From assembly GCA_044892525.1 (NCBI GenBank), contig CM097885.1, positions 208,258,001 through 208,322,000 of the forward strand: a DNA stretch of 64,000 bases. The letters run 5' to 3'. Origin of the DNA: Schmidtea polychroa. Lineage: Eukaryota. The notes under the pieces were generated by a model. That model did no database searches. It had not been told where the DNA came from and saw nothing but the letters and a program-made list of their open reading frames with translations. Shown here in pieces: positions 1 through 64,000 of this stretch (the first letter of the stretch is position 1; each line of letters starts with the position of its first letter). Both the position numbers and the translations under genes were made by a program.

Positions 1-2232
1 GATTTTGGGTTTCATACTTTATGATTTTATATTTATAATTTTTGTACTCTACCGTTTATGAACTTCTAGTCAGCTTTACATGACTTTTATGAGTTACTTC
101 TATGGGATCATCTTAGTTATTCAACATGTTTTCGGTTTGGTTGGTAACTACTCATAAATTATATTTCCTGAAGTTCTACATTTATATATAATTAGTTATA
201 AAAAATTTTATACACAAAATTTATAATTCTAATCGGGATTTACTGTTCATAAACTATATTTCCTGAAGTTCACATTAGTTATAAAAATTTCTATAAACCA
301 AATCTAGAATTTTAATCGGGATTTATCCATTAATGCTTTACATCAATATAATTATATCTAAGATCATATAGTTATTTATATAAATTATGACTAAGTCTTT
401 ACACATTCATGAATATTTTAAAGTGGGAATTCGAAGTTTAACCTTTCGGATTTAGAACATCTATATTTACATTGAATTAATTTATCTAGATTGAGTTATA
501 CTTATACGTATGCCGAATATCTCTCTTATTTCTATTACTTTATCATAAACTCCTATTACAAAATCTAATTCGGCATATGTCTAGGTATAACTGAGATTGC
601 TATTACTGATCAACCAACTACATGAGTGTGAGTGCAGAATTGTGTAAGTTTATAATATTAATAATGCACGTCTGCATGCCCTATACATTTTAATAAATTG
701 GATGCAGGACTGAACAACGACGCAGGAATACCAGTACGCCGTTGAACATTCGTACATCACTTAAAGAAAATTAAATTTAAAAAACATCAAAATATAAAAT
801 TACTTTAATCTCAACATAGATAAATCGTAACTACATAATAAAAAATTTAATCATATGTACTCACTGTTTAAGTTAGAAAGGTTTCGTTCAAAATTTGGCA
901 TGAAAAGATTGATTTGTGACCGAAACGTGTCGGTATATATACCTATTTTGTACACGTGTATGTATTGATTCATTAAAACAAACTCGAATTCTTTTTATTC
1001 CAGAATTTTCTATTTTGCGATTTTGATATTTTTAATGGCAATTTTTGTGCCATAATTTTTGTTTTTATTTTTAAACTTTTATTTTTTAATTATTTTGCGT
1101 TAATTTGACGTCCATGATGGATTTGGAACGGTTCCAGAACATTCCATGTTAATTTTAATTTTATTTTTATTTTAATTGATGTTTATGAATTTCTTTTTAA
1201 GATTTTTTATTCTTAATACTAATTTATTTATTTCCCTAACTTTTATTATTCTAGATGGCTTTTGTGATGGTCATCGCCATTTTTATGGAATGTTCTGGGT
1301 TTTTCTGGAATTTTTTACTGTTTTTACCGTCTTTTAAGTTATTCGAGTCTGTTTTTTGTAATTCTATGTTTATTTGGATATTTTGAGTTTGATTTTGCAT
1401 AACTTCTTGCTTTTGGTATAATTTTATTTAATTTCTGTGTTTATTTTTTGTTGTTTTCTCCTTTAATTAAAACCAAAAATTTGGCATAAGAGTAAGAATA
1501 TTCATTTGCATTTTTTTCCTTGAAAAGTGACGAAATGTGTTAATATATAGCCTCTGTTTGACGTGTAAGTATACATGCGTGCATTGATGCAGTAAAACAA
1601 ATTCGGATTATTTTAATTCTCGAACATTCGATTTTGATGGCGATTTTTCAGTAAGAATTTTTTTTTTATTTTTGGAATTTTGTTTTTGAATTATTTTTTA
1701 TTAAATTTGCCTCCATGATGGATTTCAGCATTTCCAGAACATTCCATGCTAAATTTAATCTATTTCTTATTTTTAAATTGTTTTTTATGATTTCTTTTCT
1801 AAAATTTTTATTTTTTAAACTAAAATATTTATTTTTTATAAATTTTATTGGGTCGTTTGGCGGTGATGATGGATTTCGCCATTTTTATGAATTGTTCTGG
1901 ATTTTTATTCAAAATATCGATATAATTTTATGGAGATTTTTTTTAATTTTCTTTTTTAATTTTTACTAATCGCCTTTATTCGAATTTTTTTGGTTGTTTT
2001 ATGTCTTTCGGTTATATTTGAGTAAGTTTTTGTGTAATTCTCCTTGCTCGTGTTTTATTTTATTTTTAATTCAGATGTTTTATTTTTAGGTATATTATCT
2101 CTATTATCATTGTTTACTTGGTGTTTTATATATTTTTATTTAAGTAAACTTAATGCTGGGTATGCGTGTTGTGTACTGACACATTTCGTCCCATTCCTAA
2201 CTTTGGGTTTAGAAATCAGTTCTAGCCCAACA
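1..2232 (-). repeat. Long dispersed LTR-like repeat, inverted copy of 44492-~46100; contains an internal ~600-bp diverged tandem duplication (~920-1500 vs ~1540-2140)
   Basis: Colinear reverse-complement matches: 705-745 with 45506-45552, 610-650 with 45890-45935, 915-1000 with 45080-45175, 2150-2232 with 44492-44545. Starts TGTTGGGCTAG on the minus strand at 2232. The two internal units share ATCCATGATGGATTT..TTCCAGAACATTCCATG and CGCCATTTTTATG..TTGTTCTGG. Confidence 0.8.
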
Positions 2233-2649
2233 TTGGGAATACCCTTGTTTTATTATTTCAAGAATGCAAGTCTTAATTTATTTTTTGTGTATGTACACAA
2301 ATTCGCTGTTACAAAAAAAAATCTCAGTATACTGGTTGGATTCCTAAATTTAAAAATTCTATGCAGGTGTTTTTTTATCCAATAGTTATGAATTTTTTTT
2401 GTAACATATAAATTTGTAATAACATATATTTTAGCATTTTGTGGAGGCCATCGCAAGAGCGCAGACCATATTTAGTAAAATAGAAAAAAAATATTGTGTG
2501 GAATTGTGAAATAGTAAACAAAAATATTTAAATAAATTTTAATTTAAAAGGAATCGATTTTATTAAATTTTTAAAGGTAATTAATAAGGAGTTAATTTTT
2601 GGTAATTAAGTAAGACTATATTTTGAAAAATAAATTTCAGTCCTAAACT

Positions 2650-4270
2650 ATGTCAGGTGAAAATATAAAAACAATTCGGAAGAGAAAGTTTATTTCTTTA
2701 GAAGTAAAAATACAAATTTTAGATCGTCTGCTAAAAGGAGAAAAAGCATCACACATTGCAAAAACCCTAAATTTAAATGAGGCGACAGTCCGCACAATTA
2801 AGAAAAATGAGAAGGAAATAGGAGTGTTGTTGTTGCAGGATCTTCGAAATCCGCAAAGTTTTCATCTCGCCCCCGTGTGCCAATAATTCAAAAAATGGAG
2901 AAAGCACTTAGCATTTGGATTGATGATAGCTGTCAGAAATAGATTCCATTGGACAGTAATATAATTAGGCAAAAAGCTCTTAAAATTTATAACCATCTTA
3001 AACAAAATGGAGAATCTTCTTTGAACCCAGATTTTTTAGCCAGTAAAGGTTGGCTTGAGAAATTTAAAGTGTTTTTCACTTCACAATATAAAAATTCAAC
3101 GTGAAATTTCATCACTAGATCATGAAGCTGCCAGGTCATATCCAGAAAAGTTTAAAAAAATAATTGAAGAGCAAGGATACACATCAAAACAAGTTTTTAA
3201 CGCCGATGAAATTGGGCTTTGGTGGAAAAAATGCCTAATAGAACATTTATATCAAAAAATGAAAAAAAACTGCACCTGGATTTAAGGTATCAAAAGATCT
3301 TGTAACGTTACTTTTGTGCAGTAATGCCTTGGGAGATTATATGACAAAACCCATGATAATTAATAGATCTTTGAATCCCCGTGCACTTAAAGGCATAATT
3401 AAAAACGCTTTACCGGTATATTGGAAAGCAAATTCAAACTTTTGGGTAACTGCTGATTTATTTAGAAATTGGTTTGTAAATTGTTTTGTTCCAGAGGTAG
3501 ACACTTATTTAAAGCGCAATAATTTAGATTTCAAGGCGCTATTACTAGTAGATAATGCGCCAGGTCACCCGCAAGACTTATGTCATCCTAACGTCCAAAT
3601 AGTGTTTCTACCTCCTAATACCACTTCATTGCTACAGCCTTTGGATCAAGGTATTATTTATACCTTTAAGACTTATTACATAAGAAGATCATTACAATGG
3701 ATTTTAGACATAACTGATTCAAAATCTATTGATGTAAAGGAAGCTTGGAAGCAATTTTCAATTAAAGACTGCATCGATATCATATCCTTATCGCTGAAAG
3801 AACTGAAAATTACAACATTAAATCAATGTTGGAAAAAGATATGGCCAGCAGTAGTTGAGATAGAAAACGTGCATGAATCAGGAGAAAATGAAATTGGTGG
3901 CATATTAGAACTTGCTAGGTCGATCGGAGGAGAAGGGTTTGTGGATATGGCTATTGAAGATGTGCAAGACTTATTAGTGGAACAAGATGTTGGGGAAGCA
4001 GATTTGGTAGAAATTGCATCCGAACCCCAAGTGAATGAAATCGATTCTAACTCTGATGAAGATAATGAAGTTAATAATTTGACACTAAAAAAATTACAGG
4101 AAGGATTAGACTTGGCCAAAAAATTGGAATTATTGTTCTTGGATGTAGACCCTTGCGCTGAAAGAAACCGAAAATTCAAAAAGGAATTACAAAATTGCCT
4201 ATCACTATATCAAGAAATTTACAACAACCTTGAAAGGATAAGGAAACAAAGCAAGATTACGGATTTTTAA
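2650..4270 (+). mobile_element. Tigger/pogo (Tc1/mariner superfamily) transposase pseudogene, frameshifted
   Basis: N-terminal CENP-B-like HTH (KRKFISLEVKIQIL..IAKTLNLNEATVRTIKKN), second HTH (IPLDSNIIRQKAL..ASKGWL), and DDE_1 domain (VFNADEIGL, LLLVDNAPGH, FLPPNTTSLLQPLDQGII). Split over ORFs 2650, 3055 and 3314 by frameshifts. Confidence 0.95.
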
Positions 4271-4439
4271 AAGATATCAGCAGGTGAACAAAATATAAAT
4301 GCATGTTCAGAAAGTGAAGATGATATTATTCAGCCGAAAAAACGTTCCCATTTAATTGAATTGAGCAGCGATGATGAAGAAAATTGCTAAACTAAATTCA
4401 TAATATACATTCATATATATTTATGCCGATTTTTGAAAG

Positions 4440-4719
4440 AAACCTGAGATCGATTAACATCAAAAGTAAATAAAATGAGAATCTCGGAAGGCCATTATCA
4501 TGACAGCATTAAGAGACAGCATCTCATAAGGTGAATATTATCTTTTGTCAATGCATCAACACCGAGCGGAGAATCGGTCAAACTTTAACTTTGATTATTG
4601 ATTGTTTATTGTTGAGAAAAATATATTTTGTGATTCAAATATACGTTGGGTAGTTTATTGTTTTGATTAAAAGGACACGAGGAGTCAGACGTTACCGACT
4701 TAAATTTGCTAAAACCCAA
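4440..4719 (+). mobile_element. 3' part of LTR-like unit
   Basis: Carries ATATACGTTGGG..AAGGACACGAGGAGTCAGA..CCGACTT..AAACCCAA, the family 3' end; reverse complement aligns with 49962-50200. Confidence 0.7.
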
Positions 4720-5061
4720 AATTTCCATTAAGGGAAAATTAACAAAAAAATTATTTTCAACGAAACCTATCACTGAATTTGGAAATTTGACTAATTAAAT
4801 ATTTTTAAATAGAATATTTTATTTAATTTTCAAAATTTTTAATCTTTATCTGAATGAAATAAAATTAACCATGAATCAACAGATGTATAGAACATCAACC
4901 TCCACGTGTAATCGTAATTGGAACACGAAACTTCTTTTAAAAACTAATGCACAATTAATAATAAAATCAGCAAATCAGATTTGAATATACATAATTTACA
5001 ACATATACATAATTAATTGTAAATCGGAATTCGAGGAGGAATTCTAATAAAATTGGAGATA

Positions 5062-5761
5062 TGCTGGGGTTATACAAAATATATGAAATAAAATATTTTA
5101 AAAACAATTACAAATTATCAAAATAAATTAAAATTAATTAAAAATTGGAAAAAGGTAAAAACCAATATAATCAATTAATTGGCTAATGGGAAACCCGAGC
5201 AAATGAGAAGCCTGAGCTAATGGAGAATCCAAGCGATGAAGAAAACCCAAGCACGACAATTTGGAAGGGTAAACAAAAGAAGGGGAATTACGAAGAGGGT
5301 TAACAGAAATAGCTAATAAGGGAATGATAACCAAAGACGTCAAAACCAATTAGGTCAAAATGGGGCAATTACACCGATTATGGGAGTATATAAGAAAACT
5401 CAAAATTCACATAATCGGCGATAGCCTTAGGTAGGGAAGAAGAAACTGATAGTAGGAGTTAAAGGAAAAAATTAAAAGAAGAAAAGGATTATAAGACAAG
5501 GAGTGTTAAAAGAGATTGGATCAGAGAGCGGAACCGAATCGAAAGGTGAACTTATTTTTAAAATCGTACAAGGTTGAGACCTTTCAGAGGGAGTTCAATC
5601 AGAAATTGTGTGAGAATTGTGGTTAACTAAAAGTATAATTAATTGTTGAGAGTTGTAAATTTTCTATAAACAAATATACGTTGGGAGTTTGTGTTTTTTG
5701 ATTTTGGAACACGTGGAGTCAGAGTAACCAACGGTTGATTTTGATATCATAAAACCCAACA
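5062..5761 (+). mobile_element. Complete solo-LTR-like unit (TG...CA, ~700 bp)
   Basis: Begins TGCTGGGG and ends AAACCCAACA. A-rich U3-like part with ~17-nt AATGGGAAACCCGAGC-like tandem repeats, TATATAA at ~5387, GGAACACGTGGAGTCAGA near the 3' end. No TSD, PBS or PPT seen. Confidence 0.7.
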
Positions 5762-6286
5762 CAGAGTTCAACAAATATGAAACACCAATTGGCTGAAGAT
5801 AAAAATTGTCAATTGAAAAGAATTAAATAAATGCAGTGAACGAGACGAGTAATTTAGAGAAGAGAAATAAACAAGATTGTGTTTTGATTTTGAGAACGAT
5901 AACTATCGGTTAATTACTCATTCATGAAGCAGTATAACCAATTTGAACAATTTGGAAATAAAGATTTTGTTGGGATTTGAGTTTTATTCTTTTAATTACT
6001 GAGTACGAGGAGTCGGATTGAAATTTAGTTCCATGGACAAACATATAAATACTGTAATGCATTGTAATTCCTTATTATTTTTTTGTTAGTTGTATGGTTC
6101 AAATGTGAATTACAATCATACACGTTGCACGTGGAGAAGAATTTGTTGGTTACTTATTTTTTTTATTAAAAAAAAACTATATAGCGATAATTTACCAAGG
6201 TAAATTATCGCTATAGAAAATAGATTTAAAAAAAATTTTAAGAATTAAAAAATCAATACGAAGAATTAACTGAAAGTTTGCGTCAA

Positions 6287-6558
6287 AATTAACTATCCTA
6301 TTATCTATCCTATTATCTAATCTATAATTCTCCTATTCAATTTTGGAATCCAAGACCAACTAATTATCTTCGAGGATTTAGAATACTGCAAAGAATCCCA
6401 ATTTTATTCCGAAAATCATCAAAATTAACTATTCTATTATCTATTCTATTATCTAAGCTATTATCCTCCTATTCAATTTTGGAATTCAAGATCAACTAAT
6501 TATCTTCGAGGATTTAGAACACTGTAAAGAATCCCAATTTTATTCCGAAAATCATCAA
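6287..6558. repeat. Tandem duplication, 2 x ~135 bp
   Basis: AATTAACTAT(C/T)CTATTATCTA...ATTATCTTCGAGGATTTAGAA...TTATTCCGAAAATCATCAA occurs twice back to back. Confidence 0.9.
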
Positions 6559-9030
6559 GTCATTATTTGTTAAATCGTATCATATAATTATAGTTATATC
6601 ATATATTTTTTATTCGGAATAATACATATATAACATAAAGATATAATATGTATAACATCATATAATTATAGTTATATCATATATTTTTATTCAGAATAAT
6701 ACATATAGNNNNNNNNNNNNNNNNNNNNNNNNNNNNNNNNNNNNNNNNNNNNNNNNNNNNNNNNNNNNNNNNNNNNNNNNNNNNNNNNNNNNNNNNNNNN
6801 NNNNNNNNNNNNNNNNNNNNNNNNNNNNNNNNNNNNNNNNNNNNNNNNNNNNNNCATAATTGGTGTCAGAAGATAAAACAACAAAAACACACACGCACTC
6901 GGCATTTGTTCTTTCAATCACGAAACCTGTCAGTATAGTTATTATAGAACTATAAAGGCTAGTGACACTGTTGGCCGAACACAGTAGGCCATATCCTTCA
7001 GATAAACTATTATATTTTTTTTAACACAACAACAAAACAAATAAATAGTAGAATATATAGTAGAATAAATCTCAACCCTAACACCAACAAGGCAAACACA
7101 CATTCAACACATGAAAGCAGTAGTCATTATTACAACCCCGAAAATTGTATAATATTGACAAATAAACAAAGGATAAATATACATGTGGACAATAATCAAT
7201 AATATCTATGTGATTATTGGGATAAACATTATTATATTGTGATAACTTATATTTGATTATTAACAATTTGGATGTGATTGATTAACTTATTTATTTATTA
7301 AGCTGTAATAATATATTTTATTTTTATTGATTTATTAATTCTTGGTGATATCTTATATTAAAAAATAAACCAATTTACAATTTCATTCAAAAGTTATGAA
7401 TAATACTAATATATTCTATTTTAATTTTCTGAGCGTTATTATCGGTTAGTTGTTACTTGTTATTATAATTATTGGTTTAGAGAAAAATAAGTTTCTTTTG
7501 GCTTAAATGTTTTCCGAATTGGGTCATTTGTAGCNNNNNNNNNNNNNNNNNNNNNNNNNNNNNNNNNNNNNNNNNNNNNNNNNNNNNNNNNNNNNNNNNN
7601 NNNNNNNNNNNNNNNNNNNNNNNNNNNNNNNNNNNNNNNNNNNNNNNNNNNNNNNNNNNNNNNNNNNNNNNNNNNNNNNNNNNNNNNNNNNNNNNNNNNN
7701 NNNNNNNNNNNNNNNNNNNNNNNNNNNNNNNNNNNNNNNNNNNNNNTTGTAAACATTTTCCTATTTCTGAAAATTTTGTAATATTGTTGACATTTGCTCA
7801 TCCTCATCTGAGAGAGCATTAATTAAATTTTTATATTCCTCATTATTTTGATTGACAATATCGAAAGCGTTATCTATGAAGTCTGATATATTAAAAATAT
7901 GCTGGAAAAACTAAGTATTAAAAAATATTTCAAACTCTAATAAATTTTATTTTCACTAAATTTTTTAAACAAATATAAATTATCTTTATTTCTAATAGAT
8001 CAACTGAATATTTAAACACATTTTCATTTTTAAGTTAATTTAAGTTAAATTTCTCTTTTAACCCATTTTTAATTTACTTAAATTTTCCTTTACATAAAAA
8101 AATAAGTTTTTTACAAAATCAAAAAAATATATGTTTTTTAACATAACATATAATTTTTCCAGGTTCTATTGCTATCACCATAACAAATGGAAACCAGGCG
8201 GCGCAAACCNNNNNNNNNNNNNNNNNNNNNNNNNNNNNNNNNNNNNNNNNNNNNNNNNNNNNNNNNNNNNNNNNNNNNNNNNNNNNNNNNNNNNNNNNNN
8301 NNNNNNNNNNNNNNNNNNNNNNNNNNNNNNNNNNNNNNNNNNNNNNNNNNNNNNNNNNNNNNNNNNNNNNNNNNNNNNNNNNNNNNNNNNNNNNNNNNNN
8401 NNNAAGAATATCAGCAAAACATATTGAGAAATCATATTTAATTGTTTTGGGTTAAACTATTTTGTTTAAAATATTTCTGATGAGATAAATCGATTTTTAT
8501 TGCCAAGTGAATATTAGAAGATGTTGTTACTTTTCAGTGTTGCGTTTTGTTGTCGATCTTATTAACATTAGTGCACAGTGGCACAATTCGACAAAAAATA
8601 ATAAACACAAAATCGATTTAAAATCAGTTTGCTCCTTTTGTTTATTTTTGTGTTTTGTACTGAATAAATAACAAAAATTAAATTGTTGTAAATTAAGATT
8701 TAACATTTTACCAATATTTTATCTTCAAGATCTTCTTTTATTTAGAATTCTTCCGACCAAACTTTTGAAAAATTAACATTTACTTAAAATAATTTTAATA
8801 TATTTTTTTAATGAAAAAAAGTTAATGAAATTCATTCAATAAACATCCTTAATAACAAAAATATCTTTGAACTGTTTTTATCTTACAGTTATTGATTAAT
8901 GTGTAAATTGAATGTTTTTTGATTAAATTATTAGAAATAATTGTTGAAAGGACTTTTATTGATTAATTTTGATGATTAATTGTTTTAGATCAATTTTGTC
9001 TATGAATAACAAAATAAAATACATTAAATA

Positions 9031-9160
9031 TGCTGGATAAAGGGATAATCCCAAAAATAGTAACAATTAAAATCTGCACTTTCTAAAACAGAAATTTTAC
9101 TGACTTTTGACGAAACAAAGTGTGTTGACATTCGAAATGGAGTGTCAAAAGAAATTTCAT
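9031..9160 (+). repeat. LTR-like 5' terminus (TGCTGGATAA type) shared with 25310-25445
   Basis: TGCTGGATAA..CCAAAAATAGTAACAA..CTGCACTTT..TTGACATTCGAAA.GGAGTGTCAA..TATATAAG is present at both loci. Confidence 0.75.
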
Positions 9161-10240
9161 ATATAAGTAGACTGATTTCTCAGTCAAATCACCCTAAAAT
9201 AAAAGCTTTCAAGAAGAATTGCAAATTCAGAAATTGATATTGCAATATAATTTAGAGCATACAAAAATTACATAACCTAGCTCAAGCAACTAGAGAACAT
9301 AATAAGAAAGATAAAATAAAATAATTATATATATTTTATTTAAAAGGTGATTTTTATTTTTTTGTATAACTATTATTGATAAATAAAGTTTTTGAACCAG
9401 TGTTTGTGTTCGTATTTATATAGTTATCATCAATTTGAGATTTGAGCCATCAACACCAGCATGATTAATTGGAAGAGGTGGAGAAAGATTATCGCGAGGA
9501 AGGTACATTGTAGGATAATTAATTTTTTAGGGCGAAATCATGAACGAAAGTCTCATAAGGAAGTTTCAGACAAAGGCGATTTGATTTGAAAACCATTCAT
9601 CAAATAGATTATTCTACTATATAAGGTAAGTCGAAATTAGAAACCACTGACATTTCCCTCAGATAGAAACGAAGAACTTGAAAGAAATTCATTGGAAGTA
9701 GACAAAACGAAAGATTAAGCGAAGTCAATAGATCAATTAAGATGGAATATGGAAAAACGTATGACGCGCACAAAATTCAAAATTTAAAAATTGTACATCA
9801 AACTTGACAAGATTAGTTAAATTTACTAATTTTTAATTCAAATTATTGTGTGTGATTTAAAAATTAGAATATTTGTATTTCTTACATTACCGTAGATGTT
9901 TTATTTTTAAAATTTAATATAGTCTTATACCAATTTAGATAGAAATCGATAGAAATTTAACATTATTATTATTGAATTAAAAAGAGAGTTTGAAGACTAA
10001 ATCAGTAATATATCGATGTTTGTTGATACTCACGGATTTTCGGCACTGCCTTTTTCAAGTGAATTTAAAACCCTGTTTTTCCAAACAACTTAATAAAAGG
10101 AAATTGAATTGTGGATATTTTAACATTTATTTCAAATTTAAATGTTAATCAGTCAATTAAGTGCGAAATTTATTTGTTTACAATCATATTTATATTTCTT
10201 ACTAGAATTATTGACTATCTAAAATACGTAAGCAGCTTAA

Positions 10241-10472
10241 CCCTTAAATGCATGATTTTTCCTTTTTTAATACTATAAATTGACACAGATAAATAATTAA
10301 GCATAGATAAAGGGAAAAATAACTGCCATATTGTGACAGCTTGCGTTCAGAAACTAAGATAAATATTTTTAGCACCTAATAAAAGCAAAAAATACTGTGT
10401 TTGAGTTACCGTTTAGAAATTATTTAAGGACAAATACACTGATGTATAAATACATCATCATGCATTTAAGGG
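10241..10472. mobile_element. piggyBac-type MITE (232 bp)
   Basis: Perfect 16-bp TIRs CCCTTAAATGCATGAT / ATCATGCATTTAAGGG, flanked by TTAA on both sides (10237-10240, 10473-10476). TTAA TSD plus CCC termini is the piggyBac signature. Confidence 0.9.
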
Positions 10473-10599
10473 TTAATTATGTTTATTTAGAATCTTAAAT
10501 ATTAAATAATAATATTTTTTAGTTTATAAGTTTTTCATTTCTTATTAAAAGATTAGTAAAAGTGCAATAAAGAATTGCAAATAAAGCAAAAAAAAATTT

Positions 10600-10665
10600 A
10601 GGTGTGCTGCGAAAATTTTAATTCAGCCAAGTGTGCCGTGGTTCAAAAAAGTTTGGACAACACTG
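10600..10665. mobile_element. Orphan hAT (Charlie/Buster-like) right terminus
   Basis: GTGTGCCGTGGTTCAAAAAAGTTTGGACAACACTG resembles a Charlie-type 3' end; the partner end was not found. Confidence 0.5.
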
Positions 10666-10807
10666 ATATAAATAATCAATAATTAGCATACTTTCGTTTG
10701 ATGTAAAATTTTCCGTCTGCTGTTTGTTGAAAAACACAAAAGTAAAATAAATAATTAAAATTAAATAGATTGAATTAATTTAATAATCAATATTCCTTTC
10801 TAAAACT

Positions 10808-11690
10808 ATGAAAAGAAAAACATGTGTGACATCATTTAAAGACGAGTGGCTGGATGAGTTAGTAGAAACAAACACACCAAATTCACGCAATGCAGAACGT
10901 GTTCAACTTCGGAATATTTTTATTTTTGAACAGGGTAACGGTCTCATTTGCTTGTATTGCCAAATTGCGAAAGTTACCGAAGAATTTTCCACCGGCAAAA
11001 CTTGGGATGAGATGTGGAAGCTCGATTATTTAAAACGTCATCTAACGAGTAAATGTCATCAAGCTGGAGTTAATTTGCTGAAAAATCGAAATCCTGCATT
11101 GGGATTAAGTGTACTTGGAATGCTTTTAGAAACTCCAGCTGAAAAGGCTATCTAATTTTGAGCGCAAACGTTCAAATCCGGACCAAATAAAAGAAATTAT
11201 TGATAGTGTCTTGTTTGCAGTAAAAATTAACAGCTCTATGCTTTTTGTTCAAGAAATTAATGAGCACATGGTAAAGTATCCGTGAGTACCAGAATGTTGG
11301 AAGTAAAAACTACGCGTTTGAATTTTTGGAAGAAATTAACAGTTGTACAAGGTGACGTCATGAATGAAATAGCATCGTCTGCTTTCTACACTTTAACAGT
11401 GGATGAAAGTACAGACATTTCCGTTAACAAAATGTTAATTCTTTATTTTAAATATCGGCCACTAAATTCCACAGAGTATAAGACTTCGTTTGGAGGGATT
11501 ATACAATTAAAAGCTTATAAAATAGACTTAGCACGCATAGTAATTTTTATGTTGTAATGGGCATTCGTGAAGCTCGGCAAAAATAACAGAGTTCCAGCGT
11601 TATATTCCACATTTATTTCAACAACATTGCGTTGCACACCGTGAACACTTAAGTATCAGTGATTCTTGGAAAGAAGTTAAGAGATATCGA
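10808..11690 (+). mobile_element. hAT transposase remnant (ZNF862/C17orf113-like)
   Basis: SFKDEWL..LICLYC..WKLDYLKRHLTSKCH zinc-finger-like N-terminus, FYTLTVDESTDISVNKMLILYFKY first catalytic D, and QHCVAHREHLS (CxxH) at ~11620-11650. Multiple stops and frameshifts. Confidence 0.85.
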
Positions 11691-11788
11691 AACGTTACAC
11701 AGAACTTTATACACAACATCTGAATACCCACGTTTTCATCTGCTATCTATCAAATCACTTTATAACTCATTTACTACCTTTCTAGCAC

Positions 11789-12547
11789 ATGTCCGAACCG
11801 AATCACCCAAAGTCTGGCCCACGGCCATCTTTCTCGTGCGCAGACAAAAATGCGACGATCCGACAATTGAACGATAACATCGGGGTTCTGATGAAGCGAA
11901 TCGACACGTTAAAAGGCACGTGGTTCTCCCCGCCACTCATGAAGGAATCAAATAGAAAAATCTTACGCTTGAATCACTGTAGAGGAAAGTCGGTGTCAGC
12001 GCCTCACTATCAAGGCCCAGTTCGAGGCTCTCCATCGCATTTATTCAGAAGCAGAGCTGAAAAATAAGATTAACGAGTTTCCGATCATCGACAAATCGAA
12101 CGTTTTTCCAATCCATCACCATGCCGATGAAACTAGTGTTCAGACAACGGCGATTTGCCGAAATCATGGCCCTGAAACGTCCCCTTCAATTATACACGAT
12201 GTCATCTTTGTGAGTACCAGCGTGTTATCAACCCAACAGTCTAACGCAATGACATCACCGACAGTCCCAGTGGCTACCACTATCATTCCCATTCAACCAA
12301 CTCCTCTGAAGCGCAAGCGCCTCACCCGTGCCGAGCGCTCAAAGAAACGTCGGGATGAAATCACAGTCATGGAAGCAACGTTATTTGCTGTCCCAGGCCC
12401 AGGGAGAAAAGGATCCATATATCCAACACAGGCCTGGCTAATCTTCCTCAATACCGGGTAGTACCCGTTTCGGAATCTACGTTGTTTCCTGATTCCCAAT
12501 CGGAGATGGATGTCGCTGCACTTCTGAACGAACCTGACGAGTTTTAA
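11789..12547 (+). pseudogene. Family-X ORF (coiled coil / basic / acidic tail), frameshifted copy A
   Basis: RPSFSCADKNATIRQL..IDTLKGTWFSP..MKE; shifted frame RLTIKAQFEALHRIYSEAELK..NVFPIHH; KRKRLTRAER; C-terminus SEMDVAALLNEPDEF*. Aligns by eye along its length with 56080-56829 and 51065-51561. Confidence 0.8.
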
Positions 12548-12856
12548 TGAATAGGCCGCGTTGACCGCCCTCCGGGAAACGTTCATGGCATGATTAACTA
12601 TTCCTCGTATTGTGTGATCTTATTGTTTTCCTATGAACATTCTGTGCACTTGGTTTAATATATGTAATTTCTAAATGTCTTGTCTGAAATGACCCTAAAT
12701 ACAATTCTATATCGTATGTTTTTGTTGCATCGACGGTGTCTAGGAATGATAGAATATTTACGATCTAACAATCGCGCAAAAGAGAAAGAAAGTGGTTAGG
12801 AACACCCTCAGTTGGACCAGAGGAGTGTCGGTAGATCGATATGATTTAATAAGGAA

Positions 12857-12998
12857 GATGTAAGTCCTTCTATCGGCAATCTAGAACCCGAAAGGAGAAT
12901 ACCATGATGAGTATTCTTAACACAGGGGCTCGCCTGCTCATGAATTCCAACCCATGTGTACATTACCAACATGATCGATATCATGGGTGCACATGTGG
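12857..12998 (+). ncRNA. Conserved structured non-coding module, copy A (candidate cis-acting RNA)
   Basis: Core CATGTGTAC-ATTACCAA-CATGAT(CGAT)ATCATG-G-GTGCACATG at 12953-12995; five homologues in the window with compensatory changes. Confidence 0.7.
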
Positions 12999-13129
12999 AA
13001 GTAAAGACAATAATCATAATGGGCGTTTAGGAAGGAGTCCTTCTGAACAGTTATCATTGACCCTAACGACCACCATCACGACACATCCCTAAGCGCCCAA
13101 AAATTTGATTGCAATTAAATAAAATTATT

Positions 13130-13345
13130 CTGTGCTGGGTTTCGATTTATTTGGTTGAATAAGAACACGAGGAGTCAGAGATCCGACTTTAAAATAAAAA
13201 AACCAACAAAACTTTGGTCATTGATTGTTTTGTGTTGAGTGATATTTTGTGATTCAATATACATTGGGTGGTTTGTTGTTTCGTTATTTACAATTAAAGG
13301 GACACGTGGAGTCAGAGAGTACCGAATCAAATTAATAAAAACAAA
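13130..13345 (+). mobile_element. Two successive LTR-like 3' ends
   Basis: GAACACGAGGAGTCAGA..CCGACTTT..AACCAACA (ends 13208), then GGACACGTGGAGTCAGA at ~13300. Confidence 0.65.
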
Positions 13346-14902
13346 CAAATTAACAAAAAATTATTACACAGCATTTTCATTAATGTTTCTTCAAAGTCGC
13401 CTAAAATTGGCATTTTTACCAATTTTATCAGTTGATTTTGGTAGGAGTTGATTACGCTGATAAAAGTGGGTAATGGAATATTGAAAAATTGAAAAAGTCG
13501 ACAAATTATCGAATTAAAATTTGAAAATCGGGTCAGATGCAAATGAGATGATGGGAAAGATCATGGCAAGAACGGACTCATCGGAATATGTTCAGAAAGT
13601 GTCGAAATACAAGAAAACGTTCAAAAAAAGCAAATCGTTAATTAATTAATTAATGAAAACCCGAGTAAGTAAACAGAAAGAAAAGTAAACAAAGTGGGTT
13701 CTGGAAAATTATTATCATGACAACATGAGTAATGGGAAAACGAGGAAAAGGCAAATACTTATTAATGAAAAAATAATAGATATAATCAATATATCGCAAA
13801 CAGACATGGTGGAACCAGATTGGTCCTTACATGTCTAGGGGACAGATTTCAAATGTGCCATTTTAAGGATGCGGGCACAATCATCCGGGTTCCAAATCTT
13901 GTCTTTCATGTGAAAAAACCCCGATGATTCTTGTAGGTTTTCCGCGATCCTTTGATGATTCTTTCGATCATTTTCTTTTATGTATCTATGTACTCTGCGA
14001 ACTTGAATCCCAACTTTCTGAGTATATTGTTGTTATCCTTCATCCAAGTTCCCAGAGAGCAGACAATGAATGTTTTAACAAACTACACATAGAAAAAACA
14101 AATAAGGACTCTATTATAGGAAATATGGACGAATTTGAAGTTCTAACAAAAATCAAGAAACACGTATATCAAAAAATAATCGTTGGATTTAACATCAATG
14201 AAAATTGAAAATATTAGTTTAGATGATGTATTGGGAATAAGAGAAATGGCAAATAATAAAAAGGCCTTTGTGAAAAACGTTTTAGAAGATAAAATAAAAA
14301 TATCAAATTTCGCATTTTAAGTTATAAAATTCAAAAGCAACTTGAAAAGAAACAAGAAACCGATATTCTGCTTTAACCTGAACCATCCGGTGTACAAGAC
14401 ACTTGTATAATAGTCAGTATCTTATGTTAAAAGATGAGCAAGGGTTAAAAATCCTAAAATTGAAGTACTATGTAATTGGATACAAAAAGTACAGTCTGTA
14501 AAGCCAGGATAAATATAAATGTGAAACAATAATACCGAGAAGCTGTGAGCTATCTAAAAATAGATGCGATATTGCATTTAACTTTGAAAATAATATTTGG
14601 TGACATATTATCTTTTAATTTGTCATTTTGTTATTATATTTAATTATTTTTCATATTCATCTTTGGTTTCTTAAATCCTCCCAAAAAATAAAATAAATAA
14701 ATAATTATGATTAATTAATTAAACCCCCTAGGGGCTAAAAATAATATTACACTTTAGGGTTTAATGTAAATATTGTAAATTATAAATTGGTTTCATTTCA
14801 CAGAAGATATTTGCATAAAAATCACTGAGAGACAGTGTCTTTGTGGATAAGTGAGGAAAACACTCGAACTAATCTATCAATAATTAATGTTTTGCCACAT
14901 TA

Positions 14903-14911
14903 AATAATAAC

Positions 14912-14995
<84 letters not shown>

Positions 14996-15011
14996 TGGTA
15001 ATAATAATAAT
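14903..15011. repeat. (AAT)n microsatellite
   Basis: Direct sequence. Confidence 0.98.
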
Positions 15012-15081
15012 AAATCAATTCACCAAATTGTAAGAAATTCATCATATTACAGGGTATTTGATAAATATATATAATCATTCC

Positions 15082-15085
<4 letters not shown>

Positions 15086-15166
<81 letters not shown>
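15086..15166. repeat. (AT)n microsatellite
   Basis: Direct sequence. Confidence 0.98.
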
Positions 15167-15168
<2 letters not shown>

Positions 15169-15303
15169 CATTATATAAATAAATATAATCAGTTCATTAA
15201 TTTATATGAAATTTATTTTCAGACACAATTAAAATTTATCATATAGCGACATAACAATATCCTGCCAAAACGATTAAAATTTTTTTTTGAACAAAATCCA
15301 AAA

Positions 15304-15640
15304 ATGAAACAAAGAAAAACAAGAAATCAAATGACACAGGAAAAGTTGGGTATAATTGATCGGCTTTCATCTCAAGGAAGCACAGCTCGGGAAATAGCAC
15401 ACGCTACAGGGTTTTCCAGGCCCTGTATTTATAAAAGATTGCAGGAAATACAGGAAACTGGTAATGTTACAGTTCAAAAACCGGGGAGAAAACGAATAAA
15501 CCAAACCGATCGCACTTCCTTTGTCTCAGAAATCGTACAGAACGATAATAGCTTGACTCTAACGGGGATTAAGGAGGTTCTGAATGAAAATTAAATAGTT
15601 TTATCCAAACCCTCCGTTTGCAGACTTTTAAAATCGACAC
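15304..15640 (+). mobile_element. Tc1/IS630-like transposase N-terminal fragment
   Basis: HTH (GSTAREIAHATGFSRPCIYKRL), KPGRKR linker, second HTH (DNSLTLTGIKEVL*..LSKPSVCRLLK). No DDE domain remains. Confidence 0.8.
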
Positions 15641-16129
15641 CGACTTTAGAATTTACTTAATTGAAAATCCAACACATGATAAACAATAAATATTTCCCAG
15701 AAACTTCAATTTCAAGATTTTCAATGTTAATGTCAATTTTGAATGGTAAATAAATTTATTATAATAACTTATTATTTATCGTTACCCCTAACACTTAACC
15801 CGGGCAACTTTCCATTTTATGGGAAAATTTTCATGTTGGCTAACTTTCATAAATACCCCTGTTAAAAAACTTGTTACTTTTCTCATTCTTCATAACCAAG
15901 GTTTACTCGAAGCTGCGCTGGCGATAGGCCACGAATTGAATTTTTCAAAGTTGTACTGACGTTTTTTGTATACCACGAACACAATTTTAATAATATTTTT
16001 TTCTTATTATAATATGAAAAATATTCAAAAATATAATTTTTAGAATTTTTAATTTTTATAACTTTACGATTAAACTTTTTAAATATGCATTATATACCAT
16101 CAATGTTAAACACAAGTAATGTTGTTGGT

Positions 16130-16590
16130 ATTGAAACTTCATACAATGTGATACAATGTAAGATCGTGACTCACAATTTATGAGTACTTGAGACGCTTGC
16201 ACTTTGTTTTGAGTTTAATACTAATAAGATTGGTCTAAGTGCTTCCGCTTTAAAGCTGCACTTGAATTATTTTCAGTTTTGTATTTACTTAACCCTCTCC
16301 GTATATTTGTCGAATATATTCGACATTAAAGCAAGATGTCACTTCCAGTTTCATAGGCCATTGCAAAAGTACATCGTTTTCACCGCGCATTATGAAAAAG
16401 AAAACAGAAAGATGTGTCCCTTTTCCAGCTTTGAATCCATCGGGATGAAGCTGAAGGCACATTTTGTAACCGTTTTTGTGGGAATAGAACGGGTCACTAT
16501 AAATATCAGCATTATTTTTTACAAGGAGAGGGTTAATTCACTTTAAAAATACTTTCGAAGTGTGAATATCAAATATTGAACCAGGCGGAG
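16130..16590 (-). pseudogene. TRAF: TRAF-type MATH (TRAF-C) domain fragment, missed by the ORF track
   Basis: Minus-strand translation 16510->16292: ADIYSDPFYSHKNGYKMCLQLHPDGFKAGKGTHLSVFFFIMRGENDVLLQWPMKLEVT, the canonical TRAF-C signature. Weaker traces lie on both sides. Confidence 0.92.
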
Positions 16591-18919
16591 TGCTAAAGTG
16601 TATTATATTATATTTGGATTATAAAGGTAAATTTTAATAATACTATCATTATTACATATAAAGAAATAATTTTAGATTGTTTTAAATTAAAGACGTTCAA
16701 AAGAATATTGATAAATGGTATGAATTTCACGAATAAAAAACATCTAAAATAAAAAGACCTTCAAAAATAGTAGATTGTGAAACCACATAATTATTAATTA
16801 ATAAGTAATAATTAAAGATGTGATTTGAGCTATAAAAATTAATGCATCAATTCTATACATGTAGGTTGCCCAGGGTGGTACTGACTTTGCAAGGTGCACC
16901 GGGATGATTTGAAAAAAAAGAAAAGCAGTATTTATTCAACATCGCAACTTTATTACACAACATTATAAGTTAAGTTACATTATTAAATTTTTGGTAAATT
17001 CAGTACTACCCTTACAAATTTCTTTAATCAATTCTTCATTCTCTATGACCATTAGCAAATCTTTGTTTTCATTCATTTCCATTTATTTTCATGTGAAAAA
17101 GAAAGTCAATTACGCATCATACCATCCGCTCTATTATAAACTTTTGAACTATGGAAAAACTTCGTTTTAGGTTGAACTAGATGATGAAATAAAAACTCTG
17201 ACGGATTTAACGGTTTTGAAAATAAATTAAGACTAAATTTAGTTCTATTTTCTTCATTATATATATTAACAGTTTTAATATTTAATTAACAGTTTCTGTT
17301 TCACTGTGATCGGTTACTATTTCAAGTTAACAATTTACAGCTTTTTTTCAATAATAGAAACATCAACATTTTCCATATCTTCATCATTATTTTGAATTTG
17401 AAGTAGTTCTATGTGTTCATAAGATCTGACTTCATCTACAGATTCAGACGATGACATACTTAACTCATCATGAAGAACGTTAGCACAGGTGGAAAGTAAC
17501 CCGGTTACCATATTTTTACCACACCGAACAGGGACGTCTAGCAACCCTAGTACAGGGTATTAATGAACACAAGGAGGAGTCTGTAGCTATATCTAAAAGT
17601 TGAGGGAGTAAATATTATGCCTTCGAATTTCTTGAATGCATTAATTCTTTACTCATTAAAAATTTTGTAAATGAATTTTAAAAATCAACTTCCGACACTA
17701 AAAATTTATGAAAGAACAGACATTTCTGTGCAATAACTATTAATTTTATATTTGACATTTTGTATGAAAAATGAAGTATTTAGACAGTGCATTTTCTTTG
17801 AAAAAAAATAAAATCTTGATATTAAAAAATGGTAATGTTATGGAGTAATTTTTATGTTAGAACGATAAAATGGAGTGGCAGAAAATTTCAAAAAAGAACA
17901 ATCACATCTTACGGAACAACTTTGAGCGAGAAGACTTCGGTTTAGATGACACAGGAAACAATTTGCAAATATTGTTTACAAATTCTAAATAATTCCCAGT
18001 ATCGTGTGGCATTATTAGCACTTTATGATATATTATCTATATAAATATTTATCTATATATTTCTTGGATTAACAAGGTACTGCCATAATTTCATTCAAGA
18101 CTATGCATAGGATCACTAATGATAGAATTAACATAGGGAGTTAAAAAAGAGTAAGTAAGGAGGTGTAATATTACAAAATATTGATAGCAAAAAATTAAAC
18201 GAAAAAATAATTAGAATAAATAACATTTGATCAGCTAAAAGAAAAATTAATAACAGTGAAAATATTAAAACTTTAAAAGAAAATTTATTGTTATAACATA
18301 CGTCAGTTGGGAAGTCATAGGAGTTTTATGACAAGATGAAGAAAAGTGTAAAAATTAAATAATGGAACAGGCGAGTAAAACATTAAAAACATATTCGACA
18401 AAAAAGTGCTATTCCATTGTTTTTGCATTAAACCATTTCAAACCATATCTTTAATTGATAATTAAACTATTAGATGATCAATGAAAACATAAAGATGCTG
18501 CAAGCAGATTCTTTTGATGAACAGCGAAAATAGAATACATGCATATGAAAATCATGTACAAACCTGGTAAAAATATATAAAAAAGTTGGTACATTATAAC
18601 AAATATCTGAGCTATATTAACCGAATTAATTTACGTACATGAAATATATATTACTCACTCAGTCACTCACTGATTCTGTTACACTCAATGCTTACTATGA
18701 TTATTTTAAAAAATTATAATTATNNNNNNNNNNNNNNNNNNNNNNNNNNNNNNNNNNNNNNNNNNNNNNNNNNNNNNNNNNNNNNNNNNNNNNNNNNNNN
18801 NNNNNNNNNNNNNNNNNNNNNNNNNNNNNNNNNNNNNNNNNNNNNNNNNNNNNNNNNNNNNNNCAGAATTGCCTTAATTATTATTTTTAATTTAAAAGTC
18901 TGAAATTATTGAAATTCGA

Positions 18920-19407
18920 CACATTTCTTTGTCAAAAAGATTCCACTATATATTCGGTAAGAGAAATTAAATTTTATTTCTTTCGAACCCTAAGTCTATT
19001 GATGATTTTTTACGTCGACGACAATTACCTATTATTCCAGCATAACGAATAACGATCAACAAGAGCCAAGGACAGTCTTATGAATACGTCGGCATAAGTC
19101 TACAAACTTCAGTGTTTTTGCATGGCAATTCCATGTCGCAACTTCCCATTCTCGAAATGCAAATCAAGTCAAGATCAAAATTGGACCAAATCCTCAACAA
19201 GTTCATTTATTTTCACGCGCAATATTGTGTATAGAGAAATTTTGTAATAAATAAATCATTCATATGAACTGAAAATTAATTACTCATTCTTTTTACTGAA
19301 CTCATTCACATACCAATTTTTGGTTTTCGAACACATGCAATAAGATTTACGTGAAGGAGTTGGGATTTTGAAAAAAGGGGCACCGGAGGCGCCCGAGCAA
19401 AACCTAG
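18920..19407 (+). mobile_element. Helitron 3' end (PIF1-like helicase C-terminus, hairpin, CTAG)
   Basis: [46 protein letters not shown]; subterminal hairpin GGGCACCGGAGGCGCCC, then CTAG (19404-19407) followed by T. Confidence 0.92.
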
Positions 19408-19689
19408 TGATCAGATAATTAATTAACTTAAATTAAGAAACTTTTCTAAATTGATGATTTTTGTGATCGATTTAAATATTTTTATATTGTTGGATTTTAA
19501 ATTTAAAAAACAATTGTAGTTAAAAATTAGTTGTTTTAATATTGGGATTTAAAATAGAAATTAGAATTAAGTATAGTACTGAGAATGTACTGAGAATTTA
19601 AAATGAACTTATCTCAACTTTGAAAGCATCATTGGACTTGTATTCAGAAAGAAATCAAACTCCAAGTCGAGCTCTTGAATTTCAATGCT

Positions 19690-19800
19690 TTCGTTTTAAG
19701 AAAAAAGCATCAAGTTGTTTAGCGTTGTTAAAAGTCTTCAAGAAAATTTCCGGATCATTCGATGATGAGGGTAGGCCCATCACCACATTCATCCTCACTA
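19690..19800 (+). mobile_element. Possible Ty3/gypsy reverse transcriptase sliver
   Basis: ASSCLALLKVFKKISGSFDDEGRPITTFI loosely resembles FSxLDxxxGFxQIxLDExSxxxTTF; short and degenerate. Confidence 0.3.
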
Positions 19801-21949
19801 AATATAGAGTCAATGTGTGTGCCAAGAAAAGACAATAGATTGGGATCTATCAAGCCAAAGTCAATCCAATTAATGACAACTGACTATCATTCATCTGTAT
19901 ATTACTGAATATTATTTATATGTATATTGTATTATTTAACGTTTATTCTTCATCTGTATTCGGTGTATATCGTATTAACGAACTTTCATCATTCTTTGTA
20001 TATAGATATGATTTTGTAATTGCTTTTGTTAATTATTTTTTATTACATATTTAATATTTTAATAAAAGGAGATTAAATAAATCATTAATTATTATCAAAA
20101 ATCAAAATAAATTACCATTATTAAAATTACAACTAATATTTACAGTATAGTAATTATTATGCCGGAAGTAAAAAAAATCATGAAATTAAATATAACATCT
20201 TTCTTAAGATTAAATAATTATTACAATACATTAATAAGTTAGAAATAAATTAATATAATAAATAATATGTCAAATATATTAAGAAGAATTAATATTATTA
20301 TTCCGTGTGTATAGGTCAGAAATAAATTAATTAAATTTCTATACCAACAAATAATATAAATACCCAGTTAAAATTCAGTTTATTGGCCCAAAATTCTAGC
20401 GTTTAAAAAAAATATTCGTAGGTAAATCCTGAGAATAGATTAAAACCAAGATCAGCTAGATCAGCTAAATTGTAAATATTTGTTTATATAGGCATATTTA
20501 AGGAAATATAATTTTGGATTTATTTAATCTTAGTAATTTATTTGATGACAGAAGAATTGAATGTTACAGCATCTAACAACAATAATAATAATGATTATTT
20601 TAAAAAATTCTGTTTTTTTATTTGCAGACTTTTATGCATTCGATAATAATAACAAATATTAATTATCATTAAACAAAATTTCGTTATCCATTTCTTGCAG
20701 TTTTCCTGCATTTAAAAATTTTATTTGACAAGTTGCCGTTACGGCACTTGCCTTTGCTTTTTCTCTTTTTAGTGCATTCCTTCGCTATCGGAACAGTCCT
20801 GTTCAGATAACGAATTAATTTATATTCCTGGCGGCTCACTTCATTTGTCATTTATTTTGCCTTATCTAAGATTTTTATTTGCAGATTATATTAATTTTTT
20901 TTGATGCAGAAGTTTCATTTTATTTTAATTTATATTTGTATCCACGCCGCAAGAATAATTTGGATAACGACTTATGAAGATAATTTAATTTTGCTAATTG
21001 GTAATTTGTGTTTTAGAATGATGTTGAACACAATTCATCTCCCCGCGGTAATTTCATTTATTTATTTAAAAAAATTTGTTATTTAGATATCCTCAACAAT
21101 GGTGTCGACACATGTCTGCTATTCTTAATTGACTATTCTTTTAGAAATAAATTCAACTACCGGAAATAAGCAAAAGTGCAATATTCAAAATAAATAAATA
21201 AAATTATTTGAATTATTTCCTCGATTAGGATTAGTAAATTTTAAAAATTCAATAGTAAAATAAAAATTGATCAAATTACACTAATACGATTTCTTCCTAT
21301 ATCAAATAATGAGGTTTTTAATATTGAATTTTACATAATCGCATTGATAGTAAAACATTGGAACCGTTTAATTTATTTGATATTATAATTATCTTTAATT
21401 TTTTGATTCCGATTTGGTATCAACAATCTAAGAATTACATATTACAGAAAATAATTGGGATGCAATAATTAAATAAAAATAAAAACTCCTGGTAAATGGT
21501 AATGACTAAAATGCGAACTATACGGATTCACCATTCATACGTATTTTAAACCTTAACCCTGACCCTAACACAATGAAAACCTTATAAACAATCTGCGCTC
21601 CGCTTATGATTGACATTCCGCAGGTCCATAAAGTCTTGGCTTGTACATAAATAATGCGGTCGTATTCAAATTTTAAAATTTTTTGTGAAATTTCTTAAAA
21701 AATTTAAACTATTTTTATATTTTCAATAAATAATATTAAAATAATAAAATTAATTAAATTTCTTTCACATTTACGAAAAGAACTATATGTTTTTATCGAT
21801 TCTGATATTAAGGAATTAATGATCAGAGCTTACAGCTTTAAACTTATTTTGCATAATTTTTTAATTTTTATGTAAATTACATTTTCGTTTTATATCATTT
21901 ATTCATTTTTATTTACATCTTTTCACATACTTTTTTCCAATTTCAGACC

Positions 21950-24430
21950 TCTAAATGAAACGTGTTCAGTTTAAGTGGATTACAAAAGAGAAAACTAGCT
22001 AAAGAAAAGAGCACACTATTTCTATTGTGAAATCTAAGAGCAGAAAATTAACAAGTTATTTAGTTTTAGATAAGCAATAGGAAAAACCGGATTTTACTGA
22101 CACGATCGGCCCTCTTGATAAGTCTACTATAGGCTGTTGTGTAAATTCAGACACTTCAATAGAGCTTGATAATGAAATTTGTTGTAAGTGTAACCCACTT
22201 CAGTCTGCTGGAGCTGAAGATGATGATAAAGATGAAAATGAATAAATTAAAGATCTAGGACTGTGGATTGGGTTTTCCGCTGATTATATGGCATACTGGG
22301 TTGACTGTGGGCCCACTAATTGTCAGCGTCATTATGGAACCTTTGATAAATATTGCCGTATTTCTGATGGAGGACAAATAACAATATATTGTTCCCGAAA
22401 TTTTTTCTATGGCACAAAGGGAAATGGTGAGAAATACAGGAGAGAATATTATTTCAGCTTATCAGTAGACTCAACACCCGATATTTCACATATAGATCAT
22501 TTAAGCGACGTTGTCGATATGTAGTAGATGGAGCTCATTGAACCCTTTTAGACTTTCTTGGAGAACCAAAATCACACCGGTGAAGGTATGACTAGGTAAG
22601 TGCTGTAGTACTTACGTGAAATTTTCAATATTGATTTTTCGAAAGGCTAAGGTCAATCCTACGATAATCCAGCTAATATGTTTGTGTGCTATACCCTGTG
22701 CTGCCAATTCACTAAATCTTGTAGGCAGAAGTGCCGTTGACTCCTGTTTAGAGGCAGTAAACTACTTCCATACAGTGCAACTGATCTAAACTTTTTTCTC
22801 AGCTTCAACCAACAGATGGAAGATTCTGAAAGGATGCTGGTAAAGTCTCATCCTCAGATTTTAAAAGCATTACTTGTTAAGTTTTCGTAACGAGTTTTCT
22901 TCAATTTGTCTAAAGAGTAAATATTGTGCTCTTAAAAATTTTCAGTAGGTTATAGATACACTTATTATAAAATTGATTTTTTATTTAAATTATTATTTTT
23001 TTTTAATTGGTTTGAGTGTTCGTATATCGGTCGAGAAAAAGGTGGTAACCCTAGTAGCAATCATGTTCAAAATCTTGGAAGCAAAGGAAAAGAAGATTAT
23101 AAAAAACCGTTTAAATTTGACGCTTTTTTCTAAATGTTAATGGAAGCTGCAACAATGTTTAAAGATTTAGAAGTGAAGGACCTGAGGATTAATAAATTCC
23201 GCTTAAATTTGACAATAATTTTAAAATCAGATGGAAATAATAAATTTTGCAAGAGTATTTATGTTGATGTTGATCAGATATTGGTTTTCTTTTTTTAGTT
23301 AAGGGTGTTTTGGCCTATCTTTTAGTTTTTTAAACCTTGGCTCCGGGACTTTATATTGGTCGATGTCCTTTAATACGTTGTAGTGTGGATTCCAGTCTGT
23401 TCATTTATATCCTGGGCCAATTTTCTGTACTTGCCCATATTCTTGGCTCTGGCTTGTTCTATTGTATCTTTATGATTGAAAGGGCATTTAATATATACTA
23501 CGAATATCTGCTTCATTGTAGTGGGATAGTTTCCGTTTCAAAGCTCATGTCTTTCGACTTGACTAGATCATCTAATGCTTTTAGAATTTCATTGTCTTTG
23601 TCAGTTTGTGATCTGTTTCCCCTTGGGCACATGTTTATGACATGTGATGCCGATTCTTGTGAGCAATCACAATGTCTACACTTAGTTGAGGCAATTCTAC
23701 AACAAAACTTAAATCACTTGCACAAATTTAAGAATGAATTTGAAAGATTTTATAAGTCAACTTTGATCAGTAATCGTAAACGAAAGACAGTGGTCATTGA
23801 TGGTGATGGCCCTGAGATATTTATGAATGCCATAGACAAATTTCGTATATCTGCATTCTACACCATTGTTGATAAACTTGAGACAGAAATAAGTAAACAT
23901 AGACAAATATATAATGATGTAGCAGTTCGATTTTCTTATTTGGTCGATGTATCACTATCACAAACATCTCAGTGTTTTGATGAACTAATAAATGGTTAAC
24001 CTAAAGATCTGAACCATAATTTATATACTGAACTACGACAGTTTCATTCATATATTCGTCACAAGTTTCCTGCATCAAAATCGGAAAACAGCACGTTCAA
24101 TCATGGAGAATTATACAAAGTAATAGTTAGAGACAACATCGAGTATACCTTTCCAAATGTTGAAATCGCATTGCGCATATTTTTAACACGAATGATTACT
24201 AACTGTTCAACTGAGCGCTCTTTTTCTCAGTTGAAACGTACAAAAAATCCAAATAGATCAATAATGAAACAAGAAAGGGTCGATTCCTTATCTCTGCTTA
24301 TGATTGAGGCAGATATGTTGCGCAAAATTAACTTTGTCGATATACTCAAAAACTTTGCTAGATGTAAATCTAGAAAAAAAACTTTAAAATTAAATGGCAA
24401 TATCTATTTGATTTTTTCATCTAATAAAAA
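21950..24430 (+). mobile_element. hAT (Tip100/Zaphod-like) transposase pseudogene, interrupted at ~22900-23685
   Basis: YWVDCGPTNCQ..GTKGNGEKYRRE, SVDSTPDISHID, HTGEGM, GQSYDNPANM, PCAANSLNLVG, FFSASTNRWKIL; resumes with FYTIVDKL..FPNVEIALRIFLT..TNCSTERSFSQLKRTK..QERVDSLSLLMIE (hATC dimerisation domain). Confidence 0.92.
23330..23685 (-). mobile_element. R2/NeSL-type non-LTR retrotransposon C-terminal fragment (CCHC plus restriction-like endonuclease)
   Basis: KCRHCDCSQESASHVINMC (CCHC knuckle), then YIKCPFNHKDTIEQARAKNMGKYRKLA (REL motifs). Sits inside the hAT in the opposite orientation. Confidence 0.8.
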
Positions 24431-25446
24431 AATAAAGTATTTTTCTCTATTTTTAATTCAAAATTTATTAACTATTAATTTTAATACAGAAATACTTTAT
24501 TGTAGGTTTTATATGAATAATAGCAGTACAAACTACAAAATTATTTGTTAACTATGTTCTTTGCATAATATTGAACATACCAGCGATCACGGTCAATGAA
24601 AGATCAGGGGCCCAGGAACTCGATTCCCATAAAATGACAAAGAAAAAATTTTGCATAAAAGTGACAATTGTGAGAAAAATGCGTCGGTATATATATCCGA
24701 TTTTGGTGTGCGAGTCTGTGTGCGTGCATTGATGCAGTAAAAAAACATGCACCGTGGCCCAATTCAAAATATATTTTGAACTAAGTGCATGATGTTTATT
24801 TTGTGCACCAAGTGCATTATGGAAAAATTTAATTGTATTTAAAATTTTTATTTCATATATGAAAATATTACCATTCAAATAATTAGGAATATAACGAGAA
24901 ATTCAAAATTAACCTTTCAACTGAACATGAATTAATTGAAAAATAAAATCGAATTAAGTTAATTTTTGTAAAACGCTGAAAATGATTAGATGTTAATAAA
25001 AATGCATTCTATTGAGGAGAGGGCTTCAAAACAAATTTATTTTACAATTTATATTGAAATTCCATGATAAAAGAAAATATATCTAAAATCATAAAGACAT
25101 ACAAAATCAATACAATGAAAATTATTTACTTATAATAATAAAATCAAAATTATTTCTCTGATGGACTATCAAATACAATTAATACTCCATCATGATTTCT
25201 TTGTGTTTTTGAACTGTTCTTACACAGTTTTGAATTGAATGTATTTTAAAATTTATTACTGATATTTTAAAAAATACTTATTGAGAACACTTATAACAGA
25301 CAAAAAAGATGCTGGATAAATGAAAAATTCCAAAAATAGTAACAACTAAAGTCTGCACTTTTAAAACAGAAATTATATTGACTTTAACAGAACAGAGTGT
25401 ATTGACATTCGAAACGGAGTGTCAACAGGGATTTTATATATAAGAG

Positions 25447-26038
25447 ATTTGGGAGAAGAAACCAACACAAAAAACGAACAAGGAGAAACAGCAATGATGT
25501 ACGCAGCAATAACAAATATACACCCGAAAACACTGCATATCAATCGGGTTCAAGACTCGACGAAATATCAAATGAAGGAAACTCCGCCATAGACTGGGCA
25601 ACAATACAACCAAACTTAGAAATGATCCGATTTATTTGTAAAAATGTAACAAGGGTAGAGGTAGAAAACATCTGTAAAAATACATCACAGTTCCAATGGA
25701 ATACGGTACGAAAAAACTTGGAAGCTATGAAACTACTATTAACATGGAGAATACTGCAAAGCAACAAATATGCAATAAACGTAAACGAGTTTTACGAAAA
25801 TGGGGAGAATGCAATGGTTAAAAATACACTAACAAAGGGAGGAACTCCAAAGGTTATATTAATCGTGTTAAACAGAGAAGACCTCAGGTTCACAAAAAAT
25901 GAGAAGGAACAAAAACGAATTGGAAAACATCGTCGCATACAATTGAGAGAACTAGTGAAAGAATGGAATAGAAAAAGACACGCGGCAACTGGGAGAAAGG
26001 AGTTCGAATTTGAAACTAGCAAAACTAGCAAGAAATAG
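25447..26038 (+). pseudogene. Ankyrin-repeat ORF, frameshifted
   Basis: NTKNEQGETAMMYAA (frameshift) GSRLDEISNEGNSAIDWATIQPNLEMIRFI..KNLEAMKLLL..INVNEFYENGENAM match the ankyrin consensus. Intronless. Confidence 0.8.
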
Positions 26039-26300
26039 AGTATTAACGGCATATCGCAGACTATTAAATGATATAAATGTCGAGGACGACATTTTAAACG
26101 ACAGCGGGTGAGACAAATACGATGATAATGACGGAAAGGGTCGAAAGGAAGACAAGGAGAAAAAGACGCCAGAGAATAGTCAAGGGAACAAAGACTCAAA
26201 TACGAGAAGGAAGGAAAATAATCCGGAAAGCAGGACAAAGGAGGAAGAAAGGACAAATAATGGAAAACAGAGGGTATGCCTACTTTTCACCAATAAAGAA

Positions 26301-27296
26301 ATGGAAGCAAATATGATATTAATGATGCTTCTACTAACAATGACGAAAATAATAACAGCCCATGGAGGAATGAGAACGGTAAAAGAGAACAGAGAAACAG
26401 AAAACAACGACAACAAGGAAGAAGAACCAAATCAAGAAAAGAAAGAACAGGTACAAAATCAACAAAGGGATCTAAAGAAAAGGTGTTTGCAAGGAAAATG
26501 CCTATTTAAAGCATATCAGAGGATAATACTGGCCAATGAGGATACAGAACCAATAACAGAAGTAGGAGTACAAGAAGTGTACCAACACAAAAATGGGAGA
26601 AAAATAACAAAAGCTAAGTGGAAGGAAGTATGGTTAGAAAAAGGAGAGGATATACCAATAGCACATCTTCAGCCAAGGAAAGAGCACAAGGTCTGTATCT
26701 CGAGAAAAGAACCAGGAGAAGAATGTCAACAATATGCAACACATCGTCAACCACGCAAGGAGTATACGGTCTGCATCTTGAGAAAAGGACCAGAAAGAGA
26801 ATGCCGACGATACCCCGGGAAAAGAGGGAAGAAAAGAAAAATTAACGACAGAAGAGACGAACAAAAGAAACGCAAGAAAACCAACGAGAAATACCAGGAC
26901 AATTATGTGTCGGAAGAAGAGATGGAAAAAATACAAAAAATGGCAAAAGAGGGAAGCAATGAGAAGATAGCAAGAATACGAGGAATGATAAAAGGAAAAG
27001 TCAAAGAAGAAAATGGGAAAAGCACAAAAGCTATGATTACAACTACAAACGATGAAAAATCAGAAATTATAAGCGTAAACCAAATGATATGGATCAGTGG
27101 AATAATAATAACAGGGGCATTTGTAATTATAACGGGGGGAGCTATTAAAATAATTAAAGATAAACGACATCGTAGAGAATTGGAAATGACCAGAACCAGA
27201 AACTTCAAACATCGAGTAAAAAGACCAAGCAATATATACCAAGAGCAGTGGATGGAGGCCTGGAATGCCCAGCGCCCTCCAAATCCACGTATATAG
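26301..27296 (+). CDS. Intact 331-aa putative membrane protein with 2 x 26-aa Cys-containing repeats
   Basis: Hydrophobic N-terminus MILMMLLLTMTKIITA, repeats HLQPRKEHKVCISRKEPGEECQQYAT / HRQPRKEYTVCILRKGPERECRRYPG, and TM-like IWISGIIITGAFVIITGGAIKII followed by basic residues. No family recognised. Confidence 0.6.
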   Translation: MEANMILMMLLLTMTKIITAHGGMRTVKENRETENNDNKEEEPNQEKKEQVQNQQRDLKKRCLQGKCLFKAYQRIILANEDTEPITEVGVQEVYQHKNGRKITKAKWKEVWLEKGEDIPIAHLQPRKEHKVCISRKEPGEECQQYATHRQPRKEYTVCILRKGPERECRRYPGKRGKKRKINDRRDEQKKRKKTNEKYQDNYVSEEEMEKIQKMAKEGSNEKIARIRGMIKGKVKEENGKSTKAMITTTNDEKSEIISVNQMIWISGIIITGAFVIITGGAIKIIKDKRHRRELEMTRTRNFKHRVKRPSNIYQEQWMEAWNAQRPPNPRI

Positions 27297-27914
27297 AAAG
27301 GGTTATGACTGTATAAAAATTGTAAAAAGTAAGTATATGAAACATATCTATATAACAGTATTACTATATATCTGTATATAAGCGCGGTATCAATATTATA
27401 TAACGATTGGGATAAATAATATAAAAATAAAATCAGACGAAGGTTGAAAAGGTGTATATAAATTAAGAATGGATCAAATAAACAACGAAATAACTCACAA
27501 CACGAAAACCGAAGATATGTGGAAATAGCAATGTGCAATGTTAGCACAAATAATCTCAAATTTGCAAGAACAAGGAATTACAGTACAAAGAAACTTAGTC
27601 GAAAGTTTGAATAAAGGATTCAGTTAGTAAAAATAATTGAAGATTAACGAGTAAAAATAGAACAAATGTATAGAGAAATAGAACGAATAACGCGATACAG
27701 CCGGATGCAGGAAGAGGAGTTAATAAGAATCGCAGATGAAATGGAACGAGAAGTGATGGAAGAGTGGTCGGAATGGTTAACCAGTAGGGAAGAGGGCGGA
27801 CAGGAGGCCGACTCTTCCAGCCAATAAATAAAACCCCAACAAAGTGTAAATAATTGTATATAGAAATACGAGAATTGTACTAGTAAGAAAATACATGTAT
27901 ATATAATTGTAGAA

Positions 27915-29285
27915 ATGGATAAACAACAGAAGGAGGAGATCAAAGGAATCATCGCACAAATCAGAAAGTCAACAACAATCCGAGTACATAAACATGTAAT
28001 GTGCGGAATATGCGAGAAATTATTGAAGGAACCTCATCAGACAAGGTGTGGATGTAGGCTGTGTAAGGAATGTATAGAAGAGATAATAAAGAAGGGACCA
28101 GTATGTAAAGAGGCATTAATATCAAGCCTGAGGGATACCAACGAGGATAAAGCAGCAGTAAATGATATGCTGAACTCTAACCTATGATGTAAAAACACCC
28201 AATGTAATTGGCGGGGGCTAATATGGGAAGTAAAACAACACATAAAGGAATGTACATACAAAATTAGCCAATGCGAACGATGCCAGAAAAGCATCAAGGC
28301 AAACGAGGAAAGGGAACACCAAAACCAATGCGAGGAAAGACTGGAAAAATGCGAATACTGTGGAAAAACAGATGCATGGAAAGAGTTAACGAACAAACAT
28401 TATAACCTACAAGAGGAACAACTGTATGCAGAATTCAGTGGCGAATGTCCAAACGAATGTGGTAAGAAGGGAATGTTAAAGCTAGCACAGCATTTGAAAG
28501 AATGCGAAAAGAAAAGAATAACATGTGTATTGGAAAAATGGGATGCCAGAAACAGCTACACCGAGAAGATTTGCCACAACATTTAGCGGAAAGTATATCT
28601 ACACACGCAGAAATGTGGTCAACTACATTACAAGAGAGCGAGCACCAAACCGAGAAGTTAGAAAAAGAAATAACCTCTTTAAAGGCATTCGTGAAAGAAT
28701 TATTAGAAGACAGAGAAGCATTCGAAGAAGCAAGAACAAGCACCAAAGTACAGACAAATCTGGTCGAGACCACTCATAACATGGTAAAAGAATTATATCT
28801 AAAAATAAACGAACTCAACTTAAACGAAATAATACCAACAGCACCTTACATATGGAAAATAACAGGGGTAAAAGAAAAGATTCGGAGGGCAAAGAATGTA
28901 AAAGATACAACGATGACCAGCCCAGCATTCCATTCATGGAAAAACGGATACAAGATGAAAATGAAAATATATCCTAACGGAGATGGAATCGGATACGGAA
29001 CACATTTTTCGGTATTCTTCCTGTTATGTAAAGGGGAATACGACGAAATAATAGAATGGCCCTTCCAAGCAAAAATTGACATCGTAATGATAAACAATCA
29101 AAGTGTGCACGAACAAAGCTTTAAAACAGCAGGAAATCTCACATATTATCAGAGACCTTTGGAAGAAGGATCGGCATCGGGAGCGCCTAACTTCATCCTA
29201 CAACGAAGTGGAAGATATGGCAAGAAACGATACGATATATATAAAAATGGCAGTAAGAAGGGAAGGGAAGAGTAGAACTGAGTAG
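27915..29285 (+). pseudogene. TRAF: Intronless TRAF-family gene (RING, TRAF zinc fingers, coiled coil, MATH) with 1 stop and 2 frameshifts
   Basis: RING CGICEKLLKEPHQTRCGCRLCKEC; in-frame TGA 28185-28187, then CKNTQCNWRG..CERC..CEYCG..CPNEC. Single-base frameshift in an A-run at ~28535. MATH YIWKI..SPAFHSWKNGYKMKMKIYPNGDGIGYGTHFSVFF..EWPF. Second frameshift at ~29200 restores NDTIYIK, ending at 29285. Confidence 0.95.
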
Positions 29286-29761
29286 GCAGAGGAGATAACT
29301 TTGTATATAATAATCTGTAAATATCGGTGTATATACCCTATAATATTATATATTATAACCGCATGGAAACCATAAATGTCGTAATAATAAAATCAAACGA
29401 AAAATGAGAAAAGAATAACTAATTAGTAAATAAATGTAAGAGTACAAACATCAATTTAATAATATCATTATTCAGAAAATGACACAAGAAAGAGCAGAGA
29501 CCCCAAACCACACCTCAACAATGCAAGTCGACAGAGGGTGCAAAGAGATATGGAGAAAAGTAATGTGCCAATTGGCAAATAAAACCAGGAACTACCTAGA
29601 GGAGGCTAGGGAATGGGAATTCAATCAGTCCCAGTGGCTAATGTAAAATCTAAGAGCAGAGGCAGAAGCCTGTAAAAGAGCCGCAAAATGGTCGGCATTG
29701 AAAAGCACTCGACAAGAGGCACATAGCCATTACTTAAAACAGTTAGTGCAAGAATCCAGGA

Positions 29762-30112
29762 TTGACGGATGAAAACAGAAAACGAGAAACTGAAAAACAA
29801 AAAGAAGGAAGAAAGATCAACCATCTATTAAGCGAAGCGAGAAAATGGAAACGACAAAACAAGGAAATCAGAAAAGAAATGAGGAAACTACCTCAAAAAC
29901 TGGGATGCAGCAATGACCAGGAGAAATGGGAAGAAAACCTGGACCAAAAAGAGGAACTAAGACGACTCAGGAGAATCGCCGCACGTAGCCAAACGTGGCA
30001 AACTAAGGCGATGGAATTTGTAAGGCATTTGGCGATGAAGATAGCCGTAAAAGAGCAGGAAAACACGGTACGGAAAAAAAAAAATTACGATATGTTTAAC
30101 TACAATGTATGA
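29762..30112 (+). CDS. Short coiled-coil ORF of unknown function (likely decayed)
   Basis: 116 codons, charged heptad-like pattern, same strand and composition as the cargo block. Confidence 0.35.
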   Translation: MTDENRKRETEKQKEGRKINHLLSEARKWKRQNKEIRKEMRKLPQKLGCSNDQEKWEENLDQKEELRRLRRIAARSQTWQTKAMEFVRHLAMKIAVKEQENTVRKKKNYDMFNYNV

Positions 30113-30160
30113 CGTATACGTGAATTGCGGGACGCAATTTTAACGGGCCCCGGAGTGATT

Positions 30161-30900
30161 TGTTGGGCTAAATCTTGAATGTTGATAGAGTTAAATCGGA
30201 TATGTAAAAAGGAACCCCATAAAAAAATAAAATAAAGATAACCCTAACCGGAATCCCAGTAACATAAAGAGAAACCAAAGAAATCTATTAAAAGAAATCG
30301 AAATAAATAATAAAATCATTAAAAGAGGGTATAAGATAGGAAATAAAGTACCTCTGACATACAACCAAAGGAAAAAATAATGTAATAAAATTTAAGGAAA
30401 TAAATAAAAATTAAAGAAATAGAATACAAAAATAAAACAATTCCTTAACAAAACGCTACTGAGAATTAAAACAAAAAAATTACATTAAAAAGAAACAACA
30501 AAAAATCCATAGAAAAATAAGGAAAAATAACCAACATTAAGAAAATAATAAAATAATAATAAAAATAAAATAAGGCAAATAAAATTTATTGAAAAAACAA
30601 TAAAAACTACAAAATAACAATAAATAATAAAAATACACCCTAACTGCGTCCTGATTGGACAAAAAATACTACGACTTTAAAAAAAACCAATACAGATTTT
30701 AGACCTACGACTCCACTCAACTCATTACAGACTTCAGAAGAATAACTACATCAACTACAACCCTCAAATTTCGAAAAACTAGACTACGCATTAGGATTCA
30801 TTATATTCGGAATCACTTTTCGGGAAGCAACTCGTTCATTCAGACTTAACTCTATCAACTACGGGAAAATCCACAGTATGGTTTCAAACTGATTGTTTTA
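30161..30900 (+). promoter_or_regulatory. TGTTGGG-initiated LTR-like promoter unit
   Basis: TGTTGGGCT start, A-rich tract, CTGATTGG (reverse CCAAT) at 30651. The same layout occurs at 43771, 49410, 53031 and 37957 (minus). Confidence 0.6.
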
Positions 30901-31329
30901 TTGTATGATATGTTTATCATTATACTTATTTTCAAATATTGAGATCAATAAAATTTATTCATTATCAATCAAAAGTATTTCTTCTTCACGGTACTGGCGA
31001 CGGTGCTGTCTGGAGTCATCGATCACGTTGCAGAAAAATGCCAAAATGAGATCGGAGACTTGGGAATTATTAAAAGAATTACGAGATCGAGGATGAGATC
31101 AGTAAATAACACGTTCATTTTTATCTCGACTAGAGAATCCACGAAAATTAAATTATTGGAAATGACCAAAATTGGGTTCATTAACCCAGAGAAATACGGG
31201 ATGAGATTGCACAGTATGAAACAAATGTAGATTAGGTAGAGGCATCGTGATTGAGAGATCCACGTGGCATGGTCGCCAGGTAATTATTTCTATTGTATTT
31301 TATTTATTTATATTTTCTTTTCAATTAAA

Positions 31330-31990
31330 TTTGGGGTGTAGTGGGTGGATTTGTCCTTCATGACGGTGTGAGAGTGGTGGGCAGCGATGCCTGTGACTCT
31401 TGGGTGTGTCATGAGGGGTGGAGAAACCCCGAGATGAGATAAAGAGAATGACAATAATAATTCCAGTTTCGTTGAGTGCGATCAGAAGAAGCATAGATTT
31501 CAATTATTTTCCATAAGAAGCATCGAAAAGTTCCATCGTCTGAATATCTCGATATGTTCGCATAGTCTCCGTTTCGTCGTCCAGCATAACGAATCATACT
31601 TTGTCGATAAGCTCATTTCGATAGGGGATGGCCATTTAGAAGACCTACTAGGTAGTCGGTTAAGAAAGATCCATGAGATGGCAATCACGATTTTCCTGAT
31701 TCTCGTGTTAGTGGCTAGATCCATCCTCCTACTGAGAAATCTAAAAATTTGACGTCAAAACAGTTTCCATTGACCCGATGCCGTCACTGATAATGTTGAT
31801 AACCTACACAAAAATTAAAAATCGTTATTAGTACAGACGAATCCGCCAGTGCATCCACATCGAAAATGCCATATCTAGATTTCTGCTAGAACCGATTTTC
31901 ACTAATCTACGAGATACATCTGTCTTGTCGAGCGGGATTACATTTTCTTTTTGCGTCATAACATAGATGACATTTGTACCGGTAACGAAT
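31330..31990 (-). pseudogene. Highly degenerate MATH-like ORF remnant (tentative)
   Basis: Minus-strand peptides ..MHWRIRLY*, DDGTFRCFLWKII and LLIALNETGIIIVILFISS resemble MATH strands. Shares GGGGTGTAGTGG with 54107. Confidence 0.3.
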
Positions 31991-32111
31991 CTCGCACACT
32001 AGTACTACTGGAAGAGCTGACGAATTCCGATAGAAATTGGGAATAGCGTAGGAAAATTTCGCACGCAACTGTTTCGAGATAACTTGTCACGCCGATGATA
32101 TTATGATAGAT

Positions 32112-33155
32112 CACGGGTTCCCAACCGGGGGTCTATGGACCCCATAGGGGTACGTGGAGCACTCCTATGGGGTACGAGAAGCGCGGCCGGTAAGGATTTT
32201 TGTCTCGAATTTTTATTGATAATATTTCATTGTTTTAAAATTTAGTAACAAACAAAAATCGCAATTTTTTTGAACACGGTTCGGTTTTTTCAAAGTAAAT
32301 TTCCTAAAACTAAATACAATAACAAATATGTACATATGGATTTCTTATTTTTGAAATAATAAATAAGTCGTTATAATATATTAATTATCAAATTGATATT
32401 GTTTTTACTAAAACGTGTACAAAAAATAAATATCTATAACGGGTTTCAATTTATTTGGGTAGTTACAATAAATAAACCATTGCATATTTAATTGTCTTAG
32501 TTTTTAGAAATAATTATTTTTTATTATCGACAGCTAACCCATACTGTCACAATGTCAAAGAAGCGTTGTTATCAGGACTCATATATTCAATTCGGTTTCA
32601 CTTTCTTAGTTGACAAAGATGGATTGGAAAGGCCACAATGCATACTTTGCTCGAAAGTACTTAGTAATGGTTATATGAAACCATCCAAACTTAAGGAACA
32701 TCTACAAGCAGTCCATCCAAACAACGTTAATGACACAGAATCTTTATTCAAAATTAAGAGAGCCCGATTTGAAACAAGCACAAAGCTCACCAATCACGGA
32801 TTTCTTCCCGAGAAAAAACCAGCTTTAGAAGCAAGTTATCGTGTGGCATTGAGGATTGCGAAAGATAAAAAACCTCATGCAATCGCGGAAACTTTGATTA
32901 AACCATGTGCGATGGAAATGGCCGAAATTATGTGTGATAAGGACGCAAAACTTAAAATATCACAAATACCACTATCAAACAACACAATTCACGATCGAAT
33001 TAAAGACATGTCTTATAGCAGATTGTAGAACAAATAAAAGAAAGTTCAACAAAAATTGGATTGCAATTGGATGAATCCACTGATGTTTCTAACTGTGCTC
33101 AACTTCTTGTTTTTGTTAAATATGTGTATAGAAACGAAATCAAAGAGGATTTTCT
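32112..33155 (+). mobile_element. Buster/Charlie-type hAT, left end plus truncated transposase
   Basis: TIR CACGGGTTCCCAACC preceded by TGATAGAT (central TA, Buster target consensus). BED finger RPQCILCSKVLSNGYMKPSKLKEHL, ASYRVALRIAKDKKPHAIAETLIKP, PLSNNTI, LQLDESTDVSNCAQLLVFV. Truncated where module B begins. Confidence 0.93.
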
Positions 33156-33373
33156 TTGAACCCAAACTGCGAGTTTACTAAGAGTAGTCCTAAGGTAGGG
33201 GCTCACCTGTTAGTAAATTCCGACCTATGTGCGCAGTACCAACGTGTGACATGGCCACGGGCACACATAAGGGAAATCAGCTAAGGTCATCTTGGATATC
33301 CAGGGAACCACACGCTGAGCAGACGGGGACAGTTTTATCTTATTTTAATTTTCTTCCTTCCCGGGTATCCAAC
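33155..33373 (+). ncRNA. Conserved structured module, copy B, with CCAACA terminus
   Basis: Core CCTATGTGCGC-AGTACCAA-CGTG..CACG-G-GCACACATAAGG at 33224-33272; upstream GAGTAG..GGGGCTCACCTG; ends TATCCAACA. Confidence 0.65.
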
Positions 33374-36120
33374 ATAATTAAAAAAATGTACGAGGATGTC
33401 TGAAGCTTCATCAGAATCGACTATTTCATTTCAAGAAATTCATAGACGAATGCTCTTTCTATACATGACGAACGAGAGATTCGGCAGGTCACCAGTAGGC
33501 AGTAGAATTTACAACAATATGCCAACCAATCCAGGTCCCACTATCCAAAGATGAACTAATCCATTCACAATAATATATTTTCATTGATTATTCAAATCGA
33601 AAAGTTGCCATATAATCCATTTTGAACCCCGTCATAAGTATTTGGCTAAATCAAAACGGGGCAAGTACTTAAGTTTATTCAGCTGGTGGCTTTAGTAGAC
33701 AGATTTAACTTCAACTAATGATACGCTGCAACATCCCAAGCAGTCACCGAGGAACTTCAAAGATCAGCTCACAGCAATTTCAAAAATCCTATCAGAGTCA
33801 TATTAATAATCATATTAGAAATTCTTTCCCAAATACTCGAAGCAACTGTATATTTCAGGTGAACTATGAATACTTCAATGTATATTTAAATAAATAAATA
33901 AATATCTTATTTTTTATGCATTATTTTAACAAAACTTTAAAAATTACTGAAATCCAAACAAAGCTCGATTGACTGTCTCATTTATAAACCAAGGAACATC
34001 TAACCAGGCATAAGTTAAAAATTCAATCAAAGACAGTGAAATTAGTCATCCATGTTTCCATCCATTTAAAATCTACTACAGACATTTGATTGTCGGAACC
34101 ACATAAATAATGATTGCAATATTGAAATTGCATACCTTCACTAACTATGTACATTGCATTCAAATGAGCAAACAAATTTCAACTTGGAATGTGCACACAA
34201 GCGATCCCACGCACATCAACCCCACACAACCACTAGGTCACCAATCCACAACAACATCTGTACCTCTGTAATCAACAGGCATGCATGCACACTAGGTAAG
34301 TTTGTGTGTTATACTGAAATTTTTAATTTACAGAATTTAAAGTCATCTTACTTAACTCTGTCACTATTACTACACTGCGCTTCTCCACTGTCTCGGACCA
34401 CTCTCTTGTTTTATATTTTCACACTTTTGTAGACCCCGTGGTTAACAAAATTACGAAATTGTCAATCCATCATATCCTAATATTTGAGTATAAGGTATTT
34501 CCTAGATATATGCCCTCATCAAGAGATAATATATCTGTCTGTTATAATATGCACATTGAAAGCATCTGACTAAGCCTAATTTCTAACGGATTGCACCATC
34601 CTCAACATCTACATCAATCACTACCGCATTATATACGTATGCCTTAACATTTGCATATTTCCTGAATGGAGTTGTACAGTACAGAATTATTTTTCAGATT
34701 TATTGTACTGGTGATTCATTGGCGACCTCCCATGCCAAACATTTCCTTATGTCGAACATTGGAATTGCCGGTACCTACACACACACGTTATACACATAAC
34801 CACCAAACCGGCGAGAGAGCAAAATGGGCAACAAACTAACTCTCAGCATTGTCACCAATTGTCACAAACTTGCACAAGTACAGTAAAAAAAATTCACGTG
34901 AATGTGTCTGCTTTGGAATTTTTAGCAGAGACAGAGAACTTGTAACCAAACGATGCAAATTATCTTTTTGTAAAAATCATTGATCTGGTCAGGCAACAAC
35001 TTGTGATTGTAAGAATTTTTCCATTGAGATGACTTTCCCTTCGTCGTTTATTGCTTTATTTCAATTCCAATTATATTGAATGGGTTGCTTGTTGGTTATT
35101 TTGATTATTACTTGCTTACTGCAACTTCAAAGACATTTTTCACGTAATGAGTGTTATAATCAATTTCGAATTCACTTTCTTTATTGTTCTATCGTTCAAC
35201 CGTTTGTAAGACCTTTTTCAATGACTAAACACAATTTACATTTATTTCAAAGATGCCTAAAATTGAAATTCTATTAATTCTATTAATTTATTTTTCTTTT
35301 CATGTCTGTGAATTATTCTAATTCGTCCTTCGGTGATTTTCCCAATTCTTCGCACTTTTGAACTTTCCCAGAGGCATTCATTAGCCGCTTTTCAGATTTT
35401 CTTGCAAATTTAAAGGTATTTGTTCTATATCCGAAATTTTCTTTTGATTTAATATTTGTATTTTGTAATTTATTGTTATTTTTTTATTGTTATTTTGTAT
35501 TTATTTGCTAGAATTCACTTGGCTGTTTGTTGTTGCTCCATCTGTCATGAAATAAATAGTTGAGTTGTTTTCTTTTATTTCGGTGTTGATTTTTATATAA
35601 TTATTGATTCTGTGTTATCCAACTTAATTTTTATTTTAATTACATATAATTACACGTATTTCTAAAGTGATTTTTATTTTTAAATTTCCGATTTTTATAG
35701 TTTTTGGTCAGCTTTTATTTTTTATATAATTAGTTTCATTCCAAAAAATGATTTTTATTTAAAATTTTCTACTTTTATGGTTTTATTCAGGCTTTCCTTT
35801 GATCAAATTTAATTTCATTTCTAGTATAATTAATATATTTTACGTTTCCAATTTTTGTTCCACTTAATTTTCTTTTAACCATAATTAATTTTTATTTCTA
35901 AAATAATTTTTACTTCAATTAATTTTAATTTCTAAGTAATTTAAATTTCTAATTTTCGGCATTTAGTATTTTACTTTATACACTATTTTCCGTTCTTATT
36001 GTTAAAATCAAACTTTCCGAATAATTGGCACTTTTTAAACTAGAAAATTTATCGTTTCGCAATGTTTTCCGCCAAAAGCAGTTTATTAACAATCAAATCC
36101 CGACTGAGCCCCAAAAATCA

Positions 36121-37957
36121 TGTTGGTTACTTAGGGGTGTGTCATTTTAAATACGTTAGGGGTAATCATAGGTATTCACTAGACTCTTTCCTAAGCACCT
36201 CCATGACTATTGTACTTTAAACCATTTGTTTACCCATGGCGACGATCATGTTGGTACTGTACACAAAGGCGAAAAAACAATGAGCAGGTGAGCTCTATTG
36301 CTAAAACTACTCCCCATTGTATTTTCTCTTCGGGTTCAAAACGGCCGATAGAAGATCTTAAGTCATTAGTCATTTTCTATTTCTACTTTCCTATTTTATT
36401 CAACTATGGTCCTAATTTCAATGTTTCCTATTGTTCTTTTTTAAAATTTTGTCCAGGGATGAGCCCTTATTTTTCTGTCATAAATAATTATGTGTTTTCT
36501 ATAATACTTGTCGATAAATTATTTTCTATAAATGTCGTTCCATATTTTCGAAGGTTCTTGTGAAAAATGTAACCAAGTTCTTTTAAAATTTTGAGTAGAT
36601 GTCTGCCCTTATTCCCAAGTAAATAAACATGTTTCCACACTTCTCATAAAAATTTGAGCAGGGATCTGTCTGTATTTCTAATCCTGAACAATCTTAACAA
36701 TTTGTGGATTCTATAAGATTACCTAAACCTACTTTATCTACCGACAACTGGTCCTAACTATCCTATTATTACTCCTAACTCAGTAGTATCTGTGAAAAGG
36801 TGACTAAACCGTCTGCTAATAATTTGCAAAATTACCTATCTACCACTGGTCTTTCCACCCTTCACGGTTCACTCGAAAACCACCGGTACAAGTACCAACC
36901 ATTTCCGAACGACCGTGCCAGACGAATTGACCATATTACTATATTTTATAAATTATCCAATGATCAAATAATTCTAAACATAAACAAACAACAAGAATTA
37001 ATGAAACAAATTCAATTAAAAATTTTATTAATTCATAAAATTATATAACATTAGACTTAACAACAATAGAAATAAATACAATACTAATATCAACGAAAAT
37101 TAACTTCATTTTAAAATAACATTAGACTTAACAAAATTACATTACACATACAAAAAAATCAAATTTACCTTACCGCGATAGCATACACCAAAAATTGAGA
37201 GCTCCTGATATAGTCTGGTAAATTTCTGATTGAACAAGTTTAATCAGTTGAACAAGTGAAATTTCACTCAGTATTTATACTGATTGAATTGTACGCCTAC
37301 GCATTCTATGCTGCTATATCCAATTAGAATGCGAGGCAATTCTGATTAATTTTTGCATGCATGCGTGAATGTGTGCAATTGTTTATTTTTTAATTTAATC
37401 AATTTAATTAATCAAAATTATATTTTTTACTAATTTTTAAGATTTATTTTTATAATTCTATAATTTAAATAGTTTTTGCTAATTTTAATTTAGTTTTACA
37501 AGTTTTTATAATTTAAATAAGTTTAGTTAACTTTATTTTAGTTTCATTGATTTAAACAATCTGGTTTTATAAATTTTATAATTCATCTAATTTTTCTACT
37601 TTTACTCTACTTTTTATTATTTTATCAGTTTACTAGATATTTTATTTTAAATTTTATATTTATTTATTTAACAATTTTTCATATTATTAATTAATTTATT
37701 ACCCATTATTTTATTTATTATTATTTTATTTTTTTTGTTGTTAGCTATTCCGAATGCGATATTTCTCCTAACTGTGTCAGTGATCGTGACCTTTTTTTTG
37801 CGTTCCTTTATTTTATTACCCGGTCTTATTTATCATCAATGTGTTATGTACTTTAATTTGTATTGATTGGTGTTCTAATTTAACTTGGTGCGATTTTTAT
37901 GTTATATATTTTTGATTCATTAAAACAAGCTCTCAATTCTTTGGTTCTAGCCCAACA
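36121..37957 (-). mobile_element. 1.84-kb TGTTGG...CCAACA-bounded cassette (promoter, donor, decayed ORF, structured module)
   Basis: Plus-strand TGTTGG at 36121 and CCCAACA ending 37957. On the minus strand: A-rich tract, CTAATTGG and TATAAA at ~37325-37270, GTAAG donor at ~37170, broken ORF ~36960-36400, then module F. No TSD. Confidence 0.55.
36222..36364 (-). ncRNA. Conserved structured module, copy F
   Basis: Minus-strand core TTTGTGTAC-AGTACCAA-CATG(ATCGTCGC)CATG-G-GTAAACAAA (36267->36225); upstream CTTCTATCGG..GAGTAG..GAGCTCACCTGCTC. Confidence 0.7.
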
Positions 37958-37959
37958 AT

Positions 37960-40900
37960 ACTAAAAAATCGACCGTTGGTTACTCTGATTCCACGTGTCC
38001 CAAAAATCGATAAACACAAACTCCCAACGTATATTTGTTTTATAGCAAATTTACAATTCTCAATAAATGATTACAACTTTTAGTTAAACACGATTTTGCT
38101 CTCGATTTCCGATCGAACTTCGCTCTGGAAAGTCTCGTCCTTGTGCGATTAAAAAATAAGTTTCACCTTTTTATTTGATTCCACTCTCTAATCCGAAATC
38201 TTTTAATACTCCTTTATAACTCTTCAGTTCCTCTTATAATTCTTTTTTTCTTGACTTTGTTCCTCTAATTCTTATTGTCAGTTTCTTCTTCCCTACCTAG
38301 GGCCACTGCCGATTATCTGAATTTAGAGTTTCCTTATATACTCCCATAATTGTTGTAATTGCCCCATGCAGGGCCGCGCCAAGCGGGGGTGCTGGGGAGG
38401 CCTGCACATGAGCACCACGTCTTAGGGGCGGCGTGCGCCAAATGTACATTCGAGCGCGCGTGAAATCATAAATTAACATTTTAGGCACCCACTTTAGTGG
38501 AAAATATATTCGGTCAATAAAATGTGCAAACTTTTTGTAAATTTGAGTAAATTGAAATTCAAAATGCAATACGAATTAAATTTACTACATCATGTTAAAA
38601 ATAATAGGTTTGCAATTACCACTTCGTCCGCGCTACGATATGATAATACAATGGACCGTGGGAACAGGAACTGCATCCGCGCCAGAGTAGGAGGGGGTTT
38701 GATGCTGAAATTTAGGACGCAAGTGTTAGTGCGCATTTAATAATGTAATTGGACTAGTCCAGTCTAGCATTTATAGTTAGGTATAAGTGAATTGTGTTTT
38801 GTGAATTCTAAAAATGTAAGTACCTACAATTTTCTACATTGTCTTTTACATTGCTGTATTTATAAATAATCATTAGTATTTACTTCTATCATTTTGGTCA
38901 TAAGAAATTCACCTTACAATTGCATATCAAAAAATGCTGATCAGTTTAGTTTTAGATTCTGTGGATTTTTTTAGATCAAAGTTGGAATTTTTAATTCATG
39001 TAGGTTTGTCTAGTTTTGACCGAAAAGAAGGGTTGATCGAATAAAATTCCCACTGTAATCCTAAAACCTCTACAATTAAGTAGTTTTTGGTGATTTAACT
39101 GCATTTCTTTATGGATTAAAATAATTGAACCGTATTTTAAAATTAATTTATTGAAAAAGTCTTGTAATTATGGTTTTGTACAACAAATTTTTAGTAAATA
39201 AAATTAAAATGCCTAAACTAAAACAATTGTTTTACTATTTTTTTTAGATGTCTGAGAAAAGAAAGAAGTTATCGGGTGCAGCATATAGGAAACGAAAACT
39301 TGAAAAAGAAGAAATCAAGATAGTATGTACTTATCACGCTTTTTTCAACCAGTTCCTTCCTCAAGTAATTCAACGCCTGCTGAATCTGAAGAGAAATCGT
39401 CAAATTTTTCTGGGAATGACAGAGGAGGAAGCAGTTTGTCATCTACATCAATGGAAATGGAGGAAATATCTTCACAATTGGATATCGAGGTATCAAGGAA
39501 GATCAGGAACCAGAATCTATTTCTGGCAAAAATAAAAGTAAAGACGTCTCAAATATAATTCAATTAGATTTAGATGATCCAGGTCTATGGCCTGAACTAA
39601 CAGACGAAGTAAGAATGTTATTAATAGCAATAGGACCAAAACAAATTAAAAACTTTAACTTTCCAATAAATGATAAAAGATCTTTTGCGGAGAATTACTA
39701 CATTAAAACTTTAAGTAATGGAGAAAAAATCAATAGGAATTGGCTAGTTTATTCTATATCCAAAAATTTAGTATACTGTTTTTATTGTAAATTATTTACA
39801 AATAATGATAACGCATTTAATAATGAAAATATGTATTGTGATTGGAGACACTTATCACAAGCCATAGAGCCATTTGATTAGTTTTAAATCTGTTATTGAT
39901 TTAAATAAATTAACAAATAAAAATAAAACTATTGATTCAATGAAAAATTAATTAATTTAGAAAAAGAGATGGTGATTAGTCATAGAACGAATTATTCATG
40001 GTGTTCAGTATTTAGCGTGACAAAACTTAGGGACATTTAGAGGAACAGTTAACAAATTTTACGATGCCCATAATGGGAACTTTTAAAATTAATGGAAACA
40101 TTTGCTCAATTTGATGGTGTCATGGCTGAACATTTAAACCGCGTTCAAAATAATGAAAATAAAATACCACATTACCTTGGTGAAAAAATTCAAAATGAGT
40201 TAATATTTTTAATAGGAAGAAAAATTAAAACAGAAATAATTACTTCACTAAAATTGTGCAAATATTATGCATTTATTAGATTGCACTCTCGATATTATCC
40301 ACCAGGAACAAATAACTATTATTGTGCGATTTGTTCATTTAAATGGTGTTAACAAAAAAATTGAAATTAGAGAACATTTTTTAGGCTTTTGCCCTATATT
40401 AGACTCTACAGGAGAAGGTCTAACCAGATTTGTAATAGACTTTTTTAATCAAGAAAATATTAGCATTTACGATATGCGTGGTCAAGGCTACGATAACGGA
40501 GCTAATATGAAGGGAAAACATATTGGTCTCCAAAAAATAATTTTAGATTTAAATTCAAGAGCTTTCTACGTGCAATGTGCTAGTCTAAATTTAGTAGTGA
40601 ATGATGCCGCTAAGGCGTCTCTTGAAATTACAAACTTTTTTTCTTTAATTCAAGAAATTTATCTGTTCTTTTCTTCATCAACTCATCGTTGGCACATTTT
40701 AATGAAAGAGTGTCCTTATATGACCGTTAAACCAGTGCCTGAAACAAGGTGGGAAAGTAGAATCGACGCTATAAAAGTTTTAAGGTATAATTTGGAATCA
40801 ATTTATGACCATTATTTGCTTTATTTAATGATTCATCTAGAGATGCTAATACCAAAAATATGGCTAAATCTCTCATAAAAAAAATTAAGTCATACAAATT

Positions 40901-41300
40901 TATATGTTCTATAATTATTTGGTATAACATATTATTTAATGTAAATGTTGTAAGCAAATTCTTGCAAAAAAGTGATTTGGTTATGCCAACTGCAATTGAA
41001 ATGCTGAATTTGCTTAAGATTTTTTTTACTTATTTGGGGAGGGGGCGGCAAATTTTGGCCCCATGTTTGACCTAATTAGTTTTGACTTCCTTAGTTATCA
41101 TTCTCTAATTAGTGGTTACAGGTAGTATTGACCAAATATTTTCCATTGTTTTTGGAGTTAGAAAGAAAGGAAATGGAGATCGGTCGAGTTTCTAAAAAGG
41201 TTTCCATTAGAAAATATTGCTTATAAAATTAACGTTGATTTATCAACAATTGGTAATGGAAATATATTGAATATTTAATTGTAGTGTAAGAAATGAATTT
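37960..41300 (-). mobile_element. LTR-like unit (homologue of 5062-5761) split by a hAT insertion
   Basis: 37960-38368 is the reverse complement of ~5370-5730, and 41058 onward continues as the reverse complement of ~5320-5365. Confidence 0.8.
38369..41057 (+). mobile_element. hAT (Tip100/Blackjack-like) transposon with frameshifted transposase
   Basis: Left TIR CAGGGCCGCGCC; 8-bp GCCCCATG at 38361-38368 and 41058-41065. Transposase motifs NGEKINRNWLVYS..VYCFYCKLF, GNFLKL..FD, DCTLDIIHQEQITIIVRFV, RGQGYDNGANMKG, FFSSSTHRW, ETRWESR. Confidence 0.93.
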
Positions 41301-42229
41301 TTAAAATATTAGATAAAGGAAAAAATAATCAGACAATAATCCTAAATTTAGATATAATATATAAATAAATTATTAATAATATTATTTTGGTTTAGTTTTT
41401 GTTTAGTTATTTGGCAGACTTTTCAAAAATCCTCTAAGATAACTTTTTGATAAATTGTTTTCAATTTCACATTTTCACTTATATTTTGTTTATTCGATAG
41501 TTAATATTCCTTCAATGCGTATATCAGTTTTTATTATTCAACGATGAACGAATTGGATGAACACAATTTTGAAATGATGAAGAAAGTGCAAATAACACAT
41601 CGTGCATAAGCGCAAGATTAAGAAAATGATTTTGAAGAAATGCGTTATATAAGTTAATTGTACAAACATTATCTTTTTGATCTTTTCTTATTATTACTAC
41701 ACAACTGAAAATGTAGACAAACAAAAGTTAAATTTTTTTATTTGTTCGTTAAGATACTTTAATATTTTTTTCGAGTTCCTTTTAATTTATTTGTAATTGG
41801 CTTAAAAGTGAGTACAAGTTATACATGAAAATATTGAAATTATTTAATCTTTGGATTTCAGAAATATCTGAAATTTATTCAAGAAACAAGATGTCATTTT
41901 TTTAATTTAGATCTAGGAAAATGGGTTTATGGCTTGACTATGCAGTTGGACTTCAACCCGGCGCGCACCAGGGATCTCGTGGGCTTGAGCCACCAGGACC
42001 ATAAAAAATTATTAAATTTATTTTGACGTATGCCAAATTTTAATGAGTGAAATTACCTTAATTATTAACTAGAAACGATTAACTACAAAAGGGTTTACTA
42101 AGTCCTCAGCAAAAGATTTGATAAGTGTATTTGACTGTGTAAAATAAGCGGCACCTTTTGCAGTAAATACAAAGGATTTAACTCCCTTCCTGTCCAAAAT
42201 GAATATAAAAATACTGGTAAGTTACAGGT

Positions 42230-42430
42230 AGTCAAACATTTTACCCTTTCGTTCTGTTTCCAGCGTAACTCAGAATACAATGATAATCCTACCAATTGAT
42301 ACCCGATGAGTGATCATCGTTGGTAATGTATCAAGTGGGTGAGTGCTCGCAAAAAGTAAGCGCACTACTTGCGATATAATTGTCGGGCACTCTTTGGGTC
42401 CACGGACAATAGATAGAAGATATACGTCCG
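42230..42430 (-). ncRNA. Conserved structured module, copy E
   Basis: Minus-strand core TTGATAC-ATTACCAA-CGATGA(TCAC)TCATCG-G-GTATCAA (42334->42296); flanks align with 49205-49400. Confidence 0.7.
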
Positions 42431-42561
42431 ATTTGCTCTGATCCCTTGACTATTGTTTTCCCAAGTTTCATAATTCTTCCGCTCAACCTCATCAAACTAA
42501 CATGCATCACACTAGTATGAAGGCACTACAATTTTATTTACAGGCTAAACATATCACTCGT

Positions 42562-42768
42562 TTATTGTTTGTGAAGGGGTTCGTGTTGCGACGATCCAGG
42601 TTGGACCGGGCGCTCTTGGTCAGCTAACTGTAGTCGCTTTAGCCGTTCTCTTCCATCTCGGCCTAGTCTCTTGCGCTTTGGTTTGGCTGGCTTGTTTGCA
42701 TGAACCTCGGCCAGCTCCGCGGCTACAGGTCGAAACGCTGCAGTGACGTGATCATTTGGGTTAGTCAT
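42562..42768 (-). pseudogene. Family-X-related C-terminal fragment
   Basis: RPVAAELAEV..KPKRKRLGRDGRERLKRLQLA..GSSQ aligns with RPLSVELAAI..KPKRKRLGRNIREKLKKARLA..GSSQ of 48533-49003. The coiled-coil part is missing. Confidence 0.7.
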
Positions 42769-43770
42769 TGTATTCTCTTTCGATTAATAGAGTCACTTGA
42801 TATTTGGTATATTTTAGAGCAAATTAGTAGATGCATGAGAGCAAAAAAAATGTAATTAATATTGCATTTCATTACAAATCTTATTTATCAACATTAATAT
42901 CACATTTTATTACAGGTCTTATTCGTTAATTGGTATAGTTTTACTACCACTGTATTAGAATTTTTTAGGGCATCCGATCTTGTAATTAATCATTTGTTTT
43001 AATTAGTGAAAATTATATCTAACTATACAATCAAATACCGCCAAATTTAAATATATTTTATGGCGAAATAAACATTGTTTCATTGTTATATTTTAAAATG
43101 GTAATTATGAATATATGCGGGGTAAATTGTAATATTAATTTGTAAAATAACCTCAGTATTATTTTAGGAAGACATATATTCGTCCAGTAACTAAAAGTAA
43201 ATGGAAGTGAAATGGACAGATTCAGCGGAGATGCCGAACGCAATCATCAGTCATGCCTCTAGACGTACCGTCAGCTCACTAGTGATTGGAGGTGCCTATG
43301 GTCTGCAATTACATTTTGATTAATAAAACTATTTAGTACGAAGGTTTTAGATCTCTCGTAAGAAATCGGCTACAGAGATTTCGCACATCCAACCGGATTA
43401 TGGAACGATATTCAATGGCGAAACTCGACTTATTTCATTGATCGAAACTATTGAACATCTTTTATTAGTTGCTATAATAAATAGATTTATTCCTCATTTT
43501 TATGTTTTAGTTTATCATATCGGTGTGTTGTTTTTATTCCAATTATAATTAAAATATTTAACACAATAATTAAAACTTCGCTTTAACATATGATATTTCA
43601 CGTTATTCAATCCGATTTTTTTCCCTTTTCGATATTTTCATGTTGTGCGAGATGCTGATCATCATTGTCAGGTTGGAACTTTGACTTGGTTCTGGATCTC
43701 TATTTACGAGTGAACTATGCAATTATATATACAGCTGGATCATATTCTTGTATAATTAGGGTGTTCTTAA

Positions 43771-44491
43771 TGTTGGGCTGATGATCAAAAATAAATAAGA
43801 ATACTCAAATTTATAATTAACAGAAAATAGAGGGAAAAACTGCCTAGAGAAAGAGAACCCAAGAAAATAATAAAAATAATTACCTAACAAAATAGAAAAA
43901 TTAAATAATAAAAAAGATAGCACAGGAAATTAGAATAAAAACATAAAACCTAAAATAACCATAATAATTACGAAAAATCGATAAAAATACGAAAAATTAC
44001 CTAAAAATCGACTAAAGAAAGGAAATTAAGAATAAAAAATAAATTAATAATAAAACCACCGAAAAACATTAAAAAAATATAGATAGAGTAAAAAACAGAA
44101 AAAACCAATAAAATTAAAATATTGCAACCGCGCTGAATTCTGATTGGTCGAAATTTAGTATATAAGAAAAATTAAGCGGTTAGTTTTTAGTTTTTAAATT
44201 TATTCGATAGGATTAGGATCAGCAGCCATACCACTCATTCTAATATCAAGCAAACGAATCAAATAGAATGTAAGGAATTATTTTTAGAATTTGAATGCAC
44301 TATGATGTAAATATTGTTGGGCTGAGTCGAAAACATAATCGCCAAAATGAAGACAGATAGGAGGAGAATAAAATAAAAAATAGGACAACAAATTTTAAAA
44401 TAAACCAATCAAGATATAAAAGAAACAATAAAGTAAGATATAAAGATTAAAACAAAAAATAAAAAATGAGAAAATTAAAATAAGATAATAA
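43771..44491 (+). promoter_or_regulatory. Two stacked, truncated TGTTGGG LTR-like 5' ends (43771, 44315)
   Basis: TGTTGGGCTG starts, A-rich tracts, CTGATTGG at 44140 and TATATAAG at ~44159. Confidence 0.6.
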
Positions 44492-46100
44492 TGTTGGGCT
44501 AGAACTGACTTCTAGACCCAAACTTGAATTGTGACTGAAAGGTGTAGGTACACAACATGCAAAAAAAAAAGTGTAGTTAAATATTAAAATTACATCAAAT
44601 AAACAATATTAATTAAAGGAGAAAACAACAAAAGCATAAACACCGAAATTAAATAAAATCATACCAAAAGCAAGAAGTCATGCAAAATCTAACTCAAAAA
44701 ATGATCAAATAAACATAGAGTTACAAGAAACAAACTCGAATAACTTAAAAGCTGGTAAGAACAGTAAAAAATTCCAGAAAAACCCAGAACATTCCATAAA
44801 AATGGCGATGACCATCATAAAAGCTATCTTAAACAATAAAATTTAGACAAAATCAATAAATTAGTAATAAAAATGAAAATTCGTAAAAAGAAATCCATAA
44901 AACACCAATTAAAATAAAAATTAAATTAAAAGTGAAATAGAATGTTCTGGAACCGTTCCAAATCCATCATGGACGTAAAATTAATGAAAAATAATTAAAG
45001 AATAAAAATATAAAAATAAAAAAAATTATGGCACAAAAATTGCCATTAAAAATATCGAAATTACAAAATAGAAAGTTCTGGAATAAAAAGAATTCGAGTT
45101 TGTTTTAATGCATCAATACATACACGTGTACAAAATAGGTATATATACTGACACGTTTCAGTCACAATCAATCACTATTTTATGCCAATTTTTGCAGAAA
45201 GTATTGCCAACGAAAATAGTAAGAATTGTTGATTTTTTTTTATTGCATTAATGAAGTACTTTTTAAATTAGTTATCATTTTATTTGTTGATTTTTATTAT
45301 ATTAATGAATTATTTTTTTTAATTTATGATTATTTTATGTGTTGATTACATTAATGAATTACCTTTTCAATTTATGAGTATCTTATTTGTTGAGTTTATT
45401 ACATTGGTGAATCACTTTTCAATTTATTATCAATTATGTAGGGGAATCGAAGTAATTGCATTTTTTGATGTCTCTTGCTTTAGATTTTCTCCAGTGATGT
45501 ACGAAGGTTCGACGGCGTACTGGTATTCCTGCGTCGTCGTTCGGTCCTGCATCTAATTTTTATAGCACATGCATTATCAATATTATAGCAATCTAATATT
45601 ATATCATCCTTTTTTGTTCGGGTCTTTCGGGGGTCGAACTACTTCATGGTCCTGCCATGGAGTTAGGTTGAGGAAACCCTCCGTCTGACTCTTTGTATTT
45701 ATGTAAGGTCGACCGTAAATGGTTGACTCAACACACAACACTAAGGTTTGTGGAAGTGGTCACAGTGGGGCCATGGAAGCAATATTCTTCCCGACTTTCA
45801 GTTAATACACATGTAAAATCCACATTCAAAATCACGAACAAAAACTCTACATTAAGGTTCTAAATTGAGTAGAACTCGTACCTAAAATGACACAATCCTG
45901 CACTCACACTCATGTAGCTGGTTGACCCTTAATAGTAATTGTAAGTATACTTAGACAGATGCCGAACTAGAATTTGAAATAAGAATTTACAGTAAAGTAA
46001 TAAAATGAGAAGGATCGTCGGCATGTGTATAAGTATAGTTTAATTTAGATAGGCTAATTAAAGTAAATGTAGATATCATAAATGTAATTCTCCAGAAACA
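44492..46100 (+). repeat. Long LTR-like repeat, inverted copy of 1-2232; 5' part also matches 61673-62401, 62782-63513 and 24670-24750
   Basis: Shared TGTTGGG(C/T)TAGAACTGA.TTCTAGACCC start and GGTATATATAC box; see the 1-2232 feature. Confidence 0.8.
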
Positions 46101-46320
46101 AATTACAAATTGATCAGGAATCCTACTCTAATACATTTGGGTAAATGATAAATGAACAACACGGATAAATCTTAACTATAAAAATAGACCATAAGCAAGT
46201 GTATATAGATCAGAAAATATAAATCTAGTTATGTATGTATATGTTAACTCTAAATAGGTAACCTAGTAAGGATAATAGATAGATTTTTAACCACAAAGAT
46301 ATAAATGTTACATATAATTT

Positions 46321-46710
46321 ATAATTATAAATCCCAAATGGTTATGGGAAAATTTTGTTTTATAATAATGAAGGGGAATCTCTTTAATAATCCCTTTAAT
46401 CTTAGAAATATAAATGATAAAAATGTTATATATAAATTATAATTAGAAATTCCCAAGGGTTATGGTTAACTTTTACCTTATAAGAATGGAAGAATCTCTT
46501 TAATAATCGCTTCAGTATTAGAAACATAGATGATAAAATGTTATATATGAGTTATAATTATAAATTCCCAATAGTTATGGTTAAATTTTACTCTATGAAA
46601 ATGAAAGAATCGCTTTAATAATCTCTTCAACCTTAAAAGCACAAATGATAAAATTATAAATGTTATCTATAAATTATAATTACAAATCCCCAATGGTTAT
46701 GGTTAAAAGT
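46321..46710. repeat. Degenerate minisatellite, ~3.3 x ~118 bp
   Basis: ATAATTA(T/G/C)AAAT(T)CCCAA..GTTATGG recurs at ~46321, 46438, 46554 and 46676. Confidence 0.85.
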
Positions 46711-47960
46711 TATTTGATATAAATTATAAATATAATCTATAAATAGGTATAAATACGAATTATAGATAGTTATATTTAATACTTGGCTATAAATATACAA
46801 AGTACAAATAGCGATAATAACCTGCAACGAAGCATACGACGTTAGAATTAGGGCTATAAAAATCTTGCTAGAGTCATGAATTACAAATTGAAATAATTAT
46901 ATTCATTATTATAACCATCATCATTAGTGTTATTATTACCATTATTATTATTTGTTATTATTATTACTATTATTACTACTATTGTTATCATGGTATTATT
47001 ATTATTATTATTATTGTTACAATTATTATTGTTATCTCTATCAGCAATTATTGCTCACCAAAATCAATATTCCAATCGAAATATCGATTTAAGATTTGCC
47101 CCAAGACAAATTTAGTATCAACCCTTTAGATCCAATAAGAAGGAGCGAAATCCTTAAAAGTTATTTTTAGTAACCCCCCTCTAGAAAATGTTAACACTAT
47201 CTAAGTAAATTGGAGATAGGGGCGGAAGTATATTATCAAAACCTATGAGATACCTATCAAAATCATTAATGAATCGTAATCATATCATTTGTTTACTAGA
47301 GAATCAAACCACTATTACTAAAATACCAAAGATTTCTTTATTATGAATAATAAATTATAAATACAAAACTACTACGAATTCCAAGAGAATTCCTAACGAG
47401 GAGTCGTACGACGATCTCCCAAAGCTAAACTCGTCTATCTCCAGTCAAGAAAAATCATCACCCAGCATTCCTAGAAATGAAAATTTGCGGTAAATAAACA
47501 AATTACCCGAGCTGCTTAAAAGTCGATTGTACCACTCATGACGAGCACGATCAAGGAGAGGTAAGTAAACGAGAACTAAGCTCGCCACTAATACCTATCA
47601 CCCGATGTGCCCGAATTCAGTAGTAATTTACTAATTCCCGGGAATTCGACAAAATTTAACATAAAGATTTTTAAATTACCATCTCGTGGTAAATAAATGA
47701 TAAATAGTGAAATAGTAAGTTTAAACAAATATGACAGTGAGGGAATTTTTTGTTTGTCGAGGTATTCAACATTAATGCTTAATCTAGATAAATGTTTTTT
47801 TTTTATTTTTAATTGATTAAGAATTTTATCGATAAATTAAGTAAAAAATTTCATGTTAAAAGTAGTTACATTACTTATAGTAACTTTGGTAGTTAAAGTA
47901 TTATTTATTTTGGGTATATTTTCCACATTGGTTATGATCGTTAATATTTGTACTACAGAT

Positions 47961-48326
47961 ATGTCCCAATCAGATGAGTTCAGCGATGAAGAAAACCACC
48001 GACAGACGATCACCCGCCTCCGGACCCGTTACATCTGGCACCATATACATCGGTGGGGTCAGGGAAGGGACCTAGATTGTACGGAACGAGTAATCCGGAC
48101 AGGCCCCGAAGTAGATGCCCCGGCATGGGTGAAGGTGGAACCGGAGAATAACCGGCTGCAGGAGGCCCGAGACCAAGCGGCCTGGGAGGTGGAAGCCGCT
48201 CAGATGCGACTCAGGAAGATCGAGTTACAAATCCGGGCGAAAAGAGAAGGAGTGCCCGTGGAGGAGCTAGAGGAGGCCATAGTATTCCCACGAAAGAGAG
48301 GGAGGCCCCGCAAATGCCGAGGGTGA
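47961..48326 (+). CDS. 121-aa protein with coiled coil and C-terminal AT-hook
   Basis: ATG directly after an acceptor-like TACTACAG; GC-rich island; ends PRKRGRPRKCRG (AT-hook core RGRP). Confidence 0.6.
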   Translation: MSQSDEFSDEENHRQTITRLRTRYIWHHIHRWGQGRDLDCTERVIRTGPEVDAPAWVKVEPENNRLQEARDQAAWEVEAAQMRLRKIELQIRAKREGVPVEELEEAIVFPRKRGRPRKCRG

Positions 48327-48532
48327 TCAAGGACCAACTATTGACTTACTATAATTGTGTGTATTGTGACAAATAATCAAAATTGGTTGAGGATCATGTG
48401 TTACTCTTTTTAACAAAATATCTTTTGAATAAATTTCTTATTTAATAGCTCAAGTATCGTGATGCATGATATTGACCTTATTATATTGAACAAGGGGAAT
48501 GCTGCAAGCCAGTAATCGTTGTAATTTATCTA

Positions 48533-49003
48533 GTGATCAAACTATGCGAAAATCTACGAAAGGACAGAGAAGAAGCCCAAAAACAGGCCGAGGAGCTCCG
48601 TATACGAGTGGACAAACTCAAGGGACGGTGCCGTGAACTAGAAAGCACCTGGTTTAGTCCTCAAGATATGAGGAAGAAGTTGACACCGGTCCTCCAATTG
48701 CAGACTCAAAACGCGCAGGATCAGATGGAGATCCGGGCCTTGAAACTCCAACTCCGCGCGTTGGAAACCGAACGCAATGAACAAGCGGTTCACGGAGCCA
48801 CCATAAGTCAAATCCGGCCGTTGTCCGTGGAGTTGGCAGCCATTTACCCTCCGGCCGCGAAAGATAAGCCCAAGAGGAAGCGGCTGGGGAGAAACATTCG
48901 TGAGAAATTAAAGAAGGCCAGACTGGCCGAATACGAAAAGCAAGTGGGCTCCTCGCAAATATCTACGACGGGACTAATCGGCCCCACCAACCGGCCAAGT
49001 TGA
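48533..49003 (+). CDS. Family-X divergent member (start codon uncertain, GTG)
   Basis: Coiled coil RIRVDKLKGRCRELESTWFSPQDMRKKL (compare IDELEGTLFSPAQMKE) and basic KPKRKRLGR; 156 codons open. Confidence 0.65.
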   Translation: MIKLCENLRKDREEAQKQAEELRIRVDKLKGRCRELESTWFSPQDMRKKLTPVLQLQTQNAQDQMEIRALKLQLRALETERNEQAVHGATISQIRPLSVELAAIYPPAAKDKPKRKRLGRNIREKLKKARLAEYEKQVGSSQISTTGLIGPTNRPS

Positions 49004-49204
49004 ACTTCCATTCCTTGATGTGTACTTCTGTAGTGTGTTTATATATCTAGTAGTATTAAAATGATATTTCCTTTGCTTGTTGTTAAAATAATACATGTTC
49101 GGTAGCGTTAAAAATGTCTGATATATTTTATGATTGTGTGAAAAGTGAGAGTTCGCACGTAAGGTTGGGAAAACAATTTTGATAAGGGACCTAAGGAAAT
49201 CGGA

Positions 49205-49340
49205 CACAAACCTTCTAACGGTAGTCCGTGAACCCATGGAGTGCTCGACGATTATAGTGCCTCGAGGCGCTCACTTTTCGCGAGCACTCAACCCTTGGTA
49301 CAGGACCAACGTTGATTACTCAACGGGTACCAAGCGGAAA
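49205..49340 (+). ncRNA. Conserved structured module, copy D
   Basis: Perfect core CTTGGTAC-AGGACCAA-CGTTGA(TTAC)TCAACG-G-GTACCAAG at 49294-49334. Confidence 0.72.
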
Positions 49341-49961
49341 CACTAACGTTGTATTTTGGGTTACGCTGGCAACAGCACTAAAGAACAAAATATTTGATCA
49401 TCAGTAACCCACCAATAAGATAATGAATAAAATGACGAAAAACGCAACAAATAACGAGGAATTTAAGAAACAAATAAAAAATATAAAAAAAATAAAGGAA
49501 AATAAGGAAAACAACCAAAGAAATAAGAAAAACAAATTAATTTAAAAATTAAAGCGGTACTCGATTTTGATTGGTCCGCATAAACGAAAAATGCATATAT
49601 AAGTAAACAGTAAACTCATTATAGTTACTGTTAAACCAAACCATTTACAGGTAAGAAATAATGACAAATAGTTACTGTTAAACCAAACCATTTACAGGTA
49701 CTCGACTATCCAGACAATCACCGGACATTCAGAAAACAGACGACTACTAGGAACAACTATAACTTCGATCTAACACTATAACCGATTTAATTAGCTTTTC
49801 GGCTCAGCCTTTTTGAATCACCGATTTACGAACGATAAGTAAGAATGTGTTTTTATTGTGAAATTGCGTAAATGTTTTTCGAAGTTAAAAATATTTTTAG
49901 TATATCAATTTAACAGATTTTAATAAACCTTCTTCATTCGATCTCACTTTTTAATAATAAT

Positions 49962-51017
49962 TGTTGGGTTTTGGATTATTTCAAGTCGGTTCTCTCTGAC
50001 TCCTGTGTCCTTTAAATCAAAACAATGAACGACCCAACGTATATTGAAACAACAGGTTCACAATTTATTATCACGCTACAATTACCAATCAAAGTTTTAT
50101 ACGATTCTCTGCTCGGCGTTAATGTTTTGCATACAAATAATATTCACCTTTTTGTCCTTTCGATTCTCTTGACTCTCGTTTTCCTCGGTTTCTGTTTGGT
50201 TTGATTCCTTTTCACCTTTTCGTATTCTTAATTCTATTTCTTCTCCCTACTTCCCTAAATTCGTTTTTACCTCTCGACTATTCTCGATTCTTCTTACCCT
50301 ACCTGAGGCAAAATGCCGATTTTCTCTGATTTTCCCTTTGCTTATATACTCCTCGAAATCCGGATGACAAATGGTTATTGCCGAGCCAATCTTTCGTTTG
50401 ACATTTTCTCCTACGTGTTTGCTTCGGCTGTCACCCATAATGGTCCAACGAATCCAGATAATTAATGGCCCTACCAGTCTTCCTACGCGCGCTATCTTCT
50501 CCTTACTCTTTTCCCATTAATCTTTGTGTCAAGCTAATGGGCCCAAATCTTCCTTTTGTTTGCCTTTCTTCTTGTTTACCCAGCTCGGGTTTCCTTTATC
50601 TCTCGGGTTCTCCATTGGCTCGAGTTTCCCATTAGCTCGGGTTTTCCATTAGCCAATTAATTAATTAATTAACGTTTTCTGTTTCCATACGTTTGAATGT
50701 TTTTCGACTCTTCCTAACCCTTTTCTGATAAATCCCTAACCATCATCTTGTTGACCATTAGCTAATCTATACCTGTCCCGTTTTTCCCATTCGATTTCGA
50801 TGATTTTTCCCTTTATTGATTTTTCTCGGATTTCCGGATTCTCGCCTTTCGTAATTGCTTTTGGCATTTTCTAATACTGTTTCCATCACACTTTCCTTTA
50901 CTATTGATTCTGTGCACGATCCCGCTTTTATTTGCCTTTTTTCCTCGCTTACTTTCCATTTGAATTATTATTCTAAATTTTATTTAAATTTTCAATTTTA
51001 ATTTACGGACCTCAACA
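49962..51017 (-). mobile_element. Complete solo LTR-like insertion (1056 bp) with 4-bp TSD TAAT
   Basis: Plus-strand TGTTGGG at 49962 and CCTCAACA ending 51017; TAAT at 49958-49961 and 51018-51021. Carries the family GAGTCAGA 3' motif and AATGGGAAACCCGAGC-type repeats. Confidence 0.8.
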
Positions 51018-51064
51018 TAATGATTTTATGATCAAATTCAAATACTAATGGTAGATGAATATTT

Positions 51065-51561
51065 ATGATATGTCTTTATATTCACTCCGCCGAATATATA
51101 GGGTCGTTTAAACGAAAAATTGATACGCTGGAGGGAACATGGTTTACTCCTGCCAGTATGAAGGAGGCTCGCATGAAAATTCTCCGTCTTGAAAATTGCC
51201 GCGACAGCTTGTTGCAAGAGAATCTGAGCCAGAGATTCACCATCAAGGCACAATCGGCTGCCCTTCATCGCATATACTCAGACGCTGAACTAAAAGCGAG
51301 AGTAGCAGAATACCCAATAACGGACAAGGGAAATCTTTTCCCACTCATCATGATTTAACTCTCCTAAGGCCCGATCCATCTCTTTGTTGCAGTGCACACG
51401 GCCCAACTCCGGCATCTCCAATTCTCACCGACATCGTTAAGGCCTCTACGTCAACAACTGTACCGCCAGTCACTACTTCATCAAATCCGTCAACGTCGCA
51501 GCCAGTCGTTTTGCCTGGAAAACAGAAGAGGAAGAAACGGCTAACACGGGCCGAGAAAATC
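51065..51561 (+). pseudogene. Family-X copy, frameshifted (~51340) and 3'-truncated
   Basis: KRKIDTLEGTWFTPASMKEARMKILRLENCRD..RFTIKAQSAALHRIY..NLFP (frameshift) HHD..KRKKRLTRAEK, then replaced by AT-rich DNA. Confidence 0.8.
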
Positions 51562-52086
51562 ATAAAAGTTAAAATTTATAAAATTATATTCCGATATGAG
51601 GATAGAAATAGTATATATTAATATAATTGTTATTGCATAAGTAATTTGGGGAATCAACAGAAATGTTTCGAGTTATCCTTTTAATTATAAGATGGTGGAA
51701 AGACATCAATTATCATTATAAATTATATACAAATAATCGTCAAAAGTATGATATATGATTAGATAATCGTAAAATTAATCCAGTAGGTGGGAAAATTTGA
51801 GTTTGGTATATGGTTGGCAACTTTTAAAGTTAGGGTTTATAATTTAGATAAAACATAGAATTATAACTCGCTTTTGAATGTATGGGTGGAAAAGGGTTTA
51901 CTATATAAAATTTTAAATAATAAGTTTTATTAATTATGTAAATGAAGAAATTAAATTTCATTGACATTAGATGAATGAATTTGGATAAGATGTAGATTAT
52001 AGATCCTGAGTTGCGTATATGCATTTCGAAATTTTTGCCGAAAATTATTAACATGATTGTCCTTCTAGTTCGTGAATTTTTCATTT

Positions 52087-52900
52087 TGTTGGGTTATTGA
52101 GTTGGTGATAAATTTAAATGTTACTCTGACTCCAAGCGTGTCTTTATACGATTCACAAATAACACTTGACAACAGAAATCTTTATTGATAATCACAAATA
52201 CACTTTCTCTTTACACTGACAATAAATTCAACACTCTGCTTGGTGACTATACAATTCTTATTACAACACTCGGTGAGGAATAGCACTTGTGTATAACACC
52301 GGATTAAAAGATCAAAAATTACTGATTGGTTTCTAAACTGGGATTTTGAGCTGGTTGTTTTCTTTGACTTTCTTCCAAATTTTATTCAAATAATCAAATA
52401 ACTTCTTTTCGTTTTATTATTCAACTAATTCTTTTCTTCAACTCTTCTCCAATAATTATTTTCCACAATTATTTCCTTTACTGATTGGATAATTTCCCTC
52501 TGAATTCCCAGTTTGTTTATCCTTCCAAATTGCCGCGCTCGGGTTCGCCATTGTCTCGGACTTCCCATATGCACGGGTTTCTCATTAGCCAATTAATTAA
52601 TTAATTAATATTTTGTGTTTTTTCATATTTGCCTATTTACGACCCTTTCTAAACATTTTCTAACAATTTCTTGCTCACTGTCTTCTTCACCCTCTCCTAA
52701 TTTACCCCTCTTCCGTTTTCCAGCTTCAATTTCGATAACATTTCACTTTATTCCACTTCCTCAGGTTTGCGCATTTTTTCATTTCGTGTTTGACTGCACC
52801 CTTTTATAGTTCTGTTTTTATCATATCTTTCTTTGCCATTACTTCTCTGCTTGACGGCCATTCAATTTCGGTTTTCCTTTTATTTATTTTTAAAACTTAA
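52087..52900 (-). mobile_element. LTR-like unit, 5' end not found
   Basis: Reverse complement ends ..GAGTCAGAGT..ATAACCCAACA; 52500-52610 matches 5160-5300. Confidence 0.7.
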
Positions 52901-53030
52901 ACAAGATAATTTTAATCGTAAATACTGATAAATAAAGTCTTATTATCACTAAAAAATTTAGATTAGATGACGTTTTCTCCAAGAAAATTGAAAAATAAAA
53001 TTCATGTAAAGCTAAAGAGAATAATCGTAC

Positions 53031-53700
53031 TGTTGGGCTGAGTCGAAGACTTAATTGTTAAAAAATAGGGAAATAAGAAAGCAGGACGTTAAAGGAAAAT
53101 AAAAATAAAATAAACGAAATTAAGAATAAAATAGAATAAGATATAAGAAGATAATAATTAGGATATAAAAATTAAAACAAAAAATTAAAATAAGAAAAAA
53201 TTAAAATAGAACAATAAATTGACAAATAGATGATGTAAAGTTTAATAAATAATAAGGAAATTAAGGAAATAAATAGAAAATATATTAAAAATAAAGAAAA
53301 TAAGGAAAAATAACCTAAAAACAGAAAAAAATATATTAAATTGAAAAAATAAGCGGTACTCAACTCTGATTGGCCGCACAAATAAGAATTTGCTATATAT
53401 ACAGCCACCAAAATCATTAAATTTACTGTTAACCCCAAGCATTTTATAGGTAAGAGAGAATGTCTAAATTAGACTGTTAACCCCAAGCATTTTATAGAGA
53501 CAACTACAACTTACAGAGTCTTACTCAAGGATCAGGACTACTAGTAGAGCAACAATTAATTCGGAAACTTCACAGCAACTCGAAATCAGTTCAAAGTTAG
53601 ATACCATCTGCCACAGCGATCGACATTCAAAGAACCATCATCAGACCAATTTAGAACGACTAACATTAATTTTTCGATTCAGCCTTATTCGATAGTAAGG
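53031..53700 (+). promoter_or_regulatory. TGTTGGG-initiated promoter-like unit with 5' exon and donors
   Basis: CTGATTGG 53366, TATATAT 53394, GTAAG donors at ~53450 and ~53695; homologous to 49410-49840. Confidence 0.6.
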
Positions 53701-54079
53701 AAATTTTATTTACGTTATTTATTTTAAAGGTTAACAGTAGTTATGAATATTTGAATGAATAATTATAAGATTTAATTTAAAACACTCTCTCTTTTCATTT
53801 GATCCCTATTAATGTTTTTGATTTAGTAAATGATTGAATTATTTAAAAGTATTTACTCGTAATAAATGATTTATTGATGAATTTCGTTATGATTAGTATT
53901 ATGAGTTATTATTTCATTGTGGTTAACTTAATGAGTAACGTGGAGTTGAGAGACTCCGGATCATGGTGTGAGGTGCCTTCGGGAGCTCAGCCGGTGGATC
54001 TGAAGTTTTTCAATCACGCAGCTAGATTGGGCCGAAATGTGAAGGCTTCTTCACGGGTCCAATCGCTGAAGGTGACTTA

Positions 54080-54900
54080 AAATGAATATAGGAAAGTAGA
54101 AACGAAGGGGTGTAGTGGCATCTGATTTATTGGAATAGTAGTAGTGGTTCACAGTGACTGAGCGAGTCTAAATTCTTCACATCTACAACAGCTCTGTAGT
54201 TCTCGTATTTGCGAGATTCATTATCACCATCAACCATAGGTTCCAGGCGGTTTAATTTCTTTAGCAGGACAAGCATCATCTATCAACCAATTATTTTCGT
54301 CTTTTCGAAATAGTCACTCGCACTCGATTTTAACAACGAATCCAGTTTTACAGCACTTCCTCTGACAGTAGGATAAGCATATAGTAGAACATAATACTAT
54401 CGAAAATTGTAATTGAAGAATAAGCCGATACATGTAAAAGATTTTTATTCAAGTACAAAAGGAAAACTATTTTTGAAATACCTGTATATGAGCCAATGCA
54501 TGAAAAATTTAAATTATTTAACTTCCAGAAATAGTCGCCATCAACGAATTGAGATAGGTAGAGACATCCAGAATAGTTGAAATAAACTTCCACGAAGCGA
54601 TATATCCAACAATAGTGATGAGCGAGAATTGATGCTTAGATTTTTCATGTTAGAGAGGACCAGCATAGTGTAATCTAGCATCAGCAAAACAAATCCAGAA
54701 TGCTAATCGGGTTAAAATGTAGTAGAGCAACTATACTCACACACGCGTAAACACATGTAGTACGAGTTCAGTAGCAGATCCATCTGGGATACTCATCGGC
54801 GATAACACAACGATTTTTCTACTCAATCATGTGGGAATTTTCCATGTGACACACTCATTAGGTTATTTCCATGATTTGACTCAGCAGTAGGTAAATTCGC
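54080..54900 (-). pseudogene. Degenerate tandem MATH-like ORF (tentative)
   Basis: CVTWKIP..KIVVLSP..LVLHVF, then DGDYFWKLNNLNF..KIVFLLYLNKNLLHVSAY resemble two MATH starts; several stops. Confidence 0.35.
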
Positions 54901-56079
54901 ATTAAGCAATTAGCATGAGAAGTTCCACCCAGTGTGTAACATCTAGTCTCAGCCTATAGATAAGAATCATCAGCCAGAGAGAAATTTACACTGGTTACTG
55001 ATAACCGATAGCGTGCGGTTGTATATTTTAATTCCAAATTTTGGGAACTTTTAAATTTAATACGTATGAATGATGATTAATTAAATTTAATTAACCAGCG
55101 GAATCTGCCAAACCTACATATTAAATAATTTTCTTTTGTAAAGTAGTCCTTTATTTTTGTTAGAGTTCTTGAATGCGATTTAACAATTTTCAAGGAAAGT
55201 TTAATTATTAATAATTTCACATAAATATAGAGCTTCCATTTTCTAACAATAATGCATTACCTTCATTAGGCAAAGTTATATTGTCGGTTGATTTTTGTAA
55301 GTAATTAATCCAAACGGACTAAAGATCGATCATATGTGGGGGGGGGGGGGGAGATATGAAAATTTTCATGTAGGCACCCGTAATGCTGATTTTGTCATCT
55401 GCCATAACGATAGAAATTTTTACATTCGTGAGTTAATAGCGGATAAGTGTAGTGAAATGGCAGCTGACCTGAGACTGCTACTCCCAAGCTGTGTTTTTCT
55501 GTCATATCGCTGAGATAGAGATTGGCTCATACTATCATGAAAATCAACTAGACCGATGTGTTGAGGTACAGAATTCACAAAGTTCATTCATCAAAAAATC
55601 ACCAACTAATTATCTTGAATACTTAGAATAATTTTAAATTTAGATTTTACAATTAACTCCAGTAATTTCGTTCAGTAAACGTAATAGATAATTATTCAAT
55701 TTTTCATTATGTCATGACAAGTAATACAACGACATTCTTATTAAAGAGTATTTTCACATTTTTGTTTTACTATTGTTTTAAATATTATAAATCTTACAAC
55801 CAGACCGTATAGAAACTTACAGGGAGAAGGGTTAAAGTTAGTAAAGGTATCCCATGGAGAGTTTTCAGTTAAATCAAATTGCATTCGCCAAGTCCATATT
55901 ATTTGCCGAATTAACTAGTATTTGTCAAGTTAGCATTATTTAGCTAAATAAGTCTTCTGTAAATGATCATAACTAGGTTGTAAAGGGAGTTCTTTCTGTT
56001 TGACAGTCGAGTATCCACGAGGGGTCAGTTAATCGTGTTCAATGTATTTTCAAATCTTGCATGTACCTTTATAGCGATC

Positions 56080-56829
56080 ATGATACCAACTGCCAAGCCC
56101 GCGTTACGTCCGTGCTTCTCCTGCTCGGATAAGAATGCGATTATAAAGGATCTGCAGGCCCAGATCGGGCGATACAAAAAGAAGATAGATGAGTTGGAGG
56201 GCACCTTGTTCAGCCCCGCTCAGATGAAGGAGACCCAGAAAAAGCTGTATCGCAGCGAACACTGTCGTGACGCTCTCATCTCGGAGAGTCGTTCACAAAG
56301 GAGCTTGATAAAGGAGCAGTCCGAAGCACTGCAAAAGGTTTATTTACAGGCAGCGACCACCAGAAAGATTGTGAACATTCCCATTCGCGAAGCCGATGAG
56401 CTCTTTCCGGCGCACCATGATACTTCTGCCGAATTGCCGTCTTCTTCCAAGAAATCTTGCCGACAGTGTGTAGAAACGGAACTCTCACCAAAAGACCCAG
56501 ATCTCATCATCACGGGAACGAGCAGAGTACAAAGTGAAAACGCACCTACTGATACTGTGCCACAGAGAAATCAATCAACGTCGAAACCAAAGCGTAAGCA
56601 GTTATCGCGGGCAGAGCGTAAGAGACGACAGCGCGAACGAGCGAACATCCAGCAAAACACCACCGTGATGGAACCCCCAACTCCCCGAAACGTCAACCCC
56701 GCAGTGATAGATCTAACCACCGGAATCCCAGCACGGATTATCTCGGCTGCTGGCGTAGTATGGGAGGAAAATGACTCCGAATTTTTCGACATCGACGAAT
56801 TATTACGGGATACCGAGTGGGAAAAGTGA
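56080..56829 (+). CDS. Family-X intact member, 249 aa, unknown function
   Basis: Uninterrupted GC-rich ORF in AT-rich surroundings. RPCFSCSDKNA, coiled coil, LEGTLFSP..MKE, LFPAHH, KPKRKQLSRAERKRR, acidic tail FFDIDELLRDTEWEK. Two close and two distant paralogues in the window. Confidence 0.8.
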   Translation: MIPTAKPALRPCFSCSDKNAIIKDLQAQIGRYKKKIDELEGTLFSPAQMKETQKKLYRSEHCRDALISESRSQRSLIKEQSEALQKVYLQAATTRKIVNIPIREADELFPAHHDTSAELPSSSKKSCRQCVETELSPKDPDLIITGTSRVQSENAPTDTVPQRNQSTSKPKRKQLSRAERKRRQRERANIQQNTTVMEPPTPRNVNPAVIDLTTGIPARIISAAGVVWEENDSEFFDIDELLRDTEWEK

Positions 56830-57085
56830 GAAACTCTAGCAGAGAGTTTAGTGACTATCACCTCTATCATTAGGATTGTATGTGATTCTCTGTCGTACCA
56901 TCTATCTGTACATATGGATCTTCTGTTGTTTTAAGAATGAAATACATTTATTCCTGTTCCTTTTATTTATTTCTGTTAGTGAGGGTTAGACATAAAAATA
57001 TATACCCAAATGTTCTGAAGTTGGATGAGAGTCAGCCAATTTGCATTCGATTTACCGAAAATGAGAGATTTGGATAATTCGAAAC

Positions 57086-57230
57086 GACGTAAGACCTTCT
57101 ATCGGCCGTCTAGTGCGGGAAGTCGAGACCTCAGTAAGGAGTAGTTTTAAGGCAGAAGCTCACCTGCTTACTGGCGTCTCGCCGGCATAGTGCAGTATCA
57201 ACGTGAAGCAGTTCACGGGCCCTATGTTGG
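57086..57230 (+). ncRNA. Conserved structured module, copy C
   Basis: Core CCGGCATAGTGC-AGTATCAA-CGTGAA(GCAG)TTCACG-G-GCCCTATGTTGG at 57182-57230, with two G-U pairs. Confidence 0.7.
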
Positions 57231-57439
57231 AGTGTAAGTTATGCGGGGTCCTACTCAGTGTTGGAAAAAGTAGAGTATTTTTGGTAGAATGGGCAATCAA
57301 CCCTTAGACTAGCCACAAACGAAATAGCCAACCGAGTTACCACCCCAGCAGTACCATAAAAAGTAATTACCTATTGGGTAACCTTCCTTGCGATAAACTA
57401 ATATCTTGAAAAAAATGTGCAAATATAGTGACTAATTGT

Positions 57440-57547
57440 AATTGTGGTAAAAGTTGAATAATGCTGTTGAGTTGGGATCTAGTTATTTGTTTCAAAAAGG
57501 ACACGAGGAGTCAGAAACAACCGACTTTAATAAATCATAACCCAACA
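57440..57547 (+). mobile_element. LTR-like 3' end
   Basis: AAGGACACGAGGAGTCAGA..CCGACTTT..AACCCAACA. Confidence 0.7.
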
Positions 57548-59044
57548 TTATTATCGTTATTATTAAGTGGGTTGTAAAAGACATTTGATCGAAATATTGC
57601 GTGGTTATTTCGAGAAACGAAATTAAAAAAAACATCTAACAGAAATAATAGGACTAAAATTGTCCCAGTATTCCATAATAAATGGAAACAGGTTCCTATA
57701 AAAGCTACTAACAAAACTTTAAATTGCAAGTGGTCGATGCTAAGAAAATATTTAATTATAAATATATTTACTGAATAGGCAAATTTACTGAAAACAGAGA
57801 CGAAATTGAAATCAATTTATTCGAATAAAGTTAGCCAATCATTATTTATATTTGATTAGAAGGTGCATTCCAATGTCTATCTACCTCAACATTGGTTAAT
57901 TGTTGAAAGATCAAAGTATATTCAATTTGAGTTTGAATAAAAATTATTTTGTTGGGATTCGAAAATTGATTTTGATTGAAACAAAATTTATATCGACAAT
58001 TTTTTAGTATCACAACAAAAACTACACAAATTTAAGAATTACTTTCGAAAGGTTCCGCGTATAATATCACTTACCAAATAAAAGTTCCGTCAACTAGCAA
58101 ATAATCAAAACTATAAAAAGTTTGAACTACAAACACTTATTATTTTGAATTCAAAATTTTAAAAATTATATTTAATAATATTGCCGATATTTGTATATAC
58201 AAAAATTAGCTTTAATGATTTTGTGTTCATTACATTTATTAATAAGTAATTAATTAAATTATCCATTCATTTTCAGATTTTATTAGAAATATTCTAGTAG
58301 TATTTTGGTAATTTAGTAAAACATTTTAAGTATTTTATCTGTTTTATGCACCAGTGCGGATATAGTCACGGAAAGTCTAACCCAGCGTCTGATAATACGG
58401 CGATAACACAGATGTTGTTGAGAAGATACGCGGAAACGTCAGCACAAATTATGGTGTAAGATTTGTCAACAACACCATAGCTTTAATTCGGAAAATTCAT
58501 AAATAAAGATGTAATAAATTATTTAACGATCTTTTATAAAAAAATAATGATTACATTATTCTTCATCAATTAAAGTAAACAATAAATAATTAAGAAATTT
58601 TTAAAATAATATAAAACATGTATAAAGTTTACATCTAAAATTAACTTAAAATTAAATTAATATAAATGTATAAACTATTATTAAAATGTCATCATAGTGT
58701 TATATTGCTGTTTTCCCCTTAAATTCAAAAATATTAATAATTCTTATTCTTTTCAATTTATCAAAAATATTGTAAACAATACATATTTATAAAAAATTTA
58801 ATCAATAAAATAATTTAACTTGCTTTAATCATAAAAATTCATAATGAAAACTGTCTTGTAATGAGAAGTATAGTTGGGTTTGTCTCATCACAAATTTTGC
58901 TTTAGAGAAATTCAAATTTAGGTATTTCATTAAACAAAAATAAATTGATTTAATCTAAATGTATAAACTATTATTAAAATATTAAAAGAACTTTTTTTCT
59001 TCCAATTTCACCACTGATTATATTTTCCATTAAATATATTAAAA

Positions 59045-59195
59045 AGTGAATTTGAAGACTATAAATCGTTTTTTTATTGATACTTACGAATTTTCACTTG
59101 AAAAAAATTCACCAAATTCGCTTGAAAAGGCAGTGCCGAAAATTCATGAGTATCAACAAATATTGATATATTACTGATTCATAGTCTTCAAATTT
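59045..59195. repeat. Small fold-back repeat; arm also at 9985-10070 (inverted) and ~59240-59310
   Basis: TTTGAAGACTAT..ATAGTCTTCAAA inverted ends; TTGAAAAGGCAGTGCCGAAAAT..GAGTATCAACAAA is shared with 10020-10070. Confidence 0.6.
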
Positions 59196-59579
59196 TCTTT
59201 TTAATATATTATTAAAATGTCATTATCGTTAAAATATCAAAATCACTTGAAATAGGCTGTGTCGAAAATTCTTGAATATCAAAAAACATCGATATCATTA
59301 CTGAGTCCTAATCAAAGTTTTCGTAACGTTTCATTAAAACGTATCTTGTACTGGAAATATAAAGTTTTTAGAGCCGACGACGATTGTAATGATATCATCA
59401 CACATTATTAGTTTATATGCCTACATTTAGTCACGTATTATAGTTGCAACATTCTGGAACTACTGCATGTTTTGAATGACTATGTGGTTGAGGTTAAGTA
59501 ATTTATTTTCAAAAAATTTAAATTCAGACGTTACAGAGTTAATAAATATAAAGTTAATTAAAAATATATTAGTCATATG

Positions 59580-60021
59580 CAGGCCCATCGACAGCAATTC
59601 CGGGCGTCTAGGCAGAGAATTTCATGGCCCCTCAACAATTTTTAATCGTACAACACATAAAATAGCAAGTGACGTTTTATTTGACGTAGTAGCCTGTGGC
59701 CGGTGGGTGTGTTTTATAGTACACAAATGATACGCATGGTTTCAGTTTCAGTAATCATGGTTAGTAAATATAACAGGTTTTAATTCCAGTTGTAAAAAAC
59801 TCAAAACTTTATTTAGTTTATTTTTGAATATTGATACTGATGTTGATCTAACTACTTGTTGATGTTCGTTCAATTTATTCTGATGGAATTCAGATGCTTG
59901 AACTTTAAACTGATTGTAGTTAAGTCAACTTAAGTGTCAGTAATATTATATTGAAATACATAAAAAATCAGTCTCGAGTCCCTGGGCATTTGCACATTCG
60001 CTACCCACCTCGGCGGGCCTG
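59580..60021. mobile_element. hAT-type MITE (442 bp)
   Basis: Termini CAGGCCCATCG / CGGCGGGCCTG; 8-bp flanks GTCATATG and GTCAAATG (7/8 identical TSD). Confidence 0.8.
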
Positions 60022-60639
60022 GTCAAATGTATTTAAAGCAATTAATTTTAAATAAAAGTTTATAAAATATATAGTTTATTTGATAATTAAAGTTGATACA
60101 AAAATAATATTTAAACTTTTATTGCTTTACTAAGGAAAGAGGTTGTTTAGAATTGCTTGATTTATATTTATTAACATTTTGGAAAAGAAACTAAATGATG
60201 TTTATAGGTAAAATGGGTAGATAATAACCAAAGTAGTGACCAGTGTTACTTGACTGATAAAATTTTCGATAAACGGGAAGTTATTAACAATGAAATATCT
60301 AGAAATATTTTTCTTTATAGACAATTATAATAAATTATTCCTCAAAAATCACTTATTTGGATCTTATTTTTAATTTTATTCGGGTTTTAACTCATTTTTA
60401 AAATTTATTTTTGTACCACAGAATACCATTCAATAGTCTCAATTATAAATTATATATCATTTATTTATTTTAACTATTAATTTAACCCCGATGAATAGTG
60501 ATAAACTTACAAACATATTTAAAATATAATTCAAAAATGCATAATATAGAACCTGAAATTTTCCGTCTATTTGAAAATTTTAAAAATAGGAGAAAATTGA
60601 TAAGAGAAGACTGGCAACTTAATTATATGTGAGAAGGAC

Positions 60640-61540
60640 TCTTTGGCCGTATAGGTTTTTTGTAAATGAAATTCGACTCTCGATAAAAGCCACTACTTTA
60701 TAGGGCTACACTATATTTTTTGAGATTCGTACTATAGTGAGTGGGTATTTTAGGTCTTTAAAATATTTGAACATAAAATCCGATTCTCGCTAAAACCCCA
60801 TTGCTCCAGAGGGCTACACTATATATTTCCGCACTAAAGTCAAAGGATATTTTTGATCGCTGGATTTTTCTATACAAAAAGCCATTGCTCCAGATGGCTA
60901 CATTGTATTTTTTCACACTATAATGAGAGGGTTTCTTTGGGACCAATGGAATTTTTTGTACGCAAAATTCCGGTTTCGCTAAAAAAAACCACTGCTGCCG
61001 AGAGCCACAATATTTTTTTCACAATATATTTGGGTCTCTTAGATCTATGGATTTTTGTATACAAAATCCAACTGTCACTTGAACCCCCAAGGTATTTTTG
61101 AGGTTCCTGGATTTTTTGTATACAGAATCCAACAGTCACTAAAAAACCAAAGTATTTTTAATGCCTCGAGAACTTTTTACAAGAATTTTTGGTCAAGTAT
61201 TTAGAAAAATCGATGGCCACTTGAAATTTTGGAAATTATTTTAAATTGGGTAAATTAAAGTAAATTAAGGCATGTAGGTAGTTAGTGTATGGCAGCACGA
61301 CTATCTGGGGTACCCCACTCAGGAAAAAAATTGCATGTGGCAGCAATTACATAATATTTCTTCTGACTATCGTGAAAGGGTTTTGGTAATTTCTATACAA
61401 AATCCGATCCTCGTTAAAAGTCATGGATTTTCCTGACTATAGTGAGGCCTCGATGGGTTCTGGTAATTTCTATAGAAAAATCGATCCTCATTAAAAACGC
61501 CATGGATTCCTCTGATTGGTTTATCAACCGGACTTTGAGC
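60640..61540. repeat. Degenerate satellite-like array (~60-bp subunits)
   Basis: Recurring GGATTTTT(G/C)TATACAAAATCC, CCATTGCTCCAGA.GGCTACA and CTGACTAT.GTGA units. Confidence 0.7.
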
Positions 61541-63513
61541 TTTTTGTTTCCTTTAACCTTCTTTGCAGATTTATTCAAATACTCAAGTAACTTCTTTTCG
61601 TTTAATTTTTCAATTAATTCTTTTCTTCAAATCTTCTCCAATAATTATTCTTTACGATTGTTTCTTTACAATTGTTGGGTTAGAACTGATTTCTAGACCC
61701 AAAAAATTAAGTTCATTAGTGAAATATGTCGGTACACAACCCGCAACTCAGCACTAAGTTAATAAAAATCAAAACATATAAAACATCAATTAAACAATAA
61801 TAATAGGGAAAACAACACACAAAAATTAAAACATCCAAATAAAAATAAAATGAAACCCAACTCGAAGTATAGCACGAAATCTTACTCAGATACAACAGAA
61901 AAACATACAAACAACCAAAAAAACAAATCCGAATAATAGCGATTTAAAAGTTCAAAGAAAAGAATTAAATAAAAAATCTCTTAGGAAACTTATTTAGAGA
62001 AAATTACAGCAAATTTTAATTACAAAACCCAGAACAATCCATAAAAATGGCGAAATCCATCATGGCCGCGAACGACCTAATAAAAGTTATAAAAATAAAT
62101 ATTCTAATTAAAAAATAAAAATGGTTAAGAAATATTTACAAAAAAGAACTTCAAAATTAAGAATTAGATTAATGTTCTGGAAATGCCCAAAATCTATCAT
62201 GGAGGCAAATTTGGCAAAAAATCATTACAAAATAAAATTTTGAAAAATAAAATAAAAATTATAGCGAAAAAAGCGCCCAGAAAATTAGTAAAAATCAAAA
62301 ATCGAAAATTCTAGAATTAAAGTAATTCCGATTTGTTTTACTGCACTAATACATGCACACAAACTCGCATATCAAAATAAGGTATATATACCGATGCATT
62401 TCAGCACGACTATCTGGGGTACCCCACTCAGGAAAAAAATTGCATGTGGCAGCAATTACATAATATTTCTTCTGACTATCGTGAAAGGGTTTTGGTAATT
62501 TCTATACAAAATCCGATCCTCGTTAAAAGTCATGGATTTTCCTGACTATAGTGAGGCCTCGATGGGTTCTGGTAATTTCTATAGAAAAATCGATCCTCAT
62601 TAAAAACGCCATGGATTCCTCTGATTGGTTTATCAACCGGACTTTGAGCTTTTTGTTTCCTTTAACCTTCTTTGCAGATTTATTCAAATACTCAAGTAAC
62701 TTCTTTTCGTTTAATTTTTCAATTAATTCTTTTCTTCAAATCTTCTCCAATAATTATTCTTTACGATTGTTTCTTTACAATTGTTGGGTTAGAACTGATT
62801 TCTAGACCCAAAAAATTAAGTTCATTAGTGAAATATGTCGGTACACAACCCGCAACTCAGCACTAAGTTAATAAAAATCAAAACATATAAAACATCAATT
62901 AAACAATAATAATAGGGAAAACAACACACAAAAATTAAAACATCCAAATAAAAATAAAATGAAACCCAACTCGAAGTATAGCACGAAATCTTACTCAGAT
63001 ACAACAGAAAAACATACAAACAACCAAAAAAACAAATCCGAATAATAGCGATTTAAAAGTTCAAAGAAAAGAATTAAATAAAAAATCTCTTAGGAAACTT
63101 ATTTAGAGAAAATTACAGCAAATTTTAATTACAAAACCCAGAACAATCCATAAAAATGGCGAAATCCATCATGGCCGCGAACGACCTAATAAAAGTTATA
63201 AAAATAAATATTCTAATTAAAAAATAAAAATGGTTAAGAAATATTTACAAAAAAGAACTTCAAAATTAAGAATTAGATTAATGTTCTGGAAATGCCCAAA
63301 ATCTATCATGGAGGCAAATTTGGCAAAAAATCATTACAAAATAAAATTTTGAAAAATAAAATAAAAATTATAGCGAAAAAAGCGCCCAGAAAATTAGTAA
63401 AAATCAAAAATCGAAAATTCTAGAATTAAAGTAATTCCGATTTGTTTTACTGCACTAATACATGCACACAAACTCGCATATCAAAATAAGGTATATATAC
63501 CGATGCATTTCAG
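61293..63513. repeat. Apparently identical 1109-bp tandem duplication
   Basis: Identical ORF translations offset by 1109 (61442/62551, 61563/62672, 61716/62825); junction has CAG microhomology. Confidence 0.95.
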
Positions 63514-64000
63514 TCACAAAACACTCTTTTTTTGCCAAAAGTGAAAAACACTATTTGTTTCAAAGACTCTCTGTACCAAAAGTGAAACTCACTCTTTTTA
63601 AAGACGAATCACTTGTGTTACGCTATTTTTTCGAATTGAATTTGTGAACAGCGTTGAAAGAAGTAAGATTTTGTTTGTTAATATATGATTTAGTATGTGT
63701 ATATATGATTTCCTTTTCAATGACTTAGAAGGATTGATTGAGATCCCCGTTGTTGACAATTTCAACACGAGATCCCAACCAATCCAGCATCTTTGTTCAA
63801 GTATGAGGTCCACAACCTGCAAATGCAAGAAGTAAAATGATATACTAACCCGGAGTCGCGGTTGACTGCACTGTGTATACGGTGTAGTGTATCTGCTTAA
63901 AAATACTTCGTGGTGACCAACACAGTTGGTGATAAATATGTTCAAATTGATTTATTTGCGGTTACAGTGGGCTTTTTGGTTCGGCTGTAGCTGCACTTCT

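Follow-up and report, generated by a model that had tools for sequence, protein, structure and literature searches.

A selected accessory gene within the long terminal repeats of Burro-type giant Gypsy elements in Schmidtea polychroa

LTR genes and their host elements

The window analyzed here, a stretch of 64,000 nucleotides from Schmidtea polychroa, contains five copies of an open reading frame (ORF), each within a long terminal repeat (LTR) of 3.6-5.3 kb with TGT..CA ends and 4-bp target duplications. An earlier note on this DNA had described the five copies by their shared motifs; all five stretches do encode these, with corrections to individual copies, and all five are true homologues from one mobile family, carried in the window by solo or broken LTRs.

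The best preserved copy lies in a 4.3-kb solo LTR of a Burro-type giant Gypsy element (53031..57350, + strand; TGTTGGG...CCCAGCA, duplication GTAC), and the same LTR unit bounds 29-kb elements. Its gene (56080..56829, +), which the earlier note had called intact, is an unbroken open frame of 249 aa (dN/dS 0.09-0.14) with a CFSC motif, two long helices separated by a W/L-F-S-P kink, a disordered linker, a basic helix and an acidic-aromatic tail; at the kink this copy has LFSP, and 24 of the 25 members of alignment A1 have WF[ST]P. A second solo LTR, of 4.9 kb and of the Burro1-type clade (44492..49414, +; duplication ATAA), is nested in another LTR of the family. The label "Burro1-type" was assigned on the size and youth of the element, the length of its polyprotein and the order of its domains, rather than on the sequence of the deposited Burro1-4 references. 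This LTR holds an open frame of 156 codons (48533..49003, +) that starts at AG|TG, with no ATG at the homologous start, and encodes a coil, a WFSP kink, a further coil and a basic helix, without the acidic tail. It also holds a second gene of 121 aa (47961..48326, +; omega 0.25) with its own acceptor preceding the ATG and a C-terminal RKRGRPRK, which we take to be an AT-hook-like motif.

The remaining copies are remnants. The 3' part of an old LTR (11789..13099, +) retains an acceptor, an ORF disrupted by frameshifts (11789-12547; 92 aa from the first ATG) and a structured RNA module (12846-13099). A third sub-family is represented by a fragment (51098..51570, +) that has no module left; the ORF at 51065-51561 is frameshifted and truncated at both ends, and since homology begins near 51098, the family does not start at the ATG at 51065. 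On the minus strand, a diverged LTR of the Burro1 clade is represented by its 3' end (42215..42756), with a module (42215-42439) and a C-terminal ORF fragment (42562-42768) that is homologous from about residue 5.

Genome-wide, the search for further copies proposed in the earlier note yields thousands of candidates. LTR pairs of 98.3, 99.7 and 99.98% identity bound elements of 29.1, 29.3 and 34.2 kb that encode Gag, a fusion glycoprotein, PR-RT-RH-IN, ankyrin and TRAF/MATH, and BIR-RING and TRAF genes occur in the same elements as the LTR gene. These host elements are env-bearing Gypsy elements of 29-34 kb with Burro/GYPSM1 architecture: direct terminal repeats with TG...CA ends flank gag-pol, Pol follows the PR-RT-RH-IN order of Ty3/Gypsy, an env-like fusion protein lies in frame in the gag/pol interval, and MATH, ankyrin, BIR and SUMO-like domains are present in the elements of about 30 kb. 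Among 150 matches to the 48.5-kb protein, a partner lies at a distance of 24-34 kb on the same strand for 87, and on the opposite strand for none. Eight paired regions were examined, comprising five LTR-bounded elements, one rearranged element and two segmental duplications. Exact 4-bp target duplications were found at 10/13 and 9/12 loci with both ends in view, and four of the six misses are LTRs still attached to internal sequence. An 18-nt primer-binding site, complementary to the 3' end of the genomic tRNA-Pro(TGG), begins 7-8 nt past the LTR; a polypurine tract preceding the 3' LTR was absent at all three junctions, where a conserved, mixed, hairpin-like sequence is found. A reading of the 4-kb unit as a non-autonomous DNA transposon was dropped once paired LTRs had been found. 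We regard it as nearly certain that the ORF belongs to the LTR of Burro-type giant Gypsy elements, where it is an accessory gene under selection.

The planarian Burro/GYPSM1 elements (PMC6431247) have in common with those described here a length of 29-34 kb, long LTRs, a CCHC-knuckle Gag, a SUMO-like domain, a fusion glycoprotein between Gag and protease, PR-RT-RH-IN, ankyrin, MATH/TRAF and BIR-RING; one element here has a 4,791-codon frame, compared with 4,873 aa for Burro ORF1. The BCL2-like and dUTPase-like parts of Burro were not detected by Pfam in our elements. Section 7 of that publication names no LTR gene, LTR splicing or structured U5, and its Figure 2A, Grohme 2018 or Lee 2026 may show the ORF. 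We found no description of an LTR-encoded ORF of this kind in the retrotransposon and Burro literature, although the supplements of the primary Burro papers may hold one.

The LTR protein family and selection upon it

The clade of the 56.1-, 51.1- and 11.8-kb copies and that of the 48.5- and 42.6-kb copies match each other in a profile-profile comparison (probability 94%, E 1e-7, 35 columns) and have a common predicted layout of helix, kink, helix, linker and basic helix. The architecture put forward in the earlier note, a coil followed by a basic tract and an acidic tail, holds for both clades in its first two parts, whereas the acidic tail is missing from the 48.5/42.6-kb clade; only the coil and the basic helix are kept in every clade. 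In the 56-kb sub-family the last 25 residues contain 8-10 D/E and 7-8 large hydrophobic residues in 18/18 sequences.

Sequence searches at E <= 0.001, one of them limited to proteins of 136-436 aa, found no homologues among the Gag, transposase, host and viral families of the libraries searched, and fold searches returned generic helices only, with no known DNA-binding fold. The check for a known Gag, transposase or host match advised in the earlier note was therefore negative at both levels. A likeness to the deltavirus antigen was rejected, as it consisted only of an atlas score of 0.77, under the noise level.

Coding sequence comparisons indicate that the LTR gene is under purifying selection. 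Pairwise dN/dS is 0.09-0.16 and omega by codon model 0.14-0.29, values far from the neutral expectation near 1 against which the earlier note had asked that they be judged, and the last 25 residues of the 56-kb sub-family show pN of 0.10-0.13 against pS of 0.60-0.83. The loci compared were top matches of protein searches with intact frames only (22/30, 24/46 and 10/25), many of them close relatives, and dN is biased downward by this choice. No dN/dS could be obtained for the 11.8-kb sub-family because none of its 25 frames is intact.

Predicted transcripts and structured RNAs

The conserved TATA box, donor, acceptor and AATAAA predict a spliced mRNA for the LTR gene. In the 4.3-kb LTR, a predicted promoter with a reverse CCAAT-box (TGATTGG) and a TATA box (53367..53400, +), conserved in the LTR alignment, is followed by a predicted first exon of 25 nt with a GTAAG donor (53450) and a micro-intron (53425..53497, +), the splicing being read from sequence. 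The final 25 nt of the micro-intron exactly repeat the first exon, and such a repeat of at least 18 nt is present in 16 of 22 LTR starts. A polypyrimidine tract and AG acceptor (56060..56074, +) lie directly upstream of the ATG, and a YAG occurs 2-10 nt ahead of the ATG in all 30 copies. The predicted poly(A) signal (56941..56946, +) is AATACA in this copy, most relatives having AATAAA at the corresponding position of the alignment. In 23/30 copies a conserved AATAAA is found 90-160 nt past the stop, upstream of the module. In the Burro1-type LTR, a TATA box precedes a predicted first exon that ends in A (45218) before a GTAAG donor (45139..45223, +). AG|TG stands at the homologous start in 22/22 close and 11/24 distant loci, and an A precedes the donor in all 12 donors found; in this clade the start codon would be assembled by splicing (A|TG).

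The module, which has a covarying structure, lies at the 3' end of the LTR and adjoins the tRNA-Pro primer site. It forms the last 275 nt of the 4.3-kb LTR (57075..57350, +), a predicted U5 that is followed by the primer site in full elements, and occupies 49191..49414 (+; z -5.2) in the Burro1-type LTR. Folded as single sequences, three of five copies give weak scores (z -0.6 to -1.6), so that support for the structure comes from covariation, which bears out the earlier note in tying the ORF family to a real RNA structure. As the note had also reported, the module lies downstream of four of the ORF copies, beginning 123-300 nt past the stop; upstream of two further modules (33155-33295, +; 36121-36372, -) no ORF was recognised. 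The association extends genome-wide: the module stands 3' of the ORF on the same strand at 29/30, 28/30, 21/25 and 25/25 loci of four sub-families, and upstream of it at 0, 0, 0 and 1 loci, respectively. This coupling is explained by both being fixed parts of one LTR. A ribozyme or retrozyme reading was dropped, and Rfam gave no match.

The earlier note went on to propose that the protein binds its own 3' hairpin. Because the AATAAA lies before it, the module is predicted to form the U5 leader of full-length RNA and to be missing from the ORF mRNA; it is therefore unlikely to be a 3' hairpin of the ORF itself. The protein might possibly bind it in the full-length leader. In its fuller form, the proposal is a small, independent element with a protein that binds a hairpin in its own 3' UTR. 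This accounts for the tight linkage and the real covariation, but it is very improbable given that the unit is the LTR of a larger element and that the module follows the AATAAA and adjoins the primer-binding site.

A better candidate for a Rev-type target is a twin hairpin in the predicted long intron (53939..54068, +; z -5.45), with two-sided changes in 11/49 pairs, a value equalled in 0/500 shuffles. Of 20 long loci, 14 contain it; in the other six the 5' part of the LTR was not in view.

A putative nuclear regulator of the element

We favour the reading that this selected accessory gene is expressed from a likely spliced LTR transcript and likely acts as a nuclear trans-activator of the element's expression, to which we assign a probability of about one half. 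That the protein is a nuclear self-regulator of some kind appears probable; that it works specifically by transcriptional activation can be proposed only tentatively. In the proposed mechanism, splicing would place a short first exon, located past the TATA box, directly before the ORF exon, and the RNA would end after the AATAAA; every intact solo LTR would then be an expression cassette complete in itself. The predicted roles are oligomerisation for the long helices, nuclear import and the binding of nucleic acid for the basic helix, and recruitment of the transcription machinery for the acidic-aromatic tail; in the tail-less Burro1-type clade this job may be divided with the second LTR protein and its AT-hook-like motif. 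Priming and packaging of the full-length RNA would fall to the module. The acidic tail is missing from the youngest and most amplified clade, and therefore cannot provide a function common to the whole family.

Foamy virus Tas, HTLV Tax, HIV Tat and Nef and MMTV Sag are retroviral transactivators or products of LTR-overlapping genes. They resemble the LTR gene in being accessory genes at or in the terminal repeat, with a basic region and an acidic tail resembling an activation domain. They differ in that no homology was detected and in that here each of the two LTRs holds the complete cassette, which solo LTRs retain.

Among the functions considered, the transactivator is favoured with a Rev-like exporter close behind. 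The coil and basic helix common to all clades fit a Rev-like protein equally well. Under this less likely alternative, an export or splicing switch, the protein made from the spliced RNA would oligomerise through its helices and bind a structured element through its basic helix, allowing unspliced full-length RNA to leave the nucleus; the likely target would be the twin hairpin, not the 3' module. The predicted 2.6-kb LTR intron must indeed stay in the element's genomic RNA, the intronic hairpin covaries, and the retention of coil and basic helix in every clade matches what is described for Rev-like proteins (PMC5568270). However, when the C-terminal 50 residues of the 56-kb sub-family were scanned, just two of 18 sequences matched the classical leucine-rich export-signal pattern, with none conserved, and K and R interchange freely in the basic helix (4-7 R, 3-7 K). 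The twin hairpin also had no blastn match in any of 21 Burro1-type loci, whose own hairpins show two-sided changes in 0/26 pairs, as scored on nine close sequences in a poor alignment. With Rev, Rex, Rec and Rem (PMC5568270; see also PMC2661877), the likeness comprises a small protein from a predicted spliced RNA, predicted long helices and basic helix, and structured RNA elements nearby; the LTR protein differs in lacking sequence or fold similarity and a conserved export-signal pattern, its host is a Gypsy retrotransposon, its gene lies wholly inside the LTR, and its RNA binding is only predicted.

A further, improbable reading is a host-directed protein, Nef- or Sag-like in position, that would target host silencing, apoptosis or ubiquitin pathways instead of the nucleic acid of the element. 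Host-directed genes overlapping the LTR exist in retroviruses, other Burro accessory genes are thought to be host-directed, and the LTR gene accompanies BIR-RING and TRAF genes. In a comparison of two elements its divergence also greatly exceeds that of Pol (pN 0.078 against 0.004 in RT), but pS is likewise higher (0.71 against 0.28), which makes the fast change a property of the LTR, and no recognised host domain was found in the protein.

A regulator of the retroviral type, as drawn on in the earlier note, is the best analogy. It is conceivable, if doubtful, that a Gypsy element independently evolved a circuit of the complex-retrovirus type lying wholly in its LTR, in which a spliced regulator, its start codon created by splicing in one clade, acts on the structured RNA or promoter DNA of its own LTR and is supplied in trans throughout the planarian genome by thousands of solo LTRs serving as genes in their own right. 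Burro elements are described as abundant and expressed in planarians (PMC8532177), and one is reported, as cited second-hand in PMC13465017, to support stem cells and regeneration. A conserved gene within the LTR means that solo LTRs, usually regarded as promoter remnants, could still make protein. Should the protein prove to be a regulator of the Tas/Tat or Rev type, this would be one of the rare circuits of the kind outside retroviruses, and a single exon junction would provide a direct handle on RNA control in a multiply spliced 30-kb element.

The LTR gene and its elements

Translation of the five intervals that the earlier note had assigned to an unrecognised ORF family recovered the claimed motifs in every one, and the copy at 56080-56829 is indeed intact from ATG to stop (249 aa), but no other copy is an intact gene. 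Frameshifts break those at 11789-12547 and 51065-51561, the second of which is cut off at both ends as well; 42562-42768 (reverse strand) is a C-terminal piece, and 48533-49003 is an open frame whose homologous beginning lacks a start codon. A 35-column profile match centred on a WF[ST]P motif connects the two clades (56.1/51.1/11.8-kb and 48.5/42.6-kb, the latter Burro1-type, named by window position), for which a common layout is predicted: a long helix, a kink at WF[ST]P, a long helix, a linker and a basic helix. Searches for homologues of the family came back empty in Pfam, in protein sets of 5.8 billion and 1.84 billion sequences, among PDB sequences and among both viral and PDB folds; an atlas search yielded sub-threshold leads at most.

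Searches of the genome (G000, 781 Mb) returned 5,946 first-look candidates for the 56-kb protein and 5,496 for the 48.5-kb protein, counts that overlap and are not copy numbers; the 150 scored matches among the former show 68-100% identity. Flanks of 21 long loci in the 56-kb clade delimit a unit of 3.6-4.3 kb that opens with TGTTGGG and closes with CCCAGCA or CCCAACA; of the 13 loci where both unit ends were found, 10 show an exact target duplication of 4 bp. Five same-strand pairs examined in this clade comprise two complete elements (29.1 and 29.3 kb, LTR identity 98.3 and 99.7%), one rearranged pair and two segmental duplications. All three pairs examined in the 48.5-kb clade are LTR-bounded elements; one of them spans 34.2 kb, contains a 4,791-codon frame and is flanked by LTRs that are 99.98% identical, and 87 of 150 matches of the 48.5-kb protein have a same-strand partner 24-34 kb off (opposite-strand, 0/150).

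The internal genes (RING, Gag with CCHC knuckles, SUMO-like, viral fusion glycoprotein, PR-RT-RH-IN, ankyrin, TRAF/MATH, BIR-RING) have the same architecture as that described for planarian Burro/GYPSM1 (PMC6431247), a known element family. This architecture, together with the AT-richness of the genome, points to a planarian host. The text of that review's section on Burro/GYPSM1, figures aside, contains no LTR-borne spliced gene, and a literature search with Grohme 2018, Lee 2026 and figures outside its reach found no paper on one. RT identity between elements of the two clades is 91-99%. Synonymous divergence of LTR and LTR gene between two elements of this genome (L051-L054 and L059-L062) is ~2.5 times that of RT between the same pair, which suggests LTR exchange or faster LTR turnover. 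An 18-nt site past the 5′ LTR is complementary to genomic tRNA-Pro(TGG), genes for which form a long 475-bp tandem array (L208-L211, G000:C1:130.90-130.95 Mb); the pattern has 2,161 matches genome-wide. No polypurine tract was found before the 3′ LTR, where three of three elements (L053, L059, L104) carry a conserved hairpin-like sequence.

LTRs of the family in the window are nested one inside another. Complete solo LTRs occupy 44492-49414 (target duplication ATAA) and 53031-57350 (GTAC), accompanied by several LTR fragments: 5′ pieces at 384-2233 (reverse strand), 44310-44491 with 49415-49700, and 61673-63539, and module-bearing 3′ ends, with no upstream ORF recognised, at 33155-33295 (forward) and 36121-36372 (reverse, followed by a degenerate primer-binding site). 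An internal fragment of the same giant element family at 25443-30169, encoding TRAF zinc fingers and MATH, is 75% identical to the post-integrase region. A perfect tandem duplication of 1.1 kb occupies 61293-63513. Another kind of dispersed repeat, marked by a GACACG(A/T)GGAGTCAGA core and an (AATT)n tract, is found repeatedly beside family LTRs (4528-4731, 13159-13654, 49950-50915, 52130-52850, 57495-57554).

Selection and candidate functions

The LTR gene family is real. The comparison of copies proposed in the earlier note reveals purifying selection, with pairwise dN/dS well off 1 in three sub-families, at 0.089 (58 of the 171 pairs among 19 sequences being usable), 0.12 (68/105 pairs) and 0.16 (41/45 pairs); synonymous sites are near saturation, and the values are biased downward because intact frames of top matches alone entered. 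Codon-model omega is 0.14, 0.19-0.20 and 0.28-0.29. Frames are intact at 22/30, 24/46 and 10/25 loci, and at 0/25 in the 11.8-kb sub-family. Constraint is strongest in the coil, basic helix and tail and weakest in the linker.

We favour the reading that the protein would act as a nuclear trans-activator of its element, on the basis of its tail, a second LTR gene and the failure of a pattern scan to find a conserved classical export signal. The C-terminal tail is acidic and aromatic in 18/18 sequences of the 56-kb sub-family, takes a weaker form in the 51-kb sub-family and is absent from the Burro1-type clade. The latter clade carries the second gene (47961-48326, 121 aa, omega 0.25), whose C-terminus we take to be an AT-hook-like motif; no counterpart was found in the two 29-kb elements. 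Transcriptional activation specifically would have a probability of about 0.4.

A Rev-like exporter, judged by features of such proteins drawn from PMC5568270, comes next in probability, and would act on a twin hairpin in the predicted LTR intron (53939-54068, z -5.45). Two-sided changes affect 11 of its 49 pairs, as high a count arising in 0/500 shuffles, and blastn found no match to it in 21 Burro1-type loci. Of 110 loci tested, 103 have the separate structured RNA module where the earlier note placed it, downstream of the ORF, a linkage to be expected if both belong to one LTR. The module makes up the final 220-280 nt of the LTR, between the poly(A) signal and the primer site, a position that favours reading it as a putative U5 leader structure. 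Two-sided changes affect 12 of its 61 pairs across 16 copies, a count matched in 1/500 shuffles and compared with 0-4 in slid controls; every window copy has similar stems, though single-copy folding z-scores are weak in three of five. A host-directed protein ranks third, behind both the exporter and the favoured trans-activator.

Predicted expression and splicing

A CCAAT box, a TATA box and a GTAAG donor are found close to the 5′ end of the LTR. A YAG acceptor lies 2-10 nt upstream of the ATG in 30/30 copies, though the predicted upstream intron does not align, and AATAAA follows 90-160 nt past the ORF in 23 of the 30. The homologous Burro1-type frame begins AG|TG in 22/22 close and 11/24 distant loci; of the 14 such loci whose 5′ end could be seen, 12 have a TATA-to-donor match and A precedes GT in all 12, so that splicing would build the start codon in this clade. 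These counts are not independent, since the loci are related.

The 3′ end of a predicted micro-intron copies the first exon exactly in 16 of 22 LTR starts (53425-53497 in the window). The repeat is exact within each LTR, yet its sequence varies between lineages, and the two LTRs of one element differ in having it. The pattern is consistent with a copy rewritten from spliced RNA at every strand transfer, which, if true, would imply a strong-stop DNA of ~3.9 kb.

Follow-up and report, generated by a model that had tools for sequence, protein, structure and literature searches.

A conserved structured domain of about 215 nt in the 3′ part of a small repeat family from Schmidtea polychroa

Six copies of a bulged hairpin lie in a stretch of 64,000 nt of Schmidtea polychroa DNA (the window). 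What kind of signal do these hairpins form, and to what do they belong? We found that the hairpin makes up only the middle third of a larger conserved module (about 215 nt), which contains at least two further covarying helices. This module forms the 3′ portion of a repeated unit of about 1–1.4 kb with one coiled-coil/basic ORF. It therefore belongs to a mobile-element-like transcript as a cis element and is not a free-standing RNA gene. The repeat family is small and undescribed, and six decayed copies end in the structured domain.

The core hairpin and the domain around it

The letters reported for the cores by the sequence-only reading were present in all six copies, namely A (12953..12995, plus strand), B (33224..33272, plus), C (36225..36267, minus), D (42296..42334, minus), E (49294..49334, plus) and F (57182..57230, plus). 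The common fold that had been proposed, in the order P1, 8-nt bulge, P2, single G and P1′, is the minimum-energy fold of A, D, E and F, but B and C need mismatches to adopt it: P2 of B is imperfect, and C has one mismatch in P1 and one in P2. The bulge is ATTACCAA in A and D, AGTACCAA in B and C, AGGACCAA in E and AGTATCAA in F. It is indeed near-invariant, with four variants in six copies, a C after each and GGG on the 3′ side. Pairing was counted in alignment A2, a sequence-only MAFFT alignment with 15 pairs and 90 pair cells. Standard pairs fill 92.2% of the cells, and 10 of the 15 pairs have changed on both sides; the stems are rewritten yet paired, as had been stated. The observed percentage of pairing, number of both-side-changed pairs and covariation score were matched by none of 500 shuffles, in a control that ignores the relatedness of the copies. 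When the 3′ partners were slid by 1–3 columns, pairing fell to 26–47%. The six module copies all come from a single window and fall into two subfamilies ({A, B, C, F} and {D, E}), so independent compensatory events are few.

A lean of G-U pairs to the sense strand had also been claimed. The lean is there (8 G-U versus 2 A-C cells on the ORF-sense strand) but it is weak, and the strand is better argued from the constant orientation of the hairpin to the ORF. The stems are compensated, the bulge is nearly fixed, and no Rfam match was obtained at any threshold tried. The core is therefore best read as a functional single-strand signal of a kind that has no name yet, and the sequence-only reading is supported on this point.

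The covariance model R1 was scanned across the window. The six modules scored 140–191 bits and the next best site scored 15 bits. The modules are A (12863..13076, plus; 190.6 bits, alignments A1 and A2), B (33146..33358, plus; 140.6 bits), C (36146..36358, minus; 177.7 bits), D (42210..42423, minus; 175 bits), E (49208..49417, plus; 172.5 bits) and F (57092..57310, plus; 155.1 bits). D and E are 75% identical across 255 nt. Degenerate patterns of the conserved blocks matched five of the six copies, where shuffles expect none. Because stops fill every sense frame in five of the six copies, the module is non-coding. Nothing was found for it in viral, metagenome and prokaryote collections, and a search of IMG/VR by pattern plus covariance model gave no match. 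The module matches no catalogued RNA family and points to a working RNA signal.

Upstream of the core lies a longer helix, Pa, which has at least 10 bp and whose letters differ completely from copy to copy. Within Pa lie a conserved internal loop (GAGUA.. / GCUC.CCUG) and Pb, a hairpin of 6 bp. The inner part of Pa, the loop and Pb occupy 12901..12944 in A (plus; inner 8 bp of Pa), 33174..33217 in B (plus), 36277..36320 in C (minus), 42345..42387 in D (minus), 49244..49285 in E (plus) and 57131..57174 in F (plus). In a self-versus-cross test of Pa, the own 3′ strand was the best partner in 6 of 6 rows, and the mean energy was −13.2 kcal/mol for own pairs versus −4.8 kcal/mol for cross pairs. 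In displaced control segments, the own partner was best in 0–2 of 6 rows. For Pb, 34 of 36 cells were paired at fixed offsets from conserved anchors, with both-side changes at three of the six positions. Independent minimum-energy folds of B, C, E and F have this 5′-domain topology in common. These results show that the helices are kept by compensatory change and the loops by sequence.

Downstream of the core, A, D and E carry a 7-bp helix with ACCA directly after it, at or near the 3′ end; in B, C and F this feature has decayed or is missing. In A (13021..13075, plus), 6 of 7 positions are paired and 37 nt are enclosed. The helix encloses 39 nt in both D (42215..42271, minus) and E (49358..49414, plus), with a CUG-GAAA-CAG hairpin in D and a GCUG-GCAA-CAGC hairpin in E. 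Between A and E, four positions of the helix are changed on both sides. The helix of A was absent from the MAFFT-based consensus fold and was found by a custom script. The self-versus-cross test failed for the 3′ domain, the own partner being best in 2 of 6 rows. A tRNA-like cloverleaf or T-loop was not detected by ARAGORN, armless mitochondrial modes included. The multi-helix structure of the domain is well supported; its function we infer.

The repeat unit and its surroundings

In A, D, E and F, the module lies 230–500 nt downstream of an ORF on the same strand. The ORF family encodes coiled-coil proteins of about 160–250 aa, which are rich in lysine and arginine. Its only intact member precedes module F (56080..56829, plus; 249 codons, ATG to stop). 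The ORF of unit E (48476..49003, plus) runs without interruption in one frame and lacks a canonical ATG start; two ENA metagenome contigs carry an intact 157-aa protein with 42% identity to it. That of unit A (11789..12547, plus) is broken into three frames by at least two frameshifts, and that of unit D (42562..42783, minus) is a C-terminal remnant of about 70 codons, the N-terminal part being missing. A seventh copy, G (51059..51621, plus), is truncated at both ends and split into two frames by at least one frameshift; no module lies downstream of it. One protein family, with common motifs, spans both subfamilies. The flanking ORFs have 20–48% amino-acid identity, though the module is still alignable as DNA. 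The protein model contains two long helices and a confidently predicted basic helix. We found no Pfam, PDB or fold relative of the ORF protein, no match among viral protein structures and families, and no detectable relation to known ORF1/Gag. Its homologs are only a few unannotated predicted proteins elsewhere. In P0006, from another genome, a complete hAT transposase and the coiled-coil domain are fused in one gene model.

The seven family copies span 45 kb in both orientations, and most are decayed or truncated amid other transposon debris. Several are cut short at the 5′ side. Alignment A8 and the translations show that unit B begins inside the module, without the CTTCTATCGG block, and directly abuts a hAT coding fragment; C has no family ORF detectable upstream by a local HMM scan; D keeps the C-terminus of the ORF only; and G lacks the first ~25 codons. 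The 3′ boundary of the unit is not settled: D/E similarity stops 3–4 nt past ACCA, whereas A/C similarity runs 25–60 nt further 3′, and A and F then have another short repeat. Neither target-site duplications nor poly(A) tails could be made out convincingly at the unit ends; B, C and E have exact 8-mers (n=3) at plausible ends, which is no more than chance would give in AT-rich DNA. No LTRs were found, and there are no terminal inverted repeats within copies or common to copies.

Two decayed hAT transposase fragments are neighbours of the family. The N-terminal half of a ZMYM1-like hAT transposase (10787..11720, plus), interrupted by three or more frame changes or stops and lacking its C-terminal half, lies directly upstream of unit A. 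A truncated N-terminal fragment with one frame change (32501..33156, plus) runs straight into module B. A further hAT copy, at about 22.2–24.5 kb, has no module. A retroposon origin of the units would leave unexplained both the two modules directly behind hAT fragments and the P0006-type hAT fusion. No reverse transcriptase (RT), integrase, endonuclease or Rep was found in window ORFs of at least 75 aa in any frame, or in pieces of 40–74 aa upstream of the modules. A flagged gap (18724-18863) lies in AT-rich surroundings, 5.6 kb past module A and 14.3 kb ahead of module B, and was reached by no module, family ORF or repeat alignment. The continuity of the sequence across it has no bearing on these results.

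Possible roles of the domain

We propose, with a probability of roughly one half, that the module is the cis-acting 3′-terminal RNA domain of a short non-autonomous retroposon-like repeat and is recognised for copying. On this reading, the six hairpins are the middle helix of the multi-helix domain in the 3′ part of the sense transcript; the order is Pa enclosing its loop and Pb, then the bulged P1/P2, and then, in three copies, the 7-bp helix with ACCA. The unit encodes one helical coiled-coil protein with a lysine/arginine-rich helix, and no enzyme. The domain may be the cis signal by which the element RNA is recognised for copying, probably by an RT acting in trans from an autonomous partner; this model is likened to the "stringent" LINE 3′ tails and the R2 3′ UTR. 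Proteins would contact the RNA at the conserved bulge and at the internal loop, and the element's own basic protein may also bind there to form an RNP. The 5′-truncated copies with a common 3′ module fit copying that started at the 3′ end. Copying in trans by an RT partner is purely conjectural, because no RT-bearing partner with the same tail was found in the window.

Identical structural evidence would come from a real 3′ UTR structure that serves a post-transcriptional job (stability, localisation, translation control or poly(A)-less 3′-end formation) in a multi-copy, fast-evolving gene or repeat family and has no template-recognition role. Processing at the helix-plus-ACCA end is one example, and this end resembles an acceptor end usable by cellular tRNA-processing enzymes. 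The module also keeps a constant position after the stop codon, and no enzyme or partner element is seen. However, seven copies in 45 kb, in both orientations and decayed amid transposon debris, favour a mobile repeat over a gene family, and the ARAGORN result speaks against a tRNA-like end; we regard this explanation as unlikely. A total lack of function, with inverted repeats persisting by common descent or chance, is scarcely credible. Only six related copies are at hand and the shuffles ignore their relatedness, but most stem positions differ yet pair, the loops are the conserved part, and the Pa test (6 of 6 rows against 0–2 of 6) and the DNA-level alignability of the module beside such diverged ORFs had already disfavoured this explanation.

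The hAT fragments directly upstream of A and B on the same strand, the P0006 fusion and the 8-mers, which have the length of a hAT duplication, would suit a DNA-level signal. The module would then be a single-stranded bulged hairpin or a cruciform, used as the site of a transposase or rolling-circle enzyme and possibly subterminal in a composite hAT-type transposon carrying the coiled-coil gene. Both strands do fold with similar energies. Nevertheless, terminal inverted repeats and a Rep/helicase are lacking, one hAT copy has no module, and the 8-mers are within chance expectation. The bulged or mismatched long-range helices, the G-U excess and the strict ORF-sense orientation suit RNA better, and a DNA signal is improbable. 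We give equally little weight to the idea that the units arose as DNA copies from an RNA replicon (for example the 3′-coterminal messenger or a satellite of a host RNA virus), with the module as its 3′-terminal replication signal. It would account for the small units, the single basic, helical, nucleic-acid-binding-like protein without cellular relatives, the highly structured 3′ end, which in three copies closes with a helix and ACCA, and the common 3′ end of copies with truncated 5′ sides. Against it, the searches of viral proteins and IMG/VR gave no match, no polymerase gene is nearby, and several diverged lineages coexist as interspersed decayed copies, like a resident repeat family. Ribozymes are common in retroelement transcripts, and a compact fold of several helices, whose junctions hold invariant unpaired nucleotides, could belong to a new class of self-cleaving ribozyme that processes the element transcript. 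This is very improbable: Rfam ribozyme models gave no match, even when slices of 400 nt were scanned with E values up to 10 allowed, the sequences carry no cleavage-site mark, and the invariant bulge and asymmetric internal loop look more like protein-binding sites.

Comparison with known systems

3′ tRNA-like structures ending in CCA are known from plant RNA viruses (TLS) and fungal mitochondrial retroplasmids. Like these, A, D and E have a 7-bp terminal helix, one base and CCA, where D/E similarity ends; unlike these, the module has no detected cloverleaf or T-loop, and B, C and F have lost or never had the feature. Arginine-rich-motif proteins of the retroviral Rev/Tat type and the phage N/boxB type bind bulged or internal-loop RNA hairpins, and these systems regulate transcription or export, not copying. 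The modelled basic helix, encoded beside an RNA hairpin whose sole conserved part is an asymmetric bulge, may be compared with them by functional analogy only; no homology was found. HeT-A of Drosophila is an ORF1/Gag-only non-autonomous non-LTR element. Mammalian HAL1 is an ORF1-only non-autonomous LINE derivative (PMC5753468). Like both, the unit would combine one nucleic-acid-binding-type ORF with a 3′ UTR, lack an RT and be copied in trans. Unlike them, its ORF has no detectable LINE ORF1/Gag homology and no parent LINE is known, and the unit is far shorter than HeT-A.

In R2, target-primed reverse transcription starts with selective binding of the R2 protein to the structured 3′ UTR RNA (PMC11194090). 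Two features of R2 were not seen here, an RT/endonuclease encoded by the element itself and insertion in 28S rDNA, and Rfam scans gave no sequence or model similarity between the R2 3′ UTR and the module. The two are alike in being multi-stem 3′ UTR domains of about 200–250 nt, in which structure outweighs primary sequence and recognition draws on more than one stem-loop. In "stringent" LINEs of the L2 clade, such as zebrafish ZfL2-1 and ZfL2-2, the stem-loop of the 3′ tail is recognised by the element's ORF2 protein (PMC4176376). Unlike these tails, the domain described here is far larger (about 215 nt, at least four helices), its conserved unpaired part is an 8-nt bulge and not a hairpin loop, and no ORF2/RT in the unit or window and no terminal short repeats were seen. 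Like these tails, it is a structure at the 3′ end of the element sense RNA, whose stem is kept as structure and whose specific unpaired bases are kept as sequence; such a tail can be shared by non-autonomous elements and does not require poly(A).

Compensatory changes in the core and the 5′ domain

The modules A to F are six structured domains of about 215 nt (A, 12863..13076(+); B, 33146..33358(+); C, 36146..36358(-); D, 42210..42423(-); E, 49208..49417(+); F, 57092..57310(+)). They possess a multi-helix fold, which is maintained by compensatory change, and conserved unpaired bases. The evidence base for this structure is six copies, all from one window. Each module contains a central bulged hairpin (the core), and when the six cores were read again their letters and positions were identical to those quoted in the sequence-only reading (6/6). 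The fold proposed there was P1, an 8-nt bulge, P2, a single G and P1′. Minimum free energy folding gave this arrangement for A, D, E and F, whereas B and C adopt it only with mismatches. The stems had been described as re-lettered yet paired, and this is indeed the case: in a structure-blind MAFFT alignment, 92.2% of the pair cells are standard pairs and 10 of the 15 pairs are changed on both sides. The observed values were reached in none of 500 shuffles, and core pairing fell to 26-47% in a control in which the partners were slid by 1-3 columns. The unpaired parts are conserved as claimed: the bulge reads A[U/G][U/G]A[C/U]CAA, a C follows it, and GGG is the opposing sequence. It had also been argued that G-U pairs favor the strand of the upstream ORFs. 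The direction agrees (8 G-U versus 2 A-C), but the lean is weak.

The copies resemble each other as DNA only over the core, about 115 nt before it and 100-150 nt after it. Besides the core, alignment of the copies revealed the invariant blocks CUUCUAUCGG, GAGUAG, GCUCACCUG and a GGAA-type block. A covariance model of 217 positions gave 140-191 bits for the six copies and at most 15 bits for the rest of the window, and no seventh module was found when the window was scanned with this model. Independent minimum-energy folds of the 5′ parts of B, C, E and F have the same topology: within helix Pa (10-14 bp) lie a 1x1 mismatch, two pairs, a loop that is asymmetric (U opposite CAC/UAC) and hairpin Pb of 6-7 bp. 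The 5′ parts of A and D are compatible with this topology, with one mismatch apiece. Because Pa is differently spelled in each copy, it could not be lined up by sequence alignment, and a column-wise helix scan, run on the MAFFT alignment, broke down outside the core, where matching by sequence does not bring the helices into register. Therefore, we used an alignment-free own-partner test, in which pairing energies were computed between the 14-nt segment that precedes the loop in one copy and the 14-nt segments that follow it in all six copies. For Pa, every copy paired most stably with its own segment (6 of 6 rows; mean -13.2 versus -4.8 kcal/mol), and displaced control segments gave 0-2 of 6. 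The corresponding values for the core helices were 4/6 (P1) and 5/6 (P2). For Pb, which was examined at fixed offsets from conserved anchors, 34 of 36 cells are paired and both-sided changes occur at three positions. Additional pairings were considered and rejected: a bulge-flank pseudoknot, checked by eye, has its complement in D alone, and pairing of the CTTCTATCGG block with the 3′ GGAA block fits A only.

A further helix may be present on the 3′ side. In A (6/7 bp), D (7/7) and E (7/7), a 7-bp acceptor-like helix encloses 37-39 nt and is followed by ACCA. Four positions of this helix are changed on both sides between A and E, and D and E possess a GNRA-capped hairpin within it. The helix and ACCA were not seen in modules B, C and F, and the own-partner test did not support the 3′ domain (2/6). 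RNAalifold on the MAFFT alignment recovered the helix for D and E only. Therefore, we regard the 7-bp helix plus ACCA in A, D and E as tentative. Similarity between D and E stops about 85 nt past the core, and that between A and C extends 25-60 nt beyond this point. If the helix-plus-ACCA end were a true RNA terminus, it would be unusual for an animal nuclear repeat. ARAGORN found 0 tRNA or tmRNA genes in the window and 0 cloverleaf or armless folds in the six modules (standard, -mt and -mtmam modes).

The core had not been recognized as any named family, and Rfam agrees, with no match at gathering and no credible match at E up to 10. For the whole window there were 0 matches at gathering; relaxing the threshold to E = 10 gave only unrelated chance matches (11-26 bits), none of them on a module. 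The same threshold gave nothing credible for 400-nt slices of A and E. Known RNA classes (hammerhead, HDV-like, twister, pistol, hatchet, SECIS, snRNA/snoRNA, SRP/7SL and 5S) were rejected because no Rfam gathering score was reached. In IMG/VR, metagenome contigs and prokaryote genomes, degenerate block patterns matched by chance only and the covariance model rejected all of them. A protein-coding exon was likewise rejected: every sense frame of B to F contains 1-8 stops, and a stop-free sense frame is present in A only. Moreover, the lengths of the indels between copies of the module are not multiples of three.

The carrier repeat and its protein family

The module belongs to a small repeat unit, in which it is always in sense and toward the 3′ side. 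Upstream of modules A, D, E and F, one protein family is encoded on the same strand, and the ORF ends 230-500 nt before the core. Two motifs are common to the family: TWF(S/T)P lies within a coiled-coil stretch, and KRKRL.RAER marks a basic run. The ORF of F is intact (249 codons). That of A is read in three frames, so it contains at least two frameshifts, that of E is a single frame without a canonical ATG, and only about 70 C-terminal codons are left in D. A seventh copy of the ORF, G (51059..51621(+)), is truncated at both ends, contains at least one frameshift and has no module. No ORF was detectable in C, and the start of B lies inside the module. Taken together, these states form a series with a common 3′ module, in which the 5′ side is cut at differing points; B, C, D and G constitute the 5′-truncation series. 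Because the likeness between A and F begins about 70 nt before the ATG, a complete unit measures only about 1.3-1.4 kb. Another frame, of 161 codons (47841-48323(+)), lies immediately 5′ to unit E and contains a coiled-coil segment and an AT-hook-like KRGRPRK; it lacks a Pfam match, and there is no counterpart upstream of D.

The family protein belongs to no Pfam family, and a PDB sequence search gave nothing better than E = 0.11. Its AlphaFold model has a pair of long helices, a disordered segment and a basic helix predicted with confidence, and Foldseek searches of PDB and BFVD with this model gave no match with E <= 0.001. The F ORF had no match in a word-indexed protein search. When 1.84 billion representatives were searched with a profile, 17 proteins were retrieved, none of which is RT-bearing. 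Among the matches that were looked up, 14 with E <= 2e-4 either occur in UniParc only or come from short contigs (549-638 nt). The remaining three are P0005 and P0013, which are repeat-like multi-stretch matches, and P0015, which is a multi-stretch match too. Most looked-up matches are unannotated UniParc entries, often gene models fused with unrelated host exons, and several of the UniParc relatives have long arginine runs and a PPPY motif. Exact look-ups returned no source DNA for some profile matches, the F ORF, a 331-aa ORF and other window ORFs. An intact relative of 157 aa, accompanied by a near-identical cluster member, has 42% identity to the E ORF and is related to the D/E-type ORF. 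It is encoded on two low-coverage ENA metagenome contigs, L196 (638 nt, ERZ2271643) and L197 (549 nt, ERZ2270917). Both contigs end about 20 nt past its stop codon and are too short to include a module. A HAL1-type ORF1-only LINE derivative was rejected on homology, because the protein has no Pfam, PDB or Foldseek relative and no RT-bearing match is among the 17.

RVT, endonuclease, integrase and Rep were absent from 77 ORFs of >=75 aa and from 82 upstream pieces of 40-74 aa, and there is no RT-bearing partner with a module tail within the window. Neither LTRs nor poly(A) were found. Terminal inverted repeats are not shared between the copies and none is convincing. Exact 8-mers are present at B, C and E but not at A or F, and they have chance-level significance as duplications; target-site duplications are not demonstrable. 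A hAT terminal or subterminal region was rejected because the units have no shared or convincing inverted termini. A Helitron 3′ hairpin was also rejected: there is no Rep/helicase domain, and the hairpin is bulged, embedded in a larger fold and separated by at least about 85 nt from the inferred end, whereas a Helitron hairpin is short and lies about 10 nt from the 3′ end.

Neighboring repeats and genes in the window

The window is AT-rich (31% G+C), contains four assembly gaps and looks like eukaryotic transposon-rich DNA. The gap at 18724-18863 separates A from B; the surrounding DNA is AT-rich and non-coding, and the nearest module is 5.6 kb away. Modules, family ORFs and repeat alignments all stop short of it, and continuity across this gap has no bearing on the finding. 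The other gaps (6709-6854, 7535-7746 and 8210-8403) are clustered within 1.7 kb, where G+C is 20-22% and the assembly is fragmentary. Listed ORFs such as 7469-7819 and 8131-8427 are artefacts because they run through N.

At 10787-11720(+) and 32501-33156(+), immediately before unit A and truncated copy B, the N-terminal half of a ZMYM1-like hAT transposase (BED-type finger, DESTD motif) is present in decayed form. A gene model from another genome, P0006, which was a match of the protein search, combines the coiled-coil domain with a complete hAT transposase of the type found at A and B. This adjacency could be an insertion preference, a composite element or chance. The module as a general hAT companion was rejected, because hAT fragments adjoin only A and B; a hAT at about 22.2-24.5 kb and a DUF4371 fragment (40252-40875) have no module in sense downstream.

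A short repeat (about 135 nt; conserved core GGGACACGTGGAGTCAGAG) occurs at 4528-4836, 5639-5759, 13102-13363, 37975-38088(-), 49855-50150(-) and 57434-57606. Its 1.5 tandem units follow unit A directly, it recurs about 120 nt after module F, and the orientation is alike at both places. This repeat may represent a SINE-like or MITE-like element, a favored neighbor, or part of the unit's distal 3′ end. An open frame for a pogo-type DDE_1 transposase is present at 3263-4267(+) (E = 7e-35), and HTH and CENP-B-type DNA-binding matches were obtained among the window ORFs, as were RING and TRAF-type zinc-finger matches. A TRAF/meprin MATH-domain ORF (28502-29275(+)) and a MATH-like fragment (16292-16537(-)) are probably a TRAF-like host gene and a pseudogene fragment; a homology search with the MATH-domain ORF gave no match at 1e-10. 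The segments 61262-62404 and 62374-63513 form a 1.1-kb tandem duplication with 99% identity, and its relatives with 65-73% identity are at 894-2239 and 44492-45188. A perfect 20-nt inverted repeat (10237-10256 and 10457-10476), which starts with TTAA and has its arms 200 nt apart, looks like a small MITE.

Possible role of the module and comparison with known 3′ tails

We favor the explanation that the module is a cis-acting 3′-terminal RNA domain of a short non-autonomous retroposon-like repeat. The module would be a cis signal for recognition of the unit RNA and for copying from the 3′ end. Stringent LINE 3′ tails are a precedent for 3′-tail recognition in copying (PMC4176376), the R2 3′ UTR for a recognition RNA at the 3′ end (PMC11194090) and HAL1 for an ORF-only derivative without an enzyme (PMC5753468). 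As in stringent LINE tails and the R2 3′ UTR, the copying enzyme would be supplied in trans. Proteins would contact the conserved bulge and the internal loop, and the basic protein encoded by the unit may be a second ligand.

Several points count against the copying-signal reading. The window holds no partner, no poly(A) and no demonstrable target duplications, and the 3′ boundary is uncertain in the A/C subfamily. Nor does this reading explain the adjacency to hAT fragments. A rival explanation takes the module as a DNA-level signal of a composite hAT-type element, and the fragments beside A and B could be read in this way. Another rival is a post-transcriptional 3′-UTR element. A new ribozyme is a third: the maintained helices and conserved unpaired bases are compatible with it, and the ribozyme classes compared in Rfam gave no match. 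The module might also be the 3′ end of an integrated RNA replicon, for which the tentative ACCA end in A, D and E would be relevant. On a bolder reading, the units would be remnants of an undescribed animal element, that is, a minimal RNA replicon or retroposon of about 1-1.4 kb with one coiled-coil, Arg/Lys-rich RNA-binding protein and a 3′ "genomic tag" (multi-helix, with a protein-docking bulge and an acceptor-like helix plus CCA) where copying starts. We consider this reading improbable. The tRNA-like 3′-tag principle is found in plant RNA viruses and fungal retroplasmids, and such an element would extend it to animal nuclear repeats.

With the module as a 3′-terminal recognition domain, a structured 3′ cis-RNA in a mobile repeat is a known kind of thing; the module is new in its sequence, size, architecture and carrier. 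Structured 3′ tails determine which RNAs a retroelement enzyme copies. To our knowledge, only a handful of 3′ tails (R2 and a few L2-clade LINEs) are known in any detail. The module would be a large multi-helix tail with clear compensatory evolution, in an enzyme-less unit with an unannotated protein family. If a census of the source genome confirms this, the module would constitute a new Rfam-type family, a handle to find an autonomous partner that shares the tail, and a natural case of a protein reading a conserved bulge and internal loop. Unlike LINE 3′-tail and R2 RNAs, the module is not accompanied by an RT, either in its own unit or in a partner in the window. Like LINE 3′-tail and R2 3′-UTR RNAs, it has kept its structure by compensatory change and has kept specific unpaired bases.

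What the first reader, a model, noticed from the sequence alone, without database searches (positions are those of the whole stretch)
25310..30900. A-skewed, intronless, single-strand cargo block with NF-kB/TNF-pathway-like genes (ankyrin + TRAF + membrane protein)
Between an LTR-like 5' end (25310) and a TGTTGGG unit (30161), about 5 kb of closely packed plus-strand ORFs occur: ankyrin repeats, a 331-aa membrane protein, a 53-aa acidic ORF (27666-27827), a complete TRAF and a coiled-coil ORF. Composition differs sharply from the flanks: 26341-26400 has 30 A vs 6 T, and 28861-28920 has 29 A vs 7 T, whereas the 16.3-kb MATH is not skewed. A long residence in an A-biasing RNA-intermediate element is a plausible cause. 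Ankyrin and TRAF mimics are established immune modulators in large DNA viruses (e.g. polydnavirus vankyrins), so this could be an element or virus carrying signalling-modulating cargo.
Basis: partly seen in the sequence, partly recalled or inferred. Interest (0 to 1): 0.72.

Follow-up and report, generated by a model that had tools for sequence, protein, structure and literature searches.

The report
Decayed signalling-gene cargo of planarian retroelement
This is a broken, multi-copy row of captured cell-signalling genes (ankyrin, a membrane protein, TRAF, coiled coil), most likely the tail end of a giant planarian retrotransposon of a known kind, laid out like an operon in a way that may let host splicing cut it into single messages.

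Summary
The A-skew is real: AT skew +0.43, against at most 0.15 in 194 outside windows. The block is a multi-copy family: 3,890 contigs of one run lie on it and its flanks, most under 95% alike. The TRAF (RING, zinc fingers, coiled coil, MATH) falls inside a triclad TRAF clade, but it has three breaks that also stand in public-run contigs. The ankyrin and coiled-coil ORFs are broken too. The 'LTR end' at 25310 is the ankyrin start codon. The TGTTGGG unit at 30161 is an LTR-like start behind a conserved 40-nt box.

Best reading (about 0.7): the 5'-truncated 3' accessory region of a Burro-like gypsy LTR element. TRAF/MATH and ankyrin cargo are already published for Burro. No gag-pol or paired LTR was found, so membership is unproven. 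An unchecked note of this scan reports a Burro element elsewhere in this genome.

New here: ORFs sit 87-262 nt apart with a poly(A)-like signal and an acceptor-like AG before each start. An independent contig (L001) shows the same layout more cleanly: AATTTTAG occurs 5 times, before 5 of 5 ORFs. This suggests spliced-leader or alternative splicing of a cargo operon (inferred, not shown).

The parts
25100..25308 (+). Low-GC (21%) spacer upstream of the first ORF; left limit approximate; the element is cut off somewhere to the left
   Evidence: GC and skew; other copies vary at 25219/25225 in 6-7 contigs of X1, and summed depth is still high in 25053-25303
25309..26038 (+).
26301..27296 (+). Open 331-aa type-I-like membrane protein: hydrophobic N-terminus, two 26-aa Cys-containing repeats, TM at about 259-285, 46-aa tail; no homologue found
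27297..27468 (+). Spacer (GC 23%) with AATAAA at 27426 and an acceptor-like AAG before the next ATG; weakly similar to the spacer after the TRAF (1 of 200 shuffles)
27469..27827 (+).
27828..27914 (+). Spacer (GC 23%) with AATAAA at the stop and TGTAG two bases before the TRAF ATG
27915..29285 (+). Intronless full-architecture TRAF (RING, TRAF zinc fingers, coiled coil, MATH) with three breaks
   Evidence: Pfam MATH E 3e-24, zf-TRAF 2e-5, RING 2e-5; collinear with P0024; tree; breaks
29286..29478 (+). Spacer (GC 22%) with AATAAA at 29386 and 29429 and TTCAG three bases before the next ATG
29479..30112 (+). Broken coiled-coil-like ORF; shares a 7-residue word with the ORF behind the TRAF in L001
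30121..30160 (+). GC-rich pre-LTR box (short hairpin, GGAGTGA); candidate plus-strand priming region, not a clean polypurine tract
   Evidence: depth peak, loose ends before 30123 (14 contigs) and behind 30169 (11 contigs) in X5; 8 of the last 15 nt purines; fold z -1.9
30161..30790 (+). Start of an LTR-like unit: TGTTGGG, A-rich U3-like stretch, CTGATTGG at 30651; right limit marks the end of the skew only, the repeat goes on to about 31580 and its end motif was not found
9014..9167 (+). Second, fragmentary copy of the first about 45 codons of the ankyrin ORF (84%)
   Evidence: flanks not significant (37 and 170 of 200 shuffles)
16337..16513 (-). Unskewed 59-aa MATH fragment (control, not part of the block)

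Best explanation
The block is the 3' accessory-gene region plus the start of the 3' LTR of a decayed, 5'-truncated giant gypsy-type LTR retroelement of the Burro kind in a triclad planarian.

Shown: skew, multi-copy state, collinearity of TRAF and coiled-coil ORF in another copy, triclad origin of the TRAF, breaks, spacer anatomy.

Inferred: (1) Host mRNAs (TRAF, ankyrin) were captured as intronless copies. (2) Many replication cycles through a plus-strand RNA drove U loss and A gain at synonymous sites, spacers and U3 alike. (3) The internal cistrons cannot be translated from the genomic RNA, so each is freed by splicing onto the acceptor just before its ATG. My odds for the route: host spliced-leader trans-splicing of a polycistron about 0.4, alternative cis-splicing from an upstream element donor about 0.35, separate internal promoters about 0.25. 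(4) In intact copies the TRAF and ankyrin proteins damp or redirect TRAF/NF-kB-type stress and death signalling in the cells that carry the element, as reported for Burro1's IAP. This copy makes at most the membrane protein.
For: Skew and four-fold sites. 3,890 contigs laid in X1, 2,703 of them under 95% alike; several TRAF-region paralogues at roughly 85%; X7 record 23 joins TRAF, spacer and coiled-coil ORF in order at about 85-89%. The TRAF is sister to P0024 (98/95) inside a triclad clade (100/99) with named Dugesia and Dendrocoelum TRAFs; P0024 has the strongest K/E/T/N/Q bias of the 160 proteins scored (2.75, block 2.26, median 1.1). The 30123-30169 piece, joining the box to TGTTGGG, recurs with varied flanks. 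The 30161 unit resembles other TGTTGGG units of the window (0 of 60 block shuffles for 7 of 9 units) and shares their A-skew. Burro elements carry MATH_TRAF_C, ankyrin, Smc-like, BIR and BCL2 motifs, with MATH_TRAF_C as a separate accessory ORF in D. tigrina and decaying fragments in D. japonica (PMC6431247 section 7). L001 repeats the design with other cargo.
Against: No gag, protease, RT, RNase H or integrase: no Pfam hit among 18 + 83 ORFs scanned (of 327 ORFs of 50 aa or more), and 7 motif patterns gave one stray hit. No second LTR and no target-site duplication. The pre-LTR box is not purine-rich (8 of 15). TGTTGGG units are abundant and insert next to one another here, so adjacency could be secondary; X5 contigs show varied sequence upstream of 30123 and X7 record 25 stops aligning at 30063. 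In D. tigrina the TRAF ORF is upstream of gag-pol, not before the 3' LTR. The AT asymmetry of Burro is recalled from Grohme 2018, which I could not open. X7 record 23 runs unspliced through the acceptor-like site at 29469 (RNA status of X7 is a guess). L001 has no LTR or pol either, and is C-rich where the block is G-rich.
Confidence: 0.7

Rival explanations
1. A non-autonomous, cargo-only LTR element (LARD-like) that never had gag-pol and is mobilised in trans by Burro-type enzymes.
For: No core gene in the window or in L001; summed depth is higher over 25.3-27.8 kb than over the TRAF; a CCCCAACA motif like the family's LTR end lies at 27834-27841.
Against: The 27841 site ranked only 4th in a sliding comparison with four LTR ends, behind A-rich positions, and lost most support without its terminal motif; no primer-binding site follows it.
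Confidence: 0.12
2. A fragment of a Polinton/Maverick or integrated DNA virus with immune-modulating genes, hit later by an unrelated LTR.
For: Compact intronless ORFs with AT-rich spacers; Polintons occur in planarians (PMC8532177 passages); LTR-like units are common in the window.
Against: No PolB, capsid, ATPase or integrase hit; no relative in viral contigs with three proteins and one DNA pattern (weak, exact-word searches); a single-strand skew shared with the adjoining U3-like stretch; the TRAF nests among triclad TRAFs.
Confidence: 0.08
3. A Terminon/Penelope-like or other non-LTR giant retroelement cargo array.
For: Rotifer Terminons and LTR elements share DEDD, coiled-coil and TM ORFs (PMC5408684 passages), the same types as in the block and L001.
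Against: No hammerhead or other Rfam family at gathering score; the block ends in an LTR-like start.
Confidence: 0.05
4. A host gene cluster (operon of TRAF, ankyrin and membrane genes) multiplied by segmental duplication, with no element involved.
For: Planarians have an expanded TRAF/MATH set (PMC6109357 passages, PMC7586133 part 1); flatworm operons have intergenic distances near 100 bp (PMC8629364).
Against: Named triclad TRAFs lack the compositional bias (1.29-1.41); the nearby MATH fragment is unskewed; many copies 80-95% alike, spacers included; four of five ORFs are broken.
Confidence: 0.05

Closest known systems
Burro / GYPSM1 giant gypsy-like LTR retrotransposons of Dugesiidae (PMC6431247 section 7, read whole; Grohme 2018 and Jurka 2007 not seen)
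   Same: Triclad host, high copy number, MATH/TRAF and ankyrin cargo, coiled-coil ORF, stand-alone accessory TRAF ORF (D. tigrina), decayed copies with stops and frameshifts (D. japonica); strand AT asymmetry (recalled only).
   Different: Here the TRAF is a whole RING-zinc finger-MATH gene rather than a MATH domain in the polyprotein, and it lies before a 3' LTR-like start. A type-I membrane ORF is present. No gag-pol, BIR or BCL2 in the remnant. The acceptor/poly(A) spacer layout is not mentioned in that section.
Burro1 B-IAP (Lee et al. 2026, seen only as cited in PMC13465017 passages)
   Same: An element-borne regulator of cell death in planarians; L001's first ORF has an IAP-type RING (PF13920, E 8e-10).
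   Different: TRAF/ankyrin rather than RING+BIR; no function tested here; this copy is broken.
Bdelloid LTR retrotransposons and Terminons with extra ORF3s (PMC5408684, passages)
   Same: Extra TM, coiled-coil and DEDD exonuclease ORFs; ORF3s typically expressed from spliced messages.
   Different: Usually one ORF3 in the LTR elements; here at least five cistrons, each with its own spacer, including host signalling genes.
Spliced-leader operons of flatworms (PMC8629364, PMC12582326, passages)
   Same: Same-strand genes under 300 bp apart, an acceptor just before each coding region, a poly(A) signal after each stop.
   Different: Described for host genes. For retroelements the second paper only infers leader addition from partial leader copies near LTR/LINE elements. 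No leader-bearing read was seen here.
Triclad host TRAFs (D. japonica TRAF2-like A, D. lacteum TRAF-2 and TRAF-4; P0024)
   Same: Same domain order; same well-supported clade.
   Different: At most 35-39% identity; strong A-driven composition; three breaks.

Membership tests
Burro-like gypsy LTR retrotransposon | gag-PR-RT-RH-IN polyprotein | tested here: not met
   None in the window (101 ORFs scanned of 327); the copy is truncated on the left and no genome was available, so linkage elsewhere is open
Burro-like gypsy LTR retrotransposon | Two long terminal direct repeats with target-site duplication | tested here: not met
   Only one LTR-like start (30161); no direct repeat with 25310; no end motif downstream
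Burro-like gypsy LTR retrotransposon | Polypurine tract before the 3' LTR | tested here: inconclusive
   Conserved 40-nt box ending GGAGTGATT, but 8 of 15 purines
Burro-like gypsy LTR retrotransposon | MATH/TRAF and ankyrin cargo | tested here: met
   against PMC6431247 section 7; the ankyrin signal is weak
Burro-like gypsy LTR retrotransposon | BIR, BCL2-like, env, dUTPase domains | tested here: not met
   No such Pfam hit in the block ORFs
Burro-like gypsy LTR retrotransposon | Strand AT asymmetry | tested here: met
   +0.43; that Burro has this feature is recalled, not read
Burro-like gypsy LTR retrotransposon | Multi-copy in a triclad genome | tested here: met
   host inferred from the TRAF tree
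Burro-like gypsy LTR retrotransposon | Sequence homology to a named Burro/GYPSM1 copy | not testable with these tools
   No Burro sequence was available; papers not held
TRAF | RING, TRAF zinc fingers, coiled coil, MATH in order | tested here: met
TRAF | Intact reading frame | tested here: not met
   Three breaks, present in public-run contigs
TNF-receptor-like or TRAF-recruiting membrane protein | Cysteine-rich TNFR repeats and a TRAF-binding motif in the tail | tested here: not met
   6 Cys, no TNFR Pfam hit; three motif matches all lie outside the tail; single-sequence model uninformative (pLDDT 50)
Polinton / integrated DNA virus | PolB, capsid, packaging ATPase, terminal inverted repeats | tested here: not met
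   Viral contigs blank
Spliced-leader operon | Same-strand genes no more than 300 bp apart | tested here: met
   Block 87-262 nt; L001 148-157 nt
Spliced-leader operon | Acceptor AG just before each ORF and a poly(A) signal after each stop | tested here: met
   L001: AATTTTAG 5 of 5, expected count 0.14; block: 4 of 5 starts and 4 of 126 ATGs with a looser pattern fitted after seeing the starts
Spliced-leader operon | Leader sequence joined to the acceptor in RNA | not testable with these tools
   Only contigs were available, none on record as RNA

The most novel reading that the evidence does not exclude
Giant triclad retroelements carry their accessory genes as a swappable operon that host spliced-leader trans-splicing resolves into single mRNAs. 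Each cassette (acceptor, ORF, poly(A) signal) is a captured host regulator of death or immune signalling. Whole RING-TRAFs were captured more than once (block/P0024 lineage against the P0144 lineage), and element-borne copies make up part of the reported planarian TRAF expansion.
Probability: 0.25. Interest if true: 0.78.

Novelty: new variant of a known kind. Interest (0 to 1): 0.47.

Why it matters
Burro elements are known to carry apoptosis and ubiquitin regulators, and Burro1's IAP is reported to protect planarian stem cells. A whole captured TRAF extends that to receptor-proximal signalling. Two things become testable. First, how much of the planarian TRAF/MATH 'expansion' (121 MATH domains in PMC6109357) is element cargo; synonymous A-skew gives a quick sorter. 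Second, how a retroelement expresses five or more downstream cistrons; existing RNA-seq can show leader or donor junctions at three named acceptors. This copy itself is a pseudogenised remnant, which limits its direct value.

Tried and rejected
- 25310 as an LTR end: it is the ankyrin ATG, with no repeat to 30161.
- 27841 as an LTR end, making the TRAF the whole internal region: not distinct in a sliding scan.
- A minus-strand LTR with a primer site at 31278: only a 7-nt motif that occurs four times in the window; not pursued.
- Extended homology around the 9-kb copy: not significant.
- Homologue searches: MATH ORF among longer proteins, 0 of 1,701 candidates; 331-aa ORF, 0 of 873, Atlas best 0.84; the six-row profile added no new triclad member among 8 hits.
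- Loci: viral contigs blank four times; metagenome scan with the block+P0024 alignment, 0 of 123 stretches.
- MATH-only tree (85 rows, 129 columns, quick method) left the block unresolved.
- Whole-length alignments of block ORFs with L001's non-TRAF ORFs were not significant (best 10/500; 44/500 for the pair sharing the 7-mer; 40 pairs).
- Single-sequence fold of the membrane protein was low-confidence, so no fold search was run.
- No TRAF-tail complex prediction was obtained: no verdict.
- No RNA holder listed.
- Rfam 0, tRNA 0.
- Look-ups of earlier findings by sequence, place and words were blank.
- PMC13238120, PMC8797187 and PMC11410931 passages added nothing on cargo.


Full report
1. 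Setting. No whole genome is held. The window is AT-rich and packed with transposon remains: a DDE transposase, hAT pieces and many short repeats. The host group was inferred from proteins. Among the best single-domain hits of the block's MATH ORF in 1.84 billion representatives are TRAFs named from Dugesia japonica and Dendrocoelum lacteum. In a 25-row, 463-column tree the block TRAF lies in a clade of 8 rows holding all three named triclad TRAFs (100/99). So the host is very probably a triclad planarian.

2. The skew. Both quoted counts are exact. Over 25445-30700 the AT skew is +0.43 (A 2417, T 965) and the GC skew +0.17; 194 five-kb windows outside reach at most 0.151. Change points lie near 25285 and 30790. 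Four-fold degenerate sites are A-rich in the TRAF (36:3 of 50; 48:8 of 80) and the membrane ORF (58:10 of 97), but balanced in DDE and hAT ORFs. So the bias acts on nucleotides, not only on amino acids. The 16.3-kb MATH is a lone minus-strand 59-aa piece with skew -0.02; it cannot tell whether host TRAFs have introns.

3. The ORFs. There are five cistrons on the plus strand.
(a) Ankyrin ORF, 25309-26038, with an early stop and at least two frame changes. The ankyrin call rests on Pfam E 0.051, PDB hits (9 of 9 and 2 of 2 at E<=10 are ankyrin-type or designed repeat proteins; best E 0.0012) and Atlas 0.97 with a low shared-feature count.
(b) An open 331-aa protein with a hydrophobic N-terminus, two 26-aa repeats, one TM segment and a 46-aa tail. 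It has no homologue, no tail motif for TRAF binding and an uninformative model.
(d) The TRAF, 27915-29285, with all domains, collinear and intronless against P0024, broken at 28185, near 28540 and near 29205. X1 contigs with no difference span all three places, and X2 contigs do so without gaps; both runs are from one study and may be the source.
(e) A broken coiled-coil-like ORF, 29479-30112.

4. Copy number. Laid at 80% likeness on 24300-31800, run X1 gave 3,890 contigs (458/729/1,389/1,314 at 99+/95-99/90-95/under 90%); X2, X5 and X7 gave 1,935, 2,308 and 317. Identical unique contigs have depth about 190-270 in X1, while summed depth over the block is 5,900-178,000. The tool warns that this is no copy number, so I take it only as 'many copies'. 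At least three other TRAF-region variants at roughly 85% are listed. X7 record 23 carries TRAF, spacer and coiled-coil ORF in the same order at about 85-89%. No listed piece spans the whole block.

5. Ends. 25310 is the second base of the ankyrin ATG. Other copies still align at 25219-25225, and the 9014-9167 copy matches only the first codons. At the right end, 8 nt after the last stop, a GC-rich 40-nt box runs into TGTTGGG at 30161. In X5, 14 contigs have other sequence before 30123 and 11 after 30169: box plus start form a conserved unit shared by many variants. TGTTGGG(C/T)T starts recur at 43771, 44315, 44492, 53031, 61673, 62782, 37957(-) and 2232(-), and ends of the form GACAC..GAGTCAGA..CCCAACA at 57547, 49962(-) and 52087(-). 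The 30161 unit aligns with 7 of 9 such units better than all 60 block shuffles (a control that does not remove the shared A-richness), shares a CTGATTGG box with three of them, and is A-skewed like them. I read it as the U3 of a 3' LTR. Against: no end motif, no second LTR, no duplication, a box with only 8 of 15 purines, and no gag/pol in 101 of 327 ORFs scanned or by motif.

6. Known precedent. PMC6431247 section 7 (read whole) describes Burro/GYPSM1 as giant gypsy-like LTR elements in thousands of copies with MATH_TRAF_C, ankyrin, Smc, BIR and BCL2 motifs. It reports MATH_TRAF_C as an upstream accessory ORF in D. tigrina, decaying fragments in D. japonica, and env homology suggesting a provirus. 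PMC13465017 (passages) cites Lee et al. 2026 for an anti-apoptotic RING+BIR region of Burro1 that aids regeneration; that paper and Grohme 2018 are not held. Burro's AT asymmetry is my recall. Figures and supplements of these papers were not seen and may already show such ORF arrays.

7. A second example and the spacer design. P0144, the second most biased hit, led to L001, a 4,981-nt metagenome contig. It has five intronless plus-strand ORFs: IAP-type RING, TRAF, two coiled-coil-like ORFs and a DEDD exonuclease, with AT skew +0.29. AATTTTAG occurs 5 times (0.14 expected), each 0-16 nt before one of the 5 starts. Spacers are 148, 153, 157 and 157 nt, and each holds AATAAA or ATTAAA. In the block, spacers are 87-262 nt; three of the four are low-GC (22-23%), the one before the membrane ORF is not (40%). 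A looser acceptor pattern marks 4 of 126 ATGs, which are 4 of the 5 ORF starts. That pattern was written after seeing the starts, and two of the four sites are AAG, so this is suggestive only. The ORF behind the TRAF shares a 7-residue word in both arrays (0 of 3,000 shuffles for that pair), but the whole alignment is not significant (44 of 500). P0144 is sister to D. lacteum TRAF-2 (100/100), not to the block TRAF, so the skewed TRAFs are not one clade: either two captures, or that named gene is itself element-coded. L001 has no core genes either.

8. Mechanism. An acceptor before each start, a poly(A) signal after each stop and roughly 100-250 nt spacers match spliced-leader operons. Macrostomum operons peak near 100 bp (PMC8629364 passages); parasitic flatworm operons are called at 300 bp or less, and partial leaders occur with LTR/LINE elements (PMC12582326 passages). 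Retrovirus-like cis-splicing is the alternative: rotifer ORF3s come from spliced messages (PMC5408684 passages), and donor-like GTAA sites lie in most spacers. Against both, X7 record 23 crosses one acceptor unspliced, though it may be DNA or genomic RNA. The function of the cargo in death or immune signalling is inferred from TRAF biology (planarian TRAF knock-down raises cell death: PMC7586133 part 1 of 6) and from the B-IAP precedent. Ten literature searches (listings, plus the passages named) turned up no description of an operon-like cargo array in planarian retroelements, with the key primary papers unread.

9. Verdict. The feature is real and mobile, and it works like a Burro accessory region, but membership fails or is untested on the core features. 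Novelty: new variant of a known kind. Interest 0.47. The trans-spliced-operon reading has probability about 0.25 and would rate 0.78.

Noticed in passing
L001:1-4981: A-skewed one-strand array of IAP-type RING, TRAF, two coiled-coil-like ORFs and a DEDD exonuclease; AATTTTAG before 5 of 5 ORFs and spacers of 148-157 nt.
   Followed up: partly
window:11786-12461, 48476-49003, 51059-51358, 55984-56829: Four related coiled-coil-like ORFs sharing a W/L-F-S/T-P motif, lying near the TGTTGGG/CCCAACA LTR-like units; no Pfam family at cut-off. Possibly ORFs carried inside or beside those LTRs.
   Followed up: no
window:2232(-), 37957(-), 43771, 44315, 44492, 53031, 61673, 62782; ends near 4722, 5761, 49962(-), 52087(-), 57547: Very dense family of TGTTGGG...CCCAACA LTR-like pieces, some directly abutting each other (37957 follows an end-region motif).
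   Followed up: partly
window:19001-19410: Probable Helitron 3' remnant: helicase-tail-like peptide followed by a GC hairpin and CTAG (by eye; motif recalled; no Pfam hit).
   Followed up: no
window:61293-63513: Perfect 1,109-nt tandem duplication (100% over 1,112 nt): a very recent duplication or an assembly artefact.
   Followed up: no
window:16337-16513: Isolated unskewed MATH fragment on the minus strand, 61% to D. japonica TRAF2-like A, with no neighbouring TRAF exons found in 13-23 kb.
   Followed up: partly
window:31241-31285: Motif around TGGTCGCC followed by a donor-like CAG/GTAA; one X1 contig joins 30621 to 31267, so it may lie inside the same LTR-like unit.
   Followed up: partly
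window:23334-24620, 32112-33200, 39248-41072, 10787-11700: Broken hAT-type transposase remains on both sides of the block.
   Followed up: no

What the first reader, a model, noticed from the sequence alone, without database searches (positions are those of the whole stretch)
36121..37957. Modular gene cassettes: shared promoter and shared 3' RNA module around interchangeable ORFs, bounded by TGTTGG...CCAACA
This 1.84-kb unit has inverted TGTTGG/CCAACA ends, a CCAAT/TATA promoter, a splice donor, an ORF unrelated to family X, module F, and a tail (CCCTAACG..ATGACACACCCCTAAG). The tail also follows copy A (~13060-13095) and part of it occurs at ~31395-31420(-). The same promoter type (30161, 43771, 49410, 53031) precedes different ORFs. 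No gag, integrase or convincing RT exists in the window. This looks like either very long LTRs that carry genes inside them, or a non-autonomous, cargo-swapping element family mobilised in trans. Giant Ty3/gypsy-like elements with extra ORFs (Burro) are known in Schmidtea mediterranea; this would be the first thing to compare, but the host identity is my inference.
Basis: partly seen in the sequence, partly recalled or inferred. Interest (0 to 1): 0.75.

Follow-up and report, generated by a model that had tools for sequence, protein, structure and literature searches.

The report
Retrotransposon LTR with folded RNA end
The stretch is one long terminal repeat of a very abundant retrotransposon; it ends in a conserved folded RNA that has not been catalogued, and sister repeats carry a small arginine-rich protein gene inside them that may help export the element's RNA, as HIV Rev does.

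Summary
The 1,837-bp unit (minus strand) is the 5' LTR of a truncated LTR retrotransposon, not a cargo cassette. Summed contig depth is 100-5,000 times that of unique DNA. It holds no real ORF, and no target-site duplication was found. Module F is real and new to Rfam: six copies, 46-76% identical, keep covarying stems (11 of 19 pairs change on both sides; 0 of 500 shuffles reach that). F also holds a motif complementary to the primer tRNA's T-arm, so it is best read as a structured U5 for priming reverse transcription. Four of the six F copies, but not this one, lie 185-407 nt behind ORF X. X has a predicted coiled-coil dimer and an Arg/Lys-rich helix, with 18 distant relatives in other gene sets, some with a Rev-like motif and an export-signal-like motif. 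A Rev/RRE-like pair inside an invertebrate LTR is possible (about 0.3) but untested. Parent element and host (planarian, Burro-like) are inferred only.

The parts
36121..37957 (-). Complete long terminal repeat (5' LTR of a truncated element), 1,837 bp
   Evidence: TGTTGGG...ACCAACA ends; PBS behind it; very high summed depth in DNA runs, contig joints that end at 36121
37320..37324 (+). CCAAT box (inverted relative to the transcript)
   Evidence: sequence; function inferred
37273..37279 (-). TATA box
   Evidence: function inferred
37168..37174 (-). 5' splice donor G|GTAAGG, about 100 nt after the TATA box
   Evidence: splicing not shown
36869..36934 (-). 21-codon ATG frame behind an AG; not a credible gene, not family X
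36420..36680 (-). Three imperfect ~60-nt repeats in the LTR body
36395..36400 (-). AATAAA 46 nt before F's first conserved motif; candidate poly(A) signal that would make F the U5 region
   Evidence: use not shown
36121..36365 (-). Module F: structured RNA (stem with internal loop and hairpin; stem with 8-nt loop opposite one G and hairpin; terminal long-range stem)
   Evidence: no Rfam match
36331..36339 (-). 9-nt complement to the tRNA-Pro T-arm (primer-activation-signal-like)
   Evidence: 0 of 200 shuffles
36093..36113 (-). tRNA-Pro primer-binding site, 7 nt after the LTR end
35300..36092 (-). A-rich start of the internal region; repeat depth fades to single-copy level by ~35200
   Evidence: table 2
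37958..38367 (-). Different ('G-type') LTR, interrupted by the unit just before its 3' end
   Evidence: 80% to 5360-5742; G-type ends listed
11789..13100 (+). Sister LTR piece A: acceptor, ORF X in two frames (11789-12461), F (12856-13100)
33140..33374 (+). F copy C with CCAACA end; cut just upstream of F
42205..42732 (-). Sister piece D: C-terminal remnant of ORF X with basic motif (42732-42604), then F
47961..49420 (+). Sister piece E: ORF Y (47961-48326), ORF X (48536-49003), F (49200-49420)
56080..57345 (+). Sister piece F57: acceptor, open 249-aa ORF X (56080-56829), F (57083-~57345)
51059..51621 (+). ORF X copy in two frames, no F behind it

Best explanation
The unit is the 5' LTR of a high-copy LTR retrotransposon (most likely Ty3/gypsy type) that inserted near the 3' end of another LTR and later lost almost all of its internal region. 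Likely working: RNA polymerase II starts ~25 nt after the TATA box; the genomic RNA keeps a strong splice donor; poly(A) addition in the 3' LTR falls just before module F, so F is U5. F folds into three stems that bring a T-arm-complementary motif ~220 nt upstream close to the PBS, where host tRNA-Pro primes reverse transcription, as a retroviral primer activation signal does. Sister LTR families share F and carry, between a splice acceptor and F, an accessory gene X (coiled-coil dimer plus basic helix) that is probably a nuclear RNA-binding regulator; this family lacks X and would rely on it in trans or not need it. Shown: LTR motifs, PBS, high copy number, covariation, X-F linkage. Inferred: transcription, splicing, poly(A) site, all functions, superfamily and host.
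For: PBS: best match in the window to a tRNA-Pro 3' end scores 32, next best 22, null maxima 18-22 in 8 block shuffles; the motif is the 3' end of tRNA-Pro in 29 of 30 loci checked, of 118 found. Ends fit the LTR integrase signal TGTTRNR...YNYAACA at 13 of 14 positions (PMC3601003 abstract). Summed contig depth 4e4-1.3e6 over the unit against ~200-430 for unique contigs in run X1, same pattern in X2; contig joints end at 36121 (depth is not a copy number). F: 91.1% of 112 cells paired, 11 of 19 pairs with two-sided changes, 0 of 500 shuffles, 28-47% paired when slid; hand-anchored domain II 82 of 90 cells paired, 25 two-sided changes; sense strand folds better than antisense in 5 of 6 copies. 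T-arm complement at the same place in 5 of 6 copies, 9 bp in this one; such signals pair with the T-arm in HIV-1 and are predicted in tRNA-Pro-primed HTLV-1 (PMC11251516 passages). X lies 185-407 nt before F in 4 of 6 F copies, with AG acceptors just before its ATG in 2 of 3 copies checked.
Against: No second LTR, TSD, polypurine tract, gag or pol was found, so the superfamily is not shown. The 7-nt LTR-PBS gap is longer than usual (recalled: 0-4 nt). The T-arm match beats shuffles only in this copy and copy C (0 and 4 of 200; 19, 21, 46 and 182 of 200 in the others), the copies are not independent, and the tRNA used is from another eukaryote. Whole-module folding is weak in some copies (z -2.19 here; 0.00 for F57). 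The covariation shuffle does not correct for relatedness and n is 6. A canonical AATAAA before F occurs in only 2 of 5 copies. No transcript was seen.
Confidence: 0.7

Rival explanations
1. F is mainly a response element for ORF X, a Rev/Rex/Rec-like protein that binds F's internal loops through its Arg-rich helix and exports unspliced genomic RNA. This can coexist with the priming role.
For: 8 of 16 relatives have 6-12 Arg in 16 residues at a conserved position (e.g. RRRPNRNRRRRERRR), and the full-length window copies have a basic motif there; 2 of 16 have an L-x3-I/L-x2-L-x-L motif at a shared position ~80 aa later; AlphaFold makes the motif a helix, 177-194; homodimer model 0.49 vs best control 0.00, runs agree in 95% of contacts, pLDDT 83 (mark reached by 21 of 30 solved homodimers and 0 of 23 monomers in microbes, 7 of 16 animal dimers); X subtype and F subtype go together (D with E; A with F57). 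Precedents: RcRE in the HERV-K LTR (PMC6916052); CERV of Cer1 (PMC10309623).
Against: Pfam REV hits 1 of 19 members, E 7e-4, below the curated cut-off and explainable by Arg content. No export-signal pattern in F57, the only open full-length window copy; the same pattern also hit unrelated positions in 5 relatives and in copy E. No fold match (0 of 500 at E<=0.001 in BFVD; no PDB sequence match). This very abundant family keeps F without X. If F is U5 it is not at the 3' end of mRNAs as RcRE is.
Confidence: 0.3
2. F is an unknown self-cleaving ribozyme or 3'-end-forming element, as in retrozymes or Penelope-like elements.
For: Conserved unpaired motifs (8-nt loop, single G, CUUCUA) across 46-76% identical copies look like tertiary or catalytic contacts.
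Against: No Rfam family, ribozymes included, up to E 5; no covarying pseudoknot seen on inspection; position next to a PBS fits U5.
Confidence: 0.1
3. Non-autonomous cassette element (TRIM/LARD-like or cargo-swapping) in which promoter and F are fixed and the middle is exchanged.
For: Depth over the middle (36680-37047) is 20-30 times lower than over promoter and F; one X2 contig joins an LTR end to an LTR start over 10 nt at depth 1,448; families with X, X+Y or neither share F.
Against: No cargo ORF in the unit, no TSD, PBS and internal leader follow it; ordinary LTR subfamily divergence and nesting explain the depth.
Confidence: 0.12
4. Segmental duplicates of host genes or chance nesting without function.
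For: The window is a dense nest of broken repeats.
Against: PBS, LTR ends, extreme depth and two-sided changes in F.
Confidence: 0.02

Closest known systems
Burro/GYPSM1 giant Ty3/gypsy elements of planarians (PMC6431247, passages; the primary paper PMC5797480 is not held)
   Same: AT-rich genome, long LTRs, accessory ORFs; a broken RING-zfTRAF-MATH gene lies in an A-rich tract at 27864-29275, and Burro elements carry MATH/TRAF domains
   Different: No Burro gag-pol, BIR, BCL2 or env in the frames scanned; the passages read describe no LTR-internal gene, PBS type or U5 structure; no sequence comparison was possible
Cer1 CERV of C. elegans (PMC10309623, abstract, passages, sections 6 and 9)
   Same: Ty3/gypsy accessory protein from a spliced mRNA, coiled-coil part, basic NLS and candidate NES, needed for export of unspliced genomic RNA
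   Different: [quoted passage not shown]
HERV-K Rec/RcRE, HTLV Rex, HIV Rev/RRE (PMC6916052, PMC3856414, passages)
   Same: Arg-rich motif, multimerisation, candidate Leu-rich export signal; structured RNA in the LTR (RcRE)
   Different: No significant sequence or fold homology; the protein gene itself is in the LTR; F seems to be U5
Retroviral U5 / primer activation signal (HIV-1; predicted in HTLV-1; PMC11251516, passages)
   Same: Motif upstream of the PBS complementary to the primer's T-arm; tRNA-Pro primer as in HTLV-1
   Different: About 220 nt upstream rather than about 10 nt (HTLV-1 prediction), bridged by three stems; 7-nt gap between LTR and PBS

Membership tests
LTR of an LTR retrotransposon | Short inverted ends TGTTRNR...YNYAACA | tested here: met
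   13 of 14 positions
LTR of an LTR retrotransposon | TATA box and poly(A) signal inside the repeat | tested here: met
   TATAAAT 37279, AATAAA 36400 among 12 AATAAA sites; motifs only
LTR of an LTR retrotransposon | tRNA primer-binding site next to the 5' LTR | tested here: met
   tRNA-Pro; 7-nt gap
LTR of an LTR retrotransposon | Dispersed high copy number | tested here: met
   (summed contig depth; order of magnitude only)
LTR of an LTR retrotransposon | Second direct LTR, polypurine tract and target-site duplication | tested here: not met
   None in the window; this copy is truncated
Ty3/gypsy (Metaviridae) | gag-pol with PR-RT-RH-IN order and RT phylogeny | not testable with these tools
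   No such hit in 148 frames; no genome held
Burro/GYPSM1 | Sequence identity to Burro LTR or internal region; giant polyprotein | not testable with these tools
   No Repbase/Dfam library; only the TRAF/MATH gene nearby, not shown to belong to this element
Rev/Rex/Rec-like export system | Arg-rich RNA-binding helix | tested here: met
   (motif and predicted helix only)
Rev/Rex/Rec-like export system | Leu-rich CRM1 export signal | tested here: inconclusive
   2 of 16 relatives at a shared position; absent from F57
Rev/Rex/Rec-like export system | Multimerisation | tested here: inconclusive
   Dimer model 0.49 vs 0.00; supports, does not show
Rev/Rex/Rec-like export system | Homology to Rev | tested here: not met
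   1 of 19 members, below cut-off; no fold match
Rev/Rex/Rec-like export system | Binds a structured element and exports unspliced RNA | not testable with these tools
   needs bench assay
Known ribozymes and Rfam cis-elements | Match to a covariance model | tested here: not met
   2 chance hits elsewhere, none on F, E<=5
TRIM/LARD or cargo cassette | Two LTRs around a non-coding or captured middle, with TSD | tested here: not met
   Single LTR, no TSD, no cargo ORF

The most novel reading that the evidence does not exclude
A clade of invertebrate LTR retrotransposons carries a whole Rev/RRE-like module inside the LTR itself: a spliced gene for a dimeric Arg-rich protein directly upstream of the conserved RNA it binds, which also serves as the priming platform. 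Every solo LTR would then be a stand-alone regulator gene, and X-less families such as this unit would borrow the protein in trans.
Probability: 0.3. Interest if true: 0.8.

Novelty: new variant of a known kind. Interest (0 to 1): 0.58.

Why it matters
The unit itself is an ordinary kind of object. The uncatalogued parts are a ~250-nt RNA fold kept across LTR families that share only half their sequence, and an LTR-internal gene family without a Pfam model. How non-retroviral LTR elements export intron-containing genomic RNA is known for few cases (CERV of Cer1 is one). A small protein and a short defined RNA next to each other make the question directly testable. It would also explain spurious exons in host gene models: at least 13 of the 18 relatives are fused to unrelated host domains.

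Tried and rejected
No genome is held, so no genome-wide copy or empty-site test. Rfam: nothing on F. Pattern scans of viral contigs: 4 hits for the first pattern were phage coding DNA with no similarity to the window; the 88 hits for the second, looser pattern were not examined and are not used. Single-sequence homolog searches found nothing for ORF X or for longer forms of the TRAF piece. Three of 19 profile hits (P0004, P0015, P0019) were dropped as repeats or coiled coils lacking the core motif. ESM Atlas: no hit at 0.9 for X, none usable for Y. PDB sequence and BFVD fold searches: nothing. The RNA model found no seventh copy of F in the window; it was built from the six and its domain I pairing was poorly registered. 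Domain I and the terminal stem were judged per copy, not by a controlled count. Expression: no RNA holder listed; X7 and X12 are only guessed to be RNA and show no splice joint, which is no evidence either way. TSD search at 4-6 nt gave two 4-nt chance matches in unrelated DNA. A second PBS-like site at 53981(+) scored 22, within the null range. Earlier findings: nothing in 3 look-ups. Literature searches listed no paper on a structured RNA or a Rev-like gene inside planarian LTRs; the library lacks the Burro primary paper and Repbase.

Full report
1. Observation. The unit reads on the minus strand from TGTTGGG at 37957 to ACCAACA at 36121. It has an AT-rich first third, an inverted CCAAT (37320-37324), TATAAAT (37279), a G|GTAAGG donor (37174), three imperfect ~60-nt repeats, AATAAA at 36400 and then module F. 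It has no real ORF: the longest ATG frames are 47 aa inside F and 20-23 aa elsewhere, and family X profiles find nothing in it. Pfam found no gag, RT or integrase in 148 of the window's 367 frames of 48 aa or more.

2. It is a 5' LTR. Seven bases past the end lies a 21-nt stretch (36113-36093) complementary to the 3' end of tRNA-Pro. A pattern based on it found 118 metagenome loci; 29 of the 30 checked are tRNA-Pro 3' ends. Scanning the window with such an end gives 32 here, 22 for the next site, and 18-22 as maxima of 8 shuffles. Other copies in the runs match the tRNA more closely. The ends fit the LTR signal TGTTRNR...YNYAACA at 13 of 14 positions (PMC3601003, abstract). Summed contig depth in run X1 is 4e4-1.3e6 across the unit against about 200-430 on unique contigs; it drops past the PBS and reaches single-copy level near 35200; several joints end at 36121 (the tool warns this is no copy number). 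The unit interrupts a different LTR type near its end. No second LTR or TSD is in the window, so the copy is truncated.

3. Module F is a conserved RNA fold. It occurs six times, 46-76% identical in the core. Domain II is a stem, an 8-nt loop opposite a single G, and a hairpin. On the plain MAFFT alignment 91.1% of 112 cells pair and 11 of 19 pairs change on both sides; 0 of 500 shuffles reach this, and slid partners pair at 28-47%. With six related sequences this is strong but not a probability. A hand-anchored count gives 82 of 90 cells and 25 two-sided changes. Domain I (long stem, small internal loop, hairpin) and a terminal stem closing at the LTR end recur in single-copy folds of most copies with different sequences, without a controlled count. 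Folding z-scores for the whole module range from -5.77 to 0.00 (-2.19 for this unit). The sense strand folds better in 5 of 6 cores. Rfam has nothing on F up to E 5.

4. What F most likely does. Near its 5' side F holds a motif complementary to the tRNA T-arm left free after PBS annealing: 9 bp in this unit (0 of 200 shuffles), 8 bp in copy C (4 of 200), 7 bp at the same place in three more (19, 21, 46 of 200), absent in F57. The tRNA used is from another eukaryote. HIV-1 uses such a primer activation signal, and one is predicted for tRNA-Pro-primed HTLV-1 (PMC11251516, passages). With AATAAA 46 nt before F's first motif here (canonical in 2 of 5 copies), F is best read as U5, folded so that this motif lies near the PBS. 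Transcription, splicing and priming are inferred; no RNA run is listed.

5. ORF X in sister LTRs. Four of six F copies have X or a remnant 185-407 nt upstream on the same strand; copy C is cut right before F; this unit has none; one of five X copies (51059) has no F. AG acceptors precede the ATG in copies A and F57, not clearly in E. A profile of four window copies found 19 proteins among 1.84 billion, 16 with the core motif; a second search added two. Nine of ten looked up are single UniParc gene models without names, mostly fused to unrelated host domains, which I read as element exons caught in gene predictions. Identity to the window's F57 copy is 19-32%, so they probably come from other species. 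A profile of outside relatives alone recovers the window copies (E 5e-23 to 2e-7). AlphaFold gives helices 15-39 and 46-98, a loose linker and a basic helix 177-194 (pTM 0.35). The first two helices model as a parallel dimer, 0.49 against best control 0.00, runs agreeing in 95% of contacts, pLDDT 83; that mark was reached by 21 of 30 solved microbial homodimers, 0 of 23 monomers and 7 of 16 animal dimers, and coiled coils may pass from memory. Eight of 16 relatives have 6-12 arginines in 16 residues at the matching place, and two share a Leu-rich export-like motif; F57 lacks one, and the pattern also hits unrelated positions. Pfam REV is hit by 1 of 19 members, below cut-off; fold and PDB searches are blank. 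So X looks like a Rev-type protein by parts, not by descent. A DNA-binding transactivator or a plain nuclear-localised protein is not excluded.

6. Comparison with known systems. Burro/GYPSM1 elements of planarians have accessory ORFs with MATH/TRAF domains (PMC6431247, passages), and a broken RING-zfTRAF-MATH gene lies at 27864-29275, but nothing ties it to this unit. The primary Burro paper is not held. A survey of env-carrying Ty3/gypsy elements lists no LTR or PBS for 6 of 6 S. mediterranea elements (PMC13524379, passages and supplementary file 1 rows), so their primer is not settled there. CERV of Cer1 is the closest working precedent for an accessory export protein in a Ty3/gypsy element, but differs in size, position and domains (PMC10309623, abstract, passages, sections 6 and 9). 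HERV-K keeps its response element in the LTR (PMC6916052, passages); Rev-like proteins are reviewed for retroviruses in PMC3856414 (passages). PMC11410931, PMC8532177 and PMC13238120 (passages) added only background. Nine searches listed no description of F or X; Repbase and Dfam were not available, so the LTR families may already be catalogued. The planarian host is inference from composition, the TRAF gene and the look of the gene models.

7. Verdict. The unit is a 5' LTR with a PBS (about 0.9 for that step). The cassette idea is not needed. The new parts are the U5-like RNA fold and the LTR-internal X family. Best overall reading 0.7; Rev/RRE-like pairing of X and F 0.3; ribozyme 0.1; cargo cassette 0.12. 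New variant of a known kind; interest 0.58.

Noticed in passing
window 47961-48326 (+): ORF Y, 121 aa behind an AG acceptor, ends in RKRGRPRK, an AT-hook-like motif (recalled); lies just before ORF X in piece E; no Pfam or Atlas hit. Could be a second LTR-borne regulator.
   Followed up: partly
window 25300-30160 (+): Strongly A-rich tract (45% A, 18% T) with a 394-aa open frame of no family and a RING-zfTRAF-MATH gene broken into three frames (27864-29275), ending at an LTR start at 30161; looks like the accessory region of a giant retroelement.
   Followed up: partly
window 4675, 5709, 13165, 13302, 57501 (+); 37998, 50008, 52141 (-): A second LTR-end type ('G') with a conserved GGACAC...GAGTC motif and a small hairpin 30-50 nt before CCCAACA, 8 copies; hairpin predicted in most.
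   Followed up: partly
run X2 contig, window 37940 to 36121: An LTR end joined head-to-tail to an LTR start across 10 AT-rich bases at depth 1,448 (unique contigs ~40-85); multi-copy tandem LTRs or insertion next to LTR ends.
   Followed up: no
window 44492-49420 (+): LTR start at 44492 is colinear with the copy at 2232-450(-) to 46083 and shares a short stretch with the unit's start; if continuous to F at 49420 it would be a ~4.9-kb LTR holding ORFs Y and X. Continuity not shown.
   Followed up: partly
window 61293-63513: Exact 1,112-bp tandem duplication (100% identity), possibly an assembly artefact.
   Followed up: no
window 2650-4270, 10787-11557, 15247-15594, 22246-24551, 32501-33140, 39248-41030: Broken DNA transposons: Tigger/pogo-like, Tc1-like HTH and several hAT/BED-finger types, by translation and Pfam for two of them; labels otherwise recalled.
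   Followed up: no
window 53940-54005 (+): G-like LTR end followed by a weak tRNA-Pro-like site (score 22, within null range).
   Followed up: partly
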